51,633 bases of DNA from Clytia hemisphaerica (lineage: Eukaryota). This document shows positions 1 through 51,633 of this stretch, piece after piece. A model generated the notes under the pieces. The model was given only the letters and a program-made list of their open reading frames with translations. It did no database searches and was not told where the DNA came from. The stretch spans positions 354,032 through 405,664 of the forward strand of contig NW_027104315.1 of NCBI RefSeq assembly GCF_902728285.1, read 5' to 3'. The position numbers and the translations under genes are program-made. The number at the start of each line of letters is the position of its first letter. Positions within the stretch are counted from its first letter, which is position 1.

Positions 1-74
1 TTCAACATAAACACTAGTGCTCCCTTAAAAAACGTAACTCGATCATTAGCAAGGATTATGGTATGATAAATTGA

Positions 75-352
75 CTTTCAAGCCCGAAAGGGGTAGATGC
101 GAAACTTTAACCCTTCTCAGGCAAGAGAAATTGAAGCCATAATTTCCAATTCAAATCGCACCGTAATCATGACGACGGATTGTATCTAGCGGTTCCTTTG
201 TTTTGGAGGACCACATTTTTCCAAATTTAGCGATAGATTTTAGTTTTAATCTGGCGTTTGTGTAAAAAGTACGCGTAGGCGTTCTGGATGGGAAATAAGT
301 GGTTTTATTTCTCATCCAGGAGTCTCGTCTCTAGCCTTCCGGGCTTGAAACT
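75..352. mobile_element. MITE of the 'AAGCCCGAAGGGCTAGA' TIR family (~280 bp)
   Basis: TIR-like ends CAAGCCCGAAAGGGGTAGAT … TCTAGCCTTCCGGGCTTGAA; about 80% identical to 5670-5957. Confidence 0.7.
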
Positions 353-1029
353 CAATGGTATGATATAATTAGAATTTCCAAATTCTGCACCCTAACAGTG
401 CGATTGTTTTCATCTTTGCTCATTTCGACCCTTACAGTGCACTATGAGAGGCTTGGGAAAAAGGGCACTAAAGGGCCGTATGTAAGGCAGGTCGTTTACC
501 TTGAGTGCCCCCCCCCCCACCTCTGGGTTTATATTTGTACTGGGTTTCTTAAAGCATAAAAAGCAGCAGAATGGCAAATATATTTATGTGGTTCTCAATT
601 TGTTTTATGATAAATTAGCCTCGGCCTAATATATTTTTGAAGAACAATTTTTAACAACTGAAGTTATTATCTTCACCATTTTGTTTATCTGAGAAGTGAC
701 CTACTGGAAAAACGGGGTCGTTTAAAATTTTACTGTATCTAACTATTCGACAAATTATTTTTAATATAAGAAAAACTTTACTGTAAAGTCGCATGTTTTT
801 ACCGTCAATTTTTGAAAGTGTTTATTGGTTATTTGTTTAAAATACATAAAAACTATAGTCCGCGATTTGGAGGGCTATTCGTAAGACTGGAGTTATGCTT
901 ATGATATTATTTATTATCAGTAAAATAGGTGTTATAGGGTGATACCATAATTATGAAAGGGTAATGTATCGACCGTTCATTATTTTTTGCCTAATATCTG
1001 CTATGATAAAATAGTCGTTGAGGTTGAGT

Positions 1030-1550
1030 TTTCAAAGAACATATCAACCTCTGAGGACCAAGTAAAGAAATTTTATCGTGCATGTGTCAATCTAATTATT
1101 GTAGAAAGGATGAAGAGCAAATATTATCATATTAATTAATGTCTAGCAGACTGTATCAGTATGCAGTTTACTATTTACGAATTCCCTAGAAACCTCCAAG
1201 TTTAATTGAAATGAGTTTCTTTCAAAAGAAATCTTCTACATGGTTCCCAAATGTATAAGTAATTACTAAACTATTAATTGTGGTAATGTTACTTCAATTA
1301 AGATAATAGACAATCTTTATGTTATGATTTTCCATCACTGACTCTTTTTAAAAAGCATTGATGACATTTTTGAGTCGTGTTTTCAACGACGGGAATAGAA
1401 ATATCAACATTGAACCTAATCCAAGATCATGGATTGTCTTCATGGTTACTTTTCTCGACGTTGATTGAGCTCTGAATAGAATCTGGATTGGTCGGCACAG
1501 GTCGATATATGATTTCGGCATGTGCCTTTCACGTTACATTCTAGGCTGTT
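1030..1550. repeat. ~500-bp dispersed repeat; second copy 26215-26730, inverted fragment 25770-25850
   Basis: About 85-90% identity over ~480 bp. Confidence 0.7.
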
Positions 1551-2447
1551 ACAGTAGATTAGTATTTCTTGTAGTACAGTCAGTCACACTTTAACTTTGA
1601 AATGAAAATTTAGATAATCACACTACATGAACATGACCAGAAAATGAGTACTGTGGGTTGAAATACACAACACAACCCGCAGAAGCTAGCAGTTGAAATT
1701 CATTAATGATGACAGAAACTAATAACAGCTGCTTATATCGTGTAATAAGTACGATCCAATTAATAACTCTTAATTAAATCATCTACTATTCAGCTTACAG
1801 TTTCAAACGTGTAGCTATAAGAAGCGACCGTAGTGCAGCAGCGGAACATCCGATAATGGTGCGCAAAGTTGTGGGTTTAATTATCGGTTCAGTCATATAC
1901 CAAAAAATGGTACTTAATGCCTCTCTGCTTGATGTTCAAAATAACGCAGGCTGCAAAATTAATGTCTGAAGACAAATCACGGTTTTCCTCGAAATTTTTA
2001 CGTGTTTCTTACATGACATTTATTCATGATTGGTTTAAATTTATTGACAGTAATAAACTTATCAGCTGTAAGTTGCAACTGGGGAATAAAATCACGTGTA
2101 TTTTTTCGAGTAATCACATGTTTTGACTGCATTGATATAATGCAGTATGTATTAAAATTCAGAAACAACGCATGTTAAGCAAAAAGTCAAGAACATTCCA
2201 ACCAGAAAAGATTTTCTTTATTTATTGAAAAATAAACACAGGGTATACTCTACAAACATATACTACAAAATGCTAAGTATTTTGTAGTACTAGTAAAACA
2301 TTAATATAATCCCTCCCTCCGCTAGAAACTTAAGTTATATCGTCAGAAATGAAAAAGAAAACCAAGGTGTGATGTGGAGAAAGCTATAGTTGTAGTGGAA
2401 TAGAATACATAACTCACAACTGAACCTTCAAGATTCATGGATATATG

Positions 2448-3718
2448 TACAGTATGTGGCCCCCAAAACGGCGATCAAATTTGAAGTTTCTCTCAAATCT
2501 AGAGGAAAAGAGATTTTACAAAAATGTTTGCTGCATGAAAACCTTTAACATCTCTACTTTATTTCCTGGAAGTTCTTTTTCAAAATTTCCAATTTCAACA
2601 ATATTTTTCAATCGCTTAAAGATAGGTAGCTTTTTTCTAATGGCCCCCAAAACGGAGGTTTGAAATTTTAGCGATTTCTCGAGATATCTTTAAGATATGA
2701 ATACAAAATTTTGACCATAGTTTTGAAATATGATTTAGAGGGTTTTGGGCATAAATTTATTTGATAAAATTTTTACAGTATATCCCTGGTTGTCAAAATG
2801 CAGGTTTGGGGCCCCCAAAACGGAGGTGAGTTAAAATCAAATTATTAAGCCCAGTGGTAATAGGGGGAAAAACTATGAACATATTTGTGTTTTCCCTTAA
2901 ATTTACGACCCGATGGATGTAAAATTTATGATTTTTATGAAATATTTCAAGATTTTTCGATATTGCAAAGTCCAAACTGAAAATTTAGAAATTTTCAAAA
3001 TGACAATTTTGATTTAACAACGTCTTAATCAAGTTTTTGAAAACAAATCTCTTTTGAAAATAGTTCCATTTATGTATGGAATAAGCTGTGAAAATTTTAG
3101 AAAAAAAGCTTAACTGAAACTGAAAATATTAAGCTTTAAAGATATTTTTCTCCTATATTTTGCAAAAAAATGACAGAATTTGCCGTTTTTGCTGATTCAA
3201 CGAAAAATCTTATATATAATGTTAATTTTTTGTTAGAAACTATTAACTCAGGGTGGTAGAAGTAGAATTCCAAGATTTTTTGCTTTTTCTCATATTTAGA
3301 ATTTTCGGTTTTGTCAATGCTGATTCTAGGGCTCCAAAATACTGGTTGACCTTCAAGATGCTATATCTTTTACCCAGCCTCTAAAGTCACAGATGTATTT
3401 GCATTTTCTGAACGGCATTAGATGTAGCAAGTTTCCTATACCCCGTTTTCATAACTTATTTTCAATATCCAAGGAGCTAGAGTGAGTTATATGCAATTTT
3501 TATCTAATTTTGGTGCTAAAATATTTCCTTTAGACGCAAATATATTATTTTGAATCTGTCTCAAACCAGCAAAAACATGCTCATTTTTAAGTATAACCAT
3601 CATTCTTTCAAAATAAACAAAAATCGTTTAATTCTGATAAATCTACAAGTCAGAATCTTCATTTCAATGAAAACCTCCGTTTTGGGGGCCGTCTCCGTTT
3701 TGGGGGCCATATACTGTA
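2448..3718. mobile_element. ~1.27-kb element with TIRs ACAGTAT(G/A)TGGCCCCCAAAACGG and internal reiterations of the terminal motif
   Basis: Left end at 2448-2475; right end CCGTTTTGGGGGCCATATACTGT at 3690-3718; internal copies of GGCCCCCAAAACGGAGG at ~2641, ~2806, ~3668. Confidence 0.6.
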
Positions 3719-4028
3719 TTCAACGAAATCATATCATCAACTCAAATCGACAAGTCAACATAACGGTACAACAAAAATGACAAATCAAAACGCGAAAAAA
3801 AAACAAAAAAAAAACGGACAAATAGACAATCCTACAGTTGAAAGCCAGCAAACATTCATTCCATTCATCATAAAAATCGGAATAATCCGATTTAAAAAAC
3901 TGGTTTTCGTCACCAGGTTTTAGATCGATCGCAAAAGAATAATCCCAACTTGCACTGACACAATAAAAATACAAAATATTTGCTATTGGCATTGCAATAT
4001 ACGATGCCTTTCTATATAATTGTTTTAG

Positions 4029-4194
4029 GAGGAGGCGGAGATATAACACGGTATAATGGATTTGACTATTACTTCAGTTCTGTGACTAAGACATGGCAAA
4101 ACGCAGAAATAAATTGCATTGATCGAGGCGGCCATCTTACAAGTGTCCATTCAGGAGCAGAAAATAATTTTTTGAATCAACAAATTAGTACTAG
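4029..4194 (+). CDS. Exon, C-type lectin domain N-terminal half (GGGGDITRYNGFDYYFSSVTKTWQNAEINCIDRGGHLTSVHSGAENNFLNQQIS); enters in phase 1, so upstream signal-peptide exon(s) were not found
   Basis: Acceptor ttgttttag|GAGG, donor AG|gttcgt; CTLD motifs (C..GG.L.S+HS..E..F); phase chains to next exon. Confidence 0.7.
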
Positions 4195-4963
4195 GTTCGT
4201 ATATAATACCATTTAAGGACTCTGGCCATAGTCGGAAAATTGATTTTAGTATTTGAACATAAAAGTTATGTTTTAGGTTCTTTAACACTTTTAACAAAGA
4301 ATTGCCTTTATAAATTGCTTTTTAATCAAATCCCTTAAGAGTAACTAAGAAATTTTTGAATCAACAAATTGTTGTTAGGTTTGTACAGGTTGCTTATTTA
4401 TGGCGATGATTCGTGAGAAATTTGTTTAGTAGGAGCTCTTTTGGTGCATTGATGAAGCCCTAGCTGTTAGCACTTTAAATTCGAGAGTTCCGTCAAATTC
4501 GAACAAAGTTTCTTTTTTATCATTCTGATATAACTCATGAAAGCATAATCCGTATAAAAAACCCGGTCTGGAAGCCTTTTGTTTCTTTCCATTGTTTCTT
4601 AATTGAACTTGCGTTGAGAAATTAGTTTGTTTTGCTCACTTTTTGATCATGTGATTAAATCTTAAACCAATCCCAAGGGGAATACTTGGTAACGTGATCA
4701 AATACTGAGCAAATCGATTTTTATCTTTTGATATTAACAAAGAAAAAAACTAACAAAAAGTTAAAACAATAAGCTTCTCCAGACCAGGGTTTTTTATACC
4801 GGCTATGATGAAGGTCACGCTTGTTACGATTTTCCAGTAAAAACAAAAGCAGGCAAGTTGCTCTGGAGACGAGATTGCATCCCCATTTAAACGATTAGGG
4901 TTTGTCAAGCTTGATAACGTCGTTAAAAGCCTTCTCTTTTTTGATTCCCCTAAATTGAAATAG

Positions 4964-5184
4964 GTATGATTCTCAAGTAATGCCCTGGTACGGTGGATTT
5001 AGAAGACCTGATTTGAATTTTGCATGGTCTGATGGAACAGCCTTTAGTTGGACAAAATGGGGAGAACGTCAACCAGATAATTATGGAGGAATGGAGAATT
5101 GTCTTCACCGTTGGAGATATGATGGTGTCTGGAATGATTCACCTTGTAATCCTGCATATTATTATGTCTGTAAACTTGATATAG
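4964..5184 (+). CDS. Exon, C-type lectin domain C-terminal half (…FAWSDGTAFSWTKWGERQPDNYGGMENCLHRWRYDGVWNDSPCNPAYYYVCKLD)
   Basis: CTLD signature W.W.DG…W..G.P.N…E.C…W.D..C…YVCK; acceptor aaatag|G, donor ATAG|gtacgc; phase-consistent with exons 1 and 3. Confidence 0.75.
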
Positions 5185-5336
5185 GTACGCCTATTTACTT
5201 TACCAAAAATATGACTAAAATCACTTTGAGAAGGGCTGTATTAAACTATTTCATAGAAAGGATTTGTTTTTTGAGTTCATGATATTTAACAACGTCACTT
5301 TAGTAATCAACCAACGGTCGTTTTCTTCCCTTGCAG

Positions 5337-5396
5337 CAACTACTACAACAAGCACCACCACAACAACAACACCACCAACGCCTCATATCTTTAAAA
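5337..5396 (+). CDS. Exon, Thr/Pro-rich mucin-like linker (ATTTTSTTTTTTPPTPHIFK)
   Basis: Acceptor ccttgcag|CA; donor (weak gttatc) chosen because it preserves phase into the D8C exon. Confidence 0.5.
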
Positions 5397-5669
5397 GTTA
5401 TCAGAAAGAAAAGTTTAGTTGGAAGTAGACTCTGGATTAGTACAAGCATGGCTATGATTTTTTGATGCGGAATGATTTTCTAAAGAAATGCCCTATGTCC
5501 CCCCCCCTTCCGAGCTGCCACCTTTTTTGGGGGGCGGGCAAAAAAGTGCCTCTGATTACTAATTTCAGTGCCCCTTTGCTCCCTTTACATCTTAGAGTCA
5601 GCAGCCTTTAGGTAAAAAGAAAAAAATACCTAAAAAAACTCGTGTTCAATTCGCCCGCGACAGATTTCA

Positions 5670-5957
5670 GGTTTCAAGTTTTAGCCCCAATTTTAGTCGA
5701 CCCTCCCATTGAAAACTTAAATCCTTCTCAAGCAAGAGAAACTGAAACCACTTTATTTCCCATCCAAAACGCGCATAGAACGCGCCGTAATCAAAACGAC
5801 GAATTGTATGTTTTGGAAGACGACATTTTTCGAAATCTAGCGATAGATTTTAGTTTCAATCCGGCATTTATGTAAACACTACGCGTGGACATTCTGGCTG
5901 GGAAATAAGTGGTTTCATTTCCCATCCCGGAGTCTCGTCTCTAGCCTTCCGGGCTTA
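5670..5957. mobile_element. MITE, same family as 75-352 (5' end degraded)
   Basis: Aligns to 75-352 over ~270 bp. Confidence 0.7.
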
Positions 5958-7213
5958 AAACTCAATGAACCCACCTTGCTACTGCATCATGTGACTTATT
6001 TATTTACAAAGGTTATAATATCATTGGTTATATCCAAATTATTCACTGATATGACTTTTTCACATATAATTTTTGAACCCGCTAACCATCAATATTTGGT
6101 AAAAAGTTTAAAAGTGCAGTGTGCACTTGAAAATGCTTATTTGAGGTATAGTCTAGTACCTTATGTCCCAAGGGTCTCAAAAAGATAAAATTCGTCAATA
6201 TTATCAAAGGGAAAGTGGGTTGGCTGACACAACACAATCACAATAAGATAAAGTGCCTGATTATTTAGAAATTTAGTCAAGCTATGATATTGACAATCGT
6301 TCGTGTGAAGCACGTAACAAAAATGGAAATACACATTTTTTTTATGAAAACACCTAAATCAGTCCCAGCACCGAGTTTAAATTACCTTTAGACAAGTATT
6401 GTTCCTCTACAACCAAAGAAAATACAGTTGACGCTCTCTAATTTGACGTTCTTCTATTCGATAGGCTCCCTTATTCGATGATCGTTAAAGTCCCCGTCAA
6501 CGATAAGCTCCCTTATTTGATTCAAATCCAATTCCTTGAAGATCGAATTAGAGAGCGCCAACTATACTTAGAAATGAGGGAAGTTCGTCTTATATCTTCA
6601 TCCGACTTTTCATTTTTGGTCAAAATATAGATTAGGAGAGTAAAAGCTGTACAGTGAAATTATTAGTGCCCCATTTCCAGAAGATCTCTTCTAACCGATA
6701 TTCCTCAGCGAGTTAATCATGAATGTTTTTAGACCTGCGGGGGAGTCCTAAAGCTAAGCGACCTACTGTAGGAGTGACCCTCTTTTCAGGCTTCCCAAAT
6801 TGCACTTTATAGGTTTAAATGAGCATTTATTAAAACACTGGGAACCCTTCCTACTCATCAAAAAATTGGTTGAAATATTCTCCCAGTCGAAAATTATACT
6901 CTGATTTTTGTCCCCGTTGAAGATAATGATATAAGCCCCACTGCAAAATAATGTGCTATTTTTTCCATCCCTACTGAATTTTCTGTCTGGAAAACTATGT
7001 AATTCAAATCCCCAGCAATAAAAAACATGGGAATAACAATCCTCATCGAGTTTTGGTCCGTTATTTTTATCCCCACTGGCTGATAAAATCATACTGGGTC
7101 TGTGAGAAGAGGGTGTATATTAAAATCTAGCCACAATTTAACAGCAGGACTATCATGAATTTCAACTTCACCATTCAACACTTTTTACTTTATATTTTTG
7201 TTATTATCATTAG

Positions 7214-7396
7214 ACACATGCCAACCTCATTTTCTCGATGCAAGTTCCACCATCTGGCAAAGGAGTACCGGATTTTCCATAGAACCTGAAGCAAGTGGTG
7301 TAAGATGCGATCGACAAATTAAGACGGGATGGTATCGGTTCAAAAGCCCTGCTGGTTCAATTATGCCCGAACAATGTCCTAATATCAATTCTTGCG
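7214..7396 (+). CDS. Exon, D8C domain N-terminal half (…RCDRQIKTGWYRFKSPAGSIMPEQCPNINSCG)
   Basis: Matches uromodulin D8C core 'CDTDLRGWYRFVG..GARMAETCVPVLRC'; acceptor cattag|AC, donor G|gtaagg. Confidence 0.8.
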
Positions 7397-7688
7397 GTAA
7401 GGCGATTCTCTAAAATCATGCAGTTCTGTTGGTAAATTTTCATAGGTATAAGATGAGATGGAATTTTTATAAGATACTTTAATAATTGGTCATTTTAAGT
7501 AATAAAAATGACGCGTTCTTTAGAAAAAGTAACAAAATTGTTTTATTACTGATTAACAACCGACCAAATCAAATAAGAGCTTGTAAAAACTCCATCTCGG
7601 CCCAAAGTTATAACAGGATATTCTACCTTAGGTAAATTTTGAAGGCTTCTTCAGACCTTATAGTTCGCAGTTGTGACGATCTCTAAAT

Positions 7689-8430
7689 CAGGGATATGTT
7701 ATAGCGGAGCTGGATGAAGGACGAGAATTCCTTAGCGGATTGCTTCTTTGTCTTTTCTATTGTAAACTGTTGATAATAGAAATCCATCTCTGTCCCCTTG
7801 AGTGTTCTGTTTTTTTAAGAAAAATGAAGCAGACAAAGTATTCATGCAGTACGTTTGCACATATTTTGCTATGATGTTCCCACTTTTCATTAAAATAATA
7901 TTTGTAGAAGATACCCCAAAAGCTTCCTTGTAAATGAAATCTATTTTTATCAGCGTGTGTTATGAATTTGAGAAGATTCATGATTTCTCTTTAAAAATTT
8001 CGGATGTAAATATTTTGAAAATATGTTTCAATTTTTTGAAATTTTTTCCATAATAAGACCTACCGACTTGCTATCTGAAAATATCAGTTAGAAAGTGAGG
8101 CACCCCGCGGTGTAGCGCGGTATTTCAAATGAAAAAGTACTATTTATAATCTTAGAGAAGAAACTTCTTATAACTTTACCAATGAAAACAATGTTTTTCA
8201 TTTTTTTAAATTGTCATTCACCAATGTTTTACAGACCCTCTTGATAACTAAAAGTTTTTAATCGTGAACGATAAATGCAGAAGCAGAATCATTGGCTAAG
8301 AGGAAATCCAAATTTCACGAGTTTGTAATTAAAAAAGTTAAATTTCATATCAAATTTTAATGTTAGGGACAGAGATAGAGCAAGGCTTTTTTAAATGTGC
8401 GTTATCCAGCTCCGCTATAAGATATCCCTG
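7689..8430. mobile_element. ~740-bp non-autonomous DNA transposon with ~28-bp TIRs (CAGGGATATGTTATAGCGGAGCTGGATG), copy A
   Basis: Terminal inverted repeats; near-identical copy at 11152-11887; short flanking direct repeats (CTAAAT). Confidence 0.85.
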
Positions 8431-9179
8431 TCTAAATATAGCACGTGAAAAGTCGAGCCACTTGCTAGAACTTTGATGACGGAATTCACACCAAAGATTA
8501 TATCAAATCATTCTCTGTTAAGGCCAGTCTCGACTTAATACACCATCAGGTCTTCTCATGAATTATTTTGAGTTCAACGACCTGCCCTACTTTAAAACCA
8601 TTACAAGGTAATTTGATGTCTTAAGTATTCAAGTGTTTTTCTTATGAATAACATAGAGGGCAAATTCTTATGTGCTCCTCTGGGAATCGATTACCATTGC
8701 AGTATTTTGAAAACGAGGTAAACATTGCTCGTGACGTAATTTATGAAAAGGTCTTTTGACTCAATTCATATGTTGTTTCCTTTATCGAGGGTAATTGTTT
8801 CACTTACACTTTTGCCATTTTTACCCTCGTTCCCACTTCTACCACCATCAAGTTGAAACATTTTAAAAAAGTGTGAAAAGTGGCTTCTTCAGCTAACTTG
8901 CATCAGGCAATGTGTAAAAACGAGACCACGCTCCTTCTAATACGGGTCCAAAATAGTGGTAAAATTCCGACGGCAACAGAGCCTTACTCTGGTCTTTATA
9001 TTACATTTTCAATCGTTACAACATAAATTATGCCTTCTGCTATCTTTAAATAAATTTATTCTCTAGTTGCATAGCGACGGATAATTAATGCAAAATTAAA
9101 ATCAAATTTATGCATTCGAAAGCTGCCATTTTGTTTTCCACTTTTCACACAAACTGCGCGAAACAAAACAAATTTGTTT

Positions 9180-9750
9180 TTTGCTTGGTGGATATTGAGA
9201 ATTTGCCACTTGGAACACGAACGGCACAAACGATCACAGTTCGGGAAATTGCATAGATCCGCAACGTTGCAAAATTCCGCAATGTTGCGTTTTTTTTGCA
9301 ACGATTCCCTCAGCGTGCGCTTCAATTTTTCGCAACGTTCCCAATGGGAGTGTGCGATTATGAACACCAACTATGACGACCAATTTTCGCAAATAGAAGC
9401 AAAATTAGGCAAAATCTGGCATATTTGAGTAGCACTTCTTCCAAGAATGATTGTGAGTAATCGCTAGGTAGGAAATTAAAATGCTAGGGTGAAAAGTTTT
9501 CTTTTGGGTTGTTCTTCAAAATGCACATTATTTTGGGACCCCGGTCCAGGCCCTGAGATGCCGGTTTTGGTCCATAGGCCATGGCTGCGAAATTATGCAG
9601 CGATAAAGCTGCGGAATTTCGCAGCACTGCGGAATATTACAACGCAAAAAATACAAAATTACGCAACGTTGCGGATCTATGCAATATTTCCCGAACTGAT
9701 CAGTGGAAATGTAGGTGGCAAAAAATGTAAGCACTTTTGCCACTTTTAAA
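9180..9750. repeat. Long inverted repeat (arms ~9235-9300 and ~9590-9700, 'GCAACGTTGCGGATCTATGCAATTTCCCGAACTG…') forming a foldback structure
   Basis: Reverse-complement arms seen directly. Confidence 0.6.
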
Positions 9751-10298
9751 CACATTTTGAAGAAACAAATAGGAATCTGATGGCACTTGTGGCACAAATG
9801 TGAAAAATATCAACGAAACATTTTCCCTCATCGAGGAAGAAGTTTGATTAGATCACTATAATTTTCCGAATAATTGTGTTCCCCGCTGTTTAATTTTCAA
9901 AAAGTATATACCCTACACCCAACGGTCTCATCATGAGACCCCCCTCCTGTTTATCTATTTTTGAAATTATTTTCAGCTACCATAAGCTGGACTGCTCTAA
10001 AAAACCTGGTTTTAGTTTATAACCACCTTATTTTAGGGTTTTTGGTGGTACAATTCCGGGCCTCTTTTTATTCAAACACCCAGCTTATTGGATTCTAGAC
10101 TAATAAACTCGTAACCTATATTTCTATGAAAATTTTCTTAATATTATCACGCTTCTAAAGTTAGTCATCTTCTTTCCGTTCTGGTTCATTATCCGTTTCC
10201 AGCCAGCATAGAACGTTATTTTAACGTTCATGTAACGTTATATGAACGTTAGGGCCGTCAGATAAACGTTGTTATGACGTTCGAAATTTCTATCACAG

Positions 10299-10508
10299 GC
10301 ACTACGTTACCAATTTGGTTAAATGGTTCACATCCAACGGAGGTTAATGTCTCAACGTCGGTCCCGGTGTGTGTTGTATATCCTGGGAATTGCTGTGCAC
10401 ATAAATACAACATTGATATCAAACGATGTCAAGATGAGGTACAAGGAGAGGATTATTTTGTTTACAATCTACCTGCTACTCCAGGATGTCCAATGTCTTA
10501 TTGCATCG
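10299..10508 (+). CDS. Exon, D8C domain C-terminal half (TTLPIWLNGSHPTEVNVSTSVPVCVVYPGNCCAHKYNIDIKRCQDEVQGEDYFVYNLPATPGCPMSYCIG)
   Basis: Matches uromodulin 'PMWLNGTHP…CC…YYVYNLTAPPECHLAYC'; the split glycine codon G|GC joins exons 4 and 5 exactly; donor G|gtaagc. Confidence 0.85.
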
Positions 10509-10517
10509 GTAAGCTTT

Positions 10518-10615
10518 CCCAGCTGGCACACAACATTGTTTCAACGTTTATTTAACGTTCACAACGTCCATATAAAGTTAGATGAACGTTAAAACAACGT
10601 TGTGTGCCAGCTGGG
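10518..10615. mobile_element. ~100-bp palindromic AACGTT-rich MITE ('CCCAGCTGGCACACAACGTTG…CAACGTTGTGTGCCAGCTGGG'), copy 1, starting ~10 bp after exon-5 donor
   Basis: Near-perfect internal palindrome; same consensus recurs at 25555-25652, 27758-27855, 31491-31587, 36062-36156, 37206-37292, 39175-39266, 40815-40911; degenerate or partial copies at ~10195-10290, ~26740-26930, 27443-27500. Confidence 0.85.
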
Positions 10616-10624
10616 TTTTACATC

Positions 10625-10880
10625 TACAGCCGTAGCATGACGAAGGGTAGAGAATCGAACTATGATGCACAAGGTTGGGGGTTTGACCCCTCTAGCCAGG
10701 TTTCTTTAAAGATTCCCAAAATGGTACTTGATACTTCTCTGCTTGGTGTTTAGCAACTAGAGAGATAGGTCAAGGACCAGTGAATGATTTCCAGGGAAAA
10801 ATGTAGCGCACTCCCCTGCCTTCGGGTAGATAGTTATAGAAAAGGGAGCTTTCGGGTATCTTTCGTCTGCGGGTCACAAA
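10625..10880 (+). mobile_element. tRNA-derived SINE copy (continues at 11118-~11135 after the nested MITE)
   Basis: tRNA-like head with GGTTCGA B-box; conserved core '…AAATGGTACTTGATGCCTCTCTGCTTGATG.TTAGCAACTA.AGAGA…CCTTCGGGTAGA.AGCTATA.GAAAAGGGAGCCTTTGGG…'; other copies at 24296-24575, ~30115-30355, ~47815-48040, fragment 1880-1940. Confidence 0.7.
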
Positions 10881-11117
10881 CATAGATTTATGAAGCCCGA
10901 AGGGCTAGATGGGGTACTTTTGCTGAAAAAATTGCCGTTGTCAGGTAGGAAATCCTACCTAGGTCACGTGACATTACAATAGAATTTCAGCGCTCGGCCA
11001 ATTAGAAGCTTCGCGGGTTTTTGAGAACAATAGCAACAATATTTTTCCGATATTCACTTTTTTTTCCTGCGATTGCTTAAAGCACGACATCTAGCCCTTC
11101 GGGCTTTATAAATCTAT
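10881..11117. mobile_element. 237-bp MITE with ~30-bp TIRs (CATAGATTTATGAAGCCCGAAGGGCTAGATG), inserted into a SINE copy; 8-bp TSD GTCACAAA
   Basis: Perfect TSD at 10873-80 and 11118-25; TIR family shared with elements at 75-352, 5670-5957, ~19440-19650 (partial) and 51285-51575. Confidence 0.85.
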
Positions 11118-11151
11118 GGTCACAAACTTTTTTACTTTACACAGGGATATG

Positions 11152-11887
11152 TTATAGCGGAGCTGGATGAAGGACGAGAATTCCTTAGCGGATTGCTTCT
11201 TTGTCTTTTCTATTGTAAACTGTTGATAATAGAAATCCATCTCTGTCCCCTTGAGTGTTCTGTTTTTTTAAGAAAAATGAAGCAGACAAAGTATTCATGC
11301 AGTACGTTTGCACATATTTTGCTATGATGTTCCCACTTTTCATCAAAATAATATTTGTAGAAGATACCCCAAAAGCTTCCTTGTAAATGAAATCTATTTT
11401 TATCAGCGTGTGTTATGAATTTGAGAAGATTTCATGATTTCTCTTTAAAAATTTCGGATGTAAATATTTTGACAAATATTGTTTCAATTGACTTGAAATT
11501 TTTTCCATAATCAGACATACCGACTTGCTATCTGAAAATATCAGTTAGAAAGTGAGGCACCCCGCGGTGTAGCGCGGTATTTCAAATGAAAAAGTACTAT
11601 TTATAATCTTAGAGAAGAAACTTCTTATAACTTTACCAATGAAAACAATGTTTTTCATTTTTTTAAATTGTCATTCACCAATGTTTTACAGACCCTCTTG
11701 ATAATTAAAAGTTTTTAATCGTGAACGATAAATGCAGAAGCAGAATCATTGGCTAAGAGGAAATCCAAATTTCACGAGTTTGTAATTAAAAAAGTTAAAT
11801 TTCATATCAAATTTTAATGTTAGCGACAGAGATAGAGCAAGGCTTTTTTAAATGTGCGTTATCCAGCTCCGCTATAAGATATCCCTG
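11152..11887. mobile_element. ~740-bp TIR element, copy B (near-identical to 7689-8430)
   Basis: Near-identity over the full length implies recent transposition. Confidence 0.85.
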
Positions 11888-12391
11888 ATTACAGTAACAA
11901 TCCCTTTGTTGATATGTAATCCGATCTCCTTTAGCCTTATGTGAAAATTTCTTAGATATGCCCTATAGCATCGGTGATCTTAATTTTTGATCATCATAAT
12001 AACAACTGTGGGGGGAGAGAATGAATTAGACTACGGTGTATAAGAATGGGTTTCCATCTAAAGGGAGAGAATCCATTAACAATGCTTTTGTTGATAGATG
12101 TGAAGCCACTTTTAGTTCCTCTGTAAAAATTCCACAAAGATTGATTGACTTATCACTTAGGTTTCCACTGGTCAGATTTCATATCCTATTTTATGTCGCC
12201 ATCACTTTTGACGTAAAAATCAGGTTTTCAGTCAATTTCTTTGAACTAAGCTTAGTCTAAAAGTTATATCGTAATGTAATTCTTTGCTTCTTTCTATGTT
12301 TTTTTATGTGTAATATTTTGATATTTTATATATCGAGACAGGGTGGAACCACCTCCAAAAAAAGAAAAAAATTATCCTGTGTTTTTTTTAG

Positions 12392-12454
12392 GAAATGAAA
12401 CACGTTGTCCTGACGGTGAAAGATCTCCAAATGGTTTCTCCCCTGGTTGCACAA
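12392..12454 (+). CDS. Small Cys-containing exon (GNETRCPDGERSPNGFSPGCT)
   Basis: Acceptor ttttttttag, perfect donor GTAAGT; phase-consistent on both sides. Confidence 0.6.
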
Positions 12455-12492
12455 GTAAGTTTTTTTCTGATATTCTTTACATGTTAATTTCA

Positions 12493-12655
12493 GTCAACCC
12501 TCTCTGACTCGATCTTCAAGGGACCAACTGCAACTTGACACAAGACTCCAGAAAGTAGTTTAAACCACTTTCCAGATGAGAAGACCATATTATTCAGTTC
12601 AAATTACAGAAAGATTCAAACAATGAAGGTTCGAATTAGAGAGGGCTGACTGTAA
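12493..12655. mobile_element. ~165-bp MITE with TIR CAGTCAACCCTCTCT…CGAATTAGAGAGGGCTGACTG; same family at 6420-6566 and 35295-35480
   Basis: Shared TIR 'ACAGT(C/T)(A/G)AC.CTCTCTAATT'. Confidence 0.65.
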
Positions 12656-13413
12656 TCAGACAATTTTCTTTCCCTAGGTCGTACATATTTTTTGCTATAA
12701 GATCAAACTGGAAACAAACTATTTAAGAGCATAACTCTTTGATAATAAGACGATTGTAAGACCAGTCTAAGAACATTTTAAAAGCTTTTTTGACACTAAA
12801 AGTCATATTGACAAAATGGTGCAATTAAGAGCGTTTTAAGAACGTTTTAAGACCTACAAAGTTAAGAGCACTAGAGGGCTTCAAAGATCTTGAATATTTT
12901 TTTAAAAACGTTGTTGCAAAATTCGATAATGTTTCTTGCCCATTTGACGCAAAAATGTTGCCACGAGAATTAAGTTTGAAGGTAAAGACAGAAATTTTGA
13001 GTGCTTTTGAAAGTCAGTGTCCACATCATTTAGAAACCAAAGTTGATTGTGAAATTTATATTTGCTTTGACCTGTACCTCGAGATATAAATACATGTTGG
13101 TGGACCAGTTTGGGTTCAAAATGTTAAAACATTTTAATATTTCCATTAACTACCTAATCGGCCGTTTTTACATCGGCCCTTATAGCCGTCATTTTTTGTC
13201 GCTTGTGTAAGAAGGGTCTAAATTAAAATAGGGCTTGGCTAAAAATGGAAAAAACGACCTTTGACGTAATGAAGGCCAGCGCAAACGGGGCCGGCACTAA
13301 ACTGGGGCCGGATTTAAAAAAAAAATGATAAGGTATAAGAATGACAGCTTTTATAAAAACTCATATGCCTCTGGTACTTTACAACATAATTGCCGTTTTA
13401 TTATTTTTTTTAG

Positions 13414-13655
13414 ATGAGTTTCCCAAATTGAAAGGAAAACCTGAAGTAACTGTTGGTAGTCATGGCAACCGAATACGTTTCACTTGTGATTTCGAACCAG
13501 AACAAATTAAGAACAATGCAAAATATAAAGTGTCATGGTACACACGCACATCTGATGGTAATGCAGAATTAGTGAAGACAGAGACGTTACATGGAAATCA
13601 AACAAAATCTTTTTTACAAAACACTGATGGGCAAAAATTCTGCTTACAGAAAAAT
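13414..13655 (+). CDS. Exon, Ig-like domain (…VTVGSHGNRIRFTCDFEPEQIKNNAKYKVSWYTRTSDGNAELV…GQKFCLQKN)
   Basis: Ig-type C…W…C spacing (FTCDF / VSWY / KFCL); acceptor tttttttag|AT, donor AAT|gtaagt; phase-consistent. Confidence 0.6.
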
Positions 13656-13704
13656 GTAAGTTGGTTCTTTTTTACAATATCCCAAATACAGTAAGTTAGC
13701 CTAA

Positions 13705-13905
13705 TGTCGACACCTCTCTTCTAATTTCGACACTCTTATTTAGAGATAGGAATAATAGGAAGGTCATAATCAATGATTGACAAAAGATTTATTCCTCTCT
13801 AATCCCTAAAGCAAAGAAAAATAATTTCAATCAGTGATTCCGACCTTCCAGTTATTCCTATCTCTAAAGAAGGGTGTCGAATTTAGAAGAGGGGTCGACA
13901 TTAGA
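13705..13905. mobile_element. ~200-bp palindromic MITE (AATGTCGACACCTCTCTTCTAATTTCGACAC…)
   Basis: Long perfect inverted repeat arms. Confidence 0.7.
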
Positions 13906-14395
13906 TCAACTTACGGTACAATGAAAGCACTTTAAAAGGATAATCCAAACTCAAACCAAGTCCCTTAGTTCGCTTTTTAGGATTCTGACAGCGCTAACGA
14001 TTGTATCACGTCAAGTAGTAAAATTAAAGGTTTTGTTTTTATTTAAGTGTTTCTGTTTCATATCAGACACGTATTTCATATCAGGACAGTGTCTTCCTAT
14101 TGTTATATTATGCTTATATAAGCAAAAAATGTTTTTCTTTTCAAGAGGTCTGTGTCAATTCAATGTGAAAAAGCTTGTAAATTAAAATTGATGAGTAAAC
14201 AAACATTATCACTCTTATTTTAAAACAAAACCTTTAATAAGTGATGCAAGTGGCTCTGGTTACGAGATTGAGGATAGCCAGATGGTTTTTGATTTAAGCT
14301 TGTTGCTTATTTCATGAGTCAAAACAATCAAATATTTTTGCCTAATTATTTTTTCCTAAATCGGATATAAAGCTCCTTTTTGTTATATTTTTCAG

Positions 14396-14482
14396 TTCTT
14401 TTGTGAGGTTAGTTCTGTATTCCCGGACTCCGAAGATATTTCTGATACCAAAAGAAGCGATGATTTCTTTGCTGGAATAAAG
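14396..14482 (+). CDS. Exon (FFCEVSSVFPDSEDISDTKRSDDFFAGIK)
   Basis: Acceptor tatttttcag, donor AAG|gtaaga; 29 codons, phase 0 in and out. Confidence 0.55.
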
Positions 14483-15182
14483 GTAAGACTTAAATTGATC
14501 CTTGTTCAGTGCAGATTCAAGCAAGGTTCTAAATCTTATGACGGAGGGTTTTTAGCCATACTCATTATAAGGAAATCAAGACGCTTAAATTTAAGCCTAC
14601 TAAGACCCACTACTGAATTGTGTGTGCAACTATTCTCAAATAGGATTTGGTAATGTAACAAGCTTTAAAGGTTTTATTTTTACATAAGTGTTACCGTTTC
14701 ATATCGGACACATATTTCATATCAGGACAGTGTCCAGTAGTTAATTTGGAGAGGGTGAAATGTATCTTCGAGAGGGGAGGCGGAAAATTTGATCCCCCTT
14801 CTGAAAGAAATTGCCCAAATTTTTCGTTCCGGTTAGGAAAGATACCCTTATATTTCAGCGCCGTTGATTTTAACCCCATTTGAAATTCAAAGGAAAAAAT
14901 TGCACTCAAACCTCATCCCCACTGGTTTTTTCTGAGCTGGGAACAATTAGAATTACAAACAATTAGGGAGTGAAACATCTGACCCTAAATCAAAGCTGTA
15001 TTATTTGTATAGTTGTAATGATGACAAAACATGGAGATATAAAGAAACAGGAGAAGTATGCTATTGTAACCAAGCTCGCTTTACGATTAAAAAAGTTACG
15101 ATGTATGTATGCTCATAATCTCATATATCGTGCATTTTTAATGAGCTCTTTTATCCATTGGTGAAATCTTATTGGCTCATTG

Positions 15183-15706
15183 GCTGCGTTTAGACCAACT
15201 GGCATTTGTAATTTGGCATTTGCTCATGAGTGAGTCGATTTTAATAGCTTTTCCATTGTATTTTCTGTCATGGCATTTAAGGAATCGTCTTTTTAGAGCC
15301 ATTACTGAAAAGGTGATTCCATCAAGTTCAACTTTGACAGATCAAACAATGAAAAGCATGGAATTTCTCAAAAACTGCAGTCATTAAGACTGAAACTTTT
15401 TGCCGTAGGGCTAGGCTATGGCAAATCTTGCAAATTTTACAATCTATAGAAAGAACTGAATAAAAAACGTGCAAAAACTTTAAAAAATCAAAAATATCAT
15501 TTTTTCTCTTTGTTTTGGTTCCTTTGTTTGATTTGAAATGCCAGAAAAGGGGATTCCTTTGCTCAAAATGGCATTTCAAATGCCAACGAAATGCCAACAC
15601 GCTGTCATCATTAGGCGTTTGACAAACCGAACAATTGCGCGGAACAATAGAATTCAAAAGAATACTGCAAGCAATTACAAATGCCAGGCTGGTCTAAACG
15701 CAGCCA
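15183..15706. mobile_element. ~525-bp MITE with TIRs GGCTGCGTTTAGACCA.C.GGCATTTG
   Basis: Inverted repeats at 15183-15215 and 15672-15706. Confidence 0.65.
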
Positions 15707-16628
15707 TTGAAGCTTTAGAAATTAGTTGAAACGAGATTCATTGTTTCTGACATCAGTGTAAGAAAATATTTCGACAAAAAGAGCCCTGTAAACTTGGCAA
15801 CCCTTCGTCAAATAATAAGATTTTTCGATCAATGTTTTTTTAAAGTGAACTCTATTGCTTGATACTTTCCTCCAAAATACTCCAGCCACTTAATGGCTAC
15901 AAATTGAGTCTGAAAGTGCGTGTGCTTATAAAGAACTTTTCATTTTTTGGCTTGAGAAAATATCTTTTCAAAACAAAATTGAACGGATAACGAAATGGAA
16001 CGTAAACTTGTGTCGTGGACGAAGTCTATATATTAATACGCTTAAACGTGTGTGTTTACAACGTTCTGTAAAAAGTGTTCGAAATTATAACAAAGCTCTA
16101 CAAAGCCTCTTCTTCACGGCGTTGAACCATCGTCTCTTTGCACCCCACGCAGTTTTCCTACCACTAGACTAACTTTGAGACGCCAGTATACTATTTTCTT
16201 TACAGCAACATTGGAGCTGGATGGGTTAAAATCAACCTTCTTCACAAATATATTTTTTGCTTTAGAAGATTCCTAATTCAGATGATCTTTAAAACTTTCT
16301 GTTTACTATAGCGGCTCCCTATCACTTTCAAAACTTTTCAAAGTCTTACAAAGTCACTCTCGAATGTCCAGCCACGATGGCTAGCCACGATGGCTAAAAA
16401 GATCGAAAATATAATTCTTCTAAGCCAATTACTTAATTGTGATTAAAAATTGCAATGCAATGTTATCTTTTATCTATTTTTTTCATTAAATGAAAATCGT
16501 ATCACTATTTTGGCAGTTATATTTCTTCCTACAGAGATTTTTTATATGTATAGTGATTCGCTGGATTGGGACACGCAGCGTGCGATGCTGCGCATACGGC
16601 TAGTTTTGTTTAATTTTCGAATATTAAC

Positions 16629-16892
16629 CCTTAGGAGGCGAAACACGTATATATACGTTTTGAAAAGGTCATTTTACCGATACACAGTCTTTTGGTCATA
16701 ACTGACCACTTCAGATTCAGACAAAAAAAATCTGCTATTTTTCGTAGCTGAGAGAAAGAGCTTTCTAGTGATACCAAAGTTGATACCTTAATCGTTTGTC
16801 CTGGTCGAGAAATTGCCTTTGAAAAAATAAATTTCCAGAAAAACATGATGAAATTTTTGGCCTTTTTCAAAAAAGTTAGCGGCTTTGAAAGG
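16629..16892. mobile_element. ~265-bp TTAA-flanked element (TTAA|CCCTTAGGAGG…GAAAGG|TTAA), piggyBac-like MITE, copy 1
   Basis: TTAA on both flanks, CCC…GG termini; second copy 17015-17282 is ~97% identical and 120 bp downstream. Confidence 0.6.
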
Positions 16893-17014
16893 TTAATAAA
16901 AATTTTTTAAATCTTTAAAACTGGCCCAAACTGTCCAAAATGACTATTGGTACTAAGAGAAAGTAGATAAAGGCATTTTAAATGAAAAATGAAAAATCAT
17001 TGAGTCCATGTTAA

Positions 17015-17282
17015 CCCTTAGGAGGCGAAACACGTATATATACGTTTTGAAAAGGTCATTTTACCGATACACAGTCTTTTGGTCATAACTCCTGACCACG
17101 TCAGATTCAGACAAAAAAAATCTCCTATTTTTCGTAGCTGAGAGAAAGAGCTTTCCAATGATACCAAAGTTAATACCTTAATCGTTTGTCCTGGTCGAGA
17201 AATTGCCTTTGAAAAAATAAATTTCCAGAAGAAAATGATGAAATTTTTGGCCTTTTTCAAAAAAGTTAGCGGCTTTGAAAGG
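17015..17282. mobile_element. ~265-bp TTAA-flanked piggyBac-like MITE, copy 2
   Basis: As above. Confidence 0.6.
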
Positions 17283-17723
17283 TTAAGAGGCTACAATGTT
17301 CAATACTGATAATTAAAACGTTCTGAGCAAACTTGAGTTCTACAAAAAAGGCGAGCTTAGAATTCCTTTTGATACATTTTGTAAAAGAAATCAATAGACT
17401 TTAACGACCAATTACCGACACATTCAACTCCTGTTTTTCTTTATACCTCCATGTGTTAATGTGCTAAATTTTTATTGATATCAATCTATATGATGATCAA
17501 TCTATACACTAATACTTCGAACAAACGCCCTCTTCTTTTAAACTCCCCCTCAAATAAAATTCTCCTTCAAATAAACGCCTCCCTTCTAAAATTGGTGTTT
17601 ATTTGAAACAATTAAACACCCTTCCCCCCTCGAATAAACGCACTATCTAAAATCCAAAAAAATTAATAAACGCCCGCGCCGCGTTTATTCCAAGTATACG
17701 GTATACATTTTTTTCCATTTTAG

Positions 17724-17887
17724 ATCAGCCCTACAACGATAGATTTGGCTGAGAATGATGCACCAAAAGAGTTAAAGTTCGAGACCACTGTACCAATCAC
17801 CTGCGAGCCATTATTTCCTGATTGTGCGGTCGACCTTGAAGTTGCACAAACGCAGAATAATGGCGTTCTGAGTTTTTGTAAAATAAG
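17724..17887 (+). CDS. Exon (ISPTTIDLAENDAPKELKFETTVPITCEPLFPDCAVDLEVAQTQNNGVLSFCKIR)
   Basis: Acceptor ccattttag|ATC; donor AG|gttact chosen so that phase fits exon 10; an alternative donor at 17878 is possible. Confidence 0.5.
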
Positions 17888-18184
17888 GTTACTTTATCAA
17901 CCAATACACGCTTTTTATAAGAACCAAAGAATATCATAATATGCAACTTCGAAGTCAATAATTTCGGAACATTTTGAGATCACATTTCAGGGGGTTTACA
18001 GGTTTTATTTAAACCATGCAATTTCTCATAAAATAAGACCAAGAATACTTACAAATAGCTGATAATAGGAACATTTATGCCTAAACCCATAAAGATGCAA
18101 TTTTTTGATATTCTTATCTTATAAAAGACGTGAATATTCAATTTGATACGGGATAATATTGCTTGTATAAACTACTGGATACAT

Positions 18185-18515
18185 CTGGTGCAGTGGCGTG
18201 GTGGCAGGGGGGGCCAGGGGGGCCAGCCCCCCCCCCCAGCGGGGCCCTTTTGAGAGGGGGCGCCAAAAAATAAGGGACGCCAAGAAGGATTTTTCAGGCA
18301 CCCATATCGAAAGATTGACAAATGAAAAAACAAAAATGGCGCCCCTCATTACCTCAAAAACTCAAAAATTTTTGGCTCGCTTCGCTCGCACACTCCCTTT
18401 TTGTGTTCATAAATGAGCGTATAGAGAGGGGCGCCAAAAACAAAAAATCTTTAAAAAGGGCGCCATATTTGCCTTGGCCACCCCAGAGAAATTTTCCCAC
18501 CACGCCACTGATCTG
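18185..18515. repeat. Foldback element with arms CAGTGGCGTGGTGG/CCACCACGCCACTG, long C/G homopolymers and 'AGGGGCGCCAAAAA' subrepeats
   Basis: Inverted termini and internal repeats seen directly. Confidence 0.6.
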
Positions 18516-18854
18516 GTGTTCCGGTCTTATGCGAGTCATCCTTATCCAGACACTATACCTGAATAAGTTGTCAAGACTATTAAACTTTTTGAAAAACAAA
18601 TTTTAAACTTTGAATTGCAGGATGAAATATAAGTCAATTTTCTAGCCGGGCTGAAATTCCAGGTTATTTTCACACTGGGGACGATAGTGCTGCCTAATAT
18701 TCCAATAGGGCTTGGGTCGAAGCGCAGTCTGTGATACAGGGATGTTCTTTAGATATTTTGATTAACAAATTTATGTATCTTCTCTTGGAATGACTGAAAC
18801 CACTGGGAAAACCCGCACTTTTAGGCTGGAAGTTTATTGCATTCTTCATTTCAG

Positions 18855-19014
18855 TTTTAAGAAGGGTCCAGCTGGTCAAGTAAAAACAATGGAAGTTGTT
18901 GCCAAAAGAGATTTTATTGACGACGGTGATAAATCAATGAAAATCAAATTTCATATTCCTTTAACTCTATTTGTACCCGATTGGAAATGCCATGCAGAGT
19001 TTCCAGATGTGACG
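18855..19014 (+). CDS. Exon (SFKKGPAGQVKTMEVVAKRDFIDDGDKSMKIKFHIPLTLFVPDWKCHAEFPDVT)
   Basis: Acceptor cttcatttcag, donor ACG|gtaaga; open frame. Confidence 0.55.
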
Positions 19015-19663
19015 GTAAGATCGTCATCTCAACAATATTTATTCTTTACATACCGCCCAGAAAGGTTTAAGTAGCACACGGTACAATACGGGATATATTT
19101 TTCGAGCTCAGATTTTTCGTCATATTTTCCGAGCCTTTATGCAAGGAATTTATATTTTGTTTGGCTGCAATTCAAAAGATAGAACTAGAAAAAGAACTGG
19201 TCAGTTGATCTATGAAATATGCATCAATAATTAAAAGTAATAGTTCATCTTTATTTTGATATCACACACTTGCTTTCCATTTCATGAATATTCATCCCGA
19301 GCATGTTGTGTTGTTGTGTCCTCTTGTTGGTATTGTTTTGTCTCTTTTTGTTTATTACACTTTTTGAATAGTTGAAATTCAATACGTCTTTTACTCATGT
19401 ATATCGATGATCCGATTTCAGTCGGAAAGGGTATATTGCTAGGTTTGCAAATTGACGGGTACGTCCATTGAGTTTGAAGCCCTGGGCTAAAGAGGAATCT
19501 TCAACCTTTCTCAAGCAAGAAAAAAGCAGAGCCTTAAGATTTGCCCAACATTAAAAAATTTTGTATGAAAGCCACACGAATCATGTGATTAGGTTGGGAA
19601 ATGAGTGGTCTTGTTTCTCACCCAGGAGTTCCGGATCTAGCCTTTTGTCAATTTTGTCTATAG

Positions 19664-19801
19664 GTACACACTAAAGATGTTACAACAGCCAATTGCTATT
19701 CCAATGGTGATCCACACATTACAACATTTGATAACAGAAGATTCGACCATTACAGAGTTGGTGATTATGTTTATACCAAATCTGGTGCACGTCTATTTGA
19801 G
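19664..19801 (+). CDS. Exon, start of von Willebrand factor type D domain (VHTKDVTTANCYSNGDPHITTFDNRRFDHYRVGDYVYTKSGARLFE)
   Basis: Canonical VWD opening C.S.GDPH..TFD...F.F.G.C.Y; acceptor ctatag|GT, donor GAG|gtaggc; 46 codons. Confidence 0.8.
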
Positions 19802-20924
19802 GTAGGCTCAGTTATAGAGGAGTTTTTTCAAAGGATTTACCGATAGAATTATAGTAATGTGCTTTGTGTATAAATCAAATTCTTCATTCCAATATTTAGA
19901 GTTTCCTTTGGTATAAGGAAAATAAAGTAACTACAATCAGTGCCATAACATATTGGCAATTTTGGCTATTTACCATTTTTCAAAAATTAAAGTTCGAGCG
20001 AGAATGTCATTTTCGGATCTCCAACTTGGTTTCATCGAATATTTCGATCTGGGAAGGATTTATTAGTTTCTTATATTTCAAGCCCTACCGGACCATTTTT
20101 GAACTTTTGGATCTTCAGATCCTAAGGTCCTAAGTTTCCAAGTTAATTTAGAATGCTTCCAAATTGTTTGTGGTTATAAAATTTCGTGGGGAATTTCCCT
20201 TTTGTGCCAAGTATTTTAGCACTGAATGTAGACCTATAGGCGAACGCAACGGCCTATTGAATGACTGGCAACAGTATAGTTCCTTGCAGACGGATTATTT
20301 TATGATCATTAGAAAATTTGGACTAGTAATCTCATGGTTTGGATTGAAATTCTTACAATTCTGAAAGACGTCAATTTAACACTGGAAATCAATCTGAAAC
20401 TTAAAGAAAAGGTCTCAAAAAAGTCATGGAAACGCAAATCGCGTTTAAATTGGATAGTATTCCATTTACTTAGAGCCTTAGAAGTTAGTAAGAAACTTGA
20501 AAAAGGTGATTAATTTCTAAACGATGGAAACTTCACTTTTGCAGGAAATTACAAAAGCTAGGAGGGAAATTAGAAGTTCACGGCAAAATTACAAATTGAC
20601 GTATAAGCGAAAACGTCATTCGATTTCAGTCAACCATGAGATAAATGCTTAGTAATAGACCTTTTCACATAAGTTACATCACGCAACGCTTACATCGTTT
20701 TCAAAATATTGCTATGGTAATTGAGTCCCAGAGGAGTTCATAAGAAGTTGACTGTATTAATAAAAGTAACATTTGAAGACTCCTGGGACATAATGGGTGT
20801 TAGTTTGGGCATGGATTTATTATAGAGACTCTGAATAAACATCGAATGAAACGGTGGAGAGCCAAGTATTGCCTTTCCATCGTTTTTGCATCTTTCTCGC
20901 AATTTAAAACGTCATAGCGACGTA

Positions 20925-21200
20925 TAATTAGTAAATAGGGAGGTTAAGTATCAAAGATAAACCAACGCGACGAACGGACGGGTTTTGACCCACAACCTGC
21001 ATTAAACATGTGGACCTGCATTTTCTTTAGAATCCAGGCTAAAACAGCTCAAGAACGAAAAACCGTGAAAATCTTCGTTGTTGAACAAAGAAGATGTAAC
21101 ATCTACTTTGCTACCCTTACCGTCATCTTGCAGAGAAAAGGTCCGTTCGTCGCGTAGATTTATCTTTGATACTTAGCCTCCGTAATAACTATATTAGTTC
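20925..21200. mobile_element. ~275-bp MITE with ~50-bp TIRs (…GGAGGTTAAGTATCAAAGATAAA.C.ACGCGACGAACGGAC…) in a VWD intron
   Basis: Inverted repeats seen directly. Confidence 0.7.
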
Positions 21201-21629
21201 AAATCTCGGAGGAGAACTTAAAGTCTCATTTGGGAATTGAATAAGTGTATTTTGATGAGAAATGCAATAAGAATGCTATGAAGGATCATTTTAATGGTGG
21301 AAGGAGGGCTAACAATAATTTCATTACTGCGGACAAGGTTTGAATATGAGAGATTGGCAAAAATCAGCCAGTTGTTAATCCAGTGTCTATAATAATTCTA
21401 TGGTTTGGGGTATTCGTCGGTTTATCAAAAGTTACATTAATCCCGTTACCTCAAGCCGTCAGTGGAAAAACACCCAACCAACGAGCATTTGTATTCTTCC
21501 TTCTTTCCCTATAATTTTCAATAAGGACAAAATGTAACACTTTTTCTAGCGATTTATTTTTCTACAACGGGGTAGGGCAGTTAGGGAGGTAATTAGGAAA
21601 TTTACTATAAAAACGTATTTTCAACGCAG

Positions 21630-21815
21630 GTGCACGTACGAACTTTTGTTTGCGCTTCGGTGTCCTGTAATTGTGGAGTAGCAGCCAGAGAAGGTGATGA
21701 CGTCATGGTGGTGGACATGTGCCGAGACAATGTACCACGTGCTAGGTTCGCGAGTACTGTTGAACCACAACCTGGAACTAGAATTAATCGTAGTCCTGAT
21801 GGAAAAGTTTTTGAG
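21630..21815 (+). CDS. Exon, VWD domain continued (VHVRTFVCASVSCNCGVAAREGDDVMVVDMCRDNVPRARFASTVEPQPGTRINRSPDGKVFEV)
   Basis: Acceptor ttttcaacgcag|GTG, donor GTA-adjacent GAG|gtatga; 62 codons, phase 0. Confidence 0.7.
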
Positions 21816-22396
21816 GTATGAAAAAAATGCTGATAATGTTGATTTTATCAATCCGGTCTCGATAATTTATTTTCCGAGTGACATGCACTTTCGAACTATA
21901 ATCATAAAAGAAATAAAAAGTTTTTCAATATAAAAAAAAAGCCATTTGCCAGAAGCTAATCTCTAACTTACAGTTATCGCTACAATACACTGGTGAAATT
22001 GTCTGAACATTTACATTGCATGTGACTATCTATTTTGCAATAGTTGCTGAAAGTTTTATTAATAACCTATAACCAAGAAGCTGCGTAGAAGAGCGAGCAA
22101 TAGTTGGTGAGAGGGTGTTGGTTAGCATCCCGCCGACAAATTTTCTTTTCAAGGCTTAACCCAATGGGACGTTCATTTTTTTCCCGCGTAATATCTCAAT
22201 AGCGTAGACAAGGGGGGCGCAAAATGTGTGTCGGAAAGCAGATTTTATGACCCAGTAATTATCCTTTTATATTATGAATAGATTATTACAGTGTCATAAA
22301 AATCTGCTCTCCTACACATATTTTGCGTGTCTACGTGTCTTTCAAGTTGGAGTGTCAGTTTACATCGCTGACTACAACCTAATTTTTTTATTTAAG

Positions 22397-22620
22397 TTTT
22401 CTTTCCCGTCTGGTGCATCCGTTCGCTTCGAAGCAAGACGTTGGTTTGGTAACACTTACTACGCAAATATCGTGGTCAAACTTCCCTCAGATGATTATAA
22501 AAATACATCTGGTTTATGTGGTATCTGGGACAGTTCGTCTTCCAATGATTTGACCAGTAAAGAAGGACAGAAATTCCAAGGAGGCGGTCAAGCGCCACTT
22601 GGTTTCACAGAAAGTTGGAA
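22397..22620 (+). CDS. Exon, VWD domain continued (…VKLPSDDYKNTSGLCGIWDSSSSNDLTSKEGQKF…)
   Basis: VWD hallmark 'GLCG..D....ND'; acceptor atttaag, donor AA|gtaaga. Confidence 0.75.
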
Positions 22621-23329
22621 GTAAGATCTATATACATCTTTTCGACCGTAGTCGCGCGGTCAGGCGCGCACCGCTTAATTATTTAGTTATCCCCCTAAAC
22701 TCGATCCAATCCTTTTTGACACATTTACCTATTGTCTATAGGTGCGAAAAAAGGACTGGGACAGTTTTAGTGGGATAAAGCGGACAAAAAAATACCCGCG
22801 TGGCAATTGGTAGCTACGGTAGAAAAGATTTATTATTGGCCAGCATCAGATATAAGCACTTTTTCATTACAACACATTTTATAAGAACTAGGCTGAAATG
22901 TTGGAAAAAATAAAAACATCATAATAATATGGCCATCCTGAAAAGGGGAAGTAAAAATATTCCCAAATTTGCTTAAAATCATATGAATTAATTTAAAAAT
23001 TCATTCTATAATTGCAGTAATTCTTTTACTTCCCATCTTTGAATTATAGCAAATTTATTTTACTGGGGGCAGCCAATTTCTATAAGTCATAAGGATATTA
23101 AGGGAATTAGGGAGTGGTCAAAAAATATCTTCTAGGTCGGGTGAAGGATTTTTTAAAAGTATTTTAGGCTCATTATTGCCAATAACATAAGCACTTTCAG
23201 GCTCAAAACCAATTAAGACGTTCTTATAAAAAAAGTTCCACAATAATAATCGGGGAAAGCAGTTCGCTACGCAAGCGTTAGCTGCAACGACGAAAATTTT
23301 GAGGGGGTGATGAAATTGTCCCCAGACAA

Positions 23330-23830
23330 ATTTTAATTTTCTACGATATTTTATTACCCAACCAAAACTTTTACCCGATTTTTTTATACCCGACCAAAAC
23401 TTTTACCTGATTTTTTCCCCACCCAAAACTTAATAAGTCTTTAAAAAATCCAAATATTAACAAAGTTTTTACTTTATGAAGATGTCCCTCACTTCCAGGC
23501 ATTTTTGTCAGAAAGAAAAGATAATAGTTTGTAGCGGTAATTTAATGTTGTAATAAAACTATTGAAACAAATGAGTATTACTAAAAATCTTGATAATTCC
23601 CTCTTATGCTCTATATTTGTCAGGAACATTTAAAAAATTTGGTTGGGGAAAAGTGACGAATTTGAAATTTCGGTCGGTGAAAAGTGACGAATTTGAATTT
23701 TCGGTCGGTGAAAAGTGACGAATGTGAAATTTCGGTCGGTAAAAAGTGACTAATTTGAAATTTTGGTCGGGAAAAGTGACGAATTTGAAATTTTGGTCAG
23801 GGGAAAGTGACAAAAATGCCTCTAGGTGAC
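23330..23830. repeat. Foldback-like structure: ~30-bp tandem subrepeats (ACCCGACCAAAACTTTTACC x3) at 23330-23440 and inverted ~38-bp tandem subrepeats (GGTCGGTGAAAAGTGACGAATTTGAAATTTC x5) at 23640-23825
   Basis: The tandem arrays share the CGACCAAAA/TTTTGGTCG core in opposite orientation. Confidence 0.55.
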
Positions 23831-23918
23831 GAAAAAAAAACTCCAACTAAATAAAACTTTTCACCGATAAGGTATGCTATGCACGACCTAGAAATGAAAA
23901 ACTTTTTGCTGTTAATAG

Positions 23919-24112
23919 GTTAACACCTGGATCAAGTTTATTTTATCATCGTGGTGGACCACAAAAATGTTTGGCTGAAAGATTCAAAACATACTGTTTC
24001 TGCAGTGAAAACGCTCAGAACAACCAAGTTATCAATTGTACTACTAATGCTATTGTTGATCGTCCAAAATATATTGTCGGAAATAACCAATATCAGGAGC
24101 TCAATTTTCCAG
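23919..24112 (+). CDS. Exon, VWD C-terminal Cys-rich region (KLTPGSSLFYHRGGPQKCLAERFKTYCFCSENAQNNQVINCTTNAIVDRPKYIVGNNQYQELNFP)
   Basis: Acceptor gttaatag|GT, donor CCAG|gtaagt; phase 2 in, 1 out, consistent with neighbours. Confidence 0.65.
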
Positions 24113-24295
24113 GTAAGTTTTCCCACGTTACGAAGAATAATTCTTTTTTTCGGGAATGATTCCACTAAAAATTATGTATTTAAAGAATTGCGAAGTGATC
24201 TAGTCTCCATGACTCCAACCCTCAAGGGGACGCAATTTTTTTCGAGTTAAGGAAATTTCAGCTATGGAGTAAGGTTTGTAAGGAATTTTTAACTT

Positions 24296-24575
24296 AAGGT
24301 CCAACAAAACGTAAGTGACCGTAGCATGAAGGTAGAGCATCCAGCTACGGTAGGCAAGGTTGTGGGTTCGATCCCCAGCCGGGTCATACCAAAGATTCCC
24401 GAAATGGTACTTGATGCCTCTCTGCTTGATGCTTAGCAACTAAAGAGACAGATCAAGGGTAAGTGGAGAAATCCAGGGAAAGGAGTGGCGCCCTCGCCTA
24501 CCTTCGGGTAGACAGCTATACGAAAAGGGAGCCTTTGGGTCACCCTCGACTGCGGTTGTAAACTTACTTTCAACA
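24296..24575 (+). mobile_element. tRNA-derived SINE copy (most complete; head ends '…GGTTCGATCCCCAGCCGGGTCATACCA')
   Basis: As above. Confidence 0.7.
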
Positions 24576-25328
24576 AAACTTGGTCGAGTTAAGGAGAAGA
24601 CATTCGAAATACAAATGACTCTACTGTACTAGATTTCAAAATAATCCTTGAAATAATCATTGGCATATCGCAACGAGACAAAAACTTCTCCCGCAGAAGG
24701 CTTCTGTTCTCCTGTGCAGTGACTTTCAAAACAAAGCACACTTTTTTATATGATCATACCAAATAACTTGCTCCATTTAGTTTTAAACCCGGTTTTAGGG
24801 ATTTGTCGGCATGATTCTAATTTTTATCAGCGATCCAAAAAATATCTGCAATCTGATTAGTTAAAAAGAATACAACATATCTTTTTTTTTACATGTACAA
24901 AATATAAATTGACAAAAAGATGTTCTTACATTTTAGCGGTAGAAGCAATCTAACGTCACTTTGCTACAAAAATGCCCTGCGCTTTTTTCCGACACAAAAA
25001 GTGCATTTTTTCGGTCACCGATAAACCAGTTATCAGACATTTTTTGCTTGTACAATATGGAAATATATTTCTCATATTGTACTCGTAGCTGTCCGATAAC
25101 TATTTCATATCGAAACTTCATGTTCTTTCCAACGGTAACTACAAAGGATCAAAAAGACTTCCGAAACAGAGACTGAGTTAGGAAGTGACCTGACAGAGCC
25201 TTTAGAACTCTAATTATTTAAAACAATCAAACATTTCTATACATTTTATTTTTCAGGAGCTGAACACTGTGGTAAAAGGAGGCGAAGACGTCGGGATGTT
25301 GAAACACAGAAAACCTTAATCTTGCCAG

Positions 25329-25540
25329 ATGATGGCGAAGATGCGGTATATTTTTACGATCCTATCCAGCCTAATAAAACGCTACCTTCTTTCCCAACAC
25401 CTAATGGTATCACTGAAGTGCAGGCTATCTTTAATTGTGACAAAGCATTGCGAGAATCAGAGAGTGGAAAAGTATGTTTGGAACTCGTTCCCGACCTTGA
25501 TATTGATGGCATCATAGAGAGCTGTGTTGAAGATACAAAG
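25329..25540 (+). CDS. Exon (DDGEDAVYFYDPIQPNKTLPSFPTPNGITEVQAIFNCDKALRESESGKVCLELVPDLDIDGIIESCVEDTK)
   Basis: Acceptor cttgccag|AT; donor AAG|gttagg lies ~14 bp before a MITE; phase-consistent. The upstream 'tttttcag GAGCTG…' candidate was rejected because of an in-frame stop. Confidence 0.6.
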
Positions 25541-25554
25541 GTTAGGAGATTCTT

Positions 25555-25652
25555 CCCAGCTGGCGCACAGCGTTGTTTCAATGTTAATCTAACGTTCACA
25601 ACGTCCATTTAACGTTAGATTAACGTTTAAACAACGTTGTGTGCCAGCTGGG
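25555..25652. mobile_element. AACGTT-rich palindromic MITE copy, ~14 bp after exon-15 donor
   Basis: Sequence identity to the other copies. Confidence 0.85.
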
Positions 25653-27170
25653 TTTCTACTGAATGATAATGTACAGATATCACATATACAAATGCAGTTG
25701 ACACTTTCTAATTCGTTTTTTAGGGTAACTTTTCATCGAATAAGTACTGTGAAAAGTTAAGGTCGAAATCATATATCGACGCTGTGCCGACCAATCCAGA
25801 TTATATTCAGCGCGCAATCAACGCAGAGAAAAGTAACCATAACTCTTATGGACATTAAATGGACGGCTTTAAGACCTATGGACGTCCTGGAAACATACAT
25901 TAGACGACCAAAAGACGTTTGTGCCCATCGGGATCGATGATTTCTTTGATATTCATCATCTTCTTGTTCGCCATCATCCTTTGACGTTTTTGTAAGGTCA
26001 TTGGTTGAAAAATGAAGCAATTCCACTGGTAGAAATTGACGTAACGGACGAAAAAAGCAGAACTTCCATCAATTCTTTTTTTGTTCGCGCGAAACTTTTT
26101 TATGACGTAATCTTTTGTTCAGGCAAAAAAAGGTTAAGAAAAAAACTGTCGCCCATTTCGCATGAACGTGGAGTCCGGCCTTAAGAAGTACCCTGAGTAT
26201 TAGAGGGTTAATTTTTCAAAAAATATAATAACCTCTGAAGACAAATAATAGAAACTTCATCGCGCATGTGTCAATCTAATCACTGTACAAAAAATCAAAG
26301 ATGAAGAGCAAATATTACCATATTAATGTCTAGCAGACTGTATCAGTATGCAGTTTACTATTTACGAATTCCCCAGAAACCTCCAAGTGTAATTGAAATG
26401 AGTTTATTTCGAAAGAAATCTTCTACACGATTCCCAATTGTATAACAGTCATTACTAAACTATTAGTTATGGAAATGTCACTTTAATTGAATCGAAATAA
26501 TAGACATACTTTATGTTATGATTCTCTATCACTGACTCTTTTTACAAAGCATTGATGACTTTTTGTAAATTGTGTTTTCAACGACGGGAATAAAAATATC
26601 AACTTTGAACCTCATCCAAGATCTTGGATGGTCGTCATGGTTACTTTTGTCTTCGTTGATTGCGCGCTGAATAGAATCTCGATTCGTCGGCACATCGTCA
26701 ATATATGATTTTGACCTGTGCTATTCACGGTACTTAAGAAGTTGTTTCGACGTTAGTTATGAACATTAGATGAACGTTGCAGAAACATTGTGTACCAGCT
26801 AGACAAAAGACATGAACTTATGTCTTTTGTTACCCAGCTAGCGCATGACAGGGAAAAAAACGTTGCTTCAACGTTCATCTAATGTTAGATGGACGTTATG
26901 AATGTTTGATAGACGTTGATATTAATTAACAATCTTAATTACACGCTTTTTGTATAAGAACAAACCAAAAACATAAGGTTTCGATGGCCAAAATCTTAAG
27001 AGCAAGTGAAGAACATTTTAAGGCTTTGTGGATTCTAAAACACCTGATTTCATAGGAAACTGGACCAAAATACTCACAAAATGGGGGAAATTAAGAACGC
27101 TGTTAAGAAAATATTTAGGCTAAAAACTCAAAAAATTAAGAACATCCAAATGCTTCTATAATCTTTATAG

Positions 27171-27414
27171 ATCTTGGATGATATAGAAGTTGCAACATCA
27201 TCAGCTGTTGGTGTCATGAAAGATGCATGTGAGGAAGTCACCCTTCGAAATATCACATTATGGAAAACAGATGATACTACTGGTCAACTTCAACCACCAA
27301 AAGCTGTTGCAGAAATCTTATGTCCAAACGAATGTAGTGGTAATGGTTATTGTGCTAATGCAACATGTGTTTGTGATGAAGGATATTTGTCTGCTGATTG
27401 TTCCATCCACGAAG
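27171..27414 (+). CDS. Exon, linker plus EGF-like domain (…[31 protein letters not shown])
   Basis: EGF pattern C.3C..G.C.4C.C..GY.4C; acceptor ctttatag|ATC, donor GAAG|gtgaaa. Confidence 0.7.
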
Positions 27415-27442
27415 GTGAAAAGCACAGATTTCTGTTTATCTA

Positions 27443-27855
27443 ATTTTCACAGGTCCATATAAAATTAGATAAACGTTAAAAAACGTCGTGTGCCAGCAGG
27501 GAAGAGGGACTTCTGACCATAGATTTATAAAGTCAAAAAGGCTAGATGTTCTACTTTAAGCTCTTCCAAACAAACAAAAAAGAAAGTGAATATCGCAAAA
27601 AATATTGCTGCTATTGTTTTCAAAAGACCCGCGAAGCTTCTTATTGGTCAAGCACTGAAATTCTATTGTGATGCCACGCGACCTCGGCACACTTTTCAGC
27701 CAAAACATGACATCTACCTAGAACTTTGGACTTGAATCTATGGTCAGAAGTCCCTCTTCCCTGCTGGCACACGACGTTTTTTCAACGTTTATCTAACTTT
27801 ATATTGATCTGTGAACATTAGATAAACGTTGAAACAACATTGCGCGCCAGTTGGG
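27443..27855. mobile_element. Composite: half MITE (27443-27500), a second TIR element with 27-bp TIRs GGGAAGAGGGACTTCTGACCATAGATT (27500-27762), then a full AACGTT MITE (27758-27855)
   Basis: Nested inverted repeats seen directly in the sequence. Confidence 0.7.
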
Positions 27856-28331
27856 ATTCATATCCCCTCTATCTCAGTTTATTAGTAGGGTAAATAAATT
27901 GAATTCATTGGTCTAAATATATTTTTATAACAAATCTTGCCCATACTATTTCATTAAGAGTTTACCAGAGTCTAGGTATAGGAATTCATGCCCTGGTCTC
28001 TTTGAAATTTGCATGAATTGCATTTGTCCTCCTAAAACATTACGTTCGACCATACAATTTTCATAGGGTATAGACTTTTTTTCAAATTAAAGAAATGATG
28101 TGAATAATAGTAGAAGTTCAAATTAGAGAGAGTTGAGTATTCATGATATCGATGACGTAATGTTTTCTACGGAAAGACCCCGGTTTTAGCCAGTATAGTG
28201 GCAAATTTAAACTACACTTGAAAGATGTGAATTCACAAAAAGTGGAACTCACTAAGAAACGAGATGAGAAATCCCAGTTTTTGGTGAGGTGCTCACTAGA
28301 ATATTATGAACTTTATAATGTATTTTTATAG

Positions 28332-28468
28332 ATGATCCACCAGTGCTGGTAAAAGTGGCTTTCAACGGATTGTGTGACATTCGTCAAAAGGACTGCGTTC
28401 GAACACGTGTCATTGGTAGAAACTTCATCAATTCTGAAAGTTTAGCTTGTCAAACAAAGGCTCTCAAG
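28332..28468 (+). CDS. Exon (DDPPVLVKVAFNGLCDIRQKDCVRTRVIGRNFINSESLACQTKALK)
   Basis: Acceptor ttttatag|AT, donor AAG|gtatgt; phase 1 in, 0 out. Confidence 0.6.
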
Positions 28469-30114
28469 GTATGTTTTAAACGATACTATCGTCTACACAT
28501 TATCACTAAAAAAAGGAATAATTCAGGAGGCGGGATAAATTTGAAGACGGAGTTCAGTTCGGGAGAGTGAACAGTTGCGGAGGTGTTTACAGTTGTTTCA
28601 AAACTCTACCGCCATTATTTTTCCCGTAAACCGCCCTGACGCCCTGACTGCGCATTTATACTTTCCTGTGCTTACTGACCCTTTAAACGGACGATAGCAT
28701 CGTCTAGGTGTGTTTCAATTCAACTAAAAGTCTATTGCTTGAAAAAGTAGGAGTCTCTATAACTACTAGCCGTCCCGGCGTCGTCCGAGACGACTTCTTA
28801 CTCCTTTTAATACGCTCGCTTCGCTCGCTTTTCTATTTTTCAGAAACTTGTAGGGATTTGTATACAAATGTACTTATTTTGCGAGAAGAAATGTTCTTAA
28901 ATTTAGGCCTTTTTCGTAAAAATTGATGTTTAAAATTTTTAAGGGGACACTAAAATTAATGCACATTAAAAAATATGGTGAAAGTATTTTTAGTTGAATT
29001 TTGATTTTTCTTCTCCTTATTAAATTGTTTAAATTTGTCATAATTTCTTTTGTTGAAAACCTTCAAACAATAATGTTCTTGACTCGCTAAAAATAATGCT
29101 CATGCAAATATTGGTGAAAATTGAGTTAAAAATTTCTCGCGAGAAATCGGTCATACTTTAAACGTGCTTTTTTTTGGGTTTTTGGAAGAGGAAAGACTAT
29201 TATTTTCCTCACGCAAGGATGAAGATAAAAAACAAATAGAAATTCAAATTCAGTATTAGAGGTACTTGGCAACACCGATCACTCCAAAGACCACAGTGCT
29301 TTACGGTGGAATATAAAGAGTGCCTTTTTTCAATACCTCTTAACAGAGTCAACAATTATTTAACAATTAAACTCAATGCGTAAGTAAAAGCGTTTTCATT
29401 TTGCTATCTCAATAGAACAAAAAATAGCAAACATTGATTAAAAAAATTTCATAATTGAATTGGGAATAAGTCATCAACTTTTCTCATATTGTCAAGTCCA
29501 TTAAATTGAAATGTTTTTATCAGAGTATCAAATAGACGGGAAATGTCATCGGAGCTTTATTAATCTCAAGGGTAATCATAAATATGATGTCTTTTTGAAA
29601 ACTCAAATTTTATCTTCGACGTATTCCCATGCGAATCAAAATTATTTCATAACCGACATAAACTTTTTTTTTAAAAACTATAAATTATGCTGATAGTGCT
29701 ATTGCACAGTCAGTTGTGTTTCTCCATCAAGGAGAAATGTGCTCTCTTGAATGGAAGTGCACTTGGCGAATAGAATTGAATATACAATCAAAAAGGCGCG
29801 AAAAAAATTGCCGTGTATTTAAAAATCGCTAGCGAAAAAGCCTCATGCGAGAATGGGAGAGTTCCGATTTAAGCGTATTATAATATAGATAATAACACAC
29901 ACCAGGAACAAAGATTTGTCCGAGTTTAAAGGAAATTTCATTTCAGTTCAGTTACCAGAAAACTTGTTCGAGTTAAAAAAACATTCGAGTTATAGAGATT
30001 CGAGTTTGTATTTCACATGGTATTGCTTCGGACCTAAATGACATTAACAGTAGATTAATCAATATAAGAGATACAACCCTCAAACTAAACACTGTTGTTA
30101 AAAACAGAAGCTTT

Positions 30115-30355
30115 TTGTGGGTCTTTCTCAGGAGACCCCAGCCAGCTACGATGACAGAGGTCGTGGGTTCAATCGCTTATCAATTCATATCAAAGTTTCA
30201 AAAATGTTCCTTGATAGTTCTCAATTTAATAAGAGAAATATTAAGGATAAGTGAGGAAATCCAGAAAAAAAATGACGCACTCCCCCTGCCTTTAGGTGGA
30301 TAGCTGGAAAGAGGAGCCTTTGGGCCACCTCCGGCTGCGTCCGCAAGACTTTCTT
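30115..30355 (+). mobile_element. SINE copy (divergent head, conserved core and tail)
   Basis: Core and tail align with 24296-24575. Confidence 0.6.
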
Positions 30356-30790
30356 ACTACTTGGTTATCTTATCACACCCCCTTGTCACAGACAGGATTT
30401 CTTCATCCAGTTGGTATAAGAATAACGAAATGAAACTCGATGGGGATTGATTTTCTCATATTGTTTTAGCTGGGGATGTCAATTCTTTTGTTTTCAAGTC
30501 AGAAAATTCAATGAGAATGGGGAAAATATCATAATATTTTGCAGTGAGGATTGGTTTATTTGATTATTTTCTGTGGGGACGAAAGTTGGAGTATTATTTT
30601 CCATCGGGAACGATATTTTGGCCAATTTTTCCAGTGGGAAGGGGTCCCAGTGGGTTTATGAGAAGGAGGTGCCTTATCTTGTTATGATGATTCTTCTTGG
30701 TTGTTATAGTTCACTACTGACCATTCTATCGATGAAGAATTCAACGGAGAAGCAACAATTCAAAGCAGTGAATTATTAAGTTTCGCCGAG

Positions 30791-30982
30791 TTGAGTTGCG
30801 ATCTACCTGATGTTCCAGTCGATATTGTTTTTTCGTCAACGCAAAAAGGAATTCCAGTTGGGGGTTTTGATATCCGATTGTCAAACAATGGGGAAAATTT
30901 CTCGAATGAGAGTTCACAATTTGTGGTGTATGATTCCAAATGTTTACAATGTAATGCCACTACTAAAGATTGTCAGTGGAAG
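30791..30982 (+). CDS. Exon, IPT/TIG-like segment (LSCDLPDVPVDIVFSSTQKGIPVGGFDIRLSNNGENFSNESSQFVVYDSKCLQCNATTKDCQWK)
   Basis: Open frame and donor AAG|gtatga; the acceptor (cgccgag|TTG) is weak and chosen for phase; exons may be missing between 28468 and here. Confidence 0.45.
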
Positions 30983-31490
30983 GTATGATACACTTTTTTT
31001 CAGGCTCAGTATTGTTCTTAAATTATTTGGTGATTTTGAGCCTCATTGTTCTTATAAAATTGTTTTCATATAAAAAAGTGTATGTTTTTTTATAAGAACG
31101 AAGTATATAAGAACTATATAGTCGATGTAATGTGTTTGTTGAACAACCGTAGAGCAAATTCAATAAAGTTATATACATCTGATGATTGCATAAGTAGCAT
31201 GAAACTTTTAGTAATGTATTTTACATGGTAATTTTTGAAATATAACTTTATAGTCGATGTAGTAATGAAAAATGAGTCGGTATTTCGTTCTCACAAAATC
31301 GATTCCAACGCATTCAATATTTGTCAAAAACACCTTGGGAGCCTACTAGAATGGTTCTAAAAGTCTTAAAAATCTTCCTTTGATTGTTATAGAAACTCAT
31401 GTACAGAAGTGACTAAGTCTGAATATCAGTTGGAAAATTCAACAGATCTTCAAAATTTGTGACCCCGCACGCTTCTGCCTTCAATATCAT

Positions 31491-31587
31491 CCCAGCTGAC
31501 CCGCAACGTTGTTTCAACATTAATCTAATGTTCACAACGTCCATATAGCATTAGATGAACGTTGAAACAACGTCGTGTGCCAGCTGG
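31491..31587. mobile_element. AACGTT-rich palindromic MITE copy, ~50 bp upstream of exon-19 acceptor
   Basis: Sequence identity. Confidence 0.85.
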
Positions 31588-31639
31588 GTATATGGTGTAA
31601 AATTAGAAATGAGTTAACTTCATCATCATCGAATTTTAG

Positions 31640-31745
31640 GAAGACTCCTGCCGAGTGAACAATTATTGTTTTGGCAAAGGAGATGCACATCCATTGGATT
31701 GGTGCAAAGTCTGTAGTGGAGAAAATGCTTTTGAACCAAGATATG
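31640..31745 (+). CDS. Exon, PSI-like Cys-rich segment (EDSCRVNNYCFGKGDAHPLDWCKVCSGENAFEPRY)
   Basis: Acceptor gaattttag|GAAG, donor TATG|gtaaga; C..NNC…WC..C spacing resembles plexin/semaphorin PSI. Confidence 0.55.
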
Positions 31746-32159
31746 GTAAGAGAATTTATATTTGGTTGTGTATCATTTAAAATGCATGGGGACAATGTTT
31801 AGTTTTCTAATGTACCTGACATACGAGAAAATAAGAGACGAGCACCCCGATCTAGAATATGTCTTTCCGTAGAAACCTTCCCAAGACTCGCATCAGTGCA
31901 GTTCGGGGGCTCACTACAGGGCTCAAAACACTATAAACATTTGTAGAGAGCAGAGAGAGAGAAGAAGCCGGGCCTGACAGAGTCTCTTTAGAGCGCTCTA
32001 GAAACTGAATTCACGCTCAGCGCTATATCTATCCACAATTAAGTGTTTCGTCCTTCCTTTTTTCCATTTTTACTATTTGGTTGAGTCGCGAGAGGGTTAG
32101 AGGCCCATTTGAACAACTATAGACGCTTTCAGCACCTTGAACTGGATACCCAATACCCC

Positions 32160-32290
32160 TTACATGGCATGGGTTGACCCAGGCGGAGGTTCATTCACTT
32201 ACCAGGTGAACCGCTGCGAGTGGGAATCGAACCTCAGTCGCCTGTGTAGCAACCAAGGTCAATGACCACTATACCACAGCACCTTCCTAA
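32160..32290 (-). pseudogene. tRNA-like segment (minus strand '…GGTATAGTGGTCATTGACCTTGG…GAGGTTCGATTCCCACTCGCAGC…'), probably a SINE head or tRNA pseudogene
   Basis: GGTTCGATTCC T-loop-like box and D-loop-like AGTGGT; no clean cloverleaf could be folded by eye. Confidence 0.3.
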
Positions 32291-32576
32291 TCAGATTCTT
32301 AAGAATCTCTAATCAACCAAGATTAGAAGCTTACAATGCATGAAAAACGTATACAGTATTTCATTCACATCCAATGATTGGCTGTAAGGCGTGAAGCAGA
32401 CTATAATGTTTTAGATTTTTTTTTTTTAATATAATTTTTAATTTGATAATCTTATACAGTACATTTTCTCACTCGTCAGGCATGCATGCATGTGTGAAGT
32501 TCGGTATAGGGCGTTACAGTCCTGTCAACTGCCTTTGCCCATTGAGGATCCAACTATTATAAAAAAAAATGATTAA

Positions 32577-33757
32577 GGGAGTGGTCAGAAAGTATCTACT
32601 AGGGGGGTGGAGGATTCTAGGGGGGGGTTCCAAAAATTTTTCGAGGGTTTAGGGGGGGGGGTTCCAAATCTTTTGGGCAACTCAAGAGAAAATGTAGGAA
32701 GTCTAATTTCATAGTTTTACGCTTCAAGATTTCAAAAATTTATTTTATTTGATATATGTACATGTCATACTAACATTATTTGGGCATCATCGCCTTGCCC
32801 TTTTGGTTTGTAGCATTGAGCTAAATGAGGGAAGCAGATTAGTGGCTTTCACAGCTCATCAGAGTGGTTTGAAAAAGTACTTTTCAGAAAGAAATTTGTC
32901 AAAACAAAGTGTCTTTTAGCTAAAATGGTAGTGAAAAACATCGAAATTTTCTCCCGTCGGCGCAAACCATGGTTGTGCCTCCTTAGTCTCTACTAATATC
33001 TTATAAATTATATACACAGAGCTTTGACAGACCCTGGAAAACCTGAAAATATAGGTTTTTCAAAAATAGAAATTTCAAACTCAGAGAATTTTATTTATCA
33101 GACTCCTTTTAACAACAGAATAGCTTATATTTTAGGGTCTCGAGTACCTGATCTTCAAAATTTTCTCCCTTCGGGGCCAACCATGGTGGCCCCTCAGGAT
33201 ATTTTGAGTAATTGAGTAATGCTTCTGTAATGTAGGGAGATTATGTATCAGGGAAAATAAGCCGTAATTTTCTCCCAAAACTTTGGGAAACTCAGAGAAA
33301 ATAACTCGTTGATTCTTATTTTAACCCTGGACTATTCCTATAGGAGATCTACCATTTTGATTGACGTTTACACCACGGGTTTTTTTCTTTTGTTTACTTC
33401 AGAGAAATTCCGTCGTAACCATGGAAATCGACGGAAAAAATCCCGTGGTGTAAACGTCAATCAAAATGGTAGATCTCCTAAAGGACTATACTCAACTTTA
33501 CAGGGCTAAACTATCTCCCTTACCTAATTTTGACTTAAAAACTGTCATACAAACAAATAATACTCTTTGTACCGCATCTGTATGAATTCTTTTTTTGCGT
33601 AAAAATTTTTCTAGTGGGGGGGGTGCGAAAAAATATTGGGCCTTATGAGGGGGGGTTCGAAATTTTTTTCCAGGCTAGGGGAGGGGGTGTGAAAGTATTT
33701 TGGGATTTTTCAAAATATCCTCCACTCCCCCCTAGTAGATACTTTCTGACCACTCCC
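32577..33757. mobile_element. ~1.18-kb non-autonomous DNA transposon with perfect 31-bp TIRs GGGAGTGGTCAGAAAGTATCTACTAGGGGGG, TAA/TTAA flanks; contains a ~140-bp hairpin MITE at ~33345-33485 and G-rich subrepeats
   Basis: TIRs and internal palindrome seen directly; solo TIR-like fragment at ~23103-23140. Confidence 0.8.
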
Positions 33758-34242
33758 TAATGTCGAAATTTCAAATAATCATCAAAAACAGCGAGCCAAC
33801 TTTTCTTTTGACACTTACCTTCTTTACACGTAAAAATACCAGAAAATGCAAATGTGTTCATCAAAACTCGTTACAGAATTTAAAAATATGGTAAAAAAAG
33901 CTATTCCCATGTGGAATAATATTTTTCGAATAGCTGAAAAAAAATATAGAAATCTAAAAAAGAAGTTTTGATATTATGTGTGTGCTATGTGAGAAAACTT
34001 TTGAAAAAATAAATCACCATTCCTCGACTACATGGTTGCTCAAAGAATTTGGGTCTGCATCGAGTTGGCTTGTGTTGGAAATGTTCATGACTTCCAAATA
34101 AGATGGAGAAACTGTTGGCAAAATACAAATAAGAAAAAAAACAAAATGAAATTTAAGAAGATTAAGAATCACTCTCGCTTGGAAATGAAGTCAACAGTTA
34201 CAATTACCAGCATAATACCTTTCTTTCTCTTGCCTATTTCAG

Positions 34243-34449
34243 ACAACTTGGCACCTGTGTTTCGACCAACTGAACCTATCAAAGTTTTTAAAGACCAAGA
34301 AATGAGCTTCGTTATCCCCGTATTTGATCCTGAACAGAAGAGGATGAAATATGAGTTGATAGAACCACCATCACCACCACTGGGTATGGAGATCTCCAAT
34401 GGTGGAGTACTGACATGGACACCCAAGGAAGAAAACAAAACGTTCACAG
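34243..34449 (+). CDS. Exon, dystroglycan-type cadherin-like (CADG/He_PIG-like) domain (DNLAPVFRPTEPIKVFKDQEMSFVIPVFDPEQKRMKYELIEPPSPPLGMEISNGGVLTWTPKEENKTFTG)
   Basis: Motifs 'F.IP..FDPE…Y.L…P.G+.I.NG.L.W.P'; acceptor ctatttcag|AC, donor CAG|gtaacc; the phase-1 G from exon 19 completes a GAC codon exactly. Confidence 0.65.
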
Positions 34450-34775
34450 GTAACCTTCAGTGTGCCAAATAGGTCCTTTTTACGCAGGACCTTATGACGG
34501 TTTTCCGTCTCTGTTTGGTACAAAAAGAGACTTTATCATCTCCAAATTCAACAAAAATTTTCATTGCCAAGTTCATTAACATCTTGAGACAAAAAACTTT
34601 GACCATTGAATTAAATGTCTTAAAGCCAACAGTAACATTATTTTACTTCCCAAAACCAGCGAGTTTATTTCAAGCAATATTCTTTAACATTAAATGATAA
34701 TATACTTGACTCATCTGAAAAGTTATATGGACCTCATTTACAAATCCTAACTAAAATTTCCTCTTTTTTTCCCAG

Positions 34776-34957
34776 TATGGATCAAAGTTACTGACATTTG
34801 TGGCAACAGTTCGTATTCTACATATGATTTTGAGGTTGTTAATTGTCCTTGTCAAGCTTTCAATGGTGCAGAATGCCAAAGAGGTGATAATGGAACTATT
34901 AGCTGTGTTTGCCTGCTGGATGTACCGGAAAAAAGTCGAAAAAAGCTTGCACTATAG
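34776..34957 (+). CDS. Exon: end of cadherin-like domain plus Cys-rich EGF-like segment carrying RGD (VWIKVTDICGNSSYSTYDFEVVNCPCQAFNGAECQRGDNGTISCVCLLD…); stop at 34955-57 if unspliced, or donor at 34922 (GAT|gtaccg)
   Basis: Acceptor tttttttcccag|TA; phase-consistent with exon 20; the 3' boundary is unresolved. Confidence 0.5.
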
Positions 34958-36061
34958 TTTGCTCTTAATAACTCGAAAGTAAAAGTTATGTTTTGCTTAG
35001 TTGAATGGACCTATCAGAGTTTTCTTGATTTTTTCTAAAACAGCGATGCATTGTGGGATTGTTTCAGGAGTATTACAATAAATCTCTTAGAATTCCTCGA
35101 GGAATTCATTATACCCCGGAAACAATCCCACAATGCATTACCGTTAAAGAAAATCAAAATACCCGAACTGATTTCTTTTTTCACTGAAGATTAAGCTTTT
35201 GAGTATGAAAAACTGAAACGTTTTTTAATCAAACTAGTGGAACTGTTAAATTTTTATATTCACGGCACCTGTCTGCAAGGGTAACCCTGCTTACAAAGAC
35301 TTACAGTCAACTCTCTCTAATTCGAACCTCTATTATTCGAATTTTTCTGTAATTCGAACTAAAATTGGTCTCTAAAGCTGTAAAGTGGTTTAAATTACTC
35401 TCTATTATTAGAATCTTTCTCTAATTCGATCAAAGTTTTTGATCCCTTGAAGATCGATTTAGAGAGAATCAACTGTACTTATAAAGTCAAAAATTCTTCA
35501 ACTATTAGCTTTGTGCGAAAAACTTCTCTTTACACACCACCGTGCCACAGATCCGGTGGACCCCCAGCCTCACATGTAAATAATACCCTAGGATTTAAAC
35601 CCCACTGGATAATTAAAGTATGATTTATCCCCATTCGAAATTGGGCGGCAAAAACTACACTCCAAAACCAAAACCACCCCCGTTTTTCTTTTTGAGCTAG
35701 AAACAATGATTTTCTGTCCCCTTTCGGACTTTCATCCCCACAGAGAGAAAAAAATCCTTTAGCAAAAATTGCCTTGACTTTGATTTTTTTTTATTTACTA
35801 AGGTCACCCACTCAACTAAGCTACTTTGAAATAATTAATAAAGAATAAAATATGATCTACAAATTTAAAATACCCGTAAAGAAACGTAATGGACAAGTAA
35901 GTAGCTTGACAAAATGATATGTAATCTTGATATCTCAATCTCTTTACTTTTCCAGTTGTTCCATTGGCGAAGAGTGTAAACAAAAAAGTAAGGAAAAACT
36001 GTCTTTTTGATTTTCTAAAAGTCCATTTTGGCTTAAAGTTTAGTTAAAATAATTTGGTAGT

Positions 36062-36156
36062 CCAGTTGGCAACGACGTTGTTTCAACGTCTATCTAACGT
36101 TATATAGACGTTATGAACATTAGATAAACGTTGAAACAACGTTGTGTGTCAGCTGG
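36062..36156. mobile_element. AACGTT-rich palindromic MITE copy
   Basis: Sequence identity. Confidence 0.8.
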
Positions 36157-36418
36157 TAGGCCACTCTTAGACCATGTTCAGACGTTACGGTTTCGTTTCG
36201 CTCCGGTTTGGTATTTGTTACGGATAGAAAGTGTTCATACTCATTTCGGAACATTTTGGAACAACAAAACGGAGCAGTTCTGTTCCGATGAAAATAGTAG
36301 AGCAAAACTGTTTCTAACTGTTTTGCTTTGTAACGTCTTCTTTTTTGACGTTTTCAATTTTGACGTTCAAGGAACGAATCGTCCATACAGGATTCGAAGC
36401 TAATCAATTCCTATTTAA

Positions 36419-37125
36419 GGGCTCTGACCATAGTCCAAAAATAGATTTTGGTATTTGAACATAAAAGTTATATTTCAGGTTCCTTAACACTTTTAACAAA
36501 GAATTGCCTTTATAAATTGCTTTTTAATCGAATCCCTTAAGAGTAATTAAGAATTTAATTGCAAAAATGACGTTATGAACTTTAAAAAGATGTTAATAAT
36601 ATGTTGCATCACCCTCTTTTACAAAAAGTGCTTAGTTTTAATGGGTAAATAACTTTTTTGTTTCAAAATTTCTTTACACTGTCCGCAAAGAATTGAACTA
36701 TTTCAAATTTTGCGGAAAATTTTTCTAAAAGAGTGTCAAAAGTTATGACTGTTTTTTTAAGCAAAATCCAGATGAAAAATTATGAAAAACCACTAATTTG
36801 AAGATTTCGAGACAAAGAGCATTACCAAAAATTTTCCGCAAAAATTTTTATTGTTCGGTAAAAGATACACCATCTACTGCGAAATTTCTTTCAAAATGTT
36901 TTTTCTTCGCCGAAACTAAGCTCTTCAAAGTTGAAATACTCTTCCTCGTAAAAGTCTTCATTTTCTTCTTCATCAAATTTTCTCAATGCAATTTTTAAAT
37001 TTTTAGATTCAGGAATAGTTTGTCTAACAGAAAATGTATAACATGCCATAGTTTTGTTAGTTACGTCAGTCAGAAAAGACATTTTAAACACGGCAATTAT
37101 GAAAAATTCACTATGGTCAGAGCCC
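36419..37125. mobile_element. 707-bp TTAA-flanked element with 15-bp TIRs GGGCTCTGACCATAG
   Basis: TTAA TSD at 36415-18 and 37126-29; partial 5' copy at 4217-~4350, only ~22 bp after the exon-1 donor. Confidence 0.75.
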
Positions 37126-37205
37126 TTAAGTTGTGCAGATCACCTGTTTCTTATGTTGGTTGGCTTAAATGTAATTTTGACCACCAGAATTCGCCCAAAA
37201 ATACC

Positions 37206-37292
37206 CCCAGCTGACACACAACGTTGTTTCAACGTTTTTCTAACATTCACAACGTCCATATAACGTTAAATGAACGTTGTGTGCCAGCTGGG
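37206..37292. mobile_element. AACGTT-rich palindromic MITE copy
   Basis: Sequence identity. Confidence 0.8.
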
Positions 37293-38772
37293 TAGTGTTA
37301 AATTCAAACTGTCATCCGAAATGTTATCTGGCACCCGATGTAGAAATTTTCTTCCGACACGCTAAAGCTCTGAAGGTCGGGAAAATTTTCAACATCTGGA
37401 AGAAATACATTACGGAATTTCGCCTGACCGCGTAATTTTTTAGAAAAATGGGCCCGAGTGCAATTTGGATAGGGAAGGTGTCATGGCCGACAAAATTTCG
37501 GTCAGAAAAAACTTCCAAAGGTTTCACGAAATAAATTCAAATACAAAACTTTTGGAGAAGGAATCATGCAAAATATTATCATTCTTTTCACAAGGAGGGC
37601 GGAGAATACTCAAATAAGTATTTTCCTTCTTAAACTGATCACAGACAAAAAAAATGAATAACATTGTACACAAAAAAGCCTGAAAGAAGAGAAAAGTCAT
37701 AATCAGCATCTATAATAACACTAAAAGAAAAACTAAAGCTATAGAAAATGAATACTAACCCTCAATGAAGACTTTTGTGAAGTTTAATAAAGATTTTATC
37801 CAAAAAACTTCAGTTCTGGAAAACTGAAGTCGGTTTGTCGGTTTGTCGGTTGTCGGCCGGTGGACAACAGTTATATTTGGAGGACGGTCTAAGATAGATA
37901 ACAACATGAAAGTTACTGATAAAAGCCTAAGCCCATAGGAACATACCTGCTTTAGTTTCTTTGGTCTTTGAATGGTATAAAATTTGAGAAAGTGCAGAAA
38001 AAATCAGCCATCAAAACAAACAAAAACAAAAGTTTGATTATCAACTTTTCTGTGGTAGAAACACATTTTTTGGGTTGGTGCACATACAGAAATTACACTG
38101 GATACTAAAACTAATATTCAGGGAGTGATAAGTACAGTTAAACTACAAAAAAATCCATCAAAAGAAACCAAAAACAACCATAACAGCACACATTTTTTGA
38201 AAATTACATCAGCCATGTTGTTTGTAATTTTTGCCGACATACTCATGACGTGGTAACTAACGACAGTGATTTGACGGTCTTTTTGAGGCGCCAGATCTCA
38301 AAAAAACAATTTTTGAGCGTTCAGCACGGCCCCGAAAATGAGGGCTAAACTTATGTCGGCACATCAATGGATGACTACTATTTCTCTCCGATGGTATATT
38401 GGACCGCTCCTTTAGAGCTTTAGCGTGGGCGGCCGCCAATACGCCATCGGAATATCAGATAATCCGAAATGTGGTGAACATTTTGAAGATTCCTCTCTAG
38501 TCTTCGGCTAGATTATCACATTTGATCTTACCCCCTAAGGACCTAAGGTGTTTAAGCGAATATCGGACAGAGATAGAGGTGCATGAGTTTTTTTATTTAT
38601 CAATGAAAAAATTTCAAAATTTCAAAAAGAGAATCAGTGGATTGGAATTTTCCTTGAAAGGAAAAATGTGAAAAAAGAATTCACACATCCCCTACGGTGT
38701 TTAGGTTCTGCAAATACTGGATGGATAGAAATGCATAAGTTTTAACATTTTCAATATTTCAACTTTCAATAG

Positions 38773-39162
38773 CATCTCCAATGAAACTCAACTGCTATCA
38801 AAACAAAATGGAAATTGGTTTAGAATTCGATCACCTATCACGTCACTCCTTACCTTATATCGTCAAATTTCATGGTGATAATAACTGCCCAACATTAAAT
38901 GCATCTTCAGCATCTTCAATATACGATGGACGTCTATGGATGAATGCAAATTACAGTGAATGTGGTATCAAAGCTTTTGAGAGCGGAAACAAACTAGTGT
39001 TCAAACAAATCGTTGAAGTTGTGTACGGAAAACAAATGAAATCTTTAGATGTTTATCGACATTTTATTGATACTTATAACGCTTCTTGTTCGATTGATAG
39101 AAATGTTACACATAAATTAAACATCGATGTTAAAGAACAGGAGACTCTCGACGATGAAACAG
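38773..39162 (+). CDS. Exon, ZP-N domain (…LNCYQNKMEIGLEFDHL…GDNNCPTLNASSASSIYDGRLWMNANYSECGIKAFESGNKLVFKQIVEVVYGKQMKSLDVYRHFIDTYNASCSID…)
   Basis: Matches uromodulin ZP-N 'ECGANDMKVSLGKCQL…DSRCSGF…W…GPCGT…Y.N.L…I.R…I.F.CSY'; acceptor ttcaatag|CA, donor ACAG|gtaggc; enters in phase 1, so an upstream exon is required. Confidence 0.8.
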
Positions 39163-39174
39163 GTAGGCACTTTA

Positions 39175-39266
39175 CCTGTAGCACACAACGTTGTTTTAAC
39201 GTCCATCTAATGTTTACAACGTCCATATAACGTTAGATGAATACAACAACGTCGGGCGCCATCCGG
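39175..39266. mobile_element. AACGTT-rich MITE copy (degenerate TIRs), 13 bp after the ZP-N exon donor
   Basis: Sequence identity; flanked by a duplicated 'GAAACAGGTAGG(C/T)ACTTTAC' segment. Confidence 0.75.
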
Positions 39267-40034
39267 GTTTCTATACTTGTGATGCATATTTATTTTTAAT
39301 GTATGTTTTTATGAGGCCCTCCAAGCGGTTTTCTTGATGTCGTACTAGAGACTTTCTTCTGGCGAGGAAACAGGTAGGTACTTTACAGGGGGGTTTCATG
39401 GTTGACGGAGGAGTGGAATCGGCCCTTTTTCGAACGGAGTGGCGGAATTTGACGAAAATTTTGACGGAATTTCGGAAATTGAATCTGCTGACGGAGATGG
39501 AAAATTAGACAATTTTAGTGTGGAAAAACGGAATTTAGCAAATGTTTTTGCAGTTTTTCGGAATTATGGCTAAAGATATTTGAATCACGCAGAATTTTTT
39601 ACAAAGAAAGCTTGAACTTCAAAGGAATCTTTGATGGTGGAGTTCTTATTTTCACCCTGAAAATTGTAAAAAATCACCAAAAGTCGTCCCTTTCCAGATA
39701 CACATCTTGAAAATTAGTAAAATTTGGGACCCTACCAGATATCTTCAGAGCCTAAAAAAGGGATCCTGACTAGCAACATATCCCCCCGTACCCAATTATG
39801 CTTACCTTTTCTGAAGGTGAATGGTAAAATACGATGGCTTTTTTACGGAAAAACTTAATGAAGAACTAACTCGGCAAAAAGTACTCTAGGGGTTCACGAC
39901 TTGGCGAAAATAAAGTTGATTCAATAATACAGTGGGACTTCCAATTTGCGGACACCACGGGGAAAAGGGTGGTTAGTGTCTGCTATAGTGTCCACTAATA
40001 AGTACATATTTCAAACTTTTTTTTTATTCAACAG

Positions 40035-40233
40035 AGGAGAACGCCGATTTCAAATTCAAATTTAGTGCTTTCAAAGACGATAAAACAGCGATCAGTGGTT
40101 TGGTCTTTCTTGGAGATTTAATCCATTTCGAATTGGAGTTACTTTCCAACTCTAAAGTTGTGAAAACGTCTCCTCAAGATTGTTTTGCTACGCGTTTGGA
40201 TGGAACAGGACGCTACGATCTTATTAAAGATAG
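40035..40233 (+). CDS. Exon, ZP-C domain start (EENADFKFKFSAFKDDKTAISGLVFLGDLIHFELELLSNSKVVKTSPQDCFATRLDGTGRYDLIKD)
   Basis: Acceptor attcaacag|AG, donor ATAG|gtaaac; resembles uromodulin 'F.V.MALFQ…L..[22 protein letters not shown]'. Confidence 0.8.
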
Positions 40234-40814
40234 GTAAACATATATTTATTGTATAGTCAAAAACGTCGCAAAAACCTTTCTTTTGGGATGAGATTTAAGT
40301 AATAAAATTTCAAATTAATTTCTCAAAAAATTGTGTGAAGAAAATCTCCATGAAGAAAAACAACAACAATAGGTAGAAAAGGTAGCTAAGAAATGCTATG
40401 TTCAGTTTCAAAACCTTCGCGAGTGTTTTGCCTTAATTTCTTTTTTAGCGGAAACCTTTACCAACTTTAATAACCTTAAAATCATTTAGACGATGCTATA
40501 GTCTGTTAAAGGGATAGTTTATCGGCGGTAAAATGTATATGTGTGGAGTTTTCAACCGTAATGTCAGTATACGGAAAAATTGGCGATAGAGTTTTGAAAA
40601 AATGTCAAGCTCTACCGGCTGTAAACTATTTTCGCCGCAAAAAAATATCTGTTTGCTTTGGCTTTGGTTTTATTTCTTAGTTAGTGATTTGAAATCATTC
40701 AATACACCTTTTCTAACGTAGCCGCCAATTGCCACGTGAGCATTGTTTTGTCCGTTTTACCACCCTAAAACCGTTCCAGTCTTTTTTTCGCACCTATAAG
40801 ACAATAGAAAAAAA

Positions 40815-40911
40815 CCAGCTGGCACACAACGTTGTTTAAACGTTAATCTAACGTTCACAACGTCCATTTAACGTTAGATTAACGTTAAAACAACGTTGTA
40901 TGCCAGCTGGG
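40815..40911. mobile_element. AACGTT-rich palindromic MITE copy, ~125 bp upstream of the ZP-C exon acceptor
   Basis: Sequence identity. Confidence 0.85.
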
Positions 40912-41035
40912 AAGTGTAAAAAAAAGGATTAGATCGAGTTTAGGGTCGTAAATCAAATAATAAAGTGGCAAGTGTCTGACCGCGCGACTACGGTCGAAGA
41001 GGTGTATTGGCCAAATATTCTTATCATTTTTTTAG

Positions 41036-41328
41036 ATGTGTAGGTGATGATGAAACACTCGCGATCACATCGTCCAATCAACAAACACACATGTTCTCGT
41101 GGGAAATGGAAGCTTTCAGATATTTTGGAAATTCTGACGGTATTGTAATCACCTGTCGAGTTTTGGTTTGTCGAAATAATCCTTTTGATCAACTGACAGA
41201 TGAATGTAAGAGATGTGGACAAACTACCGTCAGACGAAAACGAAGAAATGATGAAGATGAAGAGGAGAAAGATGTTTTGAGCGAAACTTCGCTGAAGAGT
41301 GATCCCATTTTCCTTGTTGAAAGACCAG
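41036..41328 (+). CDS. Exon, ZP-C end plus consensus furin cleavage site and external hydrophobic patch (RCVGDDETLAITSSNQQTHMFSWEMEAFRYFGNSDGIVITCRVLVCRNNPFDQLTDECKRCGQTTVRRKRRNDEDEEEKDVLSETSLKSDPIFLVERP)
   Basis: 'IKD|RC' spans the splice exactly as in uromodulin 'IQDRCP'; RRKRR followed by a hydrophobic stretch; acceptor ttttttag|AT, donor CAG|gtatag (an alternative 6 bp later keeps the same phase). Confidence 0.85.
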
Positions 41329-41649
41329 GTATAGGTATGTCGCTCTCTCTCTCATTATTTCTCTTCTTACATGTTGTAAATTGTCGATTTGAGTGATACT
41401 TCATTTCCTGTATTAAGTTTCCACTGACTTTTCTGAGATTTTTCCGCTAAATAATGTTTTCAAGGCAGTTGTTGCACTCATAATGATTTATGAAAAGGCC
41501 CAATGTCATTATTAAATCTGTCATAATTTAAATACGTACTATGTACTTATCGTGCCTTTTACTGATGCATATTTCGTGACTGTTCCCCAGCTCCCGGACT
41601 ATAACTTTAGTCAACTCTGATGTTATTGTTTTATTTATTCTACACAAAG

Positions 41650-41813
41650 GCCTTGCCAAAGTATCTGGCGATGAAGCAGGTCTCGATCACACTGAAAAGA
41701 TGGCAATCATTGTCGTTTGTGGTGTTGTTGCTTTGGTTCTTTGTGTTGCCATCGTCAAAAAGTTTTTCTTCAAACCTCAAAGTGGAATGCCAGAAAAACC
41801 TGTTGTTGGATAA
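41650..41813 (+). CDS. Terminal exon: transmembrane helix plus short cytoplasmic tail (GLAKVSGDEAGLDHTEKMAIIVVCGVVALVLCVAIVKKFFFKPQSGMPEKPVVG*)
   Basis: Acceptor cacaaag|GC completes a GGC codon from the previous exon; 19-aa hydrophobic segment then KK stop-transfer; TAA at 41811-13. The ORF-track frame over this region (MLLFYLF…) is the wrong frame. Confidence 0.8.
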
Positions 41814-42979
41814 AAAACACTTTCTTGCAGCCTACCATCTGATAGATGGTGTATAATTTAATTTTTTGCGTTAATAAGGGATAACCAGATGGCAGATAGT
41901 TTCAGATGTATTGTCGAGAAATGACTATTTGAAACTGTTGTTACATTAGAAAACCTCCTTCTCACAAACTCATTGGGACCCCTTCCCACTGGAAAATTGG
42001 CTAAATTATCATCCCAAGTGGAAAATTATCCTTTAACTTTTGTCCCCACTGAAAAAAAGTCAAATAAACCAATCGCCTCTGCAAAATATTATGCTATTTT
42101 TTCCATCCCCAGTGAATTTTTTGGCTCGAAAACGATGGAATTTAAATCCCCAACAATAACATGAGAATGTCGGATCCTCCGTCGAGTTTAAGTCCGTTTT
42201 TTTTACCCCCACTGGCTAATAAATCCTACCGGTCCTGGAGAAGGTGAAAAGGGGATGTGTTACAATTCTACTGTTTTCTTGCTAAAATTAAAAAAAATTG
42301 TAACTTGAATGTTTTGATTTTGTAAAAGAGTTTGGCAAAAACATTTTATAAAGTTTTGCTCAGGACTGTGGAAGGCAGAAGATCTGAAACCATCTGAGAT
42401 ATCCCTATAATGTTTATGTATGTAAGATTAAGTAATCGAGGTGTCTTTATCTAACTATGTCAAGTTTTGTTTGCTGATCAATAAATCCGAATTTACTCTA
42501 GATTAAACATTCTAGATCTAAGCATTTTTTATATGTGCCTGTAAGATTCTCCGTACCAATTAGAAAATTAGTAATCTCAAAATTTATTTTTAAATGAACT
42601 AAACTAATTTTTGTATTAAACTTTGTGTATTGAACCATAACTTTTAGTCAAGATGATGTATGAGAAAAATTTCCTTTTAAAGTTGAATATTGTTGTTGTT
42701 TCATTTTAAAATCCTTATCCAAATCTTGTTAGACATGATCCAAACAAATCATCGTATTAGAGGAAAATATATCTATCAAACTGTGCAAAATCCTCTAACA
42801 TTTACTTACTATGATCTAAATGACTGCTTTACAAATTTATGTAGTCTTAGAAGGGTTGTCAATGAACATACAGTAATTTTGTTAAATTTAATTTGATTAC
42901 TCTGATAAAATATAGCATCATAGATAACTCAAAAGAATTCGGTATAGTTAATTAGAATTTGTTTTTCGAAAAATTTGGA

Positions 42980-43211
42980 ATGAAGTATATTGTTTTGCTT
43001 GTCTTCGTTCTGATTGGCCAATCACAGGCCAGCTCGTCAATTTCGTTACCAGAAACGAAAACATGGCGTCAATGTTTAGAAGAATTGAAATTGCAAGAAA
43101 GCATCAAAAGTTACGGTATCGAACATTTTTCAAAGATGGCAATGGATATACATTTCTTCAGATTATTGTATTCAAAAGCTAATTACACATTTTTTATACC
43201 AACGGACAAAG
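42980..43211 (+). CDS. FAS1-repeat protein exon 1: signal peptide (MKYIVLLVFVLIGQSQA) plus start of FAS1 domain 1 (…ANYTFFIPTDKG)
   Basis: ATG followed by a hydrophobic signal sequence; FAS1 H1 box 'T.F.PT+.AF'-like; donor AAAG|gtattc. Confidence 0.75.
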
Positions 43212-43502
43212 GTATTCGACGATTTTCTTTTCTCAGTGAATTTGAAACTTGATCTAAACACCGGTCGCTTTATACTTGTTGCAGCAGCAGATGCACCTCC
43301 TATTGTTAGAAATGCAATTATTTTTTATTTAGAATTATTGTGAAAAGTTATAGGCCTTAGAAGGTAACTCGTTGGGGTGAAGAAACAGCGTAAAACAGAC
43401 TTTTTCTATTCCGACAAGACAGTGTACCATTAATACAAGGAATTTCTTTACTCTATTTACTGTAATGTTACTCTTCGAACCTGTCTTTTTTTGCTTTTAA
43501 AG

Positions 43503-43736
43503 GTTTTAACATGAGCGAAACATATCTCACCAATCAAACATATTTCAAAAAGCGTCGATTCATGCAATACCATATTTATCCTGGAATTCACACCGCGCGT
43601 TCAGTCCGCGATGGTCGCGCGATCGTATCATTTGACGGAGATAAAGCGTATGGAAACAGGTTATATGATCGGTACACAAAGAAAATTCGATTTTGGATTC
43701 AAGGATCAGAGGTTTTACAGCACAACTTGAAATTAG
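43503..43736 (+). CDS. FAS1-repeat protein exon 2 (…YHIYPGIHTARSVRDGRAIVSFDGDKAY…)
   Basis: Acceptor ttttaaag|GT, donor TTAG|gtataa; phase 1 in and out. Confidence 0.65.
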
Positions 43737-44143
43737 GTATAATTTGATTAGATAGATAGAGTCAATATTTTATCTCGATAGCCCAGTAATGGAAGACCTT
43801 TATAGCTATTCGATTTTTTTCACGGGTTTCACAGCCACCCGGCTATCTGAGGACTGAACAGAAATTGTTGAAAGGAATTCGAACTGTGAGCCCGTGGTTA
43901 GAGGTGTGAACGCCTCTCAACTCTCCTTAGAATTTATCACTTAGATAGAGCAAAATGCTCATGTTTTCCTTTATTTCTATTTCTACGTTTATCTCTGCTA
44001 TATATATATATCTGAACTTCCAAGCTAGACTTCCTCTCTATGACTTAGGCGAGCTTATACAAGTTAATCAAGGTGGGAAAAAATCGGATTTAATCTCTGT
44101 TAATAACAGCCTAGCACTATACTATACCGTTTTTCTCCTTCAG

Positions 44144-44376
44144 GCAACAGTATAGTGCATATCATCAATCATGCCCTTACTCCGCCCACAAGTGATTTGT
44201 TTCAATACCTCGAATCAACACGTGGACATTCAATTTTCCTGGATATTTTGGACAGATACCAAGTCTATTTCCAGTTCCCTTTTGGAGGAACAATCTTTGC
44301 TCCATACGATGATGCTTTTGCTAACATACCAACGACTTATAAAGATAAAATTTTCAAAAATGGTCTCAACACAAGA
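44144..44376 (+). CDS. FAS1-repeat protein exon 3: H2 box of domain 1 (NSIVHIINHALTPP) plus start of domain 2 (GGTIFAPYDDAFANIP)
   Basis: FAS1 motifs 'NG+IH.ID.VL.P' and 'T+FAP.D.AF'; acceptor ttctccttcag|GC, donor AGA|gtaagt. Confidence 0.8.
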
Positions 44377-47300
44377 GTAAGTACTTTGCGGGTGTTTGCT
44401 GCAGAGAATCAAATTTATATATAAAACAAGAGCCGCAAAGATGCGGATAAATATTTCCTTTACAAATGTTAAAATAATAATCGATGTCCTCAAAAGATTT
44501 CAAAGTGCTTTAAATCTCAGATAACATCGTCCCTAAAAATTTCAAAATTCCATTTATGTAATTGCCAGTATTTACAGGATTATTCATAAGATAACTGTAG
44601 GTTCAAAGCTACGGATCACGAAATATATCCAAGCTGAACCCGACTGAGAACAACAATGCAGTAATCAAATTGGCTGGAACTTTAATTTTCGTTAGGCGGA
44701 CTTTAAATGGATTTTAGTATTATACTAGCGGTCACCCGGCGTCGCACCGCCAAGTAGAGTGTTGTTGAACACATCAAAAGACCTGATTATATAATTATTA
44801 TTTTAAGCGCTGATTTCCAGAAATATTATTTAGCCAAAAAGGGCAAACATTTAAAATGAAAGAATGACAAAAAGGAGAATATTTCACAGTAAGAAAACCA
44901 AAGAAAATTTTATATATTTTTAAAATGAGCTGAAATATTTTGTATTATACTTTCATATATAAAATATTGTAAAAAATGTAAAAATTAACTTTTGGAGTTT
45001 TTTGAAATAATGTACGTGCCAAAAAGTAAAAATCTTTCAAAACAGGGAAACAATTTCATAAATTCCGACAGAATGCAAAAAAAAAAAAATCTCATTTTTA
45101 TATATATATACTGGGAAACATTTCATAATCTGAAAGAATATCGATAGGAAAAAAATTCCCCTAACAGAAGCCATTTTATGATTTCCAAAAGCATGCTACA
45201 AAAAATAGTCACAGCAAAAGCAAAAAATGTCACATACTTGGAAACAATCATAATTTCCAAAAAAATCTCAAAAAATAAAATAAATTGTCATGCCAGGAAA
45301 TCACTTGAGTTTTCTTCATTTTTTAAATGCATGTGGAAGAAAATGTCGTGTTCACAACAAAAGTTTTCCACGTTTTGAATGCACGAGTAAGAAAATCTCC
45401 AAATTTATCACAAAAGTTTCCACGTTTTAAATGTACATACCGTCAACTGCTTTAACTTGGGACGATTGGTCGAAACATGGGACTGTTTGATATCTGGCCT
45501 GTATTTTCACTCACTTGTTAAATCTCTTTGACAACAAATTTGTTTTGATAACTTAACCAAGTTTATCAATCATACTTTCTTTCATAACATTTCACAATAA
45601 CTTGATTGGAGAATTAGAGAACGCCCGCCGCCTAACCGCCTATCGCCCGATGGGATTAACAAATAACAAGTGTGTAACTTGCCGTGCGAGTGACGTCAAA
45701 CGCTCCATCATTTTGTCACTAATTTTTTCATCTTCGATCTAGACACTCGTGTGTATTCCACTACGAATTTTTTTCATATTTTGATATAAAAGCCTACGCA
45801 GTGCAGTGTGAAAGAGAAATTGTGTTTTCTTTTAATACGCCGTTCATTAACTCAAATTAAATGACTTTTGACTTTGGAGGTTCGGTGAAATGGTGGCCAA
45901 ATTGCCGTCCCATGTTTTAGTCAGATAGTCCCAAGTTGGGGAGCAGTTGACGGTAAGAAAATCTCCAAGTTCATGACAAAAGTTTCCACGTTTAAAACGC
46001 ACGTGGCAAAAGATCTCTAACAGTCAGGCACATCCTGGCAAATGAACGGGGTATTTTTCACTTGCGACCATTGGCAAATGAACGGGGTCGAAAACGAAAG
46101 TAACGTAATAGCGCCGAATACCCAGTTTAATTGAACCGGGTTGGAAATATTTTGCTTCATTTCAAGGAACTGCATAGATGAATTTTTTTTTCCATGGGTC
46201 AATTTTGTCTTCGAAGATTGAAGAAACTTTTAATGAAAAAATAAAGTTCCCAGTTTTCTTCCTTTTTTCCCTTTTTCAGTTTGAAGTTCATTTTTATTCA
46301 TTTTCACGCTTTTAGCCTGAGACGTCCTATCTCATTTACACTGGGTGACGAATACCCCATGCAAATGCTCACCCCGTTCATTTGCCAGGATGTGCCTGAC
46401 TGTCTAAATTCACAACTAAAGTTTTCCATGTTTTAAATGCACGCGGTTCCGGATCCGGTTATCAGCTTTAAAATTTGAAATTTATAACCGCAACGAGTTT
46501 TCACTATACTGTCACTAACCAGCAGTTAATTCATTGTTGTAGATAAAAACACCAAGGGAAATTCAATCATTAACCAGTCAATTTTGCTCCATGTTTAAAT
46601 TTTTAGCTAAAATCAGTTCATCAACCATTCCCATTGCATTGTTGCATTGTCGGCATTGCATTCGTTGGGTGCAAACTTTTTTCACATTACAAGTATGTAA
46701 TTTTTCAGGTATAACATGGTCAGATTTATTCACAGTCACTTGCCTTCGTATGATTTATGTAAATATACAATCAAAATTGAAGTTAGTTTGTTGTGAAAGT
46801 TGATAAAATGTCCTGTTTTTCCAAGACCAAGACTGCAAGAGATTGTATCTCTCATTCCAGCTCATTCCAAACCAACAGAATGTAAACGAAACATCAAATC
46901 CAGAAAGGAATACCAAGAAAAGTTCACTATCGACCATTCCTTGTGACAATCGTACAAAAATCATGATCCAATTCAACTCATTAAAGCATAAAAACCAAGC
47001 AAAGAAAAGTAGCGAAAGAGCAAAAGTTGTTGTAGTCTATTTCCTGCCATCTTTGTTTTGGCAGTTAGAAACAAAGCAGTATGGTCCGATCAACAATACG
47101 CATCTGAAACGGCAGATATTTACAGATATTTATCACAGACGTTTCTTGAAAACATGACGTCTTCCGCCTCGAAAAAAGAACATCCTACTGTTTTTACCGC
47201 CGGAGCTTGATTTAAAAAGAGACTCATGTACAAACTCACGAAATTGACCAAAACCGGCGTTAGACTTGAAGGAGAAGAAGGAGAAAAATTACCGTTTTAA

Positions 47301-47814
47301 CAAATATTTCCTATATAGATAGGAAATATTTAAAAAGTAGTATAGCAAAAATATCGACTCTAATATATTCGAGAAAGTTGTAAACTTTTGATCAAAACTT
47401 TTTATCTAATCAGTATTTGATTGATACAAGGTTGTTACGTGATAAAAACTCGAAAAGGTGATTATAGTTGAATCAATAATCAAAATAGTTTGCTTTCTTA
47501 TCGATCGTGAATAGCTGTCTTAACAATTTCGAAAATGGAGATTTGACCATCACTTCATCACTTTTGGCTGAACTTTGTGTTATATTTACTTTTGATGACG
47601 CTGAGTCCAGTGAAGTAGACTAGGAGCATTTGACTTATTTTCAAATGAAAACATTCTTCATTCTTTTATTACCTGGCAAAACAACGAAAATCTGGCGGGA
47701 TATTTTACAGTCCGCCTAAGCAAAAACATATCACCATATACTACCGAGCCACTTAGTCACGCCATCTAGTCTATAAAAAAGCTTTAAGTGAACCATGGGC
47801 TGGCTCATCCTGAG

Positions 47815-48040
47815 ATACAGCCTTAAGGGGTTAAGAACCATAGGTAGAGCATTCGAATACGGTGTGCAAGCAGACGGGTCATACCAAAGATTTCAAACTG
47901 GTAATTAATGCCTCTCTTAATGTTCAACAATGGAGAGAATAATCAAGGGTAAGTGGAGCGACTAAGGACATTTACCTTTCGAAAGATAGCTATAGAAAAA
48001 GGAGCCTTTGTCTACCTCTGATTGCGATCCCAGACTTATT
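47815..48040 (+). mobile_element. SINE copy ending ~50 bp upstream of FAS1 exon-4 acceptor
   Basis: Core and tail align with the other copies. Confidence 0.65.
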
Positions 48041-48090
48041 TACTTAATACCGTAGTGCGTTATGTATTTAAAATGATTTTTTCCTTTCAG

Positions 48091-48316
48091 ACCTTCCTTC
48101 GCGACCATATTATTCGTCACCCAATGTGTCGTGGACGACTTTACCATAAAAGCGGTTGGTCACGTGTTTATAATGATAATGGTCAAACGTTGGAACTTTA
48201 CCGAGATAAAAAATCAAAAGATTATTCGTTTGTTGAGAGCGCGGGTGTTATGTCTGTGAAGCAAGTTAGAGAAGGATGGGTGTATGCTGTTAGTGAGGTT
48301 TTACTACCTAATATCG
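48091..48316 (+). CDS. FAS1-repeat protein exon 4 (TFLRDHIIRHPMCRGRLYHKSGW…EGWVYAVSEVLLPNI)
   Basis: Acceptor ttttttcctttcag|ACC, donor ATCG|gtaaga; end-of-FAS1 motif 'V.+V..VLLP'. Confidence 0.7.
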
Positions 48317-49091
48317 GTAAGAATAATTGCAAATAGCACAAATAAAACATATCGAGCACAATCAAGTTTCCCACTTGTATTTGATTTGATTTTGGGAGTA
48401 GGCTTTGTAACATATTTAAACTTTTAACTTGGCTCAACTTTATAACTTTTATGGTAATCTCATAAAAACATGCATTCTGCGTTTTATTTCCCATCTGCAT
48501 CCTGTATTTGATTCAATTTTAAGTTTGAGGAATTTCAGCCCTAAAGGAGCTGGAAGACAGACTTTGTAACCAATTTAAACTTTTAACTTGGCTCACGAAC
48601 TTTGTAATTTTTGTGGTAATCTGCATTTACCATTTACCGTTCTGCGCATGTCACGCTTCGCTGTAGCGTAGACAGAGGTGAAGGCGAGAAGATTTAAGCG
48701 ACACAGTGATTATCTTTTTATACCACGAATAGATAAAGCTTTGTCATAAATATCTGCTCTCCTACGCAGATTGTTCTTCACCTCTGTCTAACTGAAAAAT
48801 GGCACTCAGGGTATCCACACTAGTAGCGTAGACAGGGGTGAAGGAACATTTGCTTAGGCATGGAAGAAGATTTAACGACACAGTAATTATGTTTTATGCC
48901 ACGAATAGGTAAGTGCTTTTTCGTAAAAATCTGCTCTCCTACGCAGATCTTTTTTCACCCCTGACTCTAAAGGGATGTGGCGAAATTTGATTACTTTTAG
49001 AGAGAATACATACCAGTAATCAGTGGTGTGGTTTACTTTTACGGCTATCATATGCCACCCGTTCTTTAAATTTGCTTTCTTATTTTCATAG

Positions 49092-49411
49092 ATTCTAAAC
49101 TAATGGACATACTTAAAGATCTCAAAGCAACCAAATTTATTCAATATGTTCAAACGGCCGGATATCTACCATTATTGAACAGTCTGGTAGAAGTTTATAC
49201 TGTTTTCGCCCCTAACAACAAAGCGTTTGATGACCTTGACAACGCTACCAAAACGAGACTAAAAGAAGATCCCGGATACCTGAAATTACTTGTTGAATAT
49301 CATTTGGTCAGAGGACGATATTCTACTGAGACAATGACCAAAAGGTTATTTTACAGAACTGTGGCAAAAAACGGAACGATTAACTATCGCCTTTTTGCAA
49401 GTAGAGCTATG
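49092..49411 (+). CDS. FAS1-repeat protein exon 5: FAS1 domain 3 (…YTVFAPNNKAFDDLDNATKTRLKEDPGYLKLLVEYHLVRGRY…)
   Basis: Acceptor tattttcatag|AT, donor ATG|gtaagc; strong FAS1 H1/YH motifs. Confidence 0.8.
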
Positions 49412-49699
49412 GTAAGCAACAAATATTCAGTTACAAGTCAGGAATTTTTAACCTCTCCTAAGCAAAAAAGGCGAAGCCTTAAACGTATTGCACTGCTTTC
49501 TCTGAATGATGGATTAAATCTAGCATCTTTCTTTGCTTTTGTATTACATTTTCAAATCTTCTTGCGGTAAATATTACTTCCAATCAAGCGTCTGTATAAA
49601 ATCTACACACGGGCTGGAACTTATGTAGGGGATAACATTCCTCGACTGTTGTCTTTGAAGAAATCATCGATATGCCGGGGGTTTGTCGTCTATTTTATA

Positions 49700-49862
49700 T
49701 TCGATTCATGATATTCATGACGTAATATTTTTTCCGGAAAGACCCCGGTTTTTACCAGTAGTGGCAAATTTTATACAACTTTTGTCTAGTTTAAATTTAC
49801 CACCACTGGCTAAAACCGGGGTATTTCCGTAGAAAACATTACGTCATGAATATCATGAATTG
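49700..49862. mobile_element. 163-bp hairpin MITE (TIR ATTCATGATATTCATGACGTAAT.TTTT.CGGAAAGACCCCGGTTTT) ending 37 bp before FAS1 exon-6 acceptor
   Basis: Near-perfect palindrome; half-copy at 28128-28215. Confidence 0.75.
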
Positions 49863-49900
49863 CATTCTCATGATTAATTAGAATGTTCTCATTTTACTAG

Positions 49901-50533
49901 GGAAGCATTCAAAAATCACGGATAATTAATAACAATCAAATGGCTTTAAACGGCATTTGTCACCTCATCAACAAAGTTCTCATACCCCCTGAAATAACAA
50001 CCTATGACGTCATCAATGATATTCGAAGTTTGAGACTGATATCAAAGATGTATGACAAATTCAGTGAAGAGTTTAGACAAGTTTTGGAAAATGAAGATAA
50101 AGCCTATACATTGTTCTTACCGACAAATCAAGCTGTGAAAGCCTTTTTCTACCAACAGAACCCGGTCAATGAAACCGATGCTATTCAAAAGTTGGAAATT
50201 CTAATCCGGAATCAACATTATGTCACTCAACCTTTGATTATATTAGAAGACGACAATCAGCCAGCTATTCCAATAAAATCGGGTAATTTCCCGATTTTAG
50301 GGTCCAGTTCCGATCGGGAAACACGGATTTTGACATTGAGGAAACGAGAAAAACTAGAGGGATACTTGACACCGTATTTCATTGAGGAATTCAAGTCCTC
50401 ATTGGTTCAATTAAATCACGTGACCAGAAATGGAGTAATCCAATTGGTTGATTCAGTGTTCGATGGGAAATCGAAAGTACAAGTTACAAAAGAGATGTGG
50501 AAATCTTTACAAAAACGTTGGAAAGATAATTGA
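49901..50533 (+). CDS. FAS1-repeat protein exon 6 (terminal): H2 box (NGICHLINKVLIPP) plus FAS1 domain 4 (YTLFLPTNQAVKAF…NGVIQLVDSVF), stop TGA at 50531-33
   Basis: Acceptor cattttactag|GG lies just 3' of an in-frame stop; long open frame; AATAAA ~260 bp downstream (~50791). Confidence 0.75.
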   Translation, partial: GSIQKSRIINNNQMALNGICHLINKVLIPPEITTYDVINDIRSLRLISKMYDKFSEEFRQVLENEDKAYTLFLPTNQAVKAFFYQQNPVNETDAIQKLEILIRNQHYVTQPLIILEDDNQPAIPIKSGNFPILGSSSDRETRILTLRKREKLEGYLTPYFIEEFKSSLVQLNHVTRNGVIQLVDSVFDGKSKVQVTKEMWKSLQKRWKDN

Positions 50534-50790
50534 GTCGAATAGATTGCTCACTTATTAACGGACACTTCTTCGATGGCCGATAAAGTCTATTTGTTCGAGG
50601 GGTTCATTGTGTATTTTACAGACTGGTCTGTAAAGTTCTGAATATGATGAAACTTTTTTTTGAGGGAACCGATGAATTTTCAAAACGAAAAATACAATAC
50701 AATATCTGAATTATAATTGACTTTACTACTCGAAACAGCCCCAGTAGAAGCGGGAAGCTGGGGAGACTTCAGCCTCCCCACTTCTGAGCA

Positions 50791-50796
50791 AAATAA
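50791..50796 (+). promoter_or_regulatory. AATAAA polyadenylation signal candidate for the FAS1 gene
   Basis: ~260 bp downstream of the stop. Confidence 0.4.
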
Positions 50797-51284
50797 ACTT
50801 TTTATCTCCAGTTAAGTTCCTGGCGAATTTTATCTCGCTTTGAGTCCTCCACTTTTACGGTTGTTCCACCTGGCCTGCGAAACCTTAGAGTTCAAAAGTA
50901 AAAGGGCCAACCATGGCATGGGTCAATAAAATGAAATAATTTTGATAGATATTAAATTTAAGTGATAATTTTTGGTTAGAGTATAATATGTATAGCAATT
51001 TTTGTATATAAAAATGTCCAGCTTAAATACTAAGATATATAATACATTAATCTTTTCATTTTAAAAACTTCTATTCTTTAATTAAAATTAATTAAGTGTC
51101 AGTTCATCAAACCGGTATTACTTCATATTTCGAAATCGATTCTTTCAAAATTATTGAAGAGTTGGAGTCAAAATTCTATACACATTTTCTACCGTAGTCG
51201 CGATTCAATCCTTTTTTTACGCTTTTCTCTGTTGTCTTATGTGCGAAAAAAAGACTGGGACGGTTTTAGGGTGGTAAAACCAAT

Positions 51285-51575
51285 GAAGTTTAAGCCCGAA
51301 GGGCTAGAATTGAATCTCCTTGGTAGGATTTGAAGCCAACAAATTCTACCAAAGTTGCGTGGCCTAACACGGTCCGCCTAATTTTTACACAAATGGCAGA
51401 TTGGAACTAAAATTTAATGCTAAATTTCGAAAAAAAATATCACATCAAAACAAAAAAATTGCTAGATCAACTCTGTCGTCAAAAATACGACGCATATTTT
51501 AAGTCTTCACTTTTTCTTGCCTGAGAAAGGTTAGAGATTCGATTCTAGCCCTTCGGGCTTATACTTCATTGGGTA
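51285..51575. mobile_element. MITE with TIRs AAGCCCGAAGGGCTAGAAT / ATTCTAGCCCTTCGGGCTT
   Basis: Inverted terminal repeats seen directly. Confidence 0.75.
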
Positions 51576-51633
51576 AAACGGACAAAAATTGTCCGCGCGG
51601 TAATTGGCGGTAACGGTCGAAAAGTTGTATTCG

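Follow-up and report, generated by a model that had tools for sequence, protein, structure and literature searches.

A single gene of Clytia hemisphaerica, running from 4029 to 42684 and completed by a signal-peptide exon further upstream, probably (at about 0.8) encodes a lectin-headed protein of the VWDE type that ends in a ZP module. Positions are those of the window, ie the whole 51,633-nucleotide stretch of DNA that was analysed, and every feature described lies on the forward strand. The sequence-only reading had described the locus as uromodulin-like, with a non-standard array of adhesion domains fused on. That view had to be given up: the D10C (D8C) domain is the N-terminal domain of a VWDE-type protein, with a VWDE-type Ig domain and a VWD domain next.

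The exons proposed from the letters over 4029-41813 are real. Residues 21-1250 of RefSeq XP_066930013.1 are the exact translation of the spliced exon set without its Thr-rich exon, and the four ZP exons match the transcript-derived protein P0018 and three mRNA contigs. With the small Cys-containing exon at 12392-12454 included, 21 exons precede the ZP part. The earlier inventory of 21 plus four ZP exons was sound, but it lacked a 32-nt exon at 35956-35987 and a frameshift at 34912-34913. The first exon in the window begins at 4029, directly after the AG at 4027-4028, and its phase 1 start means that an upstream signal-peptide exon is needed; this exon, which the sequence-only reading had proposed to look for upstream of 4029, lies 5' of the window, outside it. 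The last base of the ZP stop codon is 41813. Beyond it lies a 3' untranslated region with a dispersed repeat (41814-42684), mRNA contig L001 aligning as far as 42684. RefSeq isoform X2 keeps the lectin exon at 4029-4194, and X3 leaves it out. The exon of the proposed Thr-rich linker (5337-5396) has a good acceptor but a weak donor (AAAGTTATC) and is skipped in both X2 and X3; it is optional and possibly defunct, and was found in isoform X1 (P0023) of a tandem copy of the gene.

Domain calls were judged against the Pfam curated cut-offs. The domain list given earlier stood for those that scored over them, namely the C-type lectin domain (Lectin_C, 56.5 bits; 4029-4194 and 4964-5184, the second exon bearing the QPD...WND sugar/Ca2+ site motif), D10C (D8C_UMOD, 41.8 bits; 7214-7396 and 10299-10508), the VWDE-type Ig domain (Ig_VWDE, 95.2 bits; 13414-14482, exons 13414-13655 and 14396-14482), VWD (36.4 bits; 19664-22620, exons 19664-19801, 21630-21815 and 22397-22620) and ZP-C (48.3 bits). 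It stood less firmly for the dystroglycan-type cadherin-like domain (He_PIG, 23.2 bits against a cut-off of 24), ZP-N (20.0 against 24.7) and EGF_2 (19.6 against 22.1), which fell slightly under. The D10C family profile, searched against PDB, matched UMOD (E 2e-17) and GP2 (E 5e-17), and both D10C exons agree with RefSeq. The VWD profile matched the VWD domains of FCGBP and MUC2, and its GDPH motif (19706-19717) is invariant across the homologue alignment (A2). The exon at 12392-12454 (GNETRCPDGERSPNGFSPGCT), between D10C and Ig, is matched by RefSeq. The Ig-to-VWD interval (17724-19014, exons 17724-17887 and 18855-19014) matched no Pfam family; jellyfish homologues keep the region. After VWD comes a Cys-rich region (23919-25540, exons 23919-24112 and 25257-25540) with a conserved polybasic GKRRRRRRD at 25271-25297, and then an EGF-like domain of the teneurin/reelin type (27171-27414), for which EGF_Teneurin (21.5 bits) and EGF_2 (about 20 bits) were under cut-off and a profile search of PDB matched reelin and teneurin EGF. 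A beta-rich and Cys-rich region follows (28332-31745, exons 28332-28468, 30710-30982 and 31640-31745); it aligns with mammalian VWDE, all of it is in contig L003, and Pfam gave no match to these exons at E<=10. The IPT/PSI-like labels found no support in Pfam. Exons 34243-34449 and 34776-34934 (34243-34934) encode the cadherin-like domain together with Cys one to five of the last EGF. What had been called EGF(RGD) is an EGF domain, but the RGD is not conserved, being RSD in a 97%-identical relative.

ZP exon 1 (38773-39162) encodes ZP-N with four Cys, ZP exon 2 (40035-40233) the interdomain linker and the start of ZP-C, and ZP exon 3 (41036-41334) the remainder of ZP-C. The furin site, hydrophobic patch and membrane anchor named beforehand were all located: RRKRR at 41232-41246 and SDPIFLVE at 41298-41321, both in exon 3, and the membrane-spanning stretch at 41700-41756 in exon 4 (41650-41813), where the structure model also predicts a helix. 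Exon 4, with its short cytoplasmic tail and stop, is given by P0018, P0026 and the mRNA contigs, and its acceptor is at 41649, not 41610. In a fold search the predicted structure of the ZP part, a moderate model with a mean pLDDT of 59.9, had only ZP modules as top PDB matches.

Three intron-free contigs (L001, L002 and L003), about 97% identical, map to the window with identical exon boundaries. They are spliced mRNA contigs of wild relatives, from environmental samples and not the reference strain, L001 and L002 probably coming from one library. Over 34.9-38.8 kb, where cDNA had been suggested as the check, they join exon 20, the 32-nt exon and ZP exon 1. In L003 a single frame stays open for 645 codons between exon 16 and the ZP stop; the L003 protein is 97.1% identical to the window gene and 92.8% to the tandem copy. 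The contig extends 5' only to exon 16, and the N-terminal half is linked via the RefSeq models, not by one observed molecule. The shared junctions and the one frame into the ZP stop bear out the single-gene option, which the sequence-only reading had set beside that of two adjacent genes. RefSeq proteins X2 and X3 themselves end in LLDVPEK (exon 20), IVPLAKSVNKK (the 32-nt exon) and HLQ, the last from ZP exon 1 read out of frame up to a TGA stop at 38782-38784, so the annotators' own mRNA connects both parts.

It is very improbable that these are two independent neighbouring genes, a secreted VWDE-like protein and a small ZP membrane protein, with the joint transcripts as read-through by-products. 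RefSeq does model them separately (XP_066930013/14 and XP_066930018, the ZP protein XP_066930018.1 having 338 residues), the assembly frame is broken between them, and stand-alone ZP paralogues of the same subfamily have their own signal peptide (P0029, P0037, L004). A signal-peptide-like ORF with a phase-1 donor also lies at 36575-36644, but it is without transcript support and has lysines within its hydrophobic core; in all observed mRNAs it is the 32-nt exon, and no first exon, that stands 5' of ZP exon 1. ZP exon 1 has a phase-1 acceptor and no signal peptide, and both stand-alone ZP models (P0018 and P0026) begin at internal methionines and lack a signal peptide. Moreover, the junction splits an EGF domain, whose sixth Cys is encoded by the 32-nt exon spliced straight onto ZP exon 1, and the RefSeq stop lies three exon junctions before the transcript end, as in a premature stop. 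Purifying selection acts on both halves of the one gene that we prefer: the VWDE part has a dN/dS of 0.106 (binomial probability of so few non-synonymous changes, 5e-7) and the ZP part one of 0.124 (3e-5). A second VWDE-like/ZP pair (XP_066930000-2) is found on the same scaffold. No fused VWDE-ZP protein was present in a collection of 15 billion proteins. The fusion is lineage-restricted, because no ZP was found in the VWDE-like proteins of Sanderia.

RefSeq has two genes because one missing C breaks the frame between the parts. A comparison of 1942 spliced bases between the window and L003 shows 50 substitutions and one 3-nt, one 6-nt and one 1-nt indel; the sole frame-breaking difference is the CC at 34912-34913, which is CCC in all three contigs. 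One added C gives a single ORF of 1597 residues, in which the last EGF reads CVCPAGCTGKNC, the Sanderia homologues being alike (CNCHPGCTGERC), ie the canonical EGF ending kept in Sanderia is brought back. In the RefSeq frame the donor at 34935 has phase 1; in the restored frame it has phase 2 and the 32-nt exon encodes (N)CSIGEECKQK, the sixth EGF cysteine and a linker. The locus as assembled is predicted to encode just a soluble, truncated VWDE-like protein, except in any transcript that skips the 32-nt exon. Such skipping would bring the loss to 33 nt (1 + 32), leaving a 1586-residue frame open and restoring the ZP frame.

That the deletion is real comes close to an even chance, and this is slightly favoured over a consensus error. 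The locus would then carry a young loss-of-function or hypomorphic allele giving the truncated soluble protein, its ZP part untranslated or rescued by skipping of the 32-nt exon, the arithmetic of which works. The window reproduces the RefSeq proteins exactly, which places the deletion in the deposited assembly; the tandem copy, 93% identical, could offer redundancy, and the Thr-rich exon donor of the window copy likewise looks degraded. However, the exon-skipped product is absent from the 15-billion-protein collection, and the coding sequence, about 4.8 kb, carries no second lesion. With no other lesion and a dN/dS of about 0.1, the deletion, if real, must be very recent. Somewhat more doubtfully, the missing C may be an error of consensus or assembly, or a wrongly collapsed heterozygous indel, in an animal that makes the full-length protein. 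A lone frame-breaking difference from three transcript contigs, a restored frame conserved out to scyphozoans and selection equal on both halves all fit such an error, as do the truncated models of the adjacent tandem copy, which suggest a region hard to assemble. Against it, the C run is only two to three bases, no long homopolymer, and the UniProt and RefSeq models rest on one identical sequence.

NCBI names the gene VWDE-like, and in a phmmer search mammalian VWDE aligned with residues 383-736 and 803-1230 of the Clytia protein. Both proteins are secreted and have D10C/D8C, the VWDE-specific Ig domain, VWD with GDPH and then EGF-containing regions; unlike VWDE, the Clytia protein has an optional C-type lectin domain at its N-terminus, and a ZP module with furin site and membrane anchor replaces the long EGF array. 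D10C is known in VWDE and also in UMOD, GP2 and OIT3 (PMC8930769). With uromodulin, GP2 and OIT3 (LZP) the gene shares the D10C matched above and an EGF directly before a 10-Cys ZP module, then polybasic site, hydrophobic patch and anchor. Placing it in the uromodulin class did not hold, however. Against the layout that defines uromodulin, D10C, EGF IV and ZP with a GPI anchor, D10C and ZP here lie some 950 residues apart (with Ig, VWD, EGF and cadherin-like domains between), and the anchor is a membrane helix; N-terminal calcium-binding EGF domains are lacking, and the arm bears a lectin, not a glycan decoy alone. Its closest ZP relatives are hydrozoan proteins and not UMOD. These include small ZP proteins (XP_066921022.1, ie P0029, with P0037 and L004), 36-40% identical in the module and likewise with an RRKRR-type site, PIF/Y patch and membrane helix, but these stand alone, each having a signal peptide of its own and, ahead of ZP-N, no more than a short Cys loop. 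Further members of the ZP subfamily have mucin/TSP1/VWA or NIDO/EGF heads. Alpha-tectorin consists of NIDO, VWC, four VWD repeats and then a ZP module. It too combines VWD and ZP on one extracellular-matrix polypeptide, but it has several VWD-C8-TIL repeats where the Clytia gene has one VWD, and is without D10C, VWDE-type Ig or a C-type lectin domain.

Judged from its sequence, the intact product, about 1600 residues long, would be a type I membrane precursor. The predicted order is signal peptide, alternatively spliced C-type lectin domain, D10C, VWDE-type Ig and VWD with GDPH; then the Cys-rich region with its polybasic site, EGF, the beta-rich and Cys-rich region, the cadherin-like domain and the second EGF; and finally ZP-N and ZP-C (10 Cys), RRKRR, the external hydrophobic patch and the membrane helix. 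The QPD/WND motif of the lectin domain is of the galactose type. The idea of a lectin-bearing, ZP-filament-forming protein fits this arrangement. If it behaves like ZP3 and uromodulin, the precursor would be cut at RRKRR, freeing the hydrophobic patch, and the ZP module could next polymerise into extracellular filaments with projecting arms, as expected for uromodulin, GP2 and OIT3. The lectin/D10C/VWD arm, about 1230 residues long, would stick out from such filaments and may bind glycans, the projecting arms probably forming part of a glycan-binding epithelial surface coat.

The window, with a GC content of about 35%, is AT-rich eukaryotic DNA, and the protein search named both the organism and the gene. 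An exon chain was built from stop-free segments of the forward strand, with splice sites picked by phase and consensus, and from 4029 onwards the phase agrees at all junctions. With a 63-nt exon at 12392-12454, which belongs to the gene model, the spliced translation is identical to residues 21-1250 of XP_066930013.1, the RefSeq VWDE-like isoform X2. The first 20 residues of that isoform, the signal peptide MRLILWFAFIYFISAQTLVE, have no coding sequence anywhere in the window, so the start of the gene must lie further upstream. The sequence-only reading had placed 21 exons and then four ZP exons here. Its coordinates agree with XP_066930013.1 and with mRNA contigs, and all four ZP exons stand, except that the last ZP acceptor is at 41649 and not at 41610. 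It had also included a Thr-rich exon; this has a weak donor and is missing from RefSeq isoforms X2 and X3, though it is used by the tandem copy of the gene, a second VWDE-like/ZP pair (XP_066930000-2). The lectin domain is alternatively spliced, being present in isoform X2 and not in X3.

Whether the VWDE-type part and the ZP part were a single gene or two neighbours had been left as alternatives, and we now conclude with high confidence that they are one gene. RefSeq gives the locus two models, one for the VWDE-like proteins and one for an 'uncharacterized protein', XP_066930018.1, which begins at a methionine inside the ZP part and lacks a signal peptide. The VWDE-like proteins end ...CVCLLDVPEK IVPLAKSVNKK HLQ and a stop. 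After EK comes a phase-1 donor at 34935; a 32-nt exon at 35956-35987, between exon 20 and ZP exon 1, encodes IVPLAKSVNKK; and HLQ with its stop is CAT CTC CAA TGA, the initial 12 bases of ZP exon 1 in the wrong frame. Since the RefSeq tail consists of exon 20, the 32-nt exon and out-of-frame ZP exon 1, the annotators' mRNA joins the VWDE and ZP exons.

Public assemblies of metatranscriptomes and read archives supplied three intron-free contigs (L001, L002 and L003, spliced mRNAs of wild relatives). Each exon is 94-99% identical to its counterpart in the window, the boundaries are the modelled exon boundaries, and the contigs cover exon 20 followed by the 32-nt exon, the four ZP exons and the 3' UTR to 42684. 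The 5' end of L003 reaches back into exon 16, from which one open frame of 645 codons runs through ...CQRSDDGTISCVCPAGCTGKNCSIGEECKQKMVSPMKLNCYQNKMEIG... to the ZP stop. The encoded protein shares 97.1% identity with the window gene and 92.8% with the tandem copy, and L003 is therefore an allele or orthologue of this locus. The gene yields one mRNA. Between the window and L003, dN/dS is 0.106 in the VWDE part (16 synonymous and 7 non-synonymous changes, binomial probability 5e-7) and 0.124 in the ZP part (12 and 6, binomial probability 3e-5). Both values are far from neutral, and both halves are under selective constraint. The RefSeq tail, the three contigs, the open frame of L003 and these ratios all support the single gene.

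For the two-gene alternative, a private signal-peptide exon of the ZP part was sought in the 3.8-kb gap at 34958-38772, and one weak candidate was found. It is a short ORF at 36575-36644, MNFKKMLIICCITLFYKKCLVLM, in the intron that precedes the ZP exons; it is signal-peptide-like and has a phase-1 GT donor. Its core contains lysines and no transcript supports it, and it is therefore probably due to chance. A homologue search with a query across the junction returned only the known ZP cluster; the same word-indexed search missed proteins of 100% identity, so its negatives weigh little.

The division of the single gene into two models can be traced to one base. Over 1942 spliced bases the window and L003 differ by 50 substitutions and by three indels, of 3, 6 and 1 nt; the 1-nt indel is CC at 34912-34913 in the window and CCC in the transcripts. 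With CCC, the last EGF domain reads CVCPAGCTGKNC, matching CNCHPGCTGERC in the scyphozoan Sanderia, its sixth cysteine falls within the 32-nt exon, and that exon passes phase 1 to ZP exon 1. The window with one inserted C is a single ORF of 1597 residues; the reference allele as written gives a product that stops in ZP exon 1. The frame from signal peptide to ZP is thus broken at 34912-34913 in the assembly and continuous from exon 16 in L003, the signal-peptide exon itself coming only from the RefSeq protein. The missing base is either a real deletion or an assembly error.

Skipping of the 32-nt exon would also mend the frame (minus 1 minus 32 is minus 33 nt) and give a product of 1586 residues. 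An exact look-up in the protein records of four conceivable isoforms, either fused by exon skipping or carrying the Thr linker, returned none. We think it quite unlikely that the 32-nt exon is a true switch, with all that would follow for VWDE and uromodulin. On the intact allele, inclusion of the exon would then give a membrane-anchored, polymerising VWDE-ZP protein, and skipping would shift the frame and give a soluble VWDE-like one; on the one-base-deleted reference allele the two outcomes would be swapped. Were this so, VWDE, which vertebrates need for appendage regeneration, would exist in a polymerising form, and D10C, VWD and ZP would lie in one polypeptide, hinting at a common origin of VWDE and the uromodulin group.

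The sequence-only reading had framed the gene as a decorated uromodulin; its domain order and relatives show it to be VWDE-type instead. An N-terminal D8C/D10C domain (D8C_UMOD, PF23283; 41.8 bits against a Pfam cut-off of 27) has the VWDE-specific Ig domain immediately after it (Ig_VWDE, PF25776; 95.2 bits against 28.1, profile positions 2-105 of 105) and VWD next (PF00094; 36.4 bits against 22.9, full length, 1-156 of 156). Among PDB entries, a profile of jellyfish and mammalian homologues matched the D10C of UMOD (E value 2e-17) and of GP2 (5e-17), and likewise the VWD of FCGBP and of MUC2. In phmmer searches, mammalian VWDE was aligned by residues 383-736 and 803-1230 of the Clytia protein, and Echinops VWDE residues 554-974 matched residues 803-1230 at 145.5 bits, so that the homology to vertebrate VWDE extends past the VWD domain. 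Homologues in Sanderia have the whole array in common up to the last EGF domain. The dystroglycan-type cadherin-like domain (He_PIG, 23.2 bits against 24) and EGF_2 (19.6 bits against 22.1) scored just under threshold, and the IPT/PSI-like domains that had been proposed found no support in Pfam or PDB-sequence searches.

D10C has been found in four mammalian proteins, GP2, UMOD, OIT3 and VWDE (PMC8930769). The uromodulin/GP2 layout, in which D10C is followed by one EGF domain and ZP, is absent from the Clytia gene: the end of D10C, at about residue 280, is separated from the start of ZP-N, at about residue 1250, by Ig, VWD, EGF and cadherin-like domains. The GPI anchor of uromodulin and GP2 is also absent, and the C-terminus is instead a membrane helix with an 18-residue charged tail, KKFFFKPQSGMPEKPVVG. 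The gene departs from the layout of the VWDE family in having only two EGF-like domains, with a ZP module at the C-terminus in place of the long EGF repeat array. Its unusual features are limited to the two ends, the alternatively spliced N-terminal lectin domain and the C-terminal ZP module.

A GDPH motif at 19706-19717 is invariant among the aligned jellyfish and mammalian VWDE sequences; motifs of this type self-cleave in some VWD proteins. After the VWD region, a polybasic GKRRRRRRD at 25271-25297 is kept in the Clytia paralogues and in Sanderia. This stretch could serve as a further convertase site, at which the lectin/D10C/VWD half would be split from the ZP-bearing half. The RGD that had been pointed out is present in the window gene and is RSD in a 97%-identical relative.

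The lectin domain has the CTLD fold (Lectin_C, PF00059; 56.5 bits against 22.6, profile positions 2-106 of 107) and carries the Ca2+/sugar-site motifs QPD and WND, WGERQPDNYGGMENC...VWNDSPC. The sugar-site motif, within 4964-5184, is QPD here and EPN in the 93%-identical tandem copy (XP_066930000.1, isoform X1). In C-type lectins QPD is galactose-type and EPN is mannose-type, and the sugars bound by the two copies may therefore differ.

Scanned by itself, the ZP part gave ZP-C (PF00100) at 48.3 bits against 24.6; a scan of the whole 1597-residue conceptual protein did not list this profile. ZP-N (PF23344) reached 20.0 bits against 24.7, aligned over positions 1-99 of 101. Thus Lectin_C, D8C, VWD and ZP-C, as expected by the sequence-only reading, are above the curated thresholds, and its EGF and ZP-N fall just under theirs. 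There are four cysteines in the ZP-N region and 4 + 6 in the whole ZP part. An AlphaFold model of the ZP part had a mean pLDDT of 59.9 (about 75 over ZP-N). Every one of its top 19 matches in the PDB is a ZP structure (ZPD, ZP3, uromodulin, endoglin, ZP2 and betaglycan), and Foldseek aligned it to whole ZP modules (ZPD, ZP3, UMOD, endoglin) over 255-320 columns at E values of about 5e-9. The furin site, hydrophobic patch and membrane anchor claimed earlier are present in that order, as RRKRR, SDPIFLVE and a 19-residue hydrophobic helix with a short tail, and IFLV of the patch is modelled as a beta-strand. This order of putative polybasic cleavage site, external hydrophobic patch and anchor is typical of polymerising ZP precursors.

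A ZP profile, made from an alignment of database matches, was searched against 1.84 billion representative proteins and returned 441 relatives. The nearest, for example the protein P0037, the Clytia paralogue XP_066921022.1 and the hydrozoan transcript L004, are small proteins in which ZP stands alone with a signal peptide of its own; others have the same module behind mucin/TSP1/VWA or NIDO/EGF heads. Among the best 150 of the 441, two have D8C plus ZP and none has the VWDE array. The VWDE-like proteins of Sanderia have no ZP and end after an EGF domain or in a membrane helix. An ancestral union of VWDE and ZP is for these two reasons disfavoured, and the fusion more likely arose by domain shuffling in the hydrozoan lineage. 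The tandem copy, 93% identical, has the same VWDE-like/ZP pairing, as judged by consecutive RefSeq accessions on one scaffold, and a third Clytia ZP paralogue, P0019, starts with an EGF-like tail. Clytia also has a third VWDE-like paralogue, XP_066931714.1, with A0A7M6DM46 as its putative ZP partner. In the tandem copy, which lies outside the window on the 459,709-bp RefSeq scaffold, the VWDE model stops in exon 17 and the ZP model starts in the middle of ZP-N; this suggests that the assembly has a gap or an error there, or that a second haplotype was misplaced and taken for a 'tandem copy'.

The introns of the gene contain at least nine copies of a palindromic, MITE-like interspersed repeat of about 90 bp, both strands of which match at the same place. 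They lie at 10526-10618, 25555-25658, 26874-26917, 27759-27842, 31504-31589, 36073-36148, 37215-37274, 39181-39270 and 40811-40903, several of them directly after exon donors. A dispersed repeat of about 240 bp is found in the 3' UTR (42000-42244), in two introns (6873-7109 and 30394-30622, minus strand) and in the UTR of related mRNA contigs. Two 262-bp copies in different introns (7689-7950 and 11142-11403) are 99.6% identical, and a near-tandem duplication within one intron (16621-16896 and 17008-17286) is 96% identical. The next gene downstream, at about 42980-50530 on the forward strand, has at least three Fasciclin (FAS1) domains (61.5, 31.7 and 24.3 bits) and a signal-peptide-like start, MKYIVLLVFVLIGQSQA.

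Precursor cleavage and filament assembly are established for ZP3 and uromodulin. By analogy with these, the Clytia precursor would be membrane-anchored and cut at RRKRR by a furin-type protease, upon which the hydrophobic patch would depart and the ZP modules join head to tail as filaments. A long arm would stick out sideways from the filaments, bearing D10C, VWD and, if its exon pair is included, the galactose-type lectin. Our best guess, at about even odds, is that the protein has a surface-coat or mucus-like function and binds glycans of microbes or of the matrix. By analogy, a wound-response role may be an alternative lead, having been reported for vertebrate VWDE (PMC8930769, PMC9117669).

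Public annotation counts as two genes what is a single member of the VWDE family, headed by a lectin domain and ending in a ZP module. The gene combines known kinds and is not a categorically new system, and no long-standing question hinges on it; its value is to ZP and VWDE specialists and to Clytia annotation. The public record can be corrected, the RefSeq 'VWDE-like' and 'uncharacterized' proteins being one gene with the responsible base located. It is a further case of ZP-module shuffling in hydrozoans, where the same subfamily occurs alone or behind mucin/TSP1/VWA, NIDO/EGF and VWDE-type heads. A VWDE-type protein can bear a lectin head together with a ZP module of the polymerising type, which suggests that cnidarian VWDE-like proteins could act as filament-borne components of a surface coat and, as Clytia is a genetic model, these predictions are testable there.

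Follow-up and report, generated by a model that had tools for sequence, protein, structure and literature searches.

Host gene and position of the copies

The window (the whole 51.6-kb stretch of DNA that was analysed) contains on its plus strand a gene for a Lectin_C-D8C-Ig_VWDE-VWD-EGF-ZP protein. The best protein matches of this gene were fragments from a marine-biofilm metagenome, 72–74% identical, which narrows the host down no further than to a marine invertebrate-like metazoan. Three of its exons frame the region described here. Exon A (7214–7396, plus strand), preceded by AG and followed by GTAAGG, encodes the N-terminal half of the D8C domain, and exon B (10299–10508, plus strand; 210 nt, phase 1-1) encodes the C-terminal half. 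Exon C (13414–13655, plus strand) encodes the Ig_VWDE domain and is matched by a 74%-identical orthologue fragment (P0002). All three have canonical AG/GTAAG sites and are in phase 1. In the spliced product, the D8C_UMOD match spanned the junction of exons A and B and scored 44 bits, versus 32 bits for exon B alone, and Ig_VWDE was matched at 6e-19. A homologue (P0003) was aligned over the same junction, and the sole gap in this alignment was KAG, the intron-edge residues of the unspliced query.

The two introns delimited by these exons, both phase 1, are located at 7397–10298 (2902 nt) and 10509–13413 (2905 nt), and each holds one copy of the same element in the same orientation. Copy 1 (7689–8430, plus strand; 742 bp) is offset by 292 nt from the 5′ splice site and lies 1868 nt from the 3′ splice site of its intron; for copy 2 (11142–11887, plus strand; 746 bp) the distances are 633 and 1526 nt. 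Exon B is situated between the copies. An earlier note on this DNA had placed both in introns of one gene, and the exons, their splice sites and the domain matches bear this out. An introner-like element was rejected, as the copies lie well inside the splice sites of introns of this length and are not the intron itself.

Divergence between the copies

The copies are separated by 2711 bp. Their global alignment had 735 matches, 7 substitutions and 4 single-base indels, i.e., 98.5% identity, and the K2P distance was 0.0095. The earlier description of two near-identical direct copies of about 740 bp, set 2.7 kb apart and differing by a handful of changes, was accurate, and the divergence of about 1% is well below the 5% that the note had named as its upper limit. 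The coordinates given for copy 1 were also right, and copy 2, said to start at 11152, was found to start 10 bp earlier, at 11142. Elsewhere in the window (47 kb), no third copy, fragment or solo terminal inverted repeat (TIR) of the element was found. No other repeat pair of the window is as long or as similar, the rest being 67–96% identical.

The differences are not evenly spread. Eight of the 11 fall in an A/T-rich patch of copy 1 (7976–8060, plus strand; 11430–11517 in copy 2), where the local divergence is approximately 9% versus 0.46% elsewhere in the copies. In a scan-statistic simulation, the clustering had p ~3e-4, or 7e-3 when adjacent changes were merged. The patch is of low complexity, and half of the changes in it are 1-bp indels. 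With eight of the 11 differences placed within ~90 bp, the copies are therefore not simply a parent and its daughter, and the clustering suggests that their sources were different variants, that a tract was converted or that the patch is hypermutable.

The mobilisation had been called very recent. Relative to the other repeats of the window this stands, but a clean parent-daughter pair it is not, and the duplication at copy 2 is not intact (see below). It is fair to call the copies recent in relative terms, not in years: in many animals, a divergence of ~1% would correspond to roughly a million years, rather than to ongoing activity.

Termini, target sites and flanks

The 28-nt TIR at the 5′ end of copy 1 (7689–7716, plus strand; CAGGGATATGTTATAGCGGAGCTGGATG) is repeated exactly at the 5′ end of copy 2 (11142–11169, plus strand), and its reverse complement occurs with two mismatches at both 3′ ends (8403–8430 in copy 1 and 11860–11887 in copy 2, minus strand), the two 3′ TIRs being identical to each other. 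None of these matches is expected by chance: the 28-mer had zero matches in any of the shuffled windows, versus four in the real one. The 28-bp TIRs had been reported as intact; they are common to both copies, but the 5′ and 3′ repeats are complementary at 26 of the 28 positions, not perfectly. In copy 1, the complementarity extends to 34 nt at 88%.

The element ends are CAGGG...CCCTG (terminus sequence CAGGGATATGTTATAGCGG), and the homology between the copies starts and stops exactly there. The 300 bp of flanking sequence on each side are ~50% identical between copy 1 and copy 2, which is the random level. Copy 1 is bordered by the target-site duplication TCTAAAT, found on the left at 7682–7688 and on the right at 8431–8437 and matching in register at all seven positions. 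For copy 2, flank registers were compared by eye, and no clean 7- or 8-bp duplication was found. The best register matched at 5/6 over 6 bp (TTTACA, 11136–11141, and ATTACA, 11888–11893) and may be a degraded duplication. When an empty paralogous site was sought for this duplication, no repeat across the junction was found. The outer flanks of the pair form no duplication, and a composite transposon, with the outer ends moving jointly, was ruled out.

The terminal inverted repeats, the target-site duplication of copy 1, the unrelated flanks and the absence of transposase coding are features of a TIR transposon.

Coding capacity and search for relatives

The element is non-coding. Stops are present in all six frames, and the longest ORF (74 aa) had no Pfam match and no record in an exact look-up. 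The protein-database search with this ORF and the concatenated long stop-free stretches of the six frames returned no homologue, and neither an Rfam match nor a tRNA was found in the element. The note read the pair as the product of a transposase source active not long ago; the window itself holds no ORF for a transposase, its ORFs being at most 197 aa long and the large ones all host exons, and such a source would lie elsewhere.

The 27-nt TIR pattern had 0 matches in metagenome, prokaryote-genome and viral contigs. The sole match to a 21-nt TIR pattern (L003) was rejected as a chance one, being located inside a low-complexity repeat and otherwise dissimilar to the window. An internal GC-rich 24-mer gave 0 matches in genome contigs. 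The blastn search against plasmids and phages gave no match either, and thus nothing suggests that the element came from a bacterial IS or a vector. When the literature was searched as text for the terminal 10-mer, only unrelated primers were obtained.

Comparison with known superfamilies

The element resembles the P superfamily in its 7-bp duplication and the hAT superfamily in its CAGGG terminus. Its nearest known counterparts are non-autonomous elements of the P superfamily, namely BuT5 and short derivatives of 1360/Hoppel and Galileo, Ds-like or MITE-like hAT-N families, and miniature elements at large. The elements 1360 and Galileo make 7-bp duplications, and P makes 8-bp ones (PMC3698922; PMC4168063). 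The duplication of copy 1 is within the 7–8 bp of the P superfamily and the same in length as those of 1360 and Galileo, the described members with 7-bp duplications, which are Drosophila elements. The TIR of the P element is 31 bp, comparable to the ~30 bp observed here. The P element also has 11-bp sub-terminal inverted repeats, to which a candidate pair of 14 nt (7783–7796 and 8366–8379; 13/14 matching), set in by 95 nt on the left and 52 nt on the right, may be a short counterpart, but the pair is not statistically significant, an equally good one being found in 7 of 60 shuffles. BuT5, a non-autonomous member of the P superfamily, is 0.7–1 kb long and non-coding, as is the element here. 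The terminus of P is CATGATG, in contrast to the CAGGG of this element. A partner transposase of the P superfamily would have a THAP domain and a P-type catalytic domain.

The consensus of hAT termini is YARNG, which CAGGG...CCCTG fits. The TIR of Ac is CAGGGATGAAA, and its first 7 nt are the same as the terminus of the element. Over the first 11 nt, only 7/11 match, too few for the Repbase rule, which allows one mismatch in 11 and asks for duplications of equal length (PMC4455052). Duplications made by hAT elements are 8 bp, whereas the sole clean one here is 7 bp; in the 8-bp registers, copy 1 is mismatched (CTCTAAAT vs TCTAAATA) and copy 2 matches at 3/8. TIRs of 28 bp are among the longer ones for hAT. 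Ac/Ds, of the same superfamily, has a classical tendency to reinsert at linked sites.

Dada elements make 6–7-bp duplications, have no TIRs, and insert into snRNA or tRNA genes (PMC3706591). This superfamily was rejected: the element has 28-bp TIRs and an intron site, with no tRNA or Rfam RNA there. Miniature elements (MITEs) share with it the TIRs, the target-site duplication, the lack of an ORF, the A/T-rich interior and the location in gene introns. However, 742 bp is at or above their usual size limit (less than about 600–800 bp), and MITEs are defined by high copy number, whereas 2 copies were found here in 51.6 kb. The element may be a low-copy internal-deletion derivative instead of a MITE.

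Origin of the two copies

The two copies, in neighbouring introns, very probably arose by separate insertion of members of a single non-autonomous class II TIR transposon family that is moved in trans. That they are two separate non-autonomous TIR insertions follows from the TIRs, the exact limits of homology, the unrelated flanks, the duplication and the lack of coding capacity. A transposase encoded elsewhere would move the element in trans, recognising the 28-bp termini, and would cut the target with a 7-bp stagger. Inserted in adjacent introns, the copies would be spliced out and presumably neutral. Their 2.7-kb spacing and same orientation may have come from short-range reinsertion, or local hopping, which is well documented for Ac/Ds and P elements. 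The donor copy could have been kept through sister-chromatid repair or replication timing.

Some observations run counter to this explanation. The clustered differences are not predicted by a simple recent hop from parent to daughter. Copy 2 is without a clean duplication, and the family was seen in two copies only.

It is possible, if somewhat doubtful, that the insertions were independent in a stronger sense, the family being very abundant and the donors unlinked, with the proximity of the copies due to chance or to a preference for the chromatin of this gene and not to local hopping. Short TIR or palindromic repeats of other kinds saturate the window, among them an element of ~98 bp with 8 copies in 51 kb, so high-copy families do exist in this genome. 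The clustered differences also fit two source variants. The lack of any further copy, fragment or solo TIR in the other 47 kb, on the other hand, argues against a very high density of the family.

We consider it unlikely that the insertions are older than their similarity suggests. In that reading, ectopic gene conversion, either between the two linked copies or between one of these and a third copy at another locus, would have partly homogenised them, and their true age would be shown by the divergent patch of 85 bp and by the decay of the duplication at copy 2. Direct repeats 2.7 kb apart are good substrates for conversion, and the mosaic divergence, with its 8/11 differences in ~90 bp (p ~3e-4), speaks for such an event, as does an imperfect duplication at copy 2 next to a perfect one at copy 1. 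However, an A/T-rich patch of low complexity, with 1-bp indels making up half of its changes, may simply mutate faster, and two slightly different source variants could equally give both copies. The perfect 7-bp duplication argues that the insertion of copy 1, at least, is young.

The chances are small that the copies belong to an active, uncatalogued marine-invertebrate TIR lineage that makes 7-bp duplications (e.g., a 1360/Galileo-type P-superfamily element outside insects) and reinserts at short range.

If intron sequence had been duplicated, segmentally or in tandem, and a single insertion copied with it, this would account for copies that are close and in the same orientation and for introns of near-equal length (2902 and 2905 nt). 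Such an origin is nevertheless highly improbable. The similarity ends at the TIR tips, with the 300-bp flanks at the random level, and the reconstructed empty sites gave no cross-match between the loci in blastn. Copy 1 has a duplication of its own, and it lies 292 nt from the 5′ splice site of its intron, versus 633 nt for copy 2. The earlier note saw no duplicated flanks, which proved correct, and with flanks ~50% identical the segmental origin is refuted.

A pair of like-oriented direct repeats with 98.5% identity around 2.7 kb of sequence also has the geometry of the LTRs of a small non-autonomous retrotransposon (LARD/TRIM-like, 7689–11887), but this reading is effectively refuted, as the repeats are CA...TG and not TG...CA, their 28-bp inverted termini far exceed LTR termini, the outer flanks differ (TCTAAAT vs ATTACAG) while copy 1 alone has a perfect 7-bp duplication, no TGG primer-binding site follows copy 1 and no purine tract precedes copy 2, and the supposed internal region holds an exon of the host gene, exon B, by which the D8C domain is completed in frame.

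Significance

The pair of non-coding cut-and-paste transposons described here is nothing unusual for an animal genome rich in repeats; it has little importance beyond annotation and is no surprise to a transposon specialist. From it comes a clean consensus, with TIRs and a 7-bp duplication, of a DNA-transposon family that ranks among the younger ones of the genome, usable as the query with which the autonomous element could be sought throughout the genome. Exon B, phase 1-1 and encoding half of a D8C domain, has a direct copy on either side; ectopic recombination between the two copies would delete it in frame, and structural polymorphism of the host gene may arise in this way. Were the lineage indeed an active one, the copies around the symmetric 210-nt exon would be a substrate for in-frame deletion or exon mobilisation.

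Element copies and their termini

The two copies were placed in direct orientation by sequence reading and a repeat finder at 7689-8430 (copy 1, 742 bp) and 11142-11887 (copy 2, 746 bp), 2711 bp apart. An earlier note had both ends of copy 1 and the end of copy 2 right, and the start of copy 2 (11152) 10 bp off. In a global alignment, 735 columns were identical (98.5% identity; K2P distance 0.0095), and the handful of differences described at first reading amounted to 7 substitutions, of which 3 were transitions and 4 transversions, plus 4 indels of a single base. In a self-comparison of the window, the pair far exceeded all other interspersed repeat pairs in length and in similarity (the remaining pairs were 67-96% identical), and the rest of the window contained no further copy of the element, no fragment and no solo terminus.

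The 28-mer CAGGGATATGTTATAGCGGAGCTGGATG, with zero matches in shuffles of the window, was exact at the 5' end of each copy, and its reverse complement was present at both 3' ends with 2 mismatches. The TIRs, described earlier as intact, were present in both copies, and their complementarity was imperfect (26/28); as the same two asymmetries are common to both copies, they are older than the copies' split. Homology was bounded precisely by CAGGG...CCCTG. Copy 1 had a perfect 7-bp target-site duplication (TCTAAAT-element-TCTAAAT), and no 8-bp register matched there. Copy 2 had no clean duplication, the best register being 6 bp with 1 mismatch (TTTACA/ATTACA). As single-stranded DNA, the element folded through its termini (z = -7.2), as would be expected of a TIR element. 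A sub-terminal inverted 14-nt pair (7783-7796 / 8366-8379) was not significant, equally good pairs being found in 7 of 60 shuffles.

Read as LTRs, the paired direct 740-bp repeats with 2.7 kb between them could also form a small retrotransposon, but this reading fails: the CA...TG ends carry 28-bp inverted termini, neither a PBS nor a PPT adjoins the repeats, a host exon lies inside the enclosed DNA, and copy 1 has its own duplication whereas the outer flanks (TCTAAAT and ATTACAG) form none. Segmental duplication, already disfavored in the earlier note, was rejected, as the 300-bp flanks on either side were ~50% identical (the random level) and the reconstructed empty sites of both loci had no cross-match. 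Movement of the entire 4.2 kb as a composite was rejected because the outer flanks form no duplication.

Coding capacity and classification

All six frames of the element were interrupted by stops. The longest ORF (74 aa) had no Pfam match, no homologue in a large protein collection and no record in an exact look-up, and the six-frame concatenation of stop-free stretches had no match in a large protein collection. No Rfam families or tRNA genes were found in the window. The TIR and internal patterns had no real match in metagenome, prokaryote-genome and viral collections; the sole 21-mer match, in contig L003 of that search, was a chance match within a low-complexity repeat. The element was also negative in blastn against plasmids and phages, and a literature search for its sequence string was negative or irrelevant. 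As the collections contain essentially no animal genomes, these negatives are uninformative on copy number in the host.

Because TIRs and a target-site duplication are combined with unrelated flanks and no coding capacity, the element is a non-autonomous class II (cut-and-paste) DNA transposon in two separate insertions. The copies are soundly read as independent, relatively young insertions within introns of one gene. Such a pair is an ordinary feature for a repeat-rich animal genome.

The CAGGG terminus fits hAT and agrees with the Ac TIR over its first 7 nt. However, hAT requires an 8-bp target-site duplication, and the 8-bp test fails at copy 1, the sole clean site. The TIR length of ~30 bp fits the P superfamily, and the termini are unlike those of P. 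A partner from that superfamily would encode a THAP transposase. The 7-bp duplication is P-like in the manner of 1360 and Galileo (7 bp; P itself 8 bp) (PMC3698922, PMC4168063). By the Repbase rule for non-autonomous elements (first 11 nt with at most 1 mismatch, plus equal duplication length; PMC4455052), the element would not be classed with Ac. Dada, which makes 6-7-bp duplications, has no TIRs and inserts into small-RNA genes (PMC3706591); membership was rejected since the element has TIRs. The element is filed without a superfamily, as a non-autonomous TIR transposon of P-like or hAT-like kind.

Divergence and proposed mobilisation

The pair is young compared with everything else in the window, and the intact duplication of copy 1 agrees with this. 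Eight of the 11 differences fall in ~90 bp of A/T-rich sequence (7976-8060 in copy 1; simulation, p ~3e-4, or ~7e-3 with adjacent changes merged), leaving 3 per ~657 sites (0.46%) outside. Together with the decayed duplication of copy 2, this clustering may reflect two source variants that differed slightly, a short tract of conversion or a fast-mutating A/T-rich patch, none of which is a simple parent-daughter hop. The mosaic divergence somewhat complicates the claim of very recent activity; very recent mobilisation and a transposase active now are both inferences.

Mobilisation would depend on a transposase, encoded elsewhere, that binds the 28-bp termini, cuts the element out and reinserts it via a 7-bp staggered cut. 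The 2.7-kb spacing and shared orientation would most simply reflect reinsertion at short range, for which Ac/Ds and P elements are classical examples, the donor copy being presumably kept via sister-chromatid repair or replication timing. Alternatively, two unlinked donors from a very abundant family may have given rise to the copies.

Other repeats in the window

A ~98-bp palindromic, AACGTT-rich MITE-like family (termini CCCAGCTGGCACACAACGTTG...CAACGTTGTGTGCCAGCTGGG; 61-94% identity) has 8 copies in 51 kb (10516-10618, 25553-25655, 27757-27857, 31489-31591, 36058-36160, 37204-37306, 39171-39273, 40812-40914) and a partial relative at 10196-10281; one copy begins just 8 nt past the 5' splice site of host-gene exon B (donor 10509). 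A 305-bp element (27478-27782) looks young because its 48-nt TIRs are perfectly complementary. Its relative at 10958-11125 (81% identical, inverted, truncated) lies upstream of copy 2, with 16 bp between them, and does not span that insertion site.

Short foldback or hairpin elements (arms 55-82 nt, 82-95% complementarity) lie at 13712-13895, directly downstream of the exon C donor, 33333-33488, 35031-35153 and 49699-49865; in this group, 28139-28194 and 49805-49860 are 95% identical. A tandem duplication (16621-17286; unit ~387-390 bp, 96-99% identical) contains paired 79/80-aa minus-strand ORFs, and a tandem array (23638-23822) has ~6 copies of the 31-bp unit TTCGGTCGGTGAAAAGTGACGAATTTGAAAT. 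A 532-bp direct dispersed repeat (1022-1537 and 26206-26733, 84% identical; part inverted at 25741-25843) is another, older interspersed element. ORFs of 72-94 aa overlap on both strands at 18119-18606, the first two Pro/Gly-rich (e.g. GGARGASPPPQRGPFERG), and are probably a further repeat or low-complexity element.

Host gene and intron context

The window is eukaryotic DNA, with dense short repeats, no long ORFs and a GC content of 31-39% (mostly 34-37%) in 2-kb windows. Pfam matches of plus-strand ORF fragments were, in gene order, Lectin_C (3980-5282), D8C_UMOD (10274-10555), Ig_VWDE (13341-13694), VWD (22274-22624), EGF (27174-27443), ZP-N (38781-39230) and ZP-C (41007-41396), which gives a plus-strand host gene at 3980-41396 with the architecture Lectin_C - D8C - Ig_VWDE - VWD - EGF - ZP-N/ZP-C. 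An RRKRR motif directly after the ZP-C match is a possible furin cleavage site. The separate 3' run of plus-strand fasciclin (FAS1) domain exons (42959-50533; Pfam repeats 44155-50533) is apparently a second gene.

Exon borders around the copies were set by reading the sequence: exon A, 7214-7396 (183 nt; AG / GTAAGG), exon B, 10299-10508 (210 nt; AG / GTAAGC), and exon C, 13414-13655 (242 nt; AG / GTAAGT), all on the plus strand and with phase 1 at all three junctions. Across its junctions the spliced product runs ...NSCG/TTLPIWLNGSHP... and ...SYCI/D/EFPKLKGKPEV... (slashes as junction marks). Its D8C_UMOD match spans the A/B junction (44 bits, where exon B by itself gives 32 bits), and its Ig_VWDE match is at 6e-19. 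The protein homologue P0003 (38% identical) aligns through the A/B junction, the sole gap being three residues (KAG), intron-edge carry-over in the unspliced query. For exons B and C, the nearest relatives at the protein level were 72-74% identical and came from short marine-biofilm metagenome contigs. A marine invertebrate is the probable host.

Both copies were confirmed as intronic in the same gene: in intron 1 (7397-10298, plus strand, 2902 nt), the distance from the 5' splice site to the start of copy 1 is 292 nt, and in intron 2 (10509-13413, plus strand, 2905 nt), that to the start of copy 2 is 633 nt. The introns have no common sequence except the element, and their near-equal length looks like coincidence. 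Introner-like elements were rejected, as the copies are far short of whole introns. The direct copies bracket exon B (phase 1-1), and unequal recombination between them would take out one half of the D8C domain while keeping the reading frame.

What the first reader, a model, noticed from the sequence alone, without database searches (positions are those of the whole stretch)
10195..40911. AACGTT-rich ~100-bp palindromic MITE family saturating the introns of one gene, repeatedly a few bp from splice sites
At least 10 copies fall within ~30 kb, all intronic in the mosaic gene. Three start 10-15 bp after a splice donor (10518 after the 10508 donor, 25555 after 25540, 39175 after 39162). One degenerate copy runs up to the exon-5 acceptor at 10299. 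Others lie 40-125 bp from acceptors (31491, 40815). Each copy holds 5-6 AACGTT hexamers and can form a ~50-bp perfect hairpin in pre-mRNA. Read through in frame, the copies all give the same peptide ending (…QRCFNV.L.FTTSI*), which is why several ORF-track entries end identically. The proximity to donors suggests insertion-site preference or tolerated or selected hairpins near splice sites. This is a candidate for MITE-mediated exon shuffling or alternative splicing or termination.
Basis: seen in the sequence. Interest (0 to 1): 0.7.

Follow-up and report, generated by a model that had tools for sequence, protein, structure and literature searches.

The report
Palindromic jellyfish MITE hugging splice donors
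A 98-bp hairpin-forming mobile element has peppered the ancient introns of one Clytia jellyfish gene; several copies sit unusually close to splice sites, but it looks like an ordinary non-autonomous transposon rather than a splicing or exon-shuffling device.

Summary
The repeat family is real. The window is Clytia hemisphaerica DNA spanning a VWDE-like/ZP transcription unit. It holds 12 hits (8 near-full-length, 4 partial or rearranged) of a 98-bp, almost fully palindromic MITE. The element has 14-bp termini (CCCAGCTGGCACAC) and seven ACGT cores about 11 bp apart. A 2-bp TT/AA target duplication is seen in 7-8 of 13 copies.

Six more copies lie in the 3'UTRs of unrelated Clytia mRNAs.

Three independent copies start 9, 12 and 14 nt after donors, and one ends 18 nt before an acceptor. 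The nominal P is about 2e-4 to 5e-4 against uniform and repeat-compressed nulls. The TT target motif does not explain it. The test is post hoc and covers one locus, and a genome-wide census was not possible with these tools.

The host introns are ancient: 13 junctions match Hydra in position and phase. Related sequences lack the MITE at the ZP donor. Introner origin and exon shuffling are therefore rejected.

No database protein carries a MITE-derived peptide, and the shared peptide ending is a trivial result of shared sequence. Strong hairpins exist only in the four intact copies folded.

Verdict: an ordinary, apparently undescribed MITE family. The exon-edge bias remains an open lead.

The parts
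10198..10280 (-). Degenerate MITE copy (22% from consensus, terminal 14 nt lost or replaced). It ends 18 nt before acceptor 10299.
   Evidence: nhmmer E=1e-14; flanks; divergence; gap to acceptor
10518..10615 (+). Full-length copy (4% from consensus). It starts 9 nt after donor 10508 and is flanked by TT(T).
   Evidence: RNA hairpin -58.4 kcal/mol, z -10.9
10299..10508 (+). D8C-like exon of the VWDE-like gene, bracketed by MITE copies 18 nt upstream and 9 nt downstream. The two copies are 81% complementary over 73 nt.
   Evidence: junctions; inverted repeat I11; same junction column and phase in Hydra
25555..25652 (+). Full-length copy (7% from consensus). It starts 14 nt after donor 25540 and has a TT duplication.
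   Evidence: hairpin -68.2 kcal/mol, z -13.2
26741..26802 (-). Partial copy abutting a TIR-bounded element of about 1 kb (25741-26736).
26831..26919 (-). Partial copy in tandem with the previous one, separated by a 28-nt palindromic spacer. It lies 251 nt before acceptor 27171.
27433..27530 (+). Truncated inverted duplicate of 27735-27830 (72 nt of MITE plus about 30 nt of its flank, 48 nt perfect). It starts 18 nt after donor 27414 and is not an independent insertion.
   Evidence: inverted repeat I25; alignment A2
27759..27855 (-). Full-length copy (13% from consensus), mid-intron.
31491..31588 (+). Full-length copy (9% from consensus), 51 nt before acceptor 31640.
   Evidence: hairpin -47.3 kcal/mol, z -9.6
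36061..36156 (-). Full-length copy (10% from consensus), about 72 nt after the donor of mini-exon 35957-35987.
37206..37292 (+). Copy with an 11-nt internal deletion (one subrepeat unit). It lies in the 35988-38771 intron of isoform X3.
39175..39267 (+). Degenerate copy (17% from consensus) that starts 12 nt after donor 39162 of the first ZP exon. It no longer folds better than shuffled sequence.
   Evidence: related donor regions lack it
40815..40911 (+). Full-length copy (7% from consensus, six intact AACGTT), 124 nt before acceptor 41036. It abuts a copy of a different MITE family (40690-40811).
   Evidence: hairpin -60.1 kcal/mol, z -15.3
7211..41813 (+). Host transcription unit. VWDE-like exons run from 7211 to 35987, joined in RefSeq isoform X3 to the ZP-domain exons 38772-41813. 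All 12 copies lie in its introns.

Best explanation
This is a lineage-specific, non-autonomous cut-and-paste DNA transposon (a MITE with foldback-like architecture) of Clytia hemisphaerica.

Structure. The 98-bp unit has 14-bp terminal inverted repeats (CCCAGCTGGCACAC...GTGTGCCAGCTGGG). Between them lie seven ACGT-core subrepeats spaced 11, 11, 9, 11, 11 and 11 bp apart, roughly one helical turn. I infer that these form a one-sided array of binding sites for a transposase, or its DNA-binding partner, supplied in trans.

Insertion. It integrates at TT/AA dinucleotides, duplicating 2 bp. It amplified in a star-like burst into transcribed gene bodies, both introns and 3'UTRs.

History at this locus. 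About ten independent copies landed in introns that already existed in the common ancestor of Clytia and Hydra. They are transcribed with the pre-mRNA and removed with the intron.

Position of survivors. Surviving copies may sit as near as 9-14 nt downstream of donors, just outside the -3..+6 donor signal. They approach acceptors less often, because acceptors need a branch point and pyrimidine tract.

What remains open. The excess of donor-proximal copies is most economically read as tolerated edge insertions in one TE-saturated gene, singled out after the fact. A genuine exon-edge insertion bias cannot be excluded and is listed as the main rival.

Shown: the family, its structure, its copies, the junction distances, the age of the introns, and the 3'UTR copies.
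Inferred: transposase binding, the transposition mechanism, and neutrality.
For: - Family and anatomy. The 98-nt consensus is self-complementary at 82 of 98 positions.
- No coding capacity: stop codons in all frames (direct translation of the consensus; ORF ends).
- Target duplication: a 2-bp TT/AA repeat in 7-8 of 13 copies, against a cross-pair rate of 0.26. Three-bp repeats match in only 2 of 13.
- Dispersal to unrelated loci: six mRNA contigs each carry one copy in the 3'UTR. Four of their proteins were checked and are 94-99.8% identical to C. hemisphaerica RefSeq proteins.
- Star-like relationships among copies.
- Secondary insertion into old introns: 13 junctions share alignment column and phase with the Hydra orthologue. 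The 92-kb Hydra locus has no copy.
- Related ZP exons keep the donor but have no MITE.
- No MITE-derived peptide in 5.8 billion proteins.
- Only sub-threshold Rfam hairpin look-alikes.
- The donor-over-acceptor asymmetry of very close TEs matches mammals. There, only 10% of full-length AluY within 20 bp of an exon are near acceptors (PMC3088655).
Against: - Donor and boundary proximity is nominally significant in this window: P about 5e-4 for 3 of 10 and 3e-4 for 4 of 10 under a uniform null, and P about 2-3e-4 after removing in-window repeats.
- The TT/CTT target motif is only 1.3-1.7 times commoner near donors.
- Eight other inverted-repeat elements found by scan in the same introns lie 56-1846 nt from donors.
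- In mammals, TEs including DNA transposons are depleted within 50-100 bp of exons (PMC3088655). The pattern here runs against that norm.
- Two of the proximal copies are among the youngest (4% and 7% divergence), so survivorship alone does not explain them.
- No autonomous partner and no superfamily could be identified.
Confidence: 0.6

Rival explanations
1. True exon-edge targeting. The transposase integrates preferentially at the borders of coding exons. One route is nucleosome-free linker DNA next to exon-positioned nucleosomes. Another is coupling to paused or spliceosome-engaged transcription at 5' splice sites. Either way, copies would pile up about 10 nt after donors and just after stop codons.
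For: - The nominal enrichment in the window survives two null models and a target-motif control.
- Exon 10299-10508 is bracketed at -18 and +9 nt.
- Two of six 3'UTR copies lie 5 and 29 nt after the stop codon.
- An unrelated MITE family also starts about 11 nt after donor 22620.
- DNA transposons and introners are known to prefer nucleosome linkers (PMC9860276).
Against: - The evidence is one locus, selected post hoc, with only 3-4 independent events.
- The other four 3'UTR copies lie 227-540 nt from the stop codon, and six or seven intronic copies lie 51-1200 nt from any boundary.
- No chromatin data are available.
- No independent Clytia locus could be fetched.
Confidence: 0.27
2. Selected RNA function. 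The stable stems of about 40 bp next to 5' splice sites would modulate U1 access or splicing kinetics, feed Dicer or ADAR pathways, or pair across exon 10299-10508 to drive back-splicing into a circular RNA.
For: - Very stable hairpins in intact copies (z -9.6 to -15).
- Flanking copies are 81% complementary across the 210-nt exon (I11).
- CpG positions in the copies are not hypermutable: 20/193 substitutions against 100/1139 at other positions.
Against: - Two of the boundary-proximal copies (39175 and 10198) have lost the hairpin (z -1.6 and -2.8), as expected under neutral decay.
- The MITE is absent from the same donor in related sequences and from the Hydra locus.
- Rfam matches are far below the gathering scores.
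- The hairpins start 9-14 nt from the donor, not at it, so they are not mirtron-like.
- Intramolecular folding of each palindrome competes with pairing across the exon.
Confidence: 0.07
3. Introner-like origin. The MITE created these introns when it inserted into exons, and the introns later grew.
For: Copies lie at intron edges. The family is a short TIR element in an aquatic eukaryote, the setting in which introners are common (PMC9860276).
Against: - Junctions 10508, 25540 and 27414, plus ten others, have the same alignment column and phase in Hydra. The introns therefore predate the family, which the Hydra locus lacks.
- The donor GT lies 9-14 nt outside the element in unrelated sequence.
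- The ZP donor is conserved without any MITE in relatives.
Confidence: 0.02
4. MITE-mediated exon shuffling or exon capture assembled this mosaic gene, with two flanking copies moving an exon as a composite transposon.
For: Exon 10299-10508 is tightly flanked by two copies. The Clytia unit joins ZP exons that the orthologues lack.
Against: - The bracketed D8C-like exon sits at the same place in all hydrozoan and mollusc homologues, and its junctions are conserved in Hydra.
- Domain order D8C-Ig-VWD-Vwde-EGF is shared.
- The ZP junction in isoform X3 is out of frame, which looks like read-through between neighbouring genes. No MITE flanks the first ZP exon upstream.
Confidence: 0.02

Closest known systems
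[quoted passage not shown]
   Same: It is short (98 bp) and non-coding, and nearly the whole element is an inverted repeat made of 11-bp units. It has a short target duplication and many dispersed copies with star-like relationships. It prefers genic sites such as introns and 3'UTRs.
   Different: The 2-bp TT/AA duplication fits none of the classical MITE-bearing superfamilies: Tc1/mariner has TA, PIF/Harbinger has TWA, piggyBac has TTAA and hAT has 8 bp (my own knowledge of those families). Drosophila FB elements are kilobases long with 9-bp duplications. No autonomous partner was found.
Introner elements (Micromonas, Aureococcus and others; Gozashti et al. 2022, PMC9860276)
   Same: Both are short TIR/TSD DNA elements in an aquatic eukaryote, found at intron edges. 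The nucleosome-linker preference known for introners could explain an exon-edge bias.
   Different: Here the introns are ancient and conserved with Hydra. The splice sites lie outside the element, and the introns are 0.9-2.9 kb and hold many other repeats. No paper in the searched library links introners with Clytia.
TE 'underrepresentation zones' near exon boundaries in mammalian introns (Zhang, Romanish and Mager 2011, PMC3088655)
   Same: Both show the same asymmetry. Elements that do survive within 20 bp of an exon are mostly on the donor side. Here the count is 3-4 donor-side against 1 acceptor-side.
   Different: Mammalian TEs, including DNA transposons, are depleted within 50-100 bp of exons. 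This family is nominally enriched there in this locus.
Intronic inverted-repeat hairpins with RNA consequences: inverted Alu pairs (PMC11263572, listed) and MITE-derived miRNA precursors such as MADE1/miR-548 (my own knowledge)
   Same: Both give long, near-perfect stems in pre-mRNAs and 3'UTRs, and complementary copies flank an exon here.
   Different: There is no evidence of processing. Rfam matches are 27-43 bits against gathering scores of 67-100. Decayed copies have lost the fold.
Subterminal hexamer arrays bound by transposases, e.g. AAACGG repeats of maize Ac/Ds (my own knowledge)
   Same: Both have a repeated short motif (AACGTT here) filling the subterminal regions at regular spacing.
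   Different: hAT elements make 8-bp duplications. The motif here is itself palindromic and phased at about one helical turn. Binding has not been tested.

Membership tests
MITE (non-autonomous class II element) | Short length (well under 800 bp) and no coding capacity | tested here: met
   98-nt consensus. All three frames of the consensus end in stop codons within 11-19 codons (direct translation; ORF ends).
MITE (non-autonomous class II element) | Terminal inverted repeats | tested here: met
   Termini are CCCAGCTGGCACAC / GTGTGCCAGCTGGG. 82 of 98 consensus positions are self-complementary.
MITE (non-autonomous class II element) | Target-site duplication of fixed length | tested here: inconclusive
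   A 2-bp TT or AA repeat occurs in 7-8 of 13 copies against a cross-pair rate of 0.26. Three-bp repeats match in 2 of 13 and 4-bp in 0 of 13. The sample is small and several copies are old.
MITE (non-autonomous class II element) | Many similar copies at unrelated loci | tested here: met
   12 hits in the window, plus one copy in each of six unrelated mRNA contigs; the four whose proteins were checked are Clytia. Pairwise identity is mostly 80-93% and star-like.
MITE (non-autonomous class II element) | Empty sites in related sequences (presence/absence) | tested here: met
   The ZP-exon donor is conserved without the element in three related contigs. The Hydra orthologous locus has none. No exact empty-site allele from the same species was available.
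MITE (non-autonomous class II element) | An autonomous partner with the same termini encoding a transposase | not testable with these tools
   There is no transposase ORF in the window. The Clytia genome could not be searched.
Introner elements | The element constitutes the intron and supplies or creates its splice sites | tested here: not met
   Donors lie 9-14 nt outside the element in unrelated sequence. The host introns are 872-2902 nt.
Introner elements | Host introns are recent, lineage-specific gains | tested here: not met
   13 junctions, including 10508, 25540 and 27414, share alignment column and phase with Hydra.
miRNA precursor / mirtron | Match to a curated family at gathering score; for a mirtron, a hairpin end defined by the splice site | tested here: not met
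   The best Rfam hits on the copies score 27-43 bits against thresholds of 67-100. The hairpins start 9-14 nt after the donor.
Tc1/mariner (Stowaway-type) MITE | TA target duplication | tested here: not met
   Flanks are TT or AA. None of 13 copies shows TA on both sides.
piggyBac-type MITE | TTAA target duplication with CCC...GGG termini | tested here: not met
   The termini are CCC...GGG, but no copy is flanked by TTAA.
hAT-type MITE | 8-bp target duplication | tested here: not met
   No direct repeat longer than 3 bp flanks any copy.

The most novel reading that the evidence does not exclude
A cnidarian DNA transposon family whose integration is aimed at the edges of coding exons: about 10 nt downstream of 5' splice sites, and just after stop codons. 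The mechanism would be either chromatin (linker DNA beside exon-positioned nucleosomes) or coupling to co-transcriptional splicing. This is the opposite of the usual depletion of TEs near exons. It could represent a pre-adaptive state on the way to introner-like behaviour.
Probability: 0.25. Interest if true: 0.7.

Novelty: new member of a known kind. Interest (0 to 1): 0.35.

Why it matters
If the family is simply a MITE, its value is practical. The 98-nt consensus is ready for masking and annotating the Clytia genome. It also explains spurious ORF endings and assembly breaks, since three of six mRNA contigs end at or near a copy.

If the exon-edge bias proves genome-wide, it would be a rare animal example of a transposon that targets exon-intron junctions. 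That would make two questions testable in a tractable laboratory jellyfish. One is how chromatin or splicing machinery guides integration. The other is how much structured RNA a 5' splice site tolerates a few nucleotides away.

Tried and rejected
1. Genome-wide census. This was impossible. Clytia RefSeq proteins P0001, P0002 and P0024 are not in the gene-position index. P0028 returned only RNA-seq contigs.
2. Search with MITE read-through peptides, to find exonised copies and new loci. It found no candidates and used the last homology search.
3. Pattern scans of viral and prokaryotic genome collections. Both returned zero. The metagenome scan gave 7 contigs.
4. CpG decay as a sign of gene-body methylation or as a clock. 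Rejected: CpG positions changed at 20/193 against 100/1139 at other positions.
5. Local hopping as the cause of the cluster. Not supported: copies in the window are as close to copies from other loci as to each other, except 25555 and 40815 at 93%.
6. Target motif as the cause of donor proximity. Rejected: TT/CTT/CTTT is only 1.3-1.7 times enriched at +7..+20.
7. Intron growth by later TE insertions as the cause. It shortens the null only slightly. Repeats that occur once in the window could not be masked.
8. Generic behaviour of all hairpin elements. The eight other inverted-repeat elements found by scan lie 56-1846 nt from donors. One further family does start at +11.
9. Rfam membership. Only sub-threshold miRNA-like hairpin hits.
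10. Transmembrane or cytoplasmic-tail exons of the orthologues between 34.9 and 38.8 kb. Not found.
11. Exon 1 of P0001. Not found in the window.
12. Literature. No paper links Clytia with introners, none of the listed hits of two TE searches describes this family, and the genome paper reports only 35% GC and about 41% repeats.


Full report
WHAT THE WINDOW IS

The window has 31-39% GC. A concatenation of its open exon-like ORFs matched a Clytia hemisphaerica RefSeq protein, 'von Willebrand factor D and EGF domain-containing protein-like isoform X3' (P0001, 1121 aa, E=2e-274). tblastn and an exact spliced reconstruction place P0001 on the + strand in at least 19 exons from 7211 to 35987. Its last three codons (HLQ*) come from acceptor 38772.

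That acceptor opens the first exon of a ZP-domain coding region: 38772-39162, 40035-40233, 41036-41334 and 41650-41813. This region is also represented by a ZP-only transcript protein (P0014). In isoform X3 the ZP exon is read out of frame. Hydrozoan orthologues end in EGF, transmembrane segment and tail, with no ZP domain. The 'mosaic gene' is therefore one RefSeq transcription unit, but it probably joins two neighbouring genes.

A FAS1-domain gene lies downstream (about 42.9-50.5 kb) and C-type-lectin exons lie upstream. The genome paper gives 35% GC and about 41% repeats for Clytia and does not describe individual TE families.

THE OBSERVATION

AACGTT occurs 47 times against 20.0 +/- 3.9 expected, and 36 of these lie in the repeat. 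A profile built from four copies finds 12 significant hits:
- 10198-10280
- 10518-10615
- 25555-25652
- 26741-26802
- 26831-26919
- 27433-27501
- 27759-27856
- 31491-31588
- 36061-36156
- 37206-37292
- 39175-39267
- 40815-40911

There are none in the other 21 kb of the window.

Together with copies from elsewhere, these give a 98-nt consensus. It has termini CCCAGCTGGCACAC / GTGTGCCAGCTGGG and seven ACGT cores (six AACGTT, one AACGTC) spaced 11, 11, 9, 11, 11 and 11 nt apart. It is self-complementary at 82 of 98 positions, and copies diverge 3-22% from it. Intact copies fold into stems of about 37-41 bp with a 14-20-nt loop (-47 to -68 kcal/mol, z -9.6 to -15). The degenerate copies at 39175 and 10198 do not fold better than shuffled sequence.

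Cores start 9, 14 and 12 nt after donors 10508, 25540 and 39162. The degenerate copy ends 18 nt before acceptor 10299. Others lie 51 and 124 nt before acceptors.

- '5-6 hexamers in each copy'. The range is 1-6 per hit (2-6 in full-length copies).
- '50-bp perfect hairpin'.
- The weight given to the shared peptide ending. It occurs in two ORFs and only reflects shared sequence in one frame.

The copy at 27433 is not an insertion. It is a truncated inverted duplicate of the 27759 copy together with about 30 nt of that copy's flank.

WHAT KIND OF ELEMENT

The element is short, non-coding and bounded by inverted repeats, and it is found at unrelated loci. A pattern scan of JGI metagenome records returned seven contigs. 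Six are intron-less mRNA contigs with a long ORF and one full copy in the 3'UTR, at 5, 29, 227, 303, 532 and 540 nt after the stop codon. Four of their proteins were checked and are 94-99.8% identical to C. hemisphaerica RefSeq proteins: a J-domain protein, RSPH4A-like and two uncharacterised proteins.

The flanks show a 2-bp direct repeat (TT six or seven times, AA twice) in 7-8 of 13 copies, against a cross-pair rate of 0.26. Longer repeats are not supported. Relationships are star-like.

This is a MITE with miniature foldback architecture. The duplication and termini fit none of the usual superfamilies: not TA, not TTAA despite CCC...GGG ends, not 8 bp. No autonomous partner is visible. The helical phasing of the ACGT cores suggests a one-sided array of protein-binding sites. 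This is an inference only.

AGE OF THE HOST INTRONS

I fetched the Hydra vulgaris orthologue (P0006), an 88-kb gene, and mapped its junctions. Thirteen Clytia junctions fall in the same alignment column and the same phase as Hydra junctions, including 10508, 25540 and 27414. The Hydra locus has no copy of the element.

Three related contigs carrying the first ZP exon (73-79% nucleotide identity) keep the donor at the same place but have no MITE within 390-520 nt of intron.

The copies are therefore secondary insertions into old introns. This rejects an introner-like origin. It also rejects exon shuffling for the bracketed exon, which occupies the same position in all homologues.

IS THE SPLICE-SITE PROXIMITY MORE THAN CHANCE?

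Within this locus, nominally yes.
- Uniform placement in non-exonic sequence gives 0.17 expected copies within 20 nt after a donor, against 3 observed among 10 independent copies (P about 5e-4). For either boundary it gives 0.32 expected against 4 observed (P about 3e-4). Counting all 12 hits gives P about 1e-4 to 3e-5.
- Removing all other in-window repeats from the intron lengths, which approximates shorter introns at the time of insertion, changes little (P about 2-3e-4).
- The TT/CTT/CTTT target motif is only 1.3-1.7 times commoner at +7..+20.
- Eight other inverted-repeat elements found by scan in the same introns lie 56-1846 nt from donors. One unrelated 215-bp MITE does begin about 11 nt after donor 22620.
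- In mammals TEs are depleted near exons, and the few very close ones are mostly on the donor side (PMC3088655). The asymmetry here is expected; the excess is not.

The caveats are decisive for the verdict:
- The pattern was picked post hoc by a reader scanning for oddities.
- It rests on three or four independent events in one transcription unit.
- I could not fetch any independent Clytia genomic locus, because the Clytia assembly is not in the gene-position index (one search returned only transcripts).
- Six or seven intronic copies and four of six 3'UTR copies are not near any coding boundary.

I put about 25-30% on a genuine exon-edge insertion bias. Nucleosome-linker targeting, known for Hermes and for introners, would be the most plausible route (PMC9860276).

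FUNCTION

Nothing supports a selected role.
- Boundary-proximal copies include two that have lost the hairpin.
- Relatives lack the element.
- Rfam gives only sub-threshold hairpin look-alikes.
- No protein in 5.8 billion shares even three 5-mers with the read-through peptides.
- Isoform X3's premature stop is a frame effect at the ZP acceptor, unrelated to any MITE.

The two copies flanking exon 10299-10508 are 81% complementary over 73 nt and could in principle promote back-splicing. However, each copy folds on itself first. This is speculation.

The degenerate copy upstream of acceptor 10299 is in register such that its lost terminus would have ended at the acceptor AG. The branch point and pyrimidine tract of that intron must therefore lie in, or have replaced, MITE sequence.

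VERDICT

The finding is a real and apparently undescribed MITE family of Clytia. No paper linking Clytia with introners was found, and none of the listed hits describes this family. It is ordinary in kind. The one unusual feature, copies sitting 9-14 nt after donors, is statistically suggestive in this locus only. It needs the genome-wide census described under next steps.

Noticed in passing
27433-27530 and 27735-27830: An inverted segmental duplication of about 100 nt, with a 48-nt perfect core. It comprises the left 72 nt of a MITE copy plus about 30 nt of its flank, with arms 209 nt apart. It looks like a rearrangement seeded at the palindrome rather than a transposition.
   Followed up: partly
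22632-22845 (relatives 40690-40811 and 51166-51318): A different palindromic MITE family of about 215 bp. One copy begins about 11 nt after donor 22620, and another abuts the AACGTT-MITE at 40812.
   Followed up: partly
7689-8436 and 11136-11887: A repeat of about 750 bp, 99-100% identical, in two neighbouring introns (spacing about 3455 bp). It is either a very young TE or a recent local duplication.
   Followed up: no
35957-35987 and 38772-38783: RefSeq isoform X3 joins a 31-nt mini-exon to the acceptor of the first ZP exon in the wrong frame, giving HLQ-stop. This suggests a read-through (conjoined) transcript between a VWDE-like gene and a ZP gene. The hydrozoan orthologues lack a ZP domain.
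   Followed up: partly
25741-26736, 26741-26919: An element of about 1 kb bounded by 103-nt inverted repeats (86% complementary). It is followed by two partial MITE copies in tandem, separated by a 28-nt palindromic spacer.
   Followed up: no
10277-10298: The degenerate MITE copy is in register such that its missing 14-nt terminus would end at the acceptor AG. The branch point and pyrimidine tract of this conserved intron now lie within, or replace, MITE sequence.
   Followed up: no
23638-23822: A tandem array of five to six 31-bp units (TTCGGTCGGTGAAAAGTGACGAATTTGAAAT-like) inside an intron.
   Followed up: no
13712-13895, 33332-33489, 49699-49865, 28139-28194: Further hairpin-type elements with 55-82-nt arms, 82-95% complementary. 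33331-33490 gives a sub-threshold Rfam MIR2670 match (48 bits against 117).
   Followed up: no
L003, L004, L005 (metatranscriptome contigs): Three of six Clytia mRNA contigs end inside a MITE copy or within 40 nt of one. The repeat appears to break transcript assemblies. In L005 the copy is preceded by GGTAAGGGCTT, a donor-like motif 10 nt upstream, inside a 3'UTR.
   Followed up: partly
L001 1377-1585 and 2505-2653: A 4-kb metagenome contig (41% GC) carries clusters of degenerate copies of the same family. Its source organism was not determined.
   Followed up: no
17887 and 34934: Two unusual donors used by the RefSeq model: GTTACT and GTCGAA.
   Followed up: no

Follow-up and report, generated by a model that had tools for sequence, protein, structure and literature searches.

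Which of the mobile elements crowded into one intron of a uromodulin-like animal gene lie inside one another, and how much of the order of their arrival can be read from the arrangement? The intron occupies positions 10509–12391 (1,883 bp, with GT at 10509–10510 and AG at 12390–12391) of the 51,633-nt stretch of DNA that we analysed and refer to as the window. A preliminary description had presented the locus as a three-level nest, consisting of a tRNA-derived SINE, a MITE inside it and a 740-bp TIR element at the SINE tail. We identified four elements, the fourth being a 98-bp palindromic MITE missing from that description; together they account for 1,369 of the intron's 1,883 bases (~73%), and the other 504 bp occur nowhere else in the window.

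The reading frame is unbroken across the intron. A uromodulin-type D8C domain has its C-terminal part in the exon on the 5′ side (~10277–10508); the exon that follows is small. The borders of the D8C exon are confirmed by comparison with a related species, from which a 528-bp ENA contig shows 82% identity over the exon and loses similarity precisely at the two splice sites. The host gene extends over ~3950–41400 and also encodes C-type lectin, VWD, EGF and ZP-N domains; it is followed by a fasciclin-domain gene at ~43000–50530. A GC content of ~35%, short exons and canonical splice sites make the DNA of the window look animal-like. A collection of 5.8 billion proteins contained only two homologues of the D8C exons, both short ENA metagenome fragments, which suggests that searchable data contain little from the source animal.

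The core of the cluster is a SINE copy, c1, interrupted near its 3′ end by a non-autonomous TIR element that we call MITE238 (10881–11118, no strand assigned). The 5′ part of c1 (10623–10880, plus strand) comprises a decayed tRNA-like head, a conserved core and the body through the octamer GTCACAAA, while its 3′ tail, CTTTTTTAC, lies at 11127–11135 on the same strand and has alignable counterparts in other copies. The octamer stands at 10873–10880 and again at 11119–11126, in direct orientation and directly abutting MITE238 on both sides. These are its only two occurrences in the window, where composition predicts about one per strand, and this 8-mer would turn up by chance at a given position with a probability of ~2e-5. 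The perfect 8-bp duplication reported earlier is thus confirmed, as is the MITE that it flanks, except that the element had been given as 237 bp (10881–11117) and is one base longer, 238 bp. Its 31-bp TIRs, CATAGATTTATGAAGCCCGAAGGGCTAGATG and CATAGATTTATAAAGCCCGAAGGGCTAGATG, match at 30 of 31 positions and can be extended to 40 nt at 90%; the outer ends read CATAGATTTAT...CTAGATG, and there is no ORF of note in the element. MITE238 combines features by which MITEs are recognized: TIRs, a flanking target-site duplication, small size, no coding capacity and multiple copies.

Deletion of MITE238 together with one GTCACAAA restores a SINE of ~270 bp. Its alignment to c2, c3 and c4, uninterrupted copies from elsewhere in the window, crosses the junction without a break. 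Across the site, the reconstructed c1 reads CTGCGG-GTCACAAA-CTTTTTTAC, c2 reads CTGC-GGTTGTAAA-CTTAC, c3 reads CTGCGTCCGCAAGA-CTTTCTTAC and c4 reads TTGCGATCCCAGA-CTTATTTAC, the tail beyond the site in c2 being CTTACTTT. Each of the three uninterrupted copies carries the target site once (GTTGTAAA, CCGCAAGA and TCCCAGA). Because the site is single-copy in every uninterrupted SINE, the GTCACAAA duplication was created by the insertion of MITE238, which establishes that the SINE is older than the MITE. The preliminary description had claimed a clean empty-site reconstruction and had named a site that is not single-copy in intact SINEs as the observation that would speak against it; with the site present once in three of three copies, the reconstruction stands.

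An nhmmer search with the reconstructed c1 (10881–11126 deleted) recovered four further copies in the window, bringing the family to five. The best of them, c2 (24311–24570, plus strand; 76% identity to c1, E=5e-39), served as the uninterrupted reference and is enclosed by a perfect 9-bp duplication, CAACAAAAC, at 24302–24310 and 24571–24579. Weaker matches were obtained for c3 (~30138–30358) and c4 (~47840–48046), and a partial one for 1822–1938, all on the plus strand. For c1, the candidate target-site duplication is the hexamer TTTACA, found on the plus strand at 10617–10622 on the 5′ side and at 11136–11141 on the 3′ side; its position fits the SINE ends set by c2, and it is short and of low complexity. 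The tail of the family is ACTTNTTTAC(TT), without poly(A), and the window yielded no partner LINE. Searches with the SINE core against bacterial and archaeal genomes and viral contigs gave no matches. All five copies lie on the plus strand, in sense orientation relative to the host genes, a bias that does not reach significance (two-sided p ~0.06).

The earlier assignment of the SINE to tRNA-derived elements is borne out at the level of the family, through c2, and not by the decayed c1 alone. In c2, an exact B box, GGTTCGATCCC, is present at 24365, and positions 24315–24389 on the minus strand give a full-length Rfam match to RF04354 (E=0.021), a model that, from its consensus, we take to be the antisense of a plastid tRNA. 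When c2 was aligned with yeast tRNA-Phe, the match covered the D loop through to the T arm, and none of 1000 shuffled sequences reached the alignment score. The head of c1 retains a B box, GGTTTGACCCC, with one mismatch at 10680–10690, and by itself yielded no significant tRNA alignment. ARAGORN reported no tRNA in the whole window at default settings; relaxed thresholds did recover the c2 head along with 26–84 other 'tRNAs' in the window, and we rejected them as evidence for this lack of specificity. The Rfam tRNA model did not match the SINE heads even at E values up to 10, and nothing in the window passed the Rfam gathering thresholds. We therefore regard, with moderate confidence, the SINE family as probably tRNA-related. 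It resembles tRNA-derived animal SINEs in being ~260–270 bp long, non-coding and present in several diverged copies, in its tRNA-like B-box head, conserved core and short tail other than poly(A), and in flanking duplications of 6–9 bp, whereas its head is degenerate and goes unscored by the Rfam tRNA model. The best tRNA-like sequence of the window lies elsewhere, at 32211–32281 on the minus strand, where ARAGORN called a Ser-GCT tRNA at the 90% threshold and an exact B box, GGTTCGATTCC, is present; it is single-copy in the window and could be either a tRNA pseudogene or part of a further SINE family, of which it would be the head.

MITE238 also belongs to a real family, as judged from a second copy in the window and from relatives with a conserved interior in six metagenome contigs. 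The second copy (27518–27742, minus strand, 79% identity) has no target-site duplication, and its flanks are inverted rather than direct. It sits inside a large inverted repeat (27434–27827) made of 48 perfectly matching nt (27478–27525 and 27735–27782) and a further 50 nt at 90%, which takes in 8 nt of the element's own TIR, a 16-nt spacer and the ends of the 98-bp MITE. Conservation between the arms of this repeat is far higher than between the TIRs of MITE238 at the same place, which suggests that 27434–27827 recently underwent inverted duplication or conversion.

Scanning JGI metagenome contigs with the MITE238 TIR returned six contigs (L001–L006, from datasets Ga0314674, Ga0314683 and Ga0314701) whose relatives of the element are 82–91% identical. 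The contigs contain long uninterrupted ORFs, with the relative outside the coding region; by eye, we identified a CDK-like kinase ORF ~120 nt upstream of the element in L006 and a Rab-like GTPase ORF 26 nt upstream of it in L004. To judge from these sequences, the contigs look like intronless animal-type mRNAs in which the MITE occupies an untranslated region. The locus thereby introduces one small element family that recurs in untranslated regions of what appear to be unrelated mRNAs. None of the six encodes a transposase. L001 and L004 share a common flank and contain different extents of the element. The only complete JGI copy (L004, 472–692) lacks a duplication, with CATCCGCC and AGCTAGAA as its flanks, and a target-site duplication is thus present in one of three complete copies, the one at 10881–11118. 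The interior of MITE238 (10960–11045, and the stretches of L002, L004 and L005 that align with it) is better conserved than the sub-terminal parts and carries a palindromic GTCACGTGAC (E-box core, CACGTG) and a CCAAT motif; it may represent a putative promoter-like module spread by the element.

The third member of the cluster is a non-autonomous TIR element of 746 bp (copy B, 11142–11887, plus strand) with termini CAGGGATATGTTATAGCGGAGCTGGAT and its inverted equivalent; the 27-bp TIRs match at 26 of 27 positions, and the ends begin with CAGGGAT. It had been described as a 740-bp element abutting the SINE tail. The element and its second copy are real, its length is 746 bp, and it starts 6 nt past the last SINE-homologous base, directly after the TTTACA of 11136–11141. 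Copy A (7689–8430, plus strand) lies in the preceding intron, 3.4 kb away, in the same orientation and with 98.7% identity, and is bounded by a perfect 7-bp duplication, TCTAAAT, at 7682–7688 and 8431–8437. An 8-bp duplication for copy A was considered and rejected, since the sequence gives a perfect 7-bp repeat and a length of 8 needs a 1-bp deletion at the junction. Copy B is flanked by TTTACA and ATTACA, an imperfect duplication where, given the 98.7% identity to copy A, a clean insertion of very recent date would have been expected to leave a perfect one. Its outer 13-nt flanks are inverted-complementary at 9 of 13 positions. The open frames of 71–75 aa in this element had no Pfam match, and its TIR had no matches among viral contigs.

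The structure is accordingly a two-level nest, with the MITE in the SINE, and the 746-bp element is certainly not inside the MITE. It is probably also outside the SINE: it begins beyond TTTACA, the best repeat available to the SINE, and is therefore better described as juxtaposed than nested, with either order of the SINE and the 746-bp element fitting the structure. The 'three-level' label was thus overstated, and so was the full chronology drawn from it, of which the structure upholds the step from SINE to MITE and leaves the place of the 746-bp element to divergence. Kimura two-parameter (K2P) distances between copies, which bound the time of insertion and do not date it, amount to 0.014 for the 746-bp pair, 0.09–0.26 for MITE238 and 0.29–0.54 for the SINE. 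These values suggest the order SINE, MITE238, 746-bp element, and the insertion of the last would probably be the most recent event. As in the retrotransposon nests between maize genes, an interrupted element must predate the one that interrupts it; unlike those nests, the present cluster contains a single true nesting, and the other two elements are juxtaposed.

Should the 746-bp element nevertheless be nested in the 3′ tail of the SINE, structure alone would place the SINE before it. The tail is a variable T-rich run (ACTTNTTTACTT...) that in other copies reaches 2–5 nt beyond 11135, and the right flank of the element, ATTACAG, resembles the 5′ flank of the SINE, ATCTACAG, so that the duplication of the SINE could alternatively be completed on the far side of the 746-bp element. 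That alternative needs an indel, however, whereas the exact TTTACA at 10617–10622 and 11136–11141 is the best duplication and leaves the element outside. Each arrangement hangs on 5–7 low-complexity bases; we regard true nesting as unlikely and keep to juxtaposition. Far less probable is a different origin of the inner nest, in which the SINE master copy already carried the 238-bp element and the composite was retroposed as a unit, so that the GTCACAAA duplication predates the locus. SINE families sometimes propagate with captured inserts, and there is only a single locus to judge by; yet the other full-length SINE copies of the window (c2, c3 and c4) all lack the insert, SINE sequence adjoins none of the six JGI loci of MITE238, and a hairpin-forming insert of 238 bp would be expected to hinder Pol III transcription and reverse transcription. 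That the repeats arose by chance, with no mobile elements involved, is scarcely conceivable. An AT-rich composition is all that speaks for it, and it is refuted by the probability of the 8-mer at a fixed position, by TIRs matching at 30 of 31 and 26 of 27 positions and by independent copies of every element elsewhere. Insertion of MITE238 into a resident SINE, with the 746-bp element beside it, remains the preferred reading.

To which superfamily would the transposase that moved the 238-bp element have belonged? The preliminary description had named hAT or P-like enzymes from the 8-bp duplication, and fairly so, since hobo and the P element both make duplications of 8 bp (PMC3276498). The P element prefers palindromic targets of the GT...AC type, GTCCGGAC, and its relative 1360 makes 7-bp duplications (PMC3276498), while Hermes and hobo prefer nTnnnnAn (PMC10368747, PMC3276498). 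GTCACAAA fits the latter pattern, and among the flanking 8 bases at eight independent element ends, T occupies position 2 in 6 of 8 and A position 7 in 6 of 8 (p ~0.017 each, in a small sample and with the P targets GTCCGGAC satisfying the same nTnnnnAn). Duplication length and target pattern being common to hAT and P, the two superfamilies can be separated only by a transposase, and we lean towards hAT. No transposase was found in the window, where the only five ORFs of at least 120 aa all lie outside the cluster and none has the length that a transposase would need.

Further comparison with the two superfamilies cuts both ways. As a short, TIR-bounded, non-coding element with many copies, MITE238 resembles hAT-type MITEs, and its 8-bp duplication is that of Ac/Ds, hobo and Hermes. 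It differs from hAT elements in that its terminus, CATAG, departs from the hAT terminal pattern YARNG at the third base, in a 31-bp TIR that is longer than usual for hAT, and in the absence of a duplication from two of three complete copies; copy A of the 746-bp element, moreover, has a duplication of 7 bp and not 8. The ends of the 746-bp element begin with CAGGGAT, and the terminus of Ac begins with CAGGGATGAAA; by analogy, the CAGGG terminus would point to hAT, for that element only. Membership of MITE238 in the P superfamily, with its THAP-type transposase, would agree with the P-type duplication and target described above and with the 7-bp duplication of copy A, which recalls 1360/Hoppel, although it is duplication length that would carry the assignment. 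The TIR of the Drosophila P element is likewise 31 bp long and begins with CAT, as in MITE238. Given that the T2/A7 flank pattern fits hAT equally well and that the terminus of the 746-bp element would, for that element, point to hAT, we consider a P-type origin of MITE238 somewhat unlikely.

With a probability of about 0.88, we interpret the locus as four non-coding mobile elements clustered in one intron through the following history. SINEs are copied by the target-primed reverse transcription of LINEs, which leaves a short duplication, and we infer that the ~270-bp tRNA-related SINE was retroposed into the intron in this way, probably duplicating TTTACA. The 238-bp non-autonomous cut-and-paste element then integrated into the 3′ region of the SINE with a transposase supplied from elsewhere; staggered cuts 8 bp apart, once repaired, duplicated GTCACAAA, a step demonstrated by the reconstructed empty site. 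Independently, and probably last as far as divergence indicates, the 746-bp element with its CAGGG termini would have landed just outside the 3′ end of the SINE, copy B perhaps arising by a short-range hop, with copy A in the same orientation 3.4 kb upstream, in the adjacent intron. The 98-bp palindromic MITE sits against the 5′ side of the SINE and may have arrived at any point in this order.

The insertion of the MITE into the SINE is genuine and cleanly resolved, and such pile-ups are routine in animal introns; nothing indicates a host function for the four elements, which appear as passengers of the intron. They belong to families of known kinds that may be uncatalogued, and a full-text literature search for the four element sequences returned nothing. 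The locus orders one pair of events only and has no bearing on open questions in transposon biology. Its main value is for annotation: for four repeat families of an animal that seems little sampled so far, it supplies precise termini, the lengths of duplications and an empty site that has been verified, and these families could seed a repeat library for the source genome. Two same-orientation copies 98.7% identical and 3.4 kb apart make recent short-range hops possible; current or very recent activity of the 746-bp element, with short hops within the gene, and an effect of the palindromic MITEs on processing of the host transcript are speculative and rather doubtful propositions. Neither the activity nor the effect, if true, would amount to a new principle.

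The palindromic MITE itself, MITE100, lies at 10518–10615 (no strand assigned) and consists of two arms, 10518–10559 and 10574–10615, that pair over 42 nt at 88%. The element starts 9 nt inside the intron, and a single nucleotide separates its end from the candidate 5′ duplication of the SINE. At least ten copies occur in the window; ten of them gave no consistent duplication length, with TTT on both sides a possibility. The D8C exon (~10277–10508) is bracketed by the family, with a partial copy (10197–10279) reaching up to the acceptor and the full copy on the other side. Such pairing-prone flanks could have a putative influence on splicing or back-splicing of the D8C exon, including its skipping. 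The full copy also gives sub-threshold Rfam matches to MITE-type microRNA precursor families, the best at 48 bits against a gathering threshold of 74.

Follow-up and report, generated by a model that had tools for sequence, protein, structure and literature searches.

The interval between positions 34776 and 38773 of the window (the whole 51,633-nt stretch of Clytia hemisphaerica DNA analysed here) raises the question of whether a run of adhesion-domain exons and the ZP module downstream of it belong to one gene or to two. A sequence-only reading had left two resolutions: small exons that were missing, or a second gene with a hidden leader exon. The data assembled here make it very probable that the interval is an internal junction of one gene and not a gene boundary, with exon 21 joined to a mini-exon, the mini-exon joined to the ZP-N exon, and the phase broken by CC in place of CCC. 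In the mRNA, these three exons would follow one another directly (Table 1). The adhesion-domain exons and the ZP module are thus predicted to form a single 26-exon C. hemisphaerica gene, linked via the 32-nt mini-exon.

The exon order can be read from transcript contigs of environmental metatranscriptomes, which represent very close relatives (nucleotide identity 97% for L003 and about 95% for L001); they derive from organisms at a dS of about 0.1 and not from the sequenced strain, whose own transcription of the locus they do not show. Contig L003 (JGI Ga0314704_10019706, 2331 nt) is collinear with ten window exons, from 28356 to beyond the stop. It is a single ORF containing VWIKVTDICGNSSYSTYDFEVVNCPCQAFNGAECQRSDDGTISCVCPAGCTGKNCSIGEECKQKMVSPMKLNCYQNKMEIGL and ending in PVVG and a stop codon, and proceeds from the adhesion-domain body through the EGF, ZP-N/ZP-C and furin site to the TM. 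It spans exons 17-26, and L001 and L002 (second sample) span exons 21-26, with identical joins between exon 21, the mini-exon and the ZP exon. In these relatives, the adhesion-domain body and the ZP module therefore form a single transcription unit in one spliced ORF. A continuous ORF from 28356 through the ZP module to the stop speaks against a second gene with a hidden leader. Likewise, no missing small exons are needed: L003 runs 34934/35956-35987/38773, and one added base puts this chain in frame.

Table 1. Features of the predicted gene and of the exon 21-ZP junction (window coordinates).
Feature	Position	Strand	Evidence and remarks
Whole gene, 26 exons (predicted)	4004..41813	+	25/25 introns GT-AG; phases all consistent
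L003 alignment blocks	28356-28468, 30708-30983, 31638-31745, 34242-34449, 34769-34934, 35957-35987, 38775-39162, 40030-40233, 41033-41329, 41648-42206	+	95-99% identity
Exon 20, first part of He_PIG/dystroglycan-cadherin-like Ig-type domain	34243..34449	+	L003 492-699, 97%; He_PIG match weak, E=0.053
Exon 21, end of Ig-like domain and most of EGF (CPCQAFNGAECQRGDNGTISCVC / PAGCTGKN)	34776..34934	+	L003 693-859 and L001 1-45 stop exactly at 34934, then mini-exon
1-nt deletion site	34912..34913	+	Window TGCCTGC vs TGCCCTGC in both transcripts (L001, L003)
TAG in exon-21 frame	34955..34957	+	Met only if unspliced; inside intron 21, irrelevant to mRNA (transcripts splice at 34934)
Exon 22, 32-nt mini-exon	35956..35987	+	In L001 (46-77) and L003 (860-891); phase 2 in, phase 1 out
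Exon 23, ZP-N (SPMKLNC...)	38773..39162	+	Phase 1 entry; L001, L003, P0001 and P0003 align
Premature TGA	38782..38784	+	Codon 1259 of raw spliced frame, 24 codons past deletion; overlaps ATG 38781
Exon 24, interdomain linker and ZP-C start	40035..40233	+	L003 and L001 alignments
Exon 25, ZP-C, furin-type site RRKRR, external hydrophobic patch PIFLVE	41036..41334	+	Tandem donors 41329, 41335
Exon 26, TM helix MAIIVVCGVVALVLCVAIV, short tail, TAA stop	41650..41813	+	3' UTR reaches at least 42684

Support for the model differs along its length: L003 covers exons 17-26; tblastn matches to P0006 (a paralogue), P0007 and P0008 underpin exons 4-16 apart from exon 8 (14396-14482), whose placement comes from our own script and a by-eye match to P0006; and exons 1-3 and the start codon are model only. 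The N-terminus of the long model (MPFYIIVLGGGG) is short for a signal peptide, and no better leader was found upstream. The exon-chaining script served for splice-site bookkeeping only. Its predicted filler exons (30132-30250, 30470-30497, 32123-32205, 33403-33447, 33674-33734 and 35509-35575) are low-scoring and, judged by L003, not in the mRNA. Rfam returned only far-sub-threshold miRNA-like matches, on palindromic repeats, and no tRNAs were found; six intronic ORFs gave no Pfam matches.

Exon 21 is directly preceded by tttttttcccag, and the donor used by the transcripts is GT 34935-36 (AAAAAA/GTCGAA). It had been noted earlier, correctly, that the exon-21 frame meets a TAG unless splicing occurs before it, and that a GT is present at 34922-23, where it lies in phase 0. 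The use of that GT as the donor is not borne out, as transcripts splice at 34935 instead; this site and GT 34884, which is in frame to the ZP exon, had both been overlooked. By general consensus GTCGAA is a weak donor, which counts against the one-gene chain. Within the 26-exon gene, a GTC donor is not aberrant, because 5 of the 25 donors carry a pyrimidine at +3.

The mini-exon (ttccag/TTGTTCCATTGGCGAAGAGTGTAAACAAAAAA/gtaagg), proposed previously as a candidate, proves to be real, since it lies between exon 21 and the ZP exon in L001 and L003. It translates as CSIGEECKQK: its first base completes an Asn codon, after which come the sixth EGF cysteine and the linker ((N)CSIGEECKQK); every difference from the relatives is synonymous in the coding frame. 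In the corrected frame, exon 21 and the mini-exon jointly encode one complete EGF-like domain (C-P-C..C..C-V-C-PAGCTGKN-C), which the nine-residue linker SIGEECKQK connects to the ZP module.

The ZP exon opens at the acceptor caatag/CATCTCC and contains internal ATGs only, the first at 38781. As the sequence-only reading had recognised, it enters in phase 1, has no signal peptide or start of its own and needs a preceding exon, which L001 and L003 supply in the form of the mini-exon. AG 38771-72 is the only usable acceptor in the inspected upstream stretch, as no other AG occurs there; by eye, the frame is open back to 38739. In L005, a genomic contig from a more distant relative (ttgttttcag/TGGCTCC), manual alignment places the acceptor 11 nt from the AAACTC codons, equal to the window. 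The boundary is not identical throughout: at the mini-exon/ZP join the relatives are longer by a codon (KQK-MV-SP versus KQK-T-SP in the window).

The mini-exon requires phase 2, and no exon-21 GT donor leaves this phase in the domain frame. This mismatch in the raw sequence had been reported before; its cause is one base missing relative to the expressed homologues. Exon 21 reads CC at a site that is CCC in close relatives, which is why the exon phases fail: this deletion moves the adhesion-domain frame into a dead frame. It is the sole exon-21 gap in both BLAST comparisons (L001 and L003); over 1.9 kb of coding sequence, every other length difference is a multiple of three (3 and 6 nt). Across all exons of the raw assembly the frame is interrupted, and a 1-C insertion gives 1605 codons: with one C added, the 26-exon model becomes an uninterrupted 4818-nt ORF encoding 1605 aa. 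On direct reading, the corrected frame also restores the EGF motif CxCPxGxxGxxC.

Substitutions bear on the age of this lesion. Over the 25 codons past the indel, there are four synonymous and no non-synonymous differences from L001; by our own estimate (15.7 of 75 sites synonymous), the chance of four out of four arising by accident is ~0.002. Relative to L003, dN/dS amounts to 0.11 for the part preceding the ZP module and to 0.13 for the module itself, values that indicate purifying selection on either side of 34912-13. The lesion is therefore either very young or an assembly error, and the phase puzzle is a matter of frameshift or sequence quality, not of new biology. Two further mechanisms, programmed frameshifting and reinitiation at 38781-84 (where start and stop overlap as ATGA), were dropped, as the ZP product would have no signal peptide and relatives have the extra base.

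Existing annotations cover only part of this gene. The ZP half matches C. hemisphaerica XP_066930018.1 at 100% identity and EukProt TCONS_00059241 almost completely; both public models cover the ZP half alone, begin at Met codons inside the ZP-N exon and lack a signal peptide. Among the annotations reached, exons 1-21 have no annotated protein. When exons 11-16, 16-22 and 20-21 were searched as protein, no annotation gave a 100% match, the hits being a Clytia paralogue and a genomic fragment, P0159 (65% each); L003's own protein is likewise missing from the searched protein database, making absence there weak evidence. The absent annotation of exons 1-21 fits a gene broken by a frameshift and would also fit an untranscribed upstream part. 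About 1,250 upstream residues (lectin, D8C, VWDE-type Ig, VWD and EGF) appear to be unannotated. The practical gain is a corrected gene model: the public models reached hold only a 338-345-aa ZP fragment, from which users of the Clytia expression atlas or of CRISPR targeting would misread the gene. More generally, a stubborn phase conflict can signal a single-base lesion rather than missing exons.

Whether the missing C is an artefact or an allele is a separate issue. Probably the draft Illumina+454 assembly carries a consensus error here or shows an unrepresentative haplotype; that the inbred strain is fixed for a loss-of-function allele has an appreciable but lesser chance. In that second case, the exon structure would be the same, and a young frameshift allele would yield a nascent pseudogene or a 1258-aa secreted protein without ZP module or anchor, from an mRNA that is likely an NMD target. 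Shortening of a C run from three to two is not a typical Illumina error, which counts against an artefact. The composition of the assembly cuts both ways: it is mostly Illumina with error correction, favouring a real allele, but also includes 454 reads and haplotype merging (bioRxiv 10.1101/369959). The laboratory strain sequenced was self-crossed three times (bioRxiv 10.1101/369959), which favours fixing of deleterious alleles, and redundancy is plausible given at least one close paralogue, XP_066930002.1 (94% amino-acid identity), on the same 459.7-kb scaffold. TCONS_00059241 begins at ATG 38781, the first Met past the frame-shifted stop, exactly as a CC template predicts, and the search for an annotated protein covering the 21 upstream exons came up empty; however, the Cufflinks and RefSeq models derive from this very assembly and offer no independent check on it. 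Against a real allele stand the continuation of the purifying-selection signature across the site and the lack of any second lesion, all 26 exons being open and all 25 introns GT-AG. It is on the whole unlikely that the CC allele is genuine in the stronger sense that the inbred reference strain is a natural knock-out, in which the VWDE-like/lectin ectodomain is uncoupled from the ZP polymerisation-and-anchor module of a hydrozoan-specific VWDE-ZP fusion gene. If true, the strain would already serve as a genetic experiment on the contribution of the ZP module.

The remaining alternatives dispute the chain itself. A ZP-only product is modelled by RefSeq and EukProt alike, and the ZP family includes proteins of 376-400 aa that stand alone and bear a signal peptide of their own (P0010, P0017, P0018 and P0020); both points favour an adhesion-domain gene that ends in exon 21, followed by a signal-peptide-plus-ZP protein with its own promoter or leader exon within 34935-38772. 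This is nevertheless very improbable. A scan of both introns for signal-peptide-like leaders gave a single poor candidate (36575-36644, MNFKKMLIICCITLFYKKCLVLM), which has a phase-1 donor but sits between two MITE copies, is lysine-rich and has no transcript match; the public models start at an internal ZP-N Met without a signal peptide, unsuited to a secreted ZP protein; and the relatives' transcripts carry exon 21 and the mini-exon, conserved as coding sequence, directly upstream in the same ORF. Less probable still is a real CC allele rescued by a cryptic donor at 34884 (AAAGAG/GTGATA, phase 1) spliced to 38773. This site is nearer consensus than GTCGAA, and the join to the ZP exon is in frame without a stop, giving a 1577-aa protein; yet it is not seen in any transcript, and it would skip the second EGF half and the mini-exon, discarding codons under purifying selection and leaving half an EGF with unpaired cysteines. 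Least probable of all are missing small exons that would bring exon 21 back into phase with the mini-exon or ZP exon. On the raw sequence, the chaining script did restore the frame, but only via an invented 67-nt exon (35509-35575) that scores poorly (2.9) and is absent from transcripts, and in L001 and L003, 34934 is followed directly by 35956 and 35987 by 38773, bar the one extra codon at the ZP acceptor. Of the earlier interpretation, the preceding exon and the mini-exon survive, and both proposed resolutions, missing exons and two genes, fall away in favour of a single gene with one base missing.

With the C restored, the 1605-aa product of this gene is predicted to be a CTLD-D8C-VWDE-like-VWD-EGF-ZP mosaic. 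Its full order is CTLD, T-rich linker, D8C, Ig_VWDE, VWD, RRRRRR site, EGF, beta-rich/He_PIG-like region, EGF, ZP-N, ZP-C, RRKRR and TM. Three domains exceed their Pfam cut-offs in the expected order: D8C_UMOD (207-287; 41.1 bits, cut-off 27), Ig_VWDE (311-416; 94.6, cut-off 28.1) and VWD (538-693; 35.7, cut-off 22.9). The EGF after VWD (920-948) falls below them (EGF_Teneurin 21.1 bits versus 24.3; EGF_2 19.6 versus 22.1), and the junction EGF is a weak match (E=0.96); by eye, the cysteine pattern of each is canonical. ZP-N (PF23344) aligns over positions 1-99 of 101 at 19.8 bits, under the 24.7 cut-off, and on direct reading has its four cysteines in the expected order (LNC, NNC, SEC, ASC). 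ZP-C (PF00100) scores 48.4 bits versus a cut-off of 24.6 on P0001, which is 100% identical to exons 23-25. When the same residues sat in longer constructs, ZP-C was unlisted by Pfam, which was treated as a tool or filter effect.

The features that follow ZP-C bear on how the protein may act. These are: RRKRR at 1518-1522, where cleavage is predicted; PIFLVE at 1542-1547; and the hydrophobic helix at 1569-1587. Cleavage-triggered ZP polymerisation is established for uromodulin, and by analogy the Clytia protein likely acts in the same way. From its domain make-up and from uromodulin-type ZP proteins, the precursor would enter the secretory pathway and be cut at RRKRR by a furin-type convertase. 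This cut would remove the hydrophobic patch and TM anchor, allowing the ZP module to polymerise into filaments; these would form an apical extracellular matrix or adhesion layer that exposes the lectin/D8C/VWDE-like/VWD ectodomain.

Uromodulin is also the nearest solved structure by sequence, weakly (E=0.007). Uromodulin and GP2 (vertebrate EGF-D8C-ZP proteins) share with the Clytia protein a D8C (Pfam D8C_UMOD, 41 bits), an EGF directly upstream of ZP-N/ZP-C, a polybasic site with a hydrophobic patch after it, and C-terminal anchoring in the membrane (by GPI in these proteins, by a TM helix in Clytia). The Clytia protein is much larger, with extra C-type lectin, Ig_VWDE, VWD and further regions, and the similarity of its ZP module to that of uromodulin is marginal. 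The VWDE family shares its core of D8C, Ig_VWDE (94.6 bits), VWD and tenascin/teneurin-type EGF, above or near Pfam thresholds, and homology reaches a bird VWFD protein and the Clytia paralogue A0A7M5WQE5, which has an N-terminal TSP1 repeat in place of the C-type lectin. Vertebrate VWDE ends in EGF repeats and is not known to carry a ZP module or a TM. Alpha-tectorin (NIDO, four VWD, ZP; GPI-anchored) likewise places a large VWD-containing ectodomain on a C-terminal ZP polymerisation module. This likeness is one of architecture only: the Clytia protein has just one VWD, its N-terminal domains are others, and no TIL/C8 repeats were detected in it. Clytia ZpdA, a cell-surface glycoprotein reported to have no recognisable homologue in Hydra or Nematostella, is by its published description likewise a transmembrane ZP-domain protein (Lapebie et al. 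2014, PMC4169000).

Nearest in their ZP modules (27-50% identity) are members of a hydrozoan ZP family with variable N-termini (P0009-P0020, P0046). Common to these and the Clytia protein are the motifs SPQxCYATRLDGTGKY, FxWEMxAFRYFG, CxRCGQ and RKRR and a TM, and P0009 also has a cysteine-rich EGF-like end immediately before ZP-N. Their partners differ: signal peptide only, NIDO+EGF (P0016 is NIDO + EGF-like + ZP), TSP1+VWA, or LDLa+mucin+VWA. None of the hydrozoan ZP representatives examined (ten sequences read, Pfam on eight) combines VWDE-type domains with ZP, and long ZP relatives considered as VWDE-ZP candidates (P0083 and others) have SRCR/CUB or otherwise unrelated architectures. The present gene adds a VWDE-like partner to the ectodomains carried on cnidarian ZP modules, which is unsurprising given how freely this module recombines with other domains.

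Spliced transcripts from very close relatives of C. hemisphaerica, found in environmental metatranscriptomes, show that the adhesion-domain gene body and the ZP module on either side of 34776-38773 belong to one gene, not two. The protein P0005 is encoded by L001 (a JGI metatranscriptome contig, 2022 nt) and by L002 (Logan assembly of SRR9648560), both from a single environmental sample. Upstream of the ZP coding part, their first 88 nt consist of tggaactattagctgtgtttgCCCtgctggatgtacaggaaaaaa, Ctgttccattggcgaagaatgcaaacaaaaaa and tggtgtctccaatg, corresponding in turn to exon 21 (its 3' end), the mini-exon and the ZP exon. By BLAST, L001 occupies 34891-34934, 35957-35987, 38775-39162, 40030-40233, 41033-41327 and 41644-42684. 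Exons 20-22, back-translated and scanned against JGI contigs, recovered L003 (Ga0314704_10019706, 2331 nt), from a different sample. It matches ten collinear window segments between 28356 and 42206 at 95-99% identity. Starting at base 1 of L003, a single frame stays open until the stop codon of the ZP part, taking in, in order, the adhesion-domain exons, ...ISCVCPAGCTGKNCSIGEECKQKMVSPMKLNC..., ZP-N, ZP-C, RRKRR and the transmembrane (TM) helix. In the contigs every window intron is missing, removed exactly at its GT-AG boundaries, so their source is spliced mRNA.

The sequence-only reading had placed the elements of this junction correctly: the exon 21 opening at 34776, a TAG at 34955-57 in the exon-21 frame, a GT at 34922, the mini-exon at 35956-35987 (ttccag upstream, gtaagg downstream) and the ZP-N exon starting at 38773 in phase 1. 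By eye, the AG before 38773 is the only one in the upstream open-frame stretch. The mini-exon, then a candidate, is real, being present between exon 21 and the ZP exon in the relatives' transcripts; as had been noted, no exon-21 donor supplies its phase in the domain frame. The alternative of two genes was reasonable beforehand, since stand-alone ZP genes occur in the family, and is contradicted at this locus by the transcripts.

The phases conflict because one base is missing. L001 and L003 read TGCCCTGC where the window has TGCCTGC (CC at 34912-13), and this one C is the sole exon-21 gap against both transcripts. When the window exons are spliced together, translation in the domain frame gives ...GTISCVCLLDVPEKIVPLAKSVNKKHLQ and ends at TGA 38782-84. 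In our own reading, the ZP frame is open from right after TAG 34900-02 and continues LCLPAGCTGKNCSIGEECKQKTSPMKLNC...; a script check gives CTG at 34903-05. Elsewhere in the coding sequence, lengths differ in multiples of three only, by a codon at the ZP acceptor (KQK-MV-SP in relatives vs KQK-T-SP in the window) and by six bases in exon 25 (donors GT 41329 vs GT 41335).

At the ZP acceptor, the relatives' mRNAs carry five bases, TGGTG, before TCTCC (L001 78-82, L003 892-896), and the window exon two (CA). L005, a genomic fragment of a more distant relative (76% amino acid identity), reads ttgttttcag/TGGCTCC (~381-397). In our alignment, its acceptor-to-AAACTC spacing is 11 nt, equal to that of the window (38768-38774), so entry in phase 1 with no start codon is a conserved feature; in one of the lineages the acceptor has apparently shifted by 3 nt. 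Exon 25 ends in tandem 5' splice sites six bases apart (41329-41336, G/GTATAG/GTATGT). L003 uses the upstream donor (PGVAK); L001 and the RefSeq protein XP_066930018.1 use the downstream one (PGIGLAK / PNKGVAK).

The full model comprises 26 exons (4004-41813). Exons 1-3 are our own reading, exons 4-16 are based on tblastn to A0A7M5WQE5, a Clytia VWD-protein paralogue, and to two further VWD proteins, and exons 17-26 are based on L003. Exon 8 relies on an exon script and a by-eye match to the Clytia paralogue. Every intron is GT-AG and every phase is consistent. Insertion of one C yields 4818 nt, or 1605 codons, free of stops, making the deletion the only lesion in the model. The modelled N-terminus (MPFYIIVLGGGGD, 4004-4039) is short for a signal peptide. 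No better leader exon was found upstream of it, and the true first exon may be absent from the model.

Between the indel and the ZP exon (25 codons), the window and L001 differ at four positions, all synonymous in the corrected frame; we estimate the chance of this at ~0.002, with 15.7/75 sites synonymous. Compared with L003 (644 codons, 97.3% nucleotide identity, dS ~0.10), the ZP module has a dN/dS of 0.13 and the coding sequence upstream of it 0.11. The two halves have therefore been constrained as a single coding sequence up to very recent times. The draft genome combined Illumina and 454 libraries with SOAPdenovo2 and Haplomerger2, from a three-times-selfed strain with ~0.9% residual polymorphism, and its gene models came from Cufflinks/TransDecoder on the same assembly (bioRxiv 10.1101/369959).

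A fixed frameshift is a possible but somewhat doubtful explanation. The EukProt model TCONS_00059241 begins with the first Met that follows the shifted stop, as expected from a CC template. As far as can be told, the RefSeq models rest on the same sequence, XP_066930018.1 being identical to the window; Cufflinks, and apparently RefSeq, models built on that sequence are not independent witnesses. The gene shows no other damage, and such draft-assembly indels are commoner than a fixed loss-of-function allele in a given gene. For these reasons we favour a consensus or haplotype artefact as the probable origin of the missing C.

Queried with the translations of exons 20-21 and ZP-N, a protein search gave TCONS_00059241 (345 aa) as a 100% match. 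Its cluster also includes XP_066930018.1 (338 aa, "uncharacterized protein"), the environmental variant P0005, and XP_066930002.1, a paralogue located on the same 459.7-kb scaffold. By tblastn, XP_066930018.1 is identical to the window at 38808-39161, 40031-40234, ~41034-41339 and 41649-41810. Both it and TCONS_00059241 start at an internal Met of the ZP-N exon (MKLNC..., MEIGLEF...) and lack a signal peptide. For exons 11-22, protein searches of RefSeq, UniProt and EukProt found no high-identity annotated protein; the best match is A0A7M5WQE5 (65%), itself a 658-aa fragment. The 5' 1,250 codons (4004-34934) seem unannotated or called pseudogene, and the chief value of the finding is a corrected annotation. 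XP_066930002.1, outside the window (262 aa, 94% identical), likewise has an internal Met as its modelled start (MKSLDVYRHF); a second, similarly mis-annotated VWDE-ZP copy may lie near the locus.

With its mosaic architecture, the corrected protein is a new member of the ZP/VWDE families. The part encoded by exons 20-21 matches He_PIG (Ig-like) weakly, and the junction EGF comes next. In the C-terminal module, ZP-C scores above the Pfam threshold and ZP-N just below; RRKRR (1518-1522), a hydrophobic patch (PIFLVE) and the TM helix are also present. After the VWD region, RRRRRR (782-787; window 25257-25540; GAEHCGKRRRRRRDV), with the counterpart KRKRR in the homologue P0008, may be a second convertase site, which would split the ectodomain.

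Domains of the corrected protein (residues) and MITE copies (window positions)
Feature	Position	Basis
Lectin_C	28-134	Pfam, 56 bits, above cut-off
D8C_UMOD	207-287	Pfam, above cut-off
Ig_VWDE	311-416	Pfam, 94.6 bits
VWD	538-693	Pfam, above cut-off
Teneurin/tenascin-type EGF	919-948	Pfam, just below cut-off
MITE copies	10529-10604, 25566-25641, 27770-27844, 31502-31577	~90-nt palindromes
MITE copies, intron 22	36061-36156, 37204-37294 (also given as 36071-36146, 37217-37281)	~90-nt palindromes
MITE copies	39184-39240, 40825-40900	~90-nt palindromes

The nearest solved structure is of uromodulin type, for which the ZP polymerisation mechanism is established. By analogy, the protein is likely secreted as a type-I membrane precursor; a convertase would likely cut before the hydrophobic patch; and the ZP module would then likely polymerise into filaments displaying the lectin/VWDE-like ectodomain. 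With the ZP module as query, a full HMMER search covering 1.84 billion representatives identified 165 relatives. The closest form one family with shared ZP motifs and varied N-termini: a signal peptide only (376-400 aa), NIDO+EGF, TSP1+VWA, or LDLa+mucin+VWA. One fragment has an EGF-like end immediately ahead of ZP-N; none of the representatives examined combines VWDE-type domains with ZP. ZpdA is a ZP-domain surface glycoprotein described in Clytia embryos, and this gene may be ZpdA or its paralogue.

G+C is ~35% and uniform along the window. Intron 21 (34935-35955) contains a palindrome at 35031-35153 (43-nt arms, 37-nt loop) with only miRNA-family matches in Rfam (33.8 bits vs a gathering score of 100); all Rfam matches of the intronic hairpins fall far under gathering scores. 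In intron 22 (35988-38772), two palindromic MITE copies flank ~1.05 kb. Between them lies a leader-like ORF (36575-36644), the only one with a phase-1 donor, which is unconvincing. Six intronic ORFs, on either strand, gave no Pfam match, and no tRNAs were found. The MITE core CACAACGTTGTTTCAACGT has 16 half-sites in the window (0.04 expected), all in model introns, and several copies sit 20-60 nt from an exon end (after exons 5, 15 and 23; before exon 19). Near-identical dispersed repeats within introns pair 7677-7990 with 11112-11431 and 16752-16907 with 17142-17306, the two copies of a pair sharing their ORF text. One repeat family is also common to the 3' UTR (~41950-42240) and two introns (30394-30671, minus strand; 6861-7109, plus strand), at 77-79% identity to L001 1271-1564. 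Downstream, a plus-strand gene (42956-50530) opens with a clear signal peptide (MKYIVLLVFVLIGQSQA) and has, by eye, several putative fasciclin-like (FAS1) motifs (IFAPYDDAF, VFAPNNKAF, LFLPTNQAV); it starts ~270 nt beyond the aligned end of the ZP-gene 3' UTR.

Follow-up and report, generated by a model that had tools for sequence, protein, structure and literature searches.

At one exon-intron boundary in Clytia hemisphaerica, the end of a coding exon and its splice donor recur within the following intron, on the far side of a MITE, which raises the questions of how the second copy arose and whether the spliceosome uses it. The original prediction, made from the 51,633-nt stretch of DNA analyzed here (hereafter, the window), placed the repeat at 39140-39380 and read it as a local duplication of the exon end and donor with a MITE in the first copy. 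Both strings that it quoted are present and the site is right, although the end at 39380 drops the last 6 nt of the second copy. The first copy, X, lies at 39141-39175 on the forward strand and comprises the last 22 nt of the exon, the donor at 39162|39163 (CAG|GTAGGC, phase 1) and 13 intron nt (-22 to +13), with the sequence GAGACTCTCGACGATGAAACAG|GTAGGCACTTTAC. The second copy, X', at 39348-39386 on the same strand, is a diverged version with a pseudo-donor at 39373|39374 (CAG|GTAGGT) and the sequence GAGACTTTCTTCTGGCGAGGAAACAG|GTAGGTACTTTAC. X and X' are 207 nt apart when measured on their 5' parts and 211 nt apart on their 3' parts, and the 172 nt between them are made up of ~94 nt of MITE and an 80-nt spacer.

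Local alignment of the two copies gives identity at 31 of 35 positions (11% divergence over 35 sites) and a single 4-nt insertion (TTCT) in X'. Relative to X, X' carries 2-4 substitutions in addition to the insertion, and its exon-derived half has decayed. The alignment score of 39 lies far above that of shuffled sequences (16.7 ± 2.4, maximum 28, n=500), also when 300-nt flanks are included (39 versus 18.8 ± 2.3). The 20-mer around the donor, GAAACAGGTAGGYACTTTAC, occurs at exactly two sites in the 51.6 kb, even with three mismatches allowed, and at none in 100 shuffles. These results confirm that X and X' are a true local duplication at the DNA level, well above chance. Past ~39 nt, homology stays at shuffle level in either direction and on either strand: this holds for the exon upstream of X against the spacer upstream of X', for the spacer after the MITE against the sequence after X', and for the reverse strands. 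A tandem unit of 116 or 211 nt was rejected on the same grounds.

The host gene and its choice of donor

X sits at the 3' end of a ZP-N exon at 38773..39162 (forward strand; the 5' limit is approximate and was set from the AG at 38771-38772), which is read in the frame ...KLNCYQNK...NIDVKEQETLDDET, matches the proteins P0001 and P0006 at 100% and was also placed by tblastn of the wild transcript L004 onto the window. The acceptor at 40034|40035, which is joined to the authentic donor, opens the next exon and the start of ZP-C (40035..40233, forward strand), and a further exon follows at 41036-41334 on the same strand. When the joined exon model was compared with the protein collection, it proved 100% identical to a transcript-derived C. 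hemisphaerica protein, TCONS_00059241 (EukProt EP00111), which is P0001. The same cluster contains RefSeq XP_066930018.1 (P0006), XP_066930002.1 (P0007), a close paralogue or allele, and a metatranscriptome protein, P0008. L004, at 97% identity, maps by tblastn to exons from 28358 to 41810 on the forward strand, which makes the locus a large EGF/ZP gene of 10 exons or more that spans at least 28358-41810. At least five of its upstream exons are known from L004 (28358-28468, 30704-30982, 31640-31744, 34233-34448 and 34769-34912, forward strand). The EukProt and RefSeq models P0001 and P0006 look 5'-truncated, both starting at internal methionines, and the two are unlike near the C-terminus (KKVFFKSGMPEK versus KKFFFKPQSGMPEK).

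ZP-domain genes are recognized by a Pfam ZP-N/ZP-C match, conserved cysteines, a furin site and a C-terminal transmembrane segment. Here, PF00100 is matched at 48.4 bits against a cut-off of 24.6, Pfam detects the ZP-C domain, P0001 carries RRKRR and a hydrophobic tail, and homologues have PF00100/PF23344. The window is AT-rich eukaryotic DNA (GC 0.31-0.39) with no paralogous ZP exons elsewhere in it, and Rfam and tRNA scans of 38700-40100 returned nothing beyond one sub-threshold chance match. A literature search found no work specific to Clytia MITEs or to this gene.

To establish which donor is used, we compared four assembled or modeled sequences, drawn from EukProt, RefSeq and two wild metatranscriptome mRNAs. 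All four (P0001, P0006, P0008/L002-L003 and L004) join 39162 to 40035; the spliced junction reads ...GAAACAG|AGGAGAAC, and the protein reads ...QETLD(D/E)ET|EENADFKF. We infer from these four assembled or modeled transcripts that the upstream donor is used and that the downstream pseudo-site is silent. As had been predicted, the duplication does create a second consensus donor, CAG|GTAGGT, and reading past the authentic one adds the MITE to the exon: the read-through frame (ORF 38781..39230) terminates in ...RCFNVHLMFTTSI at a TAA inside the MITE (39228-39230, forward strand), and using the distal donor would place the MITE and this stop codon in the mRNA. The functional interest implied by that prediction found no counterpart in the data. 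The transcripts, which it had proposed to search for distal donor use, all splice from 39162 to 40035, and the protein collection holds no truncated, read-through or MITE-frame product. Candidate AGs at about 39316 and 39347, upstream of the X' donor, would delimit exons of 58 or 25 nt; by our own translation, either inclusion would shift the frame.

On paper, the distal GTAGGT gains one U1-pairing position over the authentic GTAGGC, as we reason from the conserved 5' end of U1, and the distal donor is slightly closer to consensus. The authentic donor is furthermore enclosed by a predicted 8-bp RNA hairpin (ACAGGUAG / UUACCUGU; 39159-39179, forward strand) of -10.1 kcal/mol (z = -2.9) that appears in both the MFE and the centroid structures, whereas the equivalent stretch at X' is predicted to be unstructured (-1.2 kcal/mol). 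The authentic donor is the one seen in transcripts despite the predicted hairpin and the better U1 pairing at the distal site. Half of the 3' arm of the hairpin is MITE-derived, four of its bases being the first bases of the MITE; this arm (UUAC|CUGU) resembles the 5' end of U1 snRNA.

Age of the intron and its neighboring elements

A view of the locus in a related species came from L001, a 1.3-kb ENA metagenome contig that carries the orthologous exon and was reached via the read-through ORF P0005. Its exon is 75% identical in protein and 78% identical in nucleotide sequence to the ZP-N exon and ends ...GACGATGGAATAG|GTGAGTGCCTTA, where an intron interrupts the same codon in the same phase; this makes the intron ancestral and marks X as the original boundary. 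X matches the exon end and donor of L001 (GACGATG..ATAG|GT, same phase), where X' instead has GGCGAGG and the insertion. X' is thus the derived copy, and the duplication is lineage-specific. The comparison with an orthologue, suggested at the outset, bore out a single-copy state elsewhere: the 523 nt of L001 intron contain neither the MITE nor a second copy and are otherwise unalignable to the intron in the window. A metagenome scan for genomic orthologues yielded the spliced transcripts L004 and L005 only. The copies also differ at a coding position (39155 versus 39366), where the exon in the window has GAT (Asp), and X' and the wild transcripts L002/L003 and L004 have GAG (Glu); at this site X' may retain an allele that is older than, or an alternative to, the one in the window.

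The intervening MITE belongs to a family that we defined by alignment of eight copies in the window, with 12 matches to the terminal-repeat pattern. Members are ~98 bp long, palindromic and AACGTT-rich, with the termini CCCAGCTGGCACACAACGTT...AACGTTGTGTGCCAGCTGGG. At least eight copies with CCCAGCTGG termini are present, at 10516-10618, 25553-25655, 27757-27855, 31489-31591, 36058-36160, 37204-37306, 39174-39267 and 40812-40914. At least four of these (31489, 36058, 37204 and 39174) lie within introns of the one EGF/ZP gene, and the copy at 40812 sits in the intron following. The copy at issue is a decayed, ~94-bp palindrome (39174/39176-39267, left limit ±2 nt, no strand assigned) that is strongly self-complementary and makes up ~11% of the host intron. 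Copies differ from the consensus by 4-15%, and this one, at 14% (92 sites), is among the two most diverged. It begins at the 3' edge of X and not inside it, so of the proposed arrangement the duplication of exon end and donor stands, and the placement of the MITE in the first copy does not.

Across the eight copies with both ends, the MITE is flanked by matches of 2-3 bp (TTT/TTT, TAG/TAG, CTT/TTT and the like), and no other copy in the window is bracketed by long repeats. The TT(T)/TTT at 39174-39267 is the family's own short target duplication and fits an ordinary, separate transposase insertion. Between the right end of the MITE and X' lies the 80-nt spacer (39268-39347, no strand assigned), for which comparisons with the exon, the sequence after X', the MITE family and the rest of the window gave no match; the sequence on the other side of X', 39387-39560, likewise has no relatives within the window. 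Given these 80 unassigned nt, the structure can be read neither as a simple tandem duplication with a unit of 116 or 211 nt nor as a duplication interrupted by a single insertion.

When direct repeats no more than 600 nt apart were tallied, most proved to be tandem arrays and repeat families; the two strongest isolated pairs are X/X' and a pair at 4163-4201 / 4347-4385. The latter again involves an exon end: a C-type lectin exon at 4029-4194 (donor 4194|4195) that, when joined to 4964 onward, gives a full-length Lectin_C match in Pfam. No lectin homologue was found in the protein collection, and this junction therefore rests on Pfam colinearity only. The copies, 184 nt apart, each cover the last ~32 exon nt and 7 intron nt (AATAATTTTTTGAATCAACAAATTAGTACTAG|GTTCGTA versus AAGAAATTTTTGAATCAACAAATTGTTGTTAG|GTTTGTA), are identical at 32 of 39 positions and score 43 against 18.2 ± 2.3 in shuffles. 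Between them lies a 141-nt interspersed repeat (4211-4352), whose right end the downstream copy abuts with a 5-nt overlap, AAGAA; the other copy of the repeat, at 36413-36556, lacks the flanking exon end and donor. We found no terminal inverted repeats in 4211-4352, and the repeat is therefore not shown to be a MITE.

The 51 kb thus hold two independent cases with two unrelated elements, each with one copy abutting an element end, a hint that the process may recur. It nevertheless seems rather improbable to us that Clytia repeatedly acquires 35-40-bp duplications of the exon end and donor when small repeats insert a short way downstream of 5' splice sites. AGGT sites as a class are followed by such copies no more often than control 4-mers are, and part of the recurrence may reflect ascertainment, in that a copy anchored in a constrained exon stays recognizable longer than one with a drifting source. 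Were the pattern true, it would indicate that a specific mode of break repair or integration operates close to splice donors and supplies genes with extra donors from which alternative 5' sites, intron sliding or poison exons could arise; were it genome-wide, Clytia would offer natural duplicated-donor constructs for the study of 5' splice-site choice and of transposon-associated repair of exon-intron boundaries.

Origin of the second copy

That X' is a neutral local copy and a silent pseudo-donor seems to us very probable. For the process behind it, our leading account, which we rate as evenly balanced between right and wrong, is that error-prone break repair or replication template switching copied the exon-intron boundary at the DNA level and left X' as a neutral, silent 5' pseudo-site. 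The MITE would already have been in place when a break occurred in the intron about 80 nt downstream of it, and its repair would have drawn on a template a short way upstream, giving a 'templated insertion'. The copied stretch would have taken in the final 22 nt of the exon, the donor and 13 nt of intron, with synthesis stopping where the palindromic, hairpin-forming MITE begins; such a stop would explain why homology ends at the MITE edge. The spliceosome would since have kept to the first donor that it meets, with the distal donor idle or its products removed by nonsense-mediated decay via the TAA at 39228-39230, and X' would have drifted as a consequence.

Templated insertions arise by polymerase-theta end joining or microhomology-mediated break-induced replication and are recognized by a short patch identical to nearby sequence, homology confined to that patch and microhomology at the junction. 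X' is like them in being a short patch from within a few hundred bp, with confined homology, beside transposon ends where breaks are expected. It is unlike typical examples in that its 39 nt and its distance of about 210 nt are at the high end, such a patch from so far away marking the long end of templated repair events. The left junction of X' (…GTACTA|GAGACT versus …GAACAG|GAGACT) shows microhomology of at most 1 nt, and this hallmark of templated repair is therefore not demonstrable. We nonetheless favor templated repair, as it accounts for the confined homology, the 3' end at the MITE edge and the MITE's own short flanks. The second exon-end and donor copy beside a repeat end at 4347-4385 counts for this account, as do, by analogy, the silent downstream pseudo-sites of human F7 intron 7 described below. 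The divergence of the MITE (14%, 92 sites) is comparable to and indistinguishable from that of X/X' (11%, 35 sites), so these figures do not give the order of events.

Short tandem duplications are a common class of mutation, which counts in favor of a different order of events, to us a tentative possibility, in which replication slippage produced a 35-39-bp tandem duplication that was later split by insertion of the MITE and the 80-nt spacer at the junction between the copies. The MITE's short flanks are as expected of a later, separate insertion, and the lectin copies would be only ~9 nt apart, nearly tandem, once the repeat at 4211-4352 is taken away. An analogue is known in the F7 repeat (PMC1557585). 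Against this, two separate insertions, of the MITE and of the 80 nt, are needed at one junction point, the spacer has no counterpart among the repeats of the window, and by our own estimate each insertion has a ~4-10% chance of falling on the exact copy junction, as it must have done in both cases. The coincidence of boundaries would be explained at once if a ~173-bp fragment from another locus, already comprising the MITE and the 80 nt, had entered by capture at a staggered break, or by switching template twice (FoSTeS/MMBIR), with duplication of a ~35-bp target: X ends where the insert starts, and X' starts where it ends. The lectin case has the same architecture, its downstream copy abutting the repeat and the 5' neighbor of that copy being possibly repeat-derived, and the MITE is of similar age to X/X'. 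We consider such a capture unlikely: the left flank of the MITE, TT(T), matches the right one, as expected of its own transposition and not of a captured fragment; neither end of the insert bears a poly(A) or other hallmark of retroposition; the lectin copies (82%) look older than the copies of their repeat (90% pairwise); and we know of no DNA transposase that makes 35-bp target duplications.

X' could instead be functional, as a regulated alternative or decoy donor, as the 3' end of a poison pseudo-exon or as a back-up landing site for U1 given the MITE-created predicted hairpin. Its full consensus, CAG|GTAGGT, with the additional U1-complementary position that we reasoned above, the placing of the authentic donor in a predicted -10.1 kcal/mol stem while X' would be unstructured, and the AGs that could define 58- or 25-nt exons all lend this some appeal, but each mode of inclusion shifts the frame or hits a stop codon, X' is absent from all transcripts and proteins in the collections, its exon-derived half has decayed through the 4-nt insertion and substitutions, and the L001 orthologue has nothing comparable; function is very improbable on this evidence. 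Chance together with shared splice-site consensus, or an assembly artefact, is in our view extremely unlikely. Nine of the matching bases (CAG|GTAGGN) are indeed donor consensus, and the window has roughly 20 local direct repeats that score ≥28, but X/X' stands at a z of about 9 against shuffles, its 20-mer is without any other match at three mismatches, and identity extends past the consensus by 7 nt on one side and, upstream, by 16-22 nt; the copies also differ at several sites and have unique sequence between them, unlike a collapsed or duplicated assembly. Finally, direct repeats that bracket a MITE and both contain AG|GT could suggest a transposon signature, either a target-site duplication of the MITE or an introner or AGGT tandem duplication that created the intron, which we discount almost entirely. 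The original prediction rightly judged the repeat too long for a MITE target duplication: X' lies 80 nt beyond the right terminal repeat, and the repeats that flank family members measure 2-3 bp, none of the other copies in the window being bracketed by long ones. A transposon-generated intron was rejected because L001 has the intron, at the same codon and phase, without the MITE, and because the intron reaches its acceptor at 40034, ~770 nt beyond the MITE, and not an AG in X'; gain by AGGT tandem duplication was rejected because mRNAs continue with AGGAGAAC (40035 onward) and not with GTAGGTACTTTAC.

Comparable duplications and other repeats in the window

Internal duplications that span exon-intron boundaries, mostly contiguous and in tandem, were reportedly surveyed by Gao and Lynch in PNAS in 2009 and are said to yield new introns or alternative sites. 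X/X' is like those cases in being a short intragenic duplication with a splice site that has been tolerated, in each instance because the extra copy is lost when splicing proceeds from the outer site. It is unlike them in that its copies are non-contiguous and have produced no new intron or isoform.

The closest parallel is intron 7 of human F7, where the first unit of a 37-bp minisatellite spans the exon 7/IVS7 boundary (Borensztajn et al. 2006, PMC1557585). The downstream pseudo-sites of F7 are functional in principle and remain silent even when improved, the most upstream site being used (PMC1557585). The Clytia duplication shares with F7 a unit of ~35-39 bp that includes the exon end, the donor and the first intron bases, and it shares the use of the upstream site, with which a downstream site of better U1 complementarity does not compete. 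The head-to-tail arrangement of F7, in contrast, is lacking: the F7 units are strictly tandem, near-identical and polymorphic, whereas Clytia has two copies, 11% diverged, with the MITE and 80 nt between them. The silence of the F7 sites was established with minigene tests, and that of the Clytia site comes from assembled transcripts. As for introners and intron gain by AGGT duplication (PMC9860276; PMC4974935; PMC2891723), the likeness lies in an intronic transposon with AG|GT direct repeats on both sides; the differences are that the Clytia intron is ancestral, the MITE is ~11% of it, the acceptor lies outside the second repeat, and the repeat is not a target-site duplication.

X' is thus an ordinary intronic relic, a boundary-spanning duplication with a silent pseudo-donor, of a known kind. 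On its own it matters little, as a fossil of local intron repair. It offers a natural example in which the spliceosome favors the first of two near-identical donors despite the slightly better U1 pairing of the second, and it carries a warning for annotation, since a gene predictor could choose the distal GT and truncate the protein.

The window contains several further repeats. Two blocks of ~290-300 nt at 7689-8335 and 11142-11792, 3.45 kb apart, are 99-100% identical, which indicates a very recent segmental duplication. A 387-bp tandem duplication with 96% identity lies at 16621-16896 / 17008-17286, a diverged tandem duplication of ~160-178 bp at 48400-48966, and a 31-bp minisatellite of about 6 units at 23638-23822. 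Collinear blocks at 1022-1499 and 26206-26694, 25.2 kb apart and 78-94% identical, represent a dispersed repeat or an old segmental duplication. The motif GGCCCCCAAAACGGAGGT, probably a repeat family, occurs five times on both strands (2458-2475, 2642-2659, 2810-2827 and 3673-3708), and one of its copies is followed by a perfect donor-like GTGAGT.

Follow-up and report, generated by a model that had tools for sequence, protein, structure and literature searches.

Uromodulin (UMOD) and GP2, by sequence the best solved relatives of the ZP module described here, are both GPI-anchored. UMOD is cut by hepsin at the sequence RFRS, and the external hydrophobic patch of the human protein is VLNLGPITRK. 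ZP3 has the type I connectivity of the ZP-C cysteines, alpha-tectorin has VWD repeats and ends in a ZP module, and vertebrate VWDE is not known to have either a ZP module or a TM helix. In the precursors of ZP1-4, a consensus furin site, an external hydrophobic patch, a TM helix and a short tail make up the canonical arrangement (PMC8391237), and the cleavage site is separated from the TM helix by 34-75 residues in the mouse and human proteins, and by 38-49 in most of them (calculated from Table 2 of PMC8391237). ZP proteins are also found in cnidarians, including the Acropora skeletal-matrix protein G8HTB6 (PMC3748352) and the Clytia protein 'ZpdA', a TM ZP glycoprotein (PMC4169000).

Exon structure and identity of the ZP module

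The window analysed here is a stretch of 51,633 nt from Clytia hemisphaerica, eukaryotic DNA of 35.5% G+C with spliced genes. On its + strand, the segment 41036-41813 holds the last two coding exons (41036-41328 or 41334, and 41650-41813) of a ZP module encoded by four exons, all of them intact and with canonical splice sites (Table 1). Spliced together, the four exons encode about 347-349 residues, and the product is 99% identical to the EukProt protein TCONS_00059241, whose cluster also holds the RefSeq protein XP_066930018.1 of C. hemisphaerica. A scan of the whole window found no further ZP copies. The initial annotation, which had placed a complete ZP polymerisation and cleavage cassette in this segment, was exact in its boundaries, 41036 being the start of an exon and 41813 the final base of the stop codon (TAA, 41811-41813), and all the elements that it listed can be read from the + strand where it had put them. 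Its layout, however, had to be corrected. It let the ZP-C exon end at the furin site, whereas that exon also encodes the acidic stretch and the patch-like segment, and the TM helix is encoded by a separate final exon, beyond an intron of 315-321 nt.

Exon C, which directly follows the acceptor ttttttag, has two donors, both in frame, at 41328 (CAG/gtatag) and at 41334 (TAG/gtatgt). The RefSeq and TCONS models use the latter (reading ERPGIGLAKV), and a transcript contig described below, L003, uses the former (ERPGVAKV). From 41036 to the donor, exon C translates as RCVGDDETLAITSS...ITCRVLVCRNNPFDQLTDECKRCGQTTVRRKRRNDEDEEEKDVLSETSLKSDPIFLVERPG; the translation of exon D is LAKVSGDEAGLDHTEKMAIIVVCGVVALVLCVAIVKKFFFKPQSGMPEKPVVG, followed by the stop. 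The micro-exon upstream of the module is flanked by the acceptor ccag/ and the donor /gtaagg.

Table 1. Landmarks of the ZP module and the exons that precede it (window positions; L001 and L003 are transcript contigs)
Feature	Position	Strand	Basis or remark
EGF-like exon upstream of the ZP module, site of the 1-nt deletion	34776-34934	+	L001/L003 alignment, 96% identity, one gap
32-nt micro-exon (CSIGEECKQK) between the EGF exon and the ZP-N exon	35956-35987	+	L001/L003 alignment, 94% identity
Exon A: ZP-N domain, C1-C4	38773-39162	+	Spliced translation; 99% identity to TCONS_00059241
Exon B: interdomain linker, candidate internal patch strand, start of ZP-C including C5	40035-40233	+	Spliced translation
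Exon C: remaining ZP-C (C6, C7, Ca, Cb, C8), furin-type site, acidic linker, putative external patch	41036-41334	+	
Polybasic site RRKRR	41232-41246	+	Five residues past C8
Acidic linker NDEDEEEKDVLSETSLKSD, 9 D/E in 19 residues	41247-41303	+	
Putative equivalent of the external hydrophobic patch, strands VLSETSLK-SDP-IFLV (VLSETSLKSDPIFLV, predicted beta-strand segment)	41274-41318	+	AlphaFold
Last intron, 315 nt (321 nt with the 41328 donor)	41335-41649	+	GT...AG sites, transcript alignments
Coding portion of exon D, from the juxtamembrane spacer through the TM helix and cytoplasmic tail to the stop	41650-41813	+	Spliced translation
TM helix MAIIVVCGVVALVLCVAIV, 19 residues	41700-41756	+	Kyte-Doolittle 19-mer mean 3.28
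KK stop-transfer (41757-41762) and 16 further cytoplasmic residues (KKFFFKPQSGMPEKPVVG)	41757-41810	+	18-residue tail in all
3' UTR, at least 871 nt	41814-42684	+	L001 contiguous over 41644-42684, 94% identity

The identity of the module is supported by both sequence and predicted fold. The 347-residue module matches the Pfam ZP-C family PF00100 with 48.3 bits, against a cut-off of 24.6 (E = 1.4e-12). This family was not listed when the 644-residue frame-repaired C-terminal protein was scanned with Pfam, which we treat as a filter artefact. A family profile of 31 members, by which the module was compared with UMOD, GP2 and ZP3 as the initial annotation had proposed for their C-terminal regions, hits UMOD, ZPD and GP2 with E ~1e-29 to 1e-31 across both ZP-N and ZP-C, ZP3 with 1e-23 and betaglycan with 1e-11; the alignment spans the ZP-N domains of UMOD, GP2 and ZP3. 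The six ZP-C cysteines (C5, C6, C7, Ca, Cb and C8, the type II pattern) all align with UMOD residues 505-585. In ZP-N there are four conserved cysteine columns, C7, C38, C63 and C105, in a part of the model with a pLDDT of 75-86.

The AlphaFold models are of moderate confidence, with a mean pLDDT of 66 for the whole module and, for ZP-C only, a pLDDT of 70 and a pTM of 0.66. The best Foldseek matches are structures of precursor forms, namely the polymerisation region of UMOD (4WRN), full-length ZP3 (3NK3/3NK4) and the ZP-C domain of ZP2 (5BUP). TM-scores of 0.54-0.68 were obtained when the ZP-C-only model was compared with the ZP-C domains of ZP2 and betaglycan and with 4WRN.

The C-terminal cassette and its proposed processing

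A furin-type site is present directly after ZP-C, whose last cysteine (C8) is encoded at 41214-41216. Within RRKRR the consensus is R263-K-R-R266, and the cut is predicted after R266, before N267, in a loop that is disordered (pLDDT <50) in the AlphaFold models of both the module and ZP-C only. The motif R-x-[KR]-R has a background of 0.52 per 1000 residues in the six-frame translation of the window. From the cleavage site to the TM helix there are 46 residues. The TM helix, too, was borne out as the initial annotation had it: in addition to its hydropathy (Table 1), its simple sum on the Hessa scale is -4.4 kcal/mol, an AlphaFold helix (310-335) covers it, and the KK that follows is invariant in the closest homologues. 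A hydropathy of 3.0 or more is found in this helix and in only one other of the 33,829 stop-free 19-mers that the six frames of the window yield. The cassette goes far beyond what chance would give.

The segment PIFLVERP (41304-41327), which the initial annotation had likened to an external hydrophobic patch, is present, and its IFLV is predicted to form a strand, but the patch is probably longer. AlphaFold predicts strands at 276-283 (VLSETSLK) and 287-290 (IFLV), and the block that encloses them has a pLDDT of 86 in the ZP-C-only model, which places it among the most confident parts of that model; DSSP and pLDDT are the basis on which these strands would pack against ZP-C. With the UMOD patch VLNLGPITRK as the yardstick, PIFLVERP would be only the C-terminal half of the patch, since we take the UMOD sequence to match VLSETSLK/IFLV here, so that the patch would comprise SLKSDPIFLV and the preceding strand. 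The motif V..E.S.KS.PIF is conserved, with V276, S284 and I287 invariant among the closest homologues and the patch proline, P286, kept in at least 90%, coral sequences included. A candidate internal hydrophobic patch, FKFKFSAF (40049-40072, exon B), corresponds to a predicted strand at 136-143, and its F135, F137 and F139 are invariant among close homologues.

The cassette is widely conserved. An exhaustive homologue search found 164 relatives, and the elements were counted in the 95 that were retrieved with at least 60 residues past the last ZP-C cysteine: R-x-[KR]-R lies within 40 residues past C8 in 89 of the 95, a TM helix is present in 83, and 81 have both. In the 31-sequence alignment (mean identity 27%), the only invariant columns are five ZP-C cysteines (C179, C197, C236, C241 and C253) and R266, the predicted P1 residue; C256 and R263 are each conserved in at least 90% of the sequences. 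The hydrozoan proteins P0002-P0006 (37-44% identity) all retain R-[RK]-[KR]-R, S-x-P-I-[FY]-[IL], the TM helix and KK. Two of these are full-length, P0005 with 425 aa and P0006 with 397 aa, and in both an N-terminal signal peptide directly precedes the ZP module, and many family members are 380-400 aa long. The Pfam ZP-C match, the kinship with UMOD and GP2, the conservation among homologues, the loop-strands-helix order of the AlphaFold model and the spacing all agree with the canonical arrangement of furin site, external hydrophobic patch and TM helix that the initial annotation had recognised.

In our reading, which we hold to be probable, 41036-41813 encodes the ZP-C end and the C-terminal propeptide of a uromodulin-type (type II) module that ends a large mosaic gene and would be processed in the manner of vertebrate ZP1-4 and UMOD, from which the mechanism is carried over by homology on the evidence of sequence, conservation and predicted structure. 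The precursor would enter the secretory pathway by means of a signal peptide encoded far upstream, where the gene begins, and the TM helix and the KK stop-transfer would hold it as a type I membrane protein. As the external hydrophobic patch, the strand or strands of VLSETSLKSDPIFLV would close the beta-sandwich of ZP-C and prevent polymerisation. A furin-type proprotein convertase may then cut after R266 (RRKRR/N), in the exposed disordered loop five residues past the last ZP-C cysteine. The patch would be left on the membrane stub, and the freed ectodomain could assemble into ZP filaments.

The parent gene, its frame and the competing readings

One member of the protein cluster, P0168, was found on two transcript contigs, L001 (from a JGI metatranscriptome) and L002 (from Logan); no contigs encoding P0001, P0003 or P0166 are on record. 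The 5' 88 nt of L001 and L002 map to 34891-34934 and 35957-35987 of the window and are open in the ZP frame, reading GTISCVCPAGCTGKNCSIGEECKQKMVSPMKLNC. A third contig, L003, likewise from a metatranscriptome, was recovered by a pattern scan; its identity to the window is 96-99%, and a single open frame runs through it from 28356 to the stop at 41813 over ten exons (in the window, ~28356-28468, 30710-30982, 31640-31745, 34243-34449, 34776-34934, 35956-35987 and the four ZP exons). All of these exons have canonical splice sites, and the structure of L001 and L002 agrees with that of L003. Since L003 is a single open frame over ten exons, the ZP module does not stand alone but closes a larger gene at its 3' end, and its exons are transcribed in close relatives. 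The segment 41036-41813 therefore supplies the final two coding exons of a large mosaic gene for an extracellular-matrix protein, and EGF and Ig-like exons connect the module to the rest of that gene. XP_066930018.1 (338 aa, starting MEIGLEF) and TCONS_00059241 (345 aa, starting MKLNC), both of which start within exon A, are truncated models of this larger gene. No signal peptide was found in either of them or in the ZP exons.

Farther upstream, the + strand encodes a C-type lectin domain (52 bits), Ig_VWDE (67 bits), VWD and EGF, and a D8C_UMOD domain (PF23283) scores 46.2 bits when 7283-7396 and 10299-10508 are spliced on the strand of the ZP module. A single very large protein, with C-type lectin, uromodulin-type D8C, Ig_VWDE, VWD, EGF and Ig-like domains ahead of a uromodulin-type ZP module, is a tentative proposal that we rate at slightly below even, the continuity of the transcripts with the ZP exons reaching back only to 28356 and the VWD and D8C exons lying farther upstream. 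In positions 1-4100, ahead of the C-type lectin exon, no convincing signal peptide of the large gene was seen. Our search of the literature for D8C in Cnidaria found no paper that links the two.

The frame of the larger gene is broken in the window by one base. At 34912-34913 the window has CC where L001 and L003 have CCC, a 1-nt deletion within the EGF-like exon (34910-34917: TGCCCTGCT in the transcripts, TGCCTGCT in the window). The protein reading of this exon accordingly changes from ISCVCPAGCTGKNC in the transcripts to ISCVCLLDVPEK in the window. The upstream frame of the window continues as ...ISCVCLLDVPEK/IVPLAKSVNKK/HLQ and ends at a TGA (38782-38784) three codons into exon A, and the ZP frame is closed by a TAG at 34900-34902. 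Because the window closes the ZP frame at this TAG, the automatic models start at the first Met of exon A. The initial annotation had argued for a functional gene and against a pseudogene, and this stands in part. In its favour are the intact ZP exons, the canonical splicing, the transcription in close relatives and the low dN/dS (0.15) of the ZP part; against it, the module is without its own signal peptide and its link to the upstream gene is broken by the deletion. The finding that it had named as counter-evidence, a frame disruption in homologous transcripts, was closely approached, but the break lies in the genome and the transcripts are open.

The RefSeq and TCONS models, the signal peptides of P0005 and P0006 and the many relatives of 380-400 aa would fit a small stand-alone gene, with a signal peptide, the ZP module and a TM helix in some 380 aa and an unrecognised signal-peptide exon just upstream. 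The interval 34955-38772 does contain a candidate for such an exon (36575-36644, MNFKKMLIICCITLFYKKCLVLM, donor G/GTAAAT) whose phase fits. We rejected it, and regard the stand-alone gene as highly improbable, since exons of this kind arise by chance at 0.25 per kb, or about one per 3.8-kb interval, and the transcripts show a different upstream structure, with exon A joined to the micro-exon and the EGF exon in an open frame in all three contigs. Moreover, a tblastn comparison of the window with the N-terminal parts of full-length homologues found nothing beyond exon A, and the Met of MKLNC is not a conserved start, because a 74%-identical relative has Leu at this position. A different objection concerns the function of the module and not its gene: the presence of betaglycan and endoglin ZP-C structures among the fold matches would suit a membrane-anchored, non-polymerising receptor or co-receptor of the endoglin/betaglycan type, in which the polybasic motif would serve only for shedding or as a cluster of charges next to the membrane. 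By sequence, however, the family lies far nearer to the filament-forming UMOD, ZPD, GP2 and ZP3 than to betaglycan (1e-31 to 1e-23 against 1e-11), the P1 arginine does not vary and the patch proline hardly does, and an F-x-F-x-F strand is kept at the position of the internal patch, all of which makes the receptor quite unlikely.

It is harder to set aside that the deletion at 34912-34913 is genuine, and that the locus is a real null allele or a young pseudogene whose cassette has not yet decayed; we consider this unlikely, though a good deal less so than either of the two readings above. Both independent transcripts have CCC against the CC of the window. TCONS_00059241 and XP_066930018.1, which both derive from a laboratory strain, are truncated, as expected with an in-frame TAG ahead of them, and the scaffold carries another truncated model, that of a paralogue (XP_066930002.1). 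An erroneous base would, however, lead automatic annotation to truncated models as well, and a single-base indel in a short run of C is a typical assembly or haplotype artefact. The splice sites are all canonical, and over 1.9 kb of coding sequence CC/CCC is the only frame-breaking difference from L003. Once this base is put back, comparison of the window with L003 gives a dN/dS of 0.13 for the whole, with equally low values for the upstream part (0.11) and the ZP part (0.15), at a dS of 0.09. Such a value argues against old decay and suggests purifying selection with no relaxed constraint. Because the frame-breaking difference is the sole one and dN/dS is low, we favour an artefact of assembly or haplotype, or else a null allele of very recent origin; an artefact seems to us more likely than old pseudogenisation.

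Comparison with known systems

The cassette itself is ordinary and strongly conserved, and contains nothing conceptually new; what is useful in the analysis came as a by-product, namely the corrected structure of the gene and the break of its frame by a single base. In this hydrozoan, the furin-site, hydrophobic-patch and TM logic of ZP precursors is complete and under strong constraint. For annotation, the public models are fragments, and one base at 34912-34913 decides whether the larger gene is intact. If the single giant protein were true, the reference annotation would hide it because this one base splits the gene, and the combinations D8C-EGF-ZP (as in uromodulin and GP2) and VWD-ZP (as in the tectorins) would both be older than the divergence of cnidarians and bilaterians, which would provide a non-bilaterian model for the assembly of ZP filaments. 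Provided that the D8C and VWD exons are part of one protein with the ZP exons, the locus would inform the origin of the uromodulin- and tectorin-type architectures.

With UMOD and GP2 (PDB 4WRN, 6TQK and 8XC5), its best solved relatives in sequence and fold, the Clytia module shares the six-cysteine ZP-C pattern and a cleavage site 4-5 residues past the last cysteine; a D8C domain (PF23283, 46 bits) is encoded upstream of it on the same strand. The patch core G/D-P-I, in VLNLGPITRK of UMOD and SLKSDPIFLV here, is presumably shared as well. The Clytia protein differs in having a TM helix with an 18-residue cytoplasmic tail, a polybasic furin-type site and an upstream set of CTLD, Ig_VWDE and VWD, and the identity in fold alignments is ~16-18%. 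Because of the TM helix in place of a GPI anchor, the polybasic site in place of RFRS, this low identity and the other N-terminal architecture, the module is not an orthologue of UMOD. ZP1-ZP4 (ZP3, 3NK3/3NK4; ZP2 ZP-C, 5BUP) have an identical C-terminal propeptide logic and a similar spacing between cleavage site and TM helix, but differ in their N-terminal extensions, in their egg-coat biology and in sequence (~16-20% identity). With VWDE and the mosaics of the alpha-tectorin/zonadhesin type, the exons upstream of the Clytia ZP module have Ig_VWDE (67 bits), VWD and EGF in common. The closest kin of the module are the cnidarian proteins made up of a signal peptide, a ZP module and a TM helix, that is, the hydrozoan P0002-P0006 and the coral 'ZP domain-containing proteins' P0156-P0160. 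They have the same module, an RKRR or RRRR site, the putative patch and the TM helix, the hydrozoan members being 37-50% identical to the Clytia module. Most of the hydrozoan and coral relatives examined are short proteins that stand alone and have a signal peptide of their own, whereas the Clytia module is fused to a large gene.

Reading frame, domain calls and splicing of the ZP gene

The transcripts matching the ZP gene carry one open reading frame, which is split in the window by the loss of a single base. Within the stretch 34905-34919, the CC at 34912-34913 represents a 1-nt deletion compared with three transcript contigs (L001, from a JGI metatranscriptome; L002, from Logan; and L003), and it sits within an EGF-like exon. 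Because this deletion splits the reading frame, the public protein models of the gene, XP_066930018.1 (RefSeq) and TCONS_00059241, are truncated. When the 347-residue ZP module was scanned alone, Pfam reported PF00100 (48 bits); the scan of the repaired protein, a 644-residue C-terminal translation in which the missing base is restored and the same sequence is embedded, did not report PF00100. We consider this loss to be probably an artefact of the HMMER filter.

Transcripts and models also revealed that two in-frame donors of the ZP exon, 6 nt apart, are both used, generating the different products listed in the table.

Features of the window and of the ZP gene transcripts
Feature	Position	Strand	Details
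Uromodulin-type D8C domain (PF23283)	7283-7396 + 10299-10508	+	46.2 bits, E = 5e-12; two exons, spliced
C-type lectin, Ig_VWDE, VWD and EGF exons	about 4028-5200, 13400-13650, 19664-22621, 27300-27400	+	C-type lectin, 52 bits; Ig_VWDE, 67 bits
Donor	41328		L003; ERPGVAKV
Donor	41334-equivalent		TCONS and RefSeq, ERPGIGLAKV; L001, ERPNKGVAKV
Downstream gene	42980-50530	+	ATG at 42980; clear signal peptide MKYIVLLVFVLIGQSQA; at least 3 fasciclin (FAS1) domains
MITE-like elements	40815-40910, 39176-39250, 10520-10610, 25560-25650, 36130-36150, 37210-37290 and others
Dispersed repeat copies	about 41950-42230		3' UTR; 76-79% identity among copies
	30394-30671	-
	6861-7109	+

Paralogue, neighbouring gene and repeats

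Outside the window, the same 459,709-bp RefSeq scaffold encodes a paralogue, XP_066930002.1 (262 aa), which falls in the same 90%-identity cluster as the ZP protein of the window and carries the same C-terminal cassette (RRKRR furin-type site, putative external hydrophobic patch and TM helix). Its model is N-terminally truncated too. Downstream, the FAS1 gene starts less than 300 bp past the end of the ZP 3' UTR, placed at 42684 by L001; this UTR contains one of the dispersed-repeat copies. MITE-like palindromes, each about 85 bp long, make up a further repeat family; their ends read CCAGCTGGCACACAACGTTGT, and AACGTT is repeated in their interior. The termini gave 13 matches in the window, against 0.05 expected, and all the elements are intronic or intergenic.

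Upstream domains on the same strand

The C-type lectin, Ig_VWDE, VWD and EGF exons form a VWDE-like mosaic that probably represents the 5' part of the ZP gene. In an upstream exon, past the VWD region, we observed a second polybasic motif, GKRRRRRRD (25274-25294, +), possibly an additional convertase site. The presence of a D8C domain near a uromodulin-type ZP module is notable for a cnidarian, and a single transcript shared by both is a candidate arrangement.
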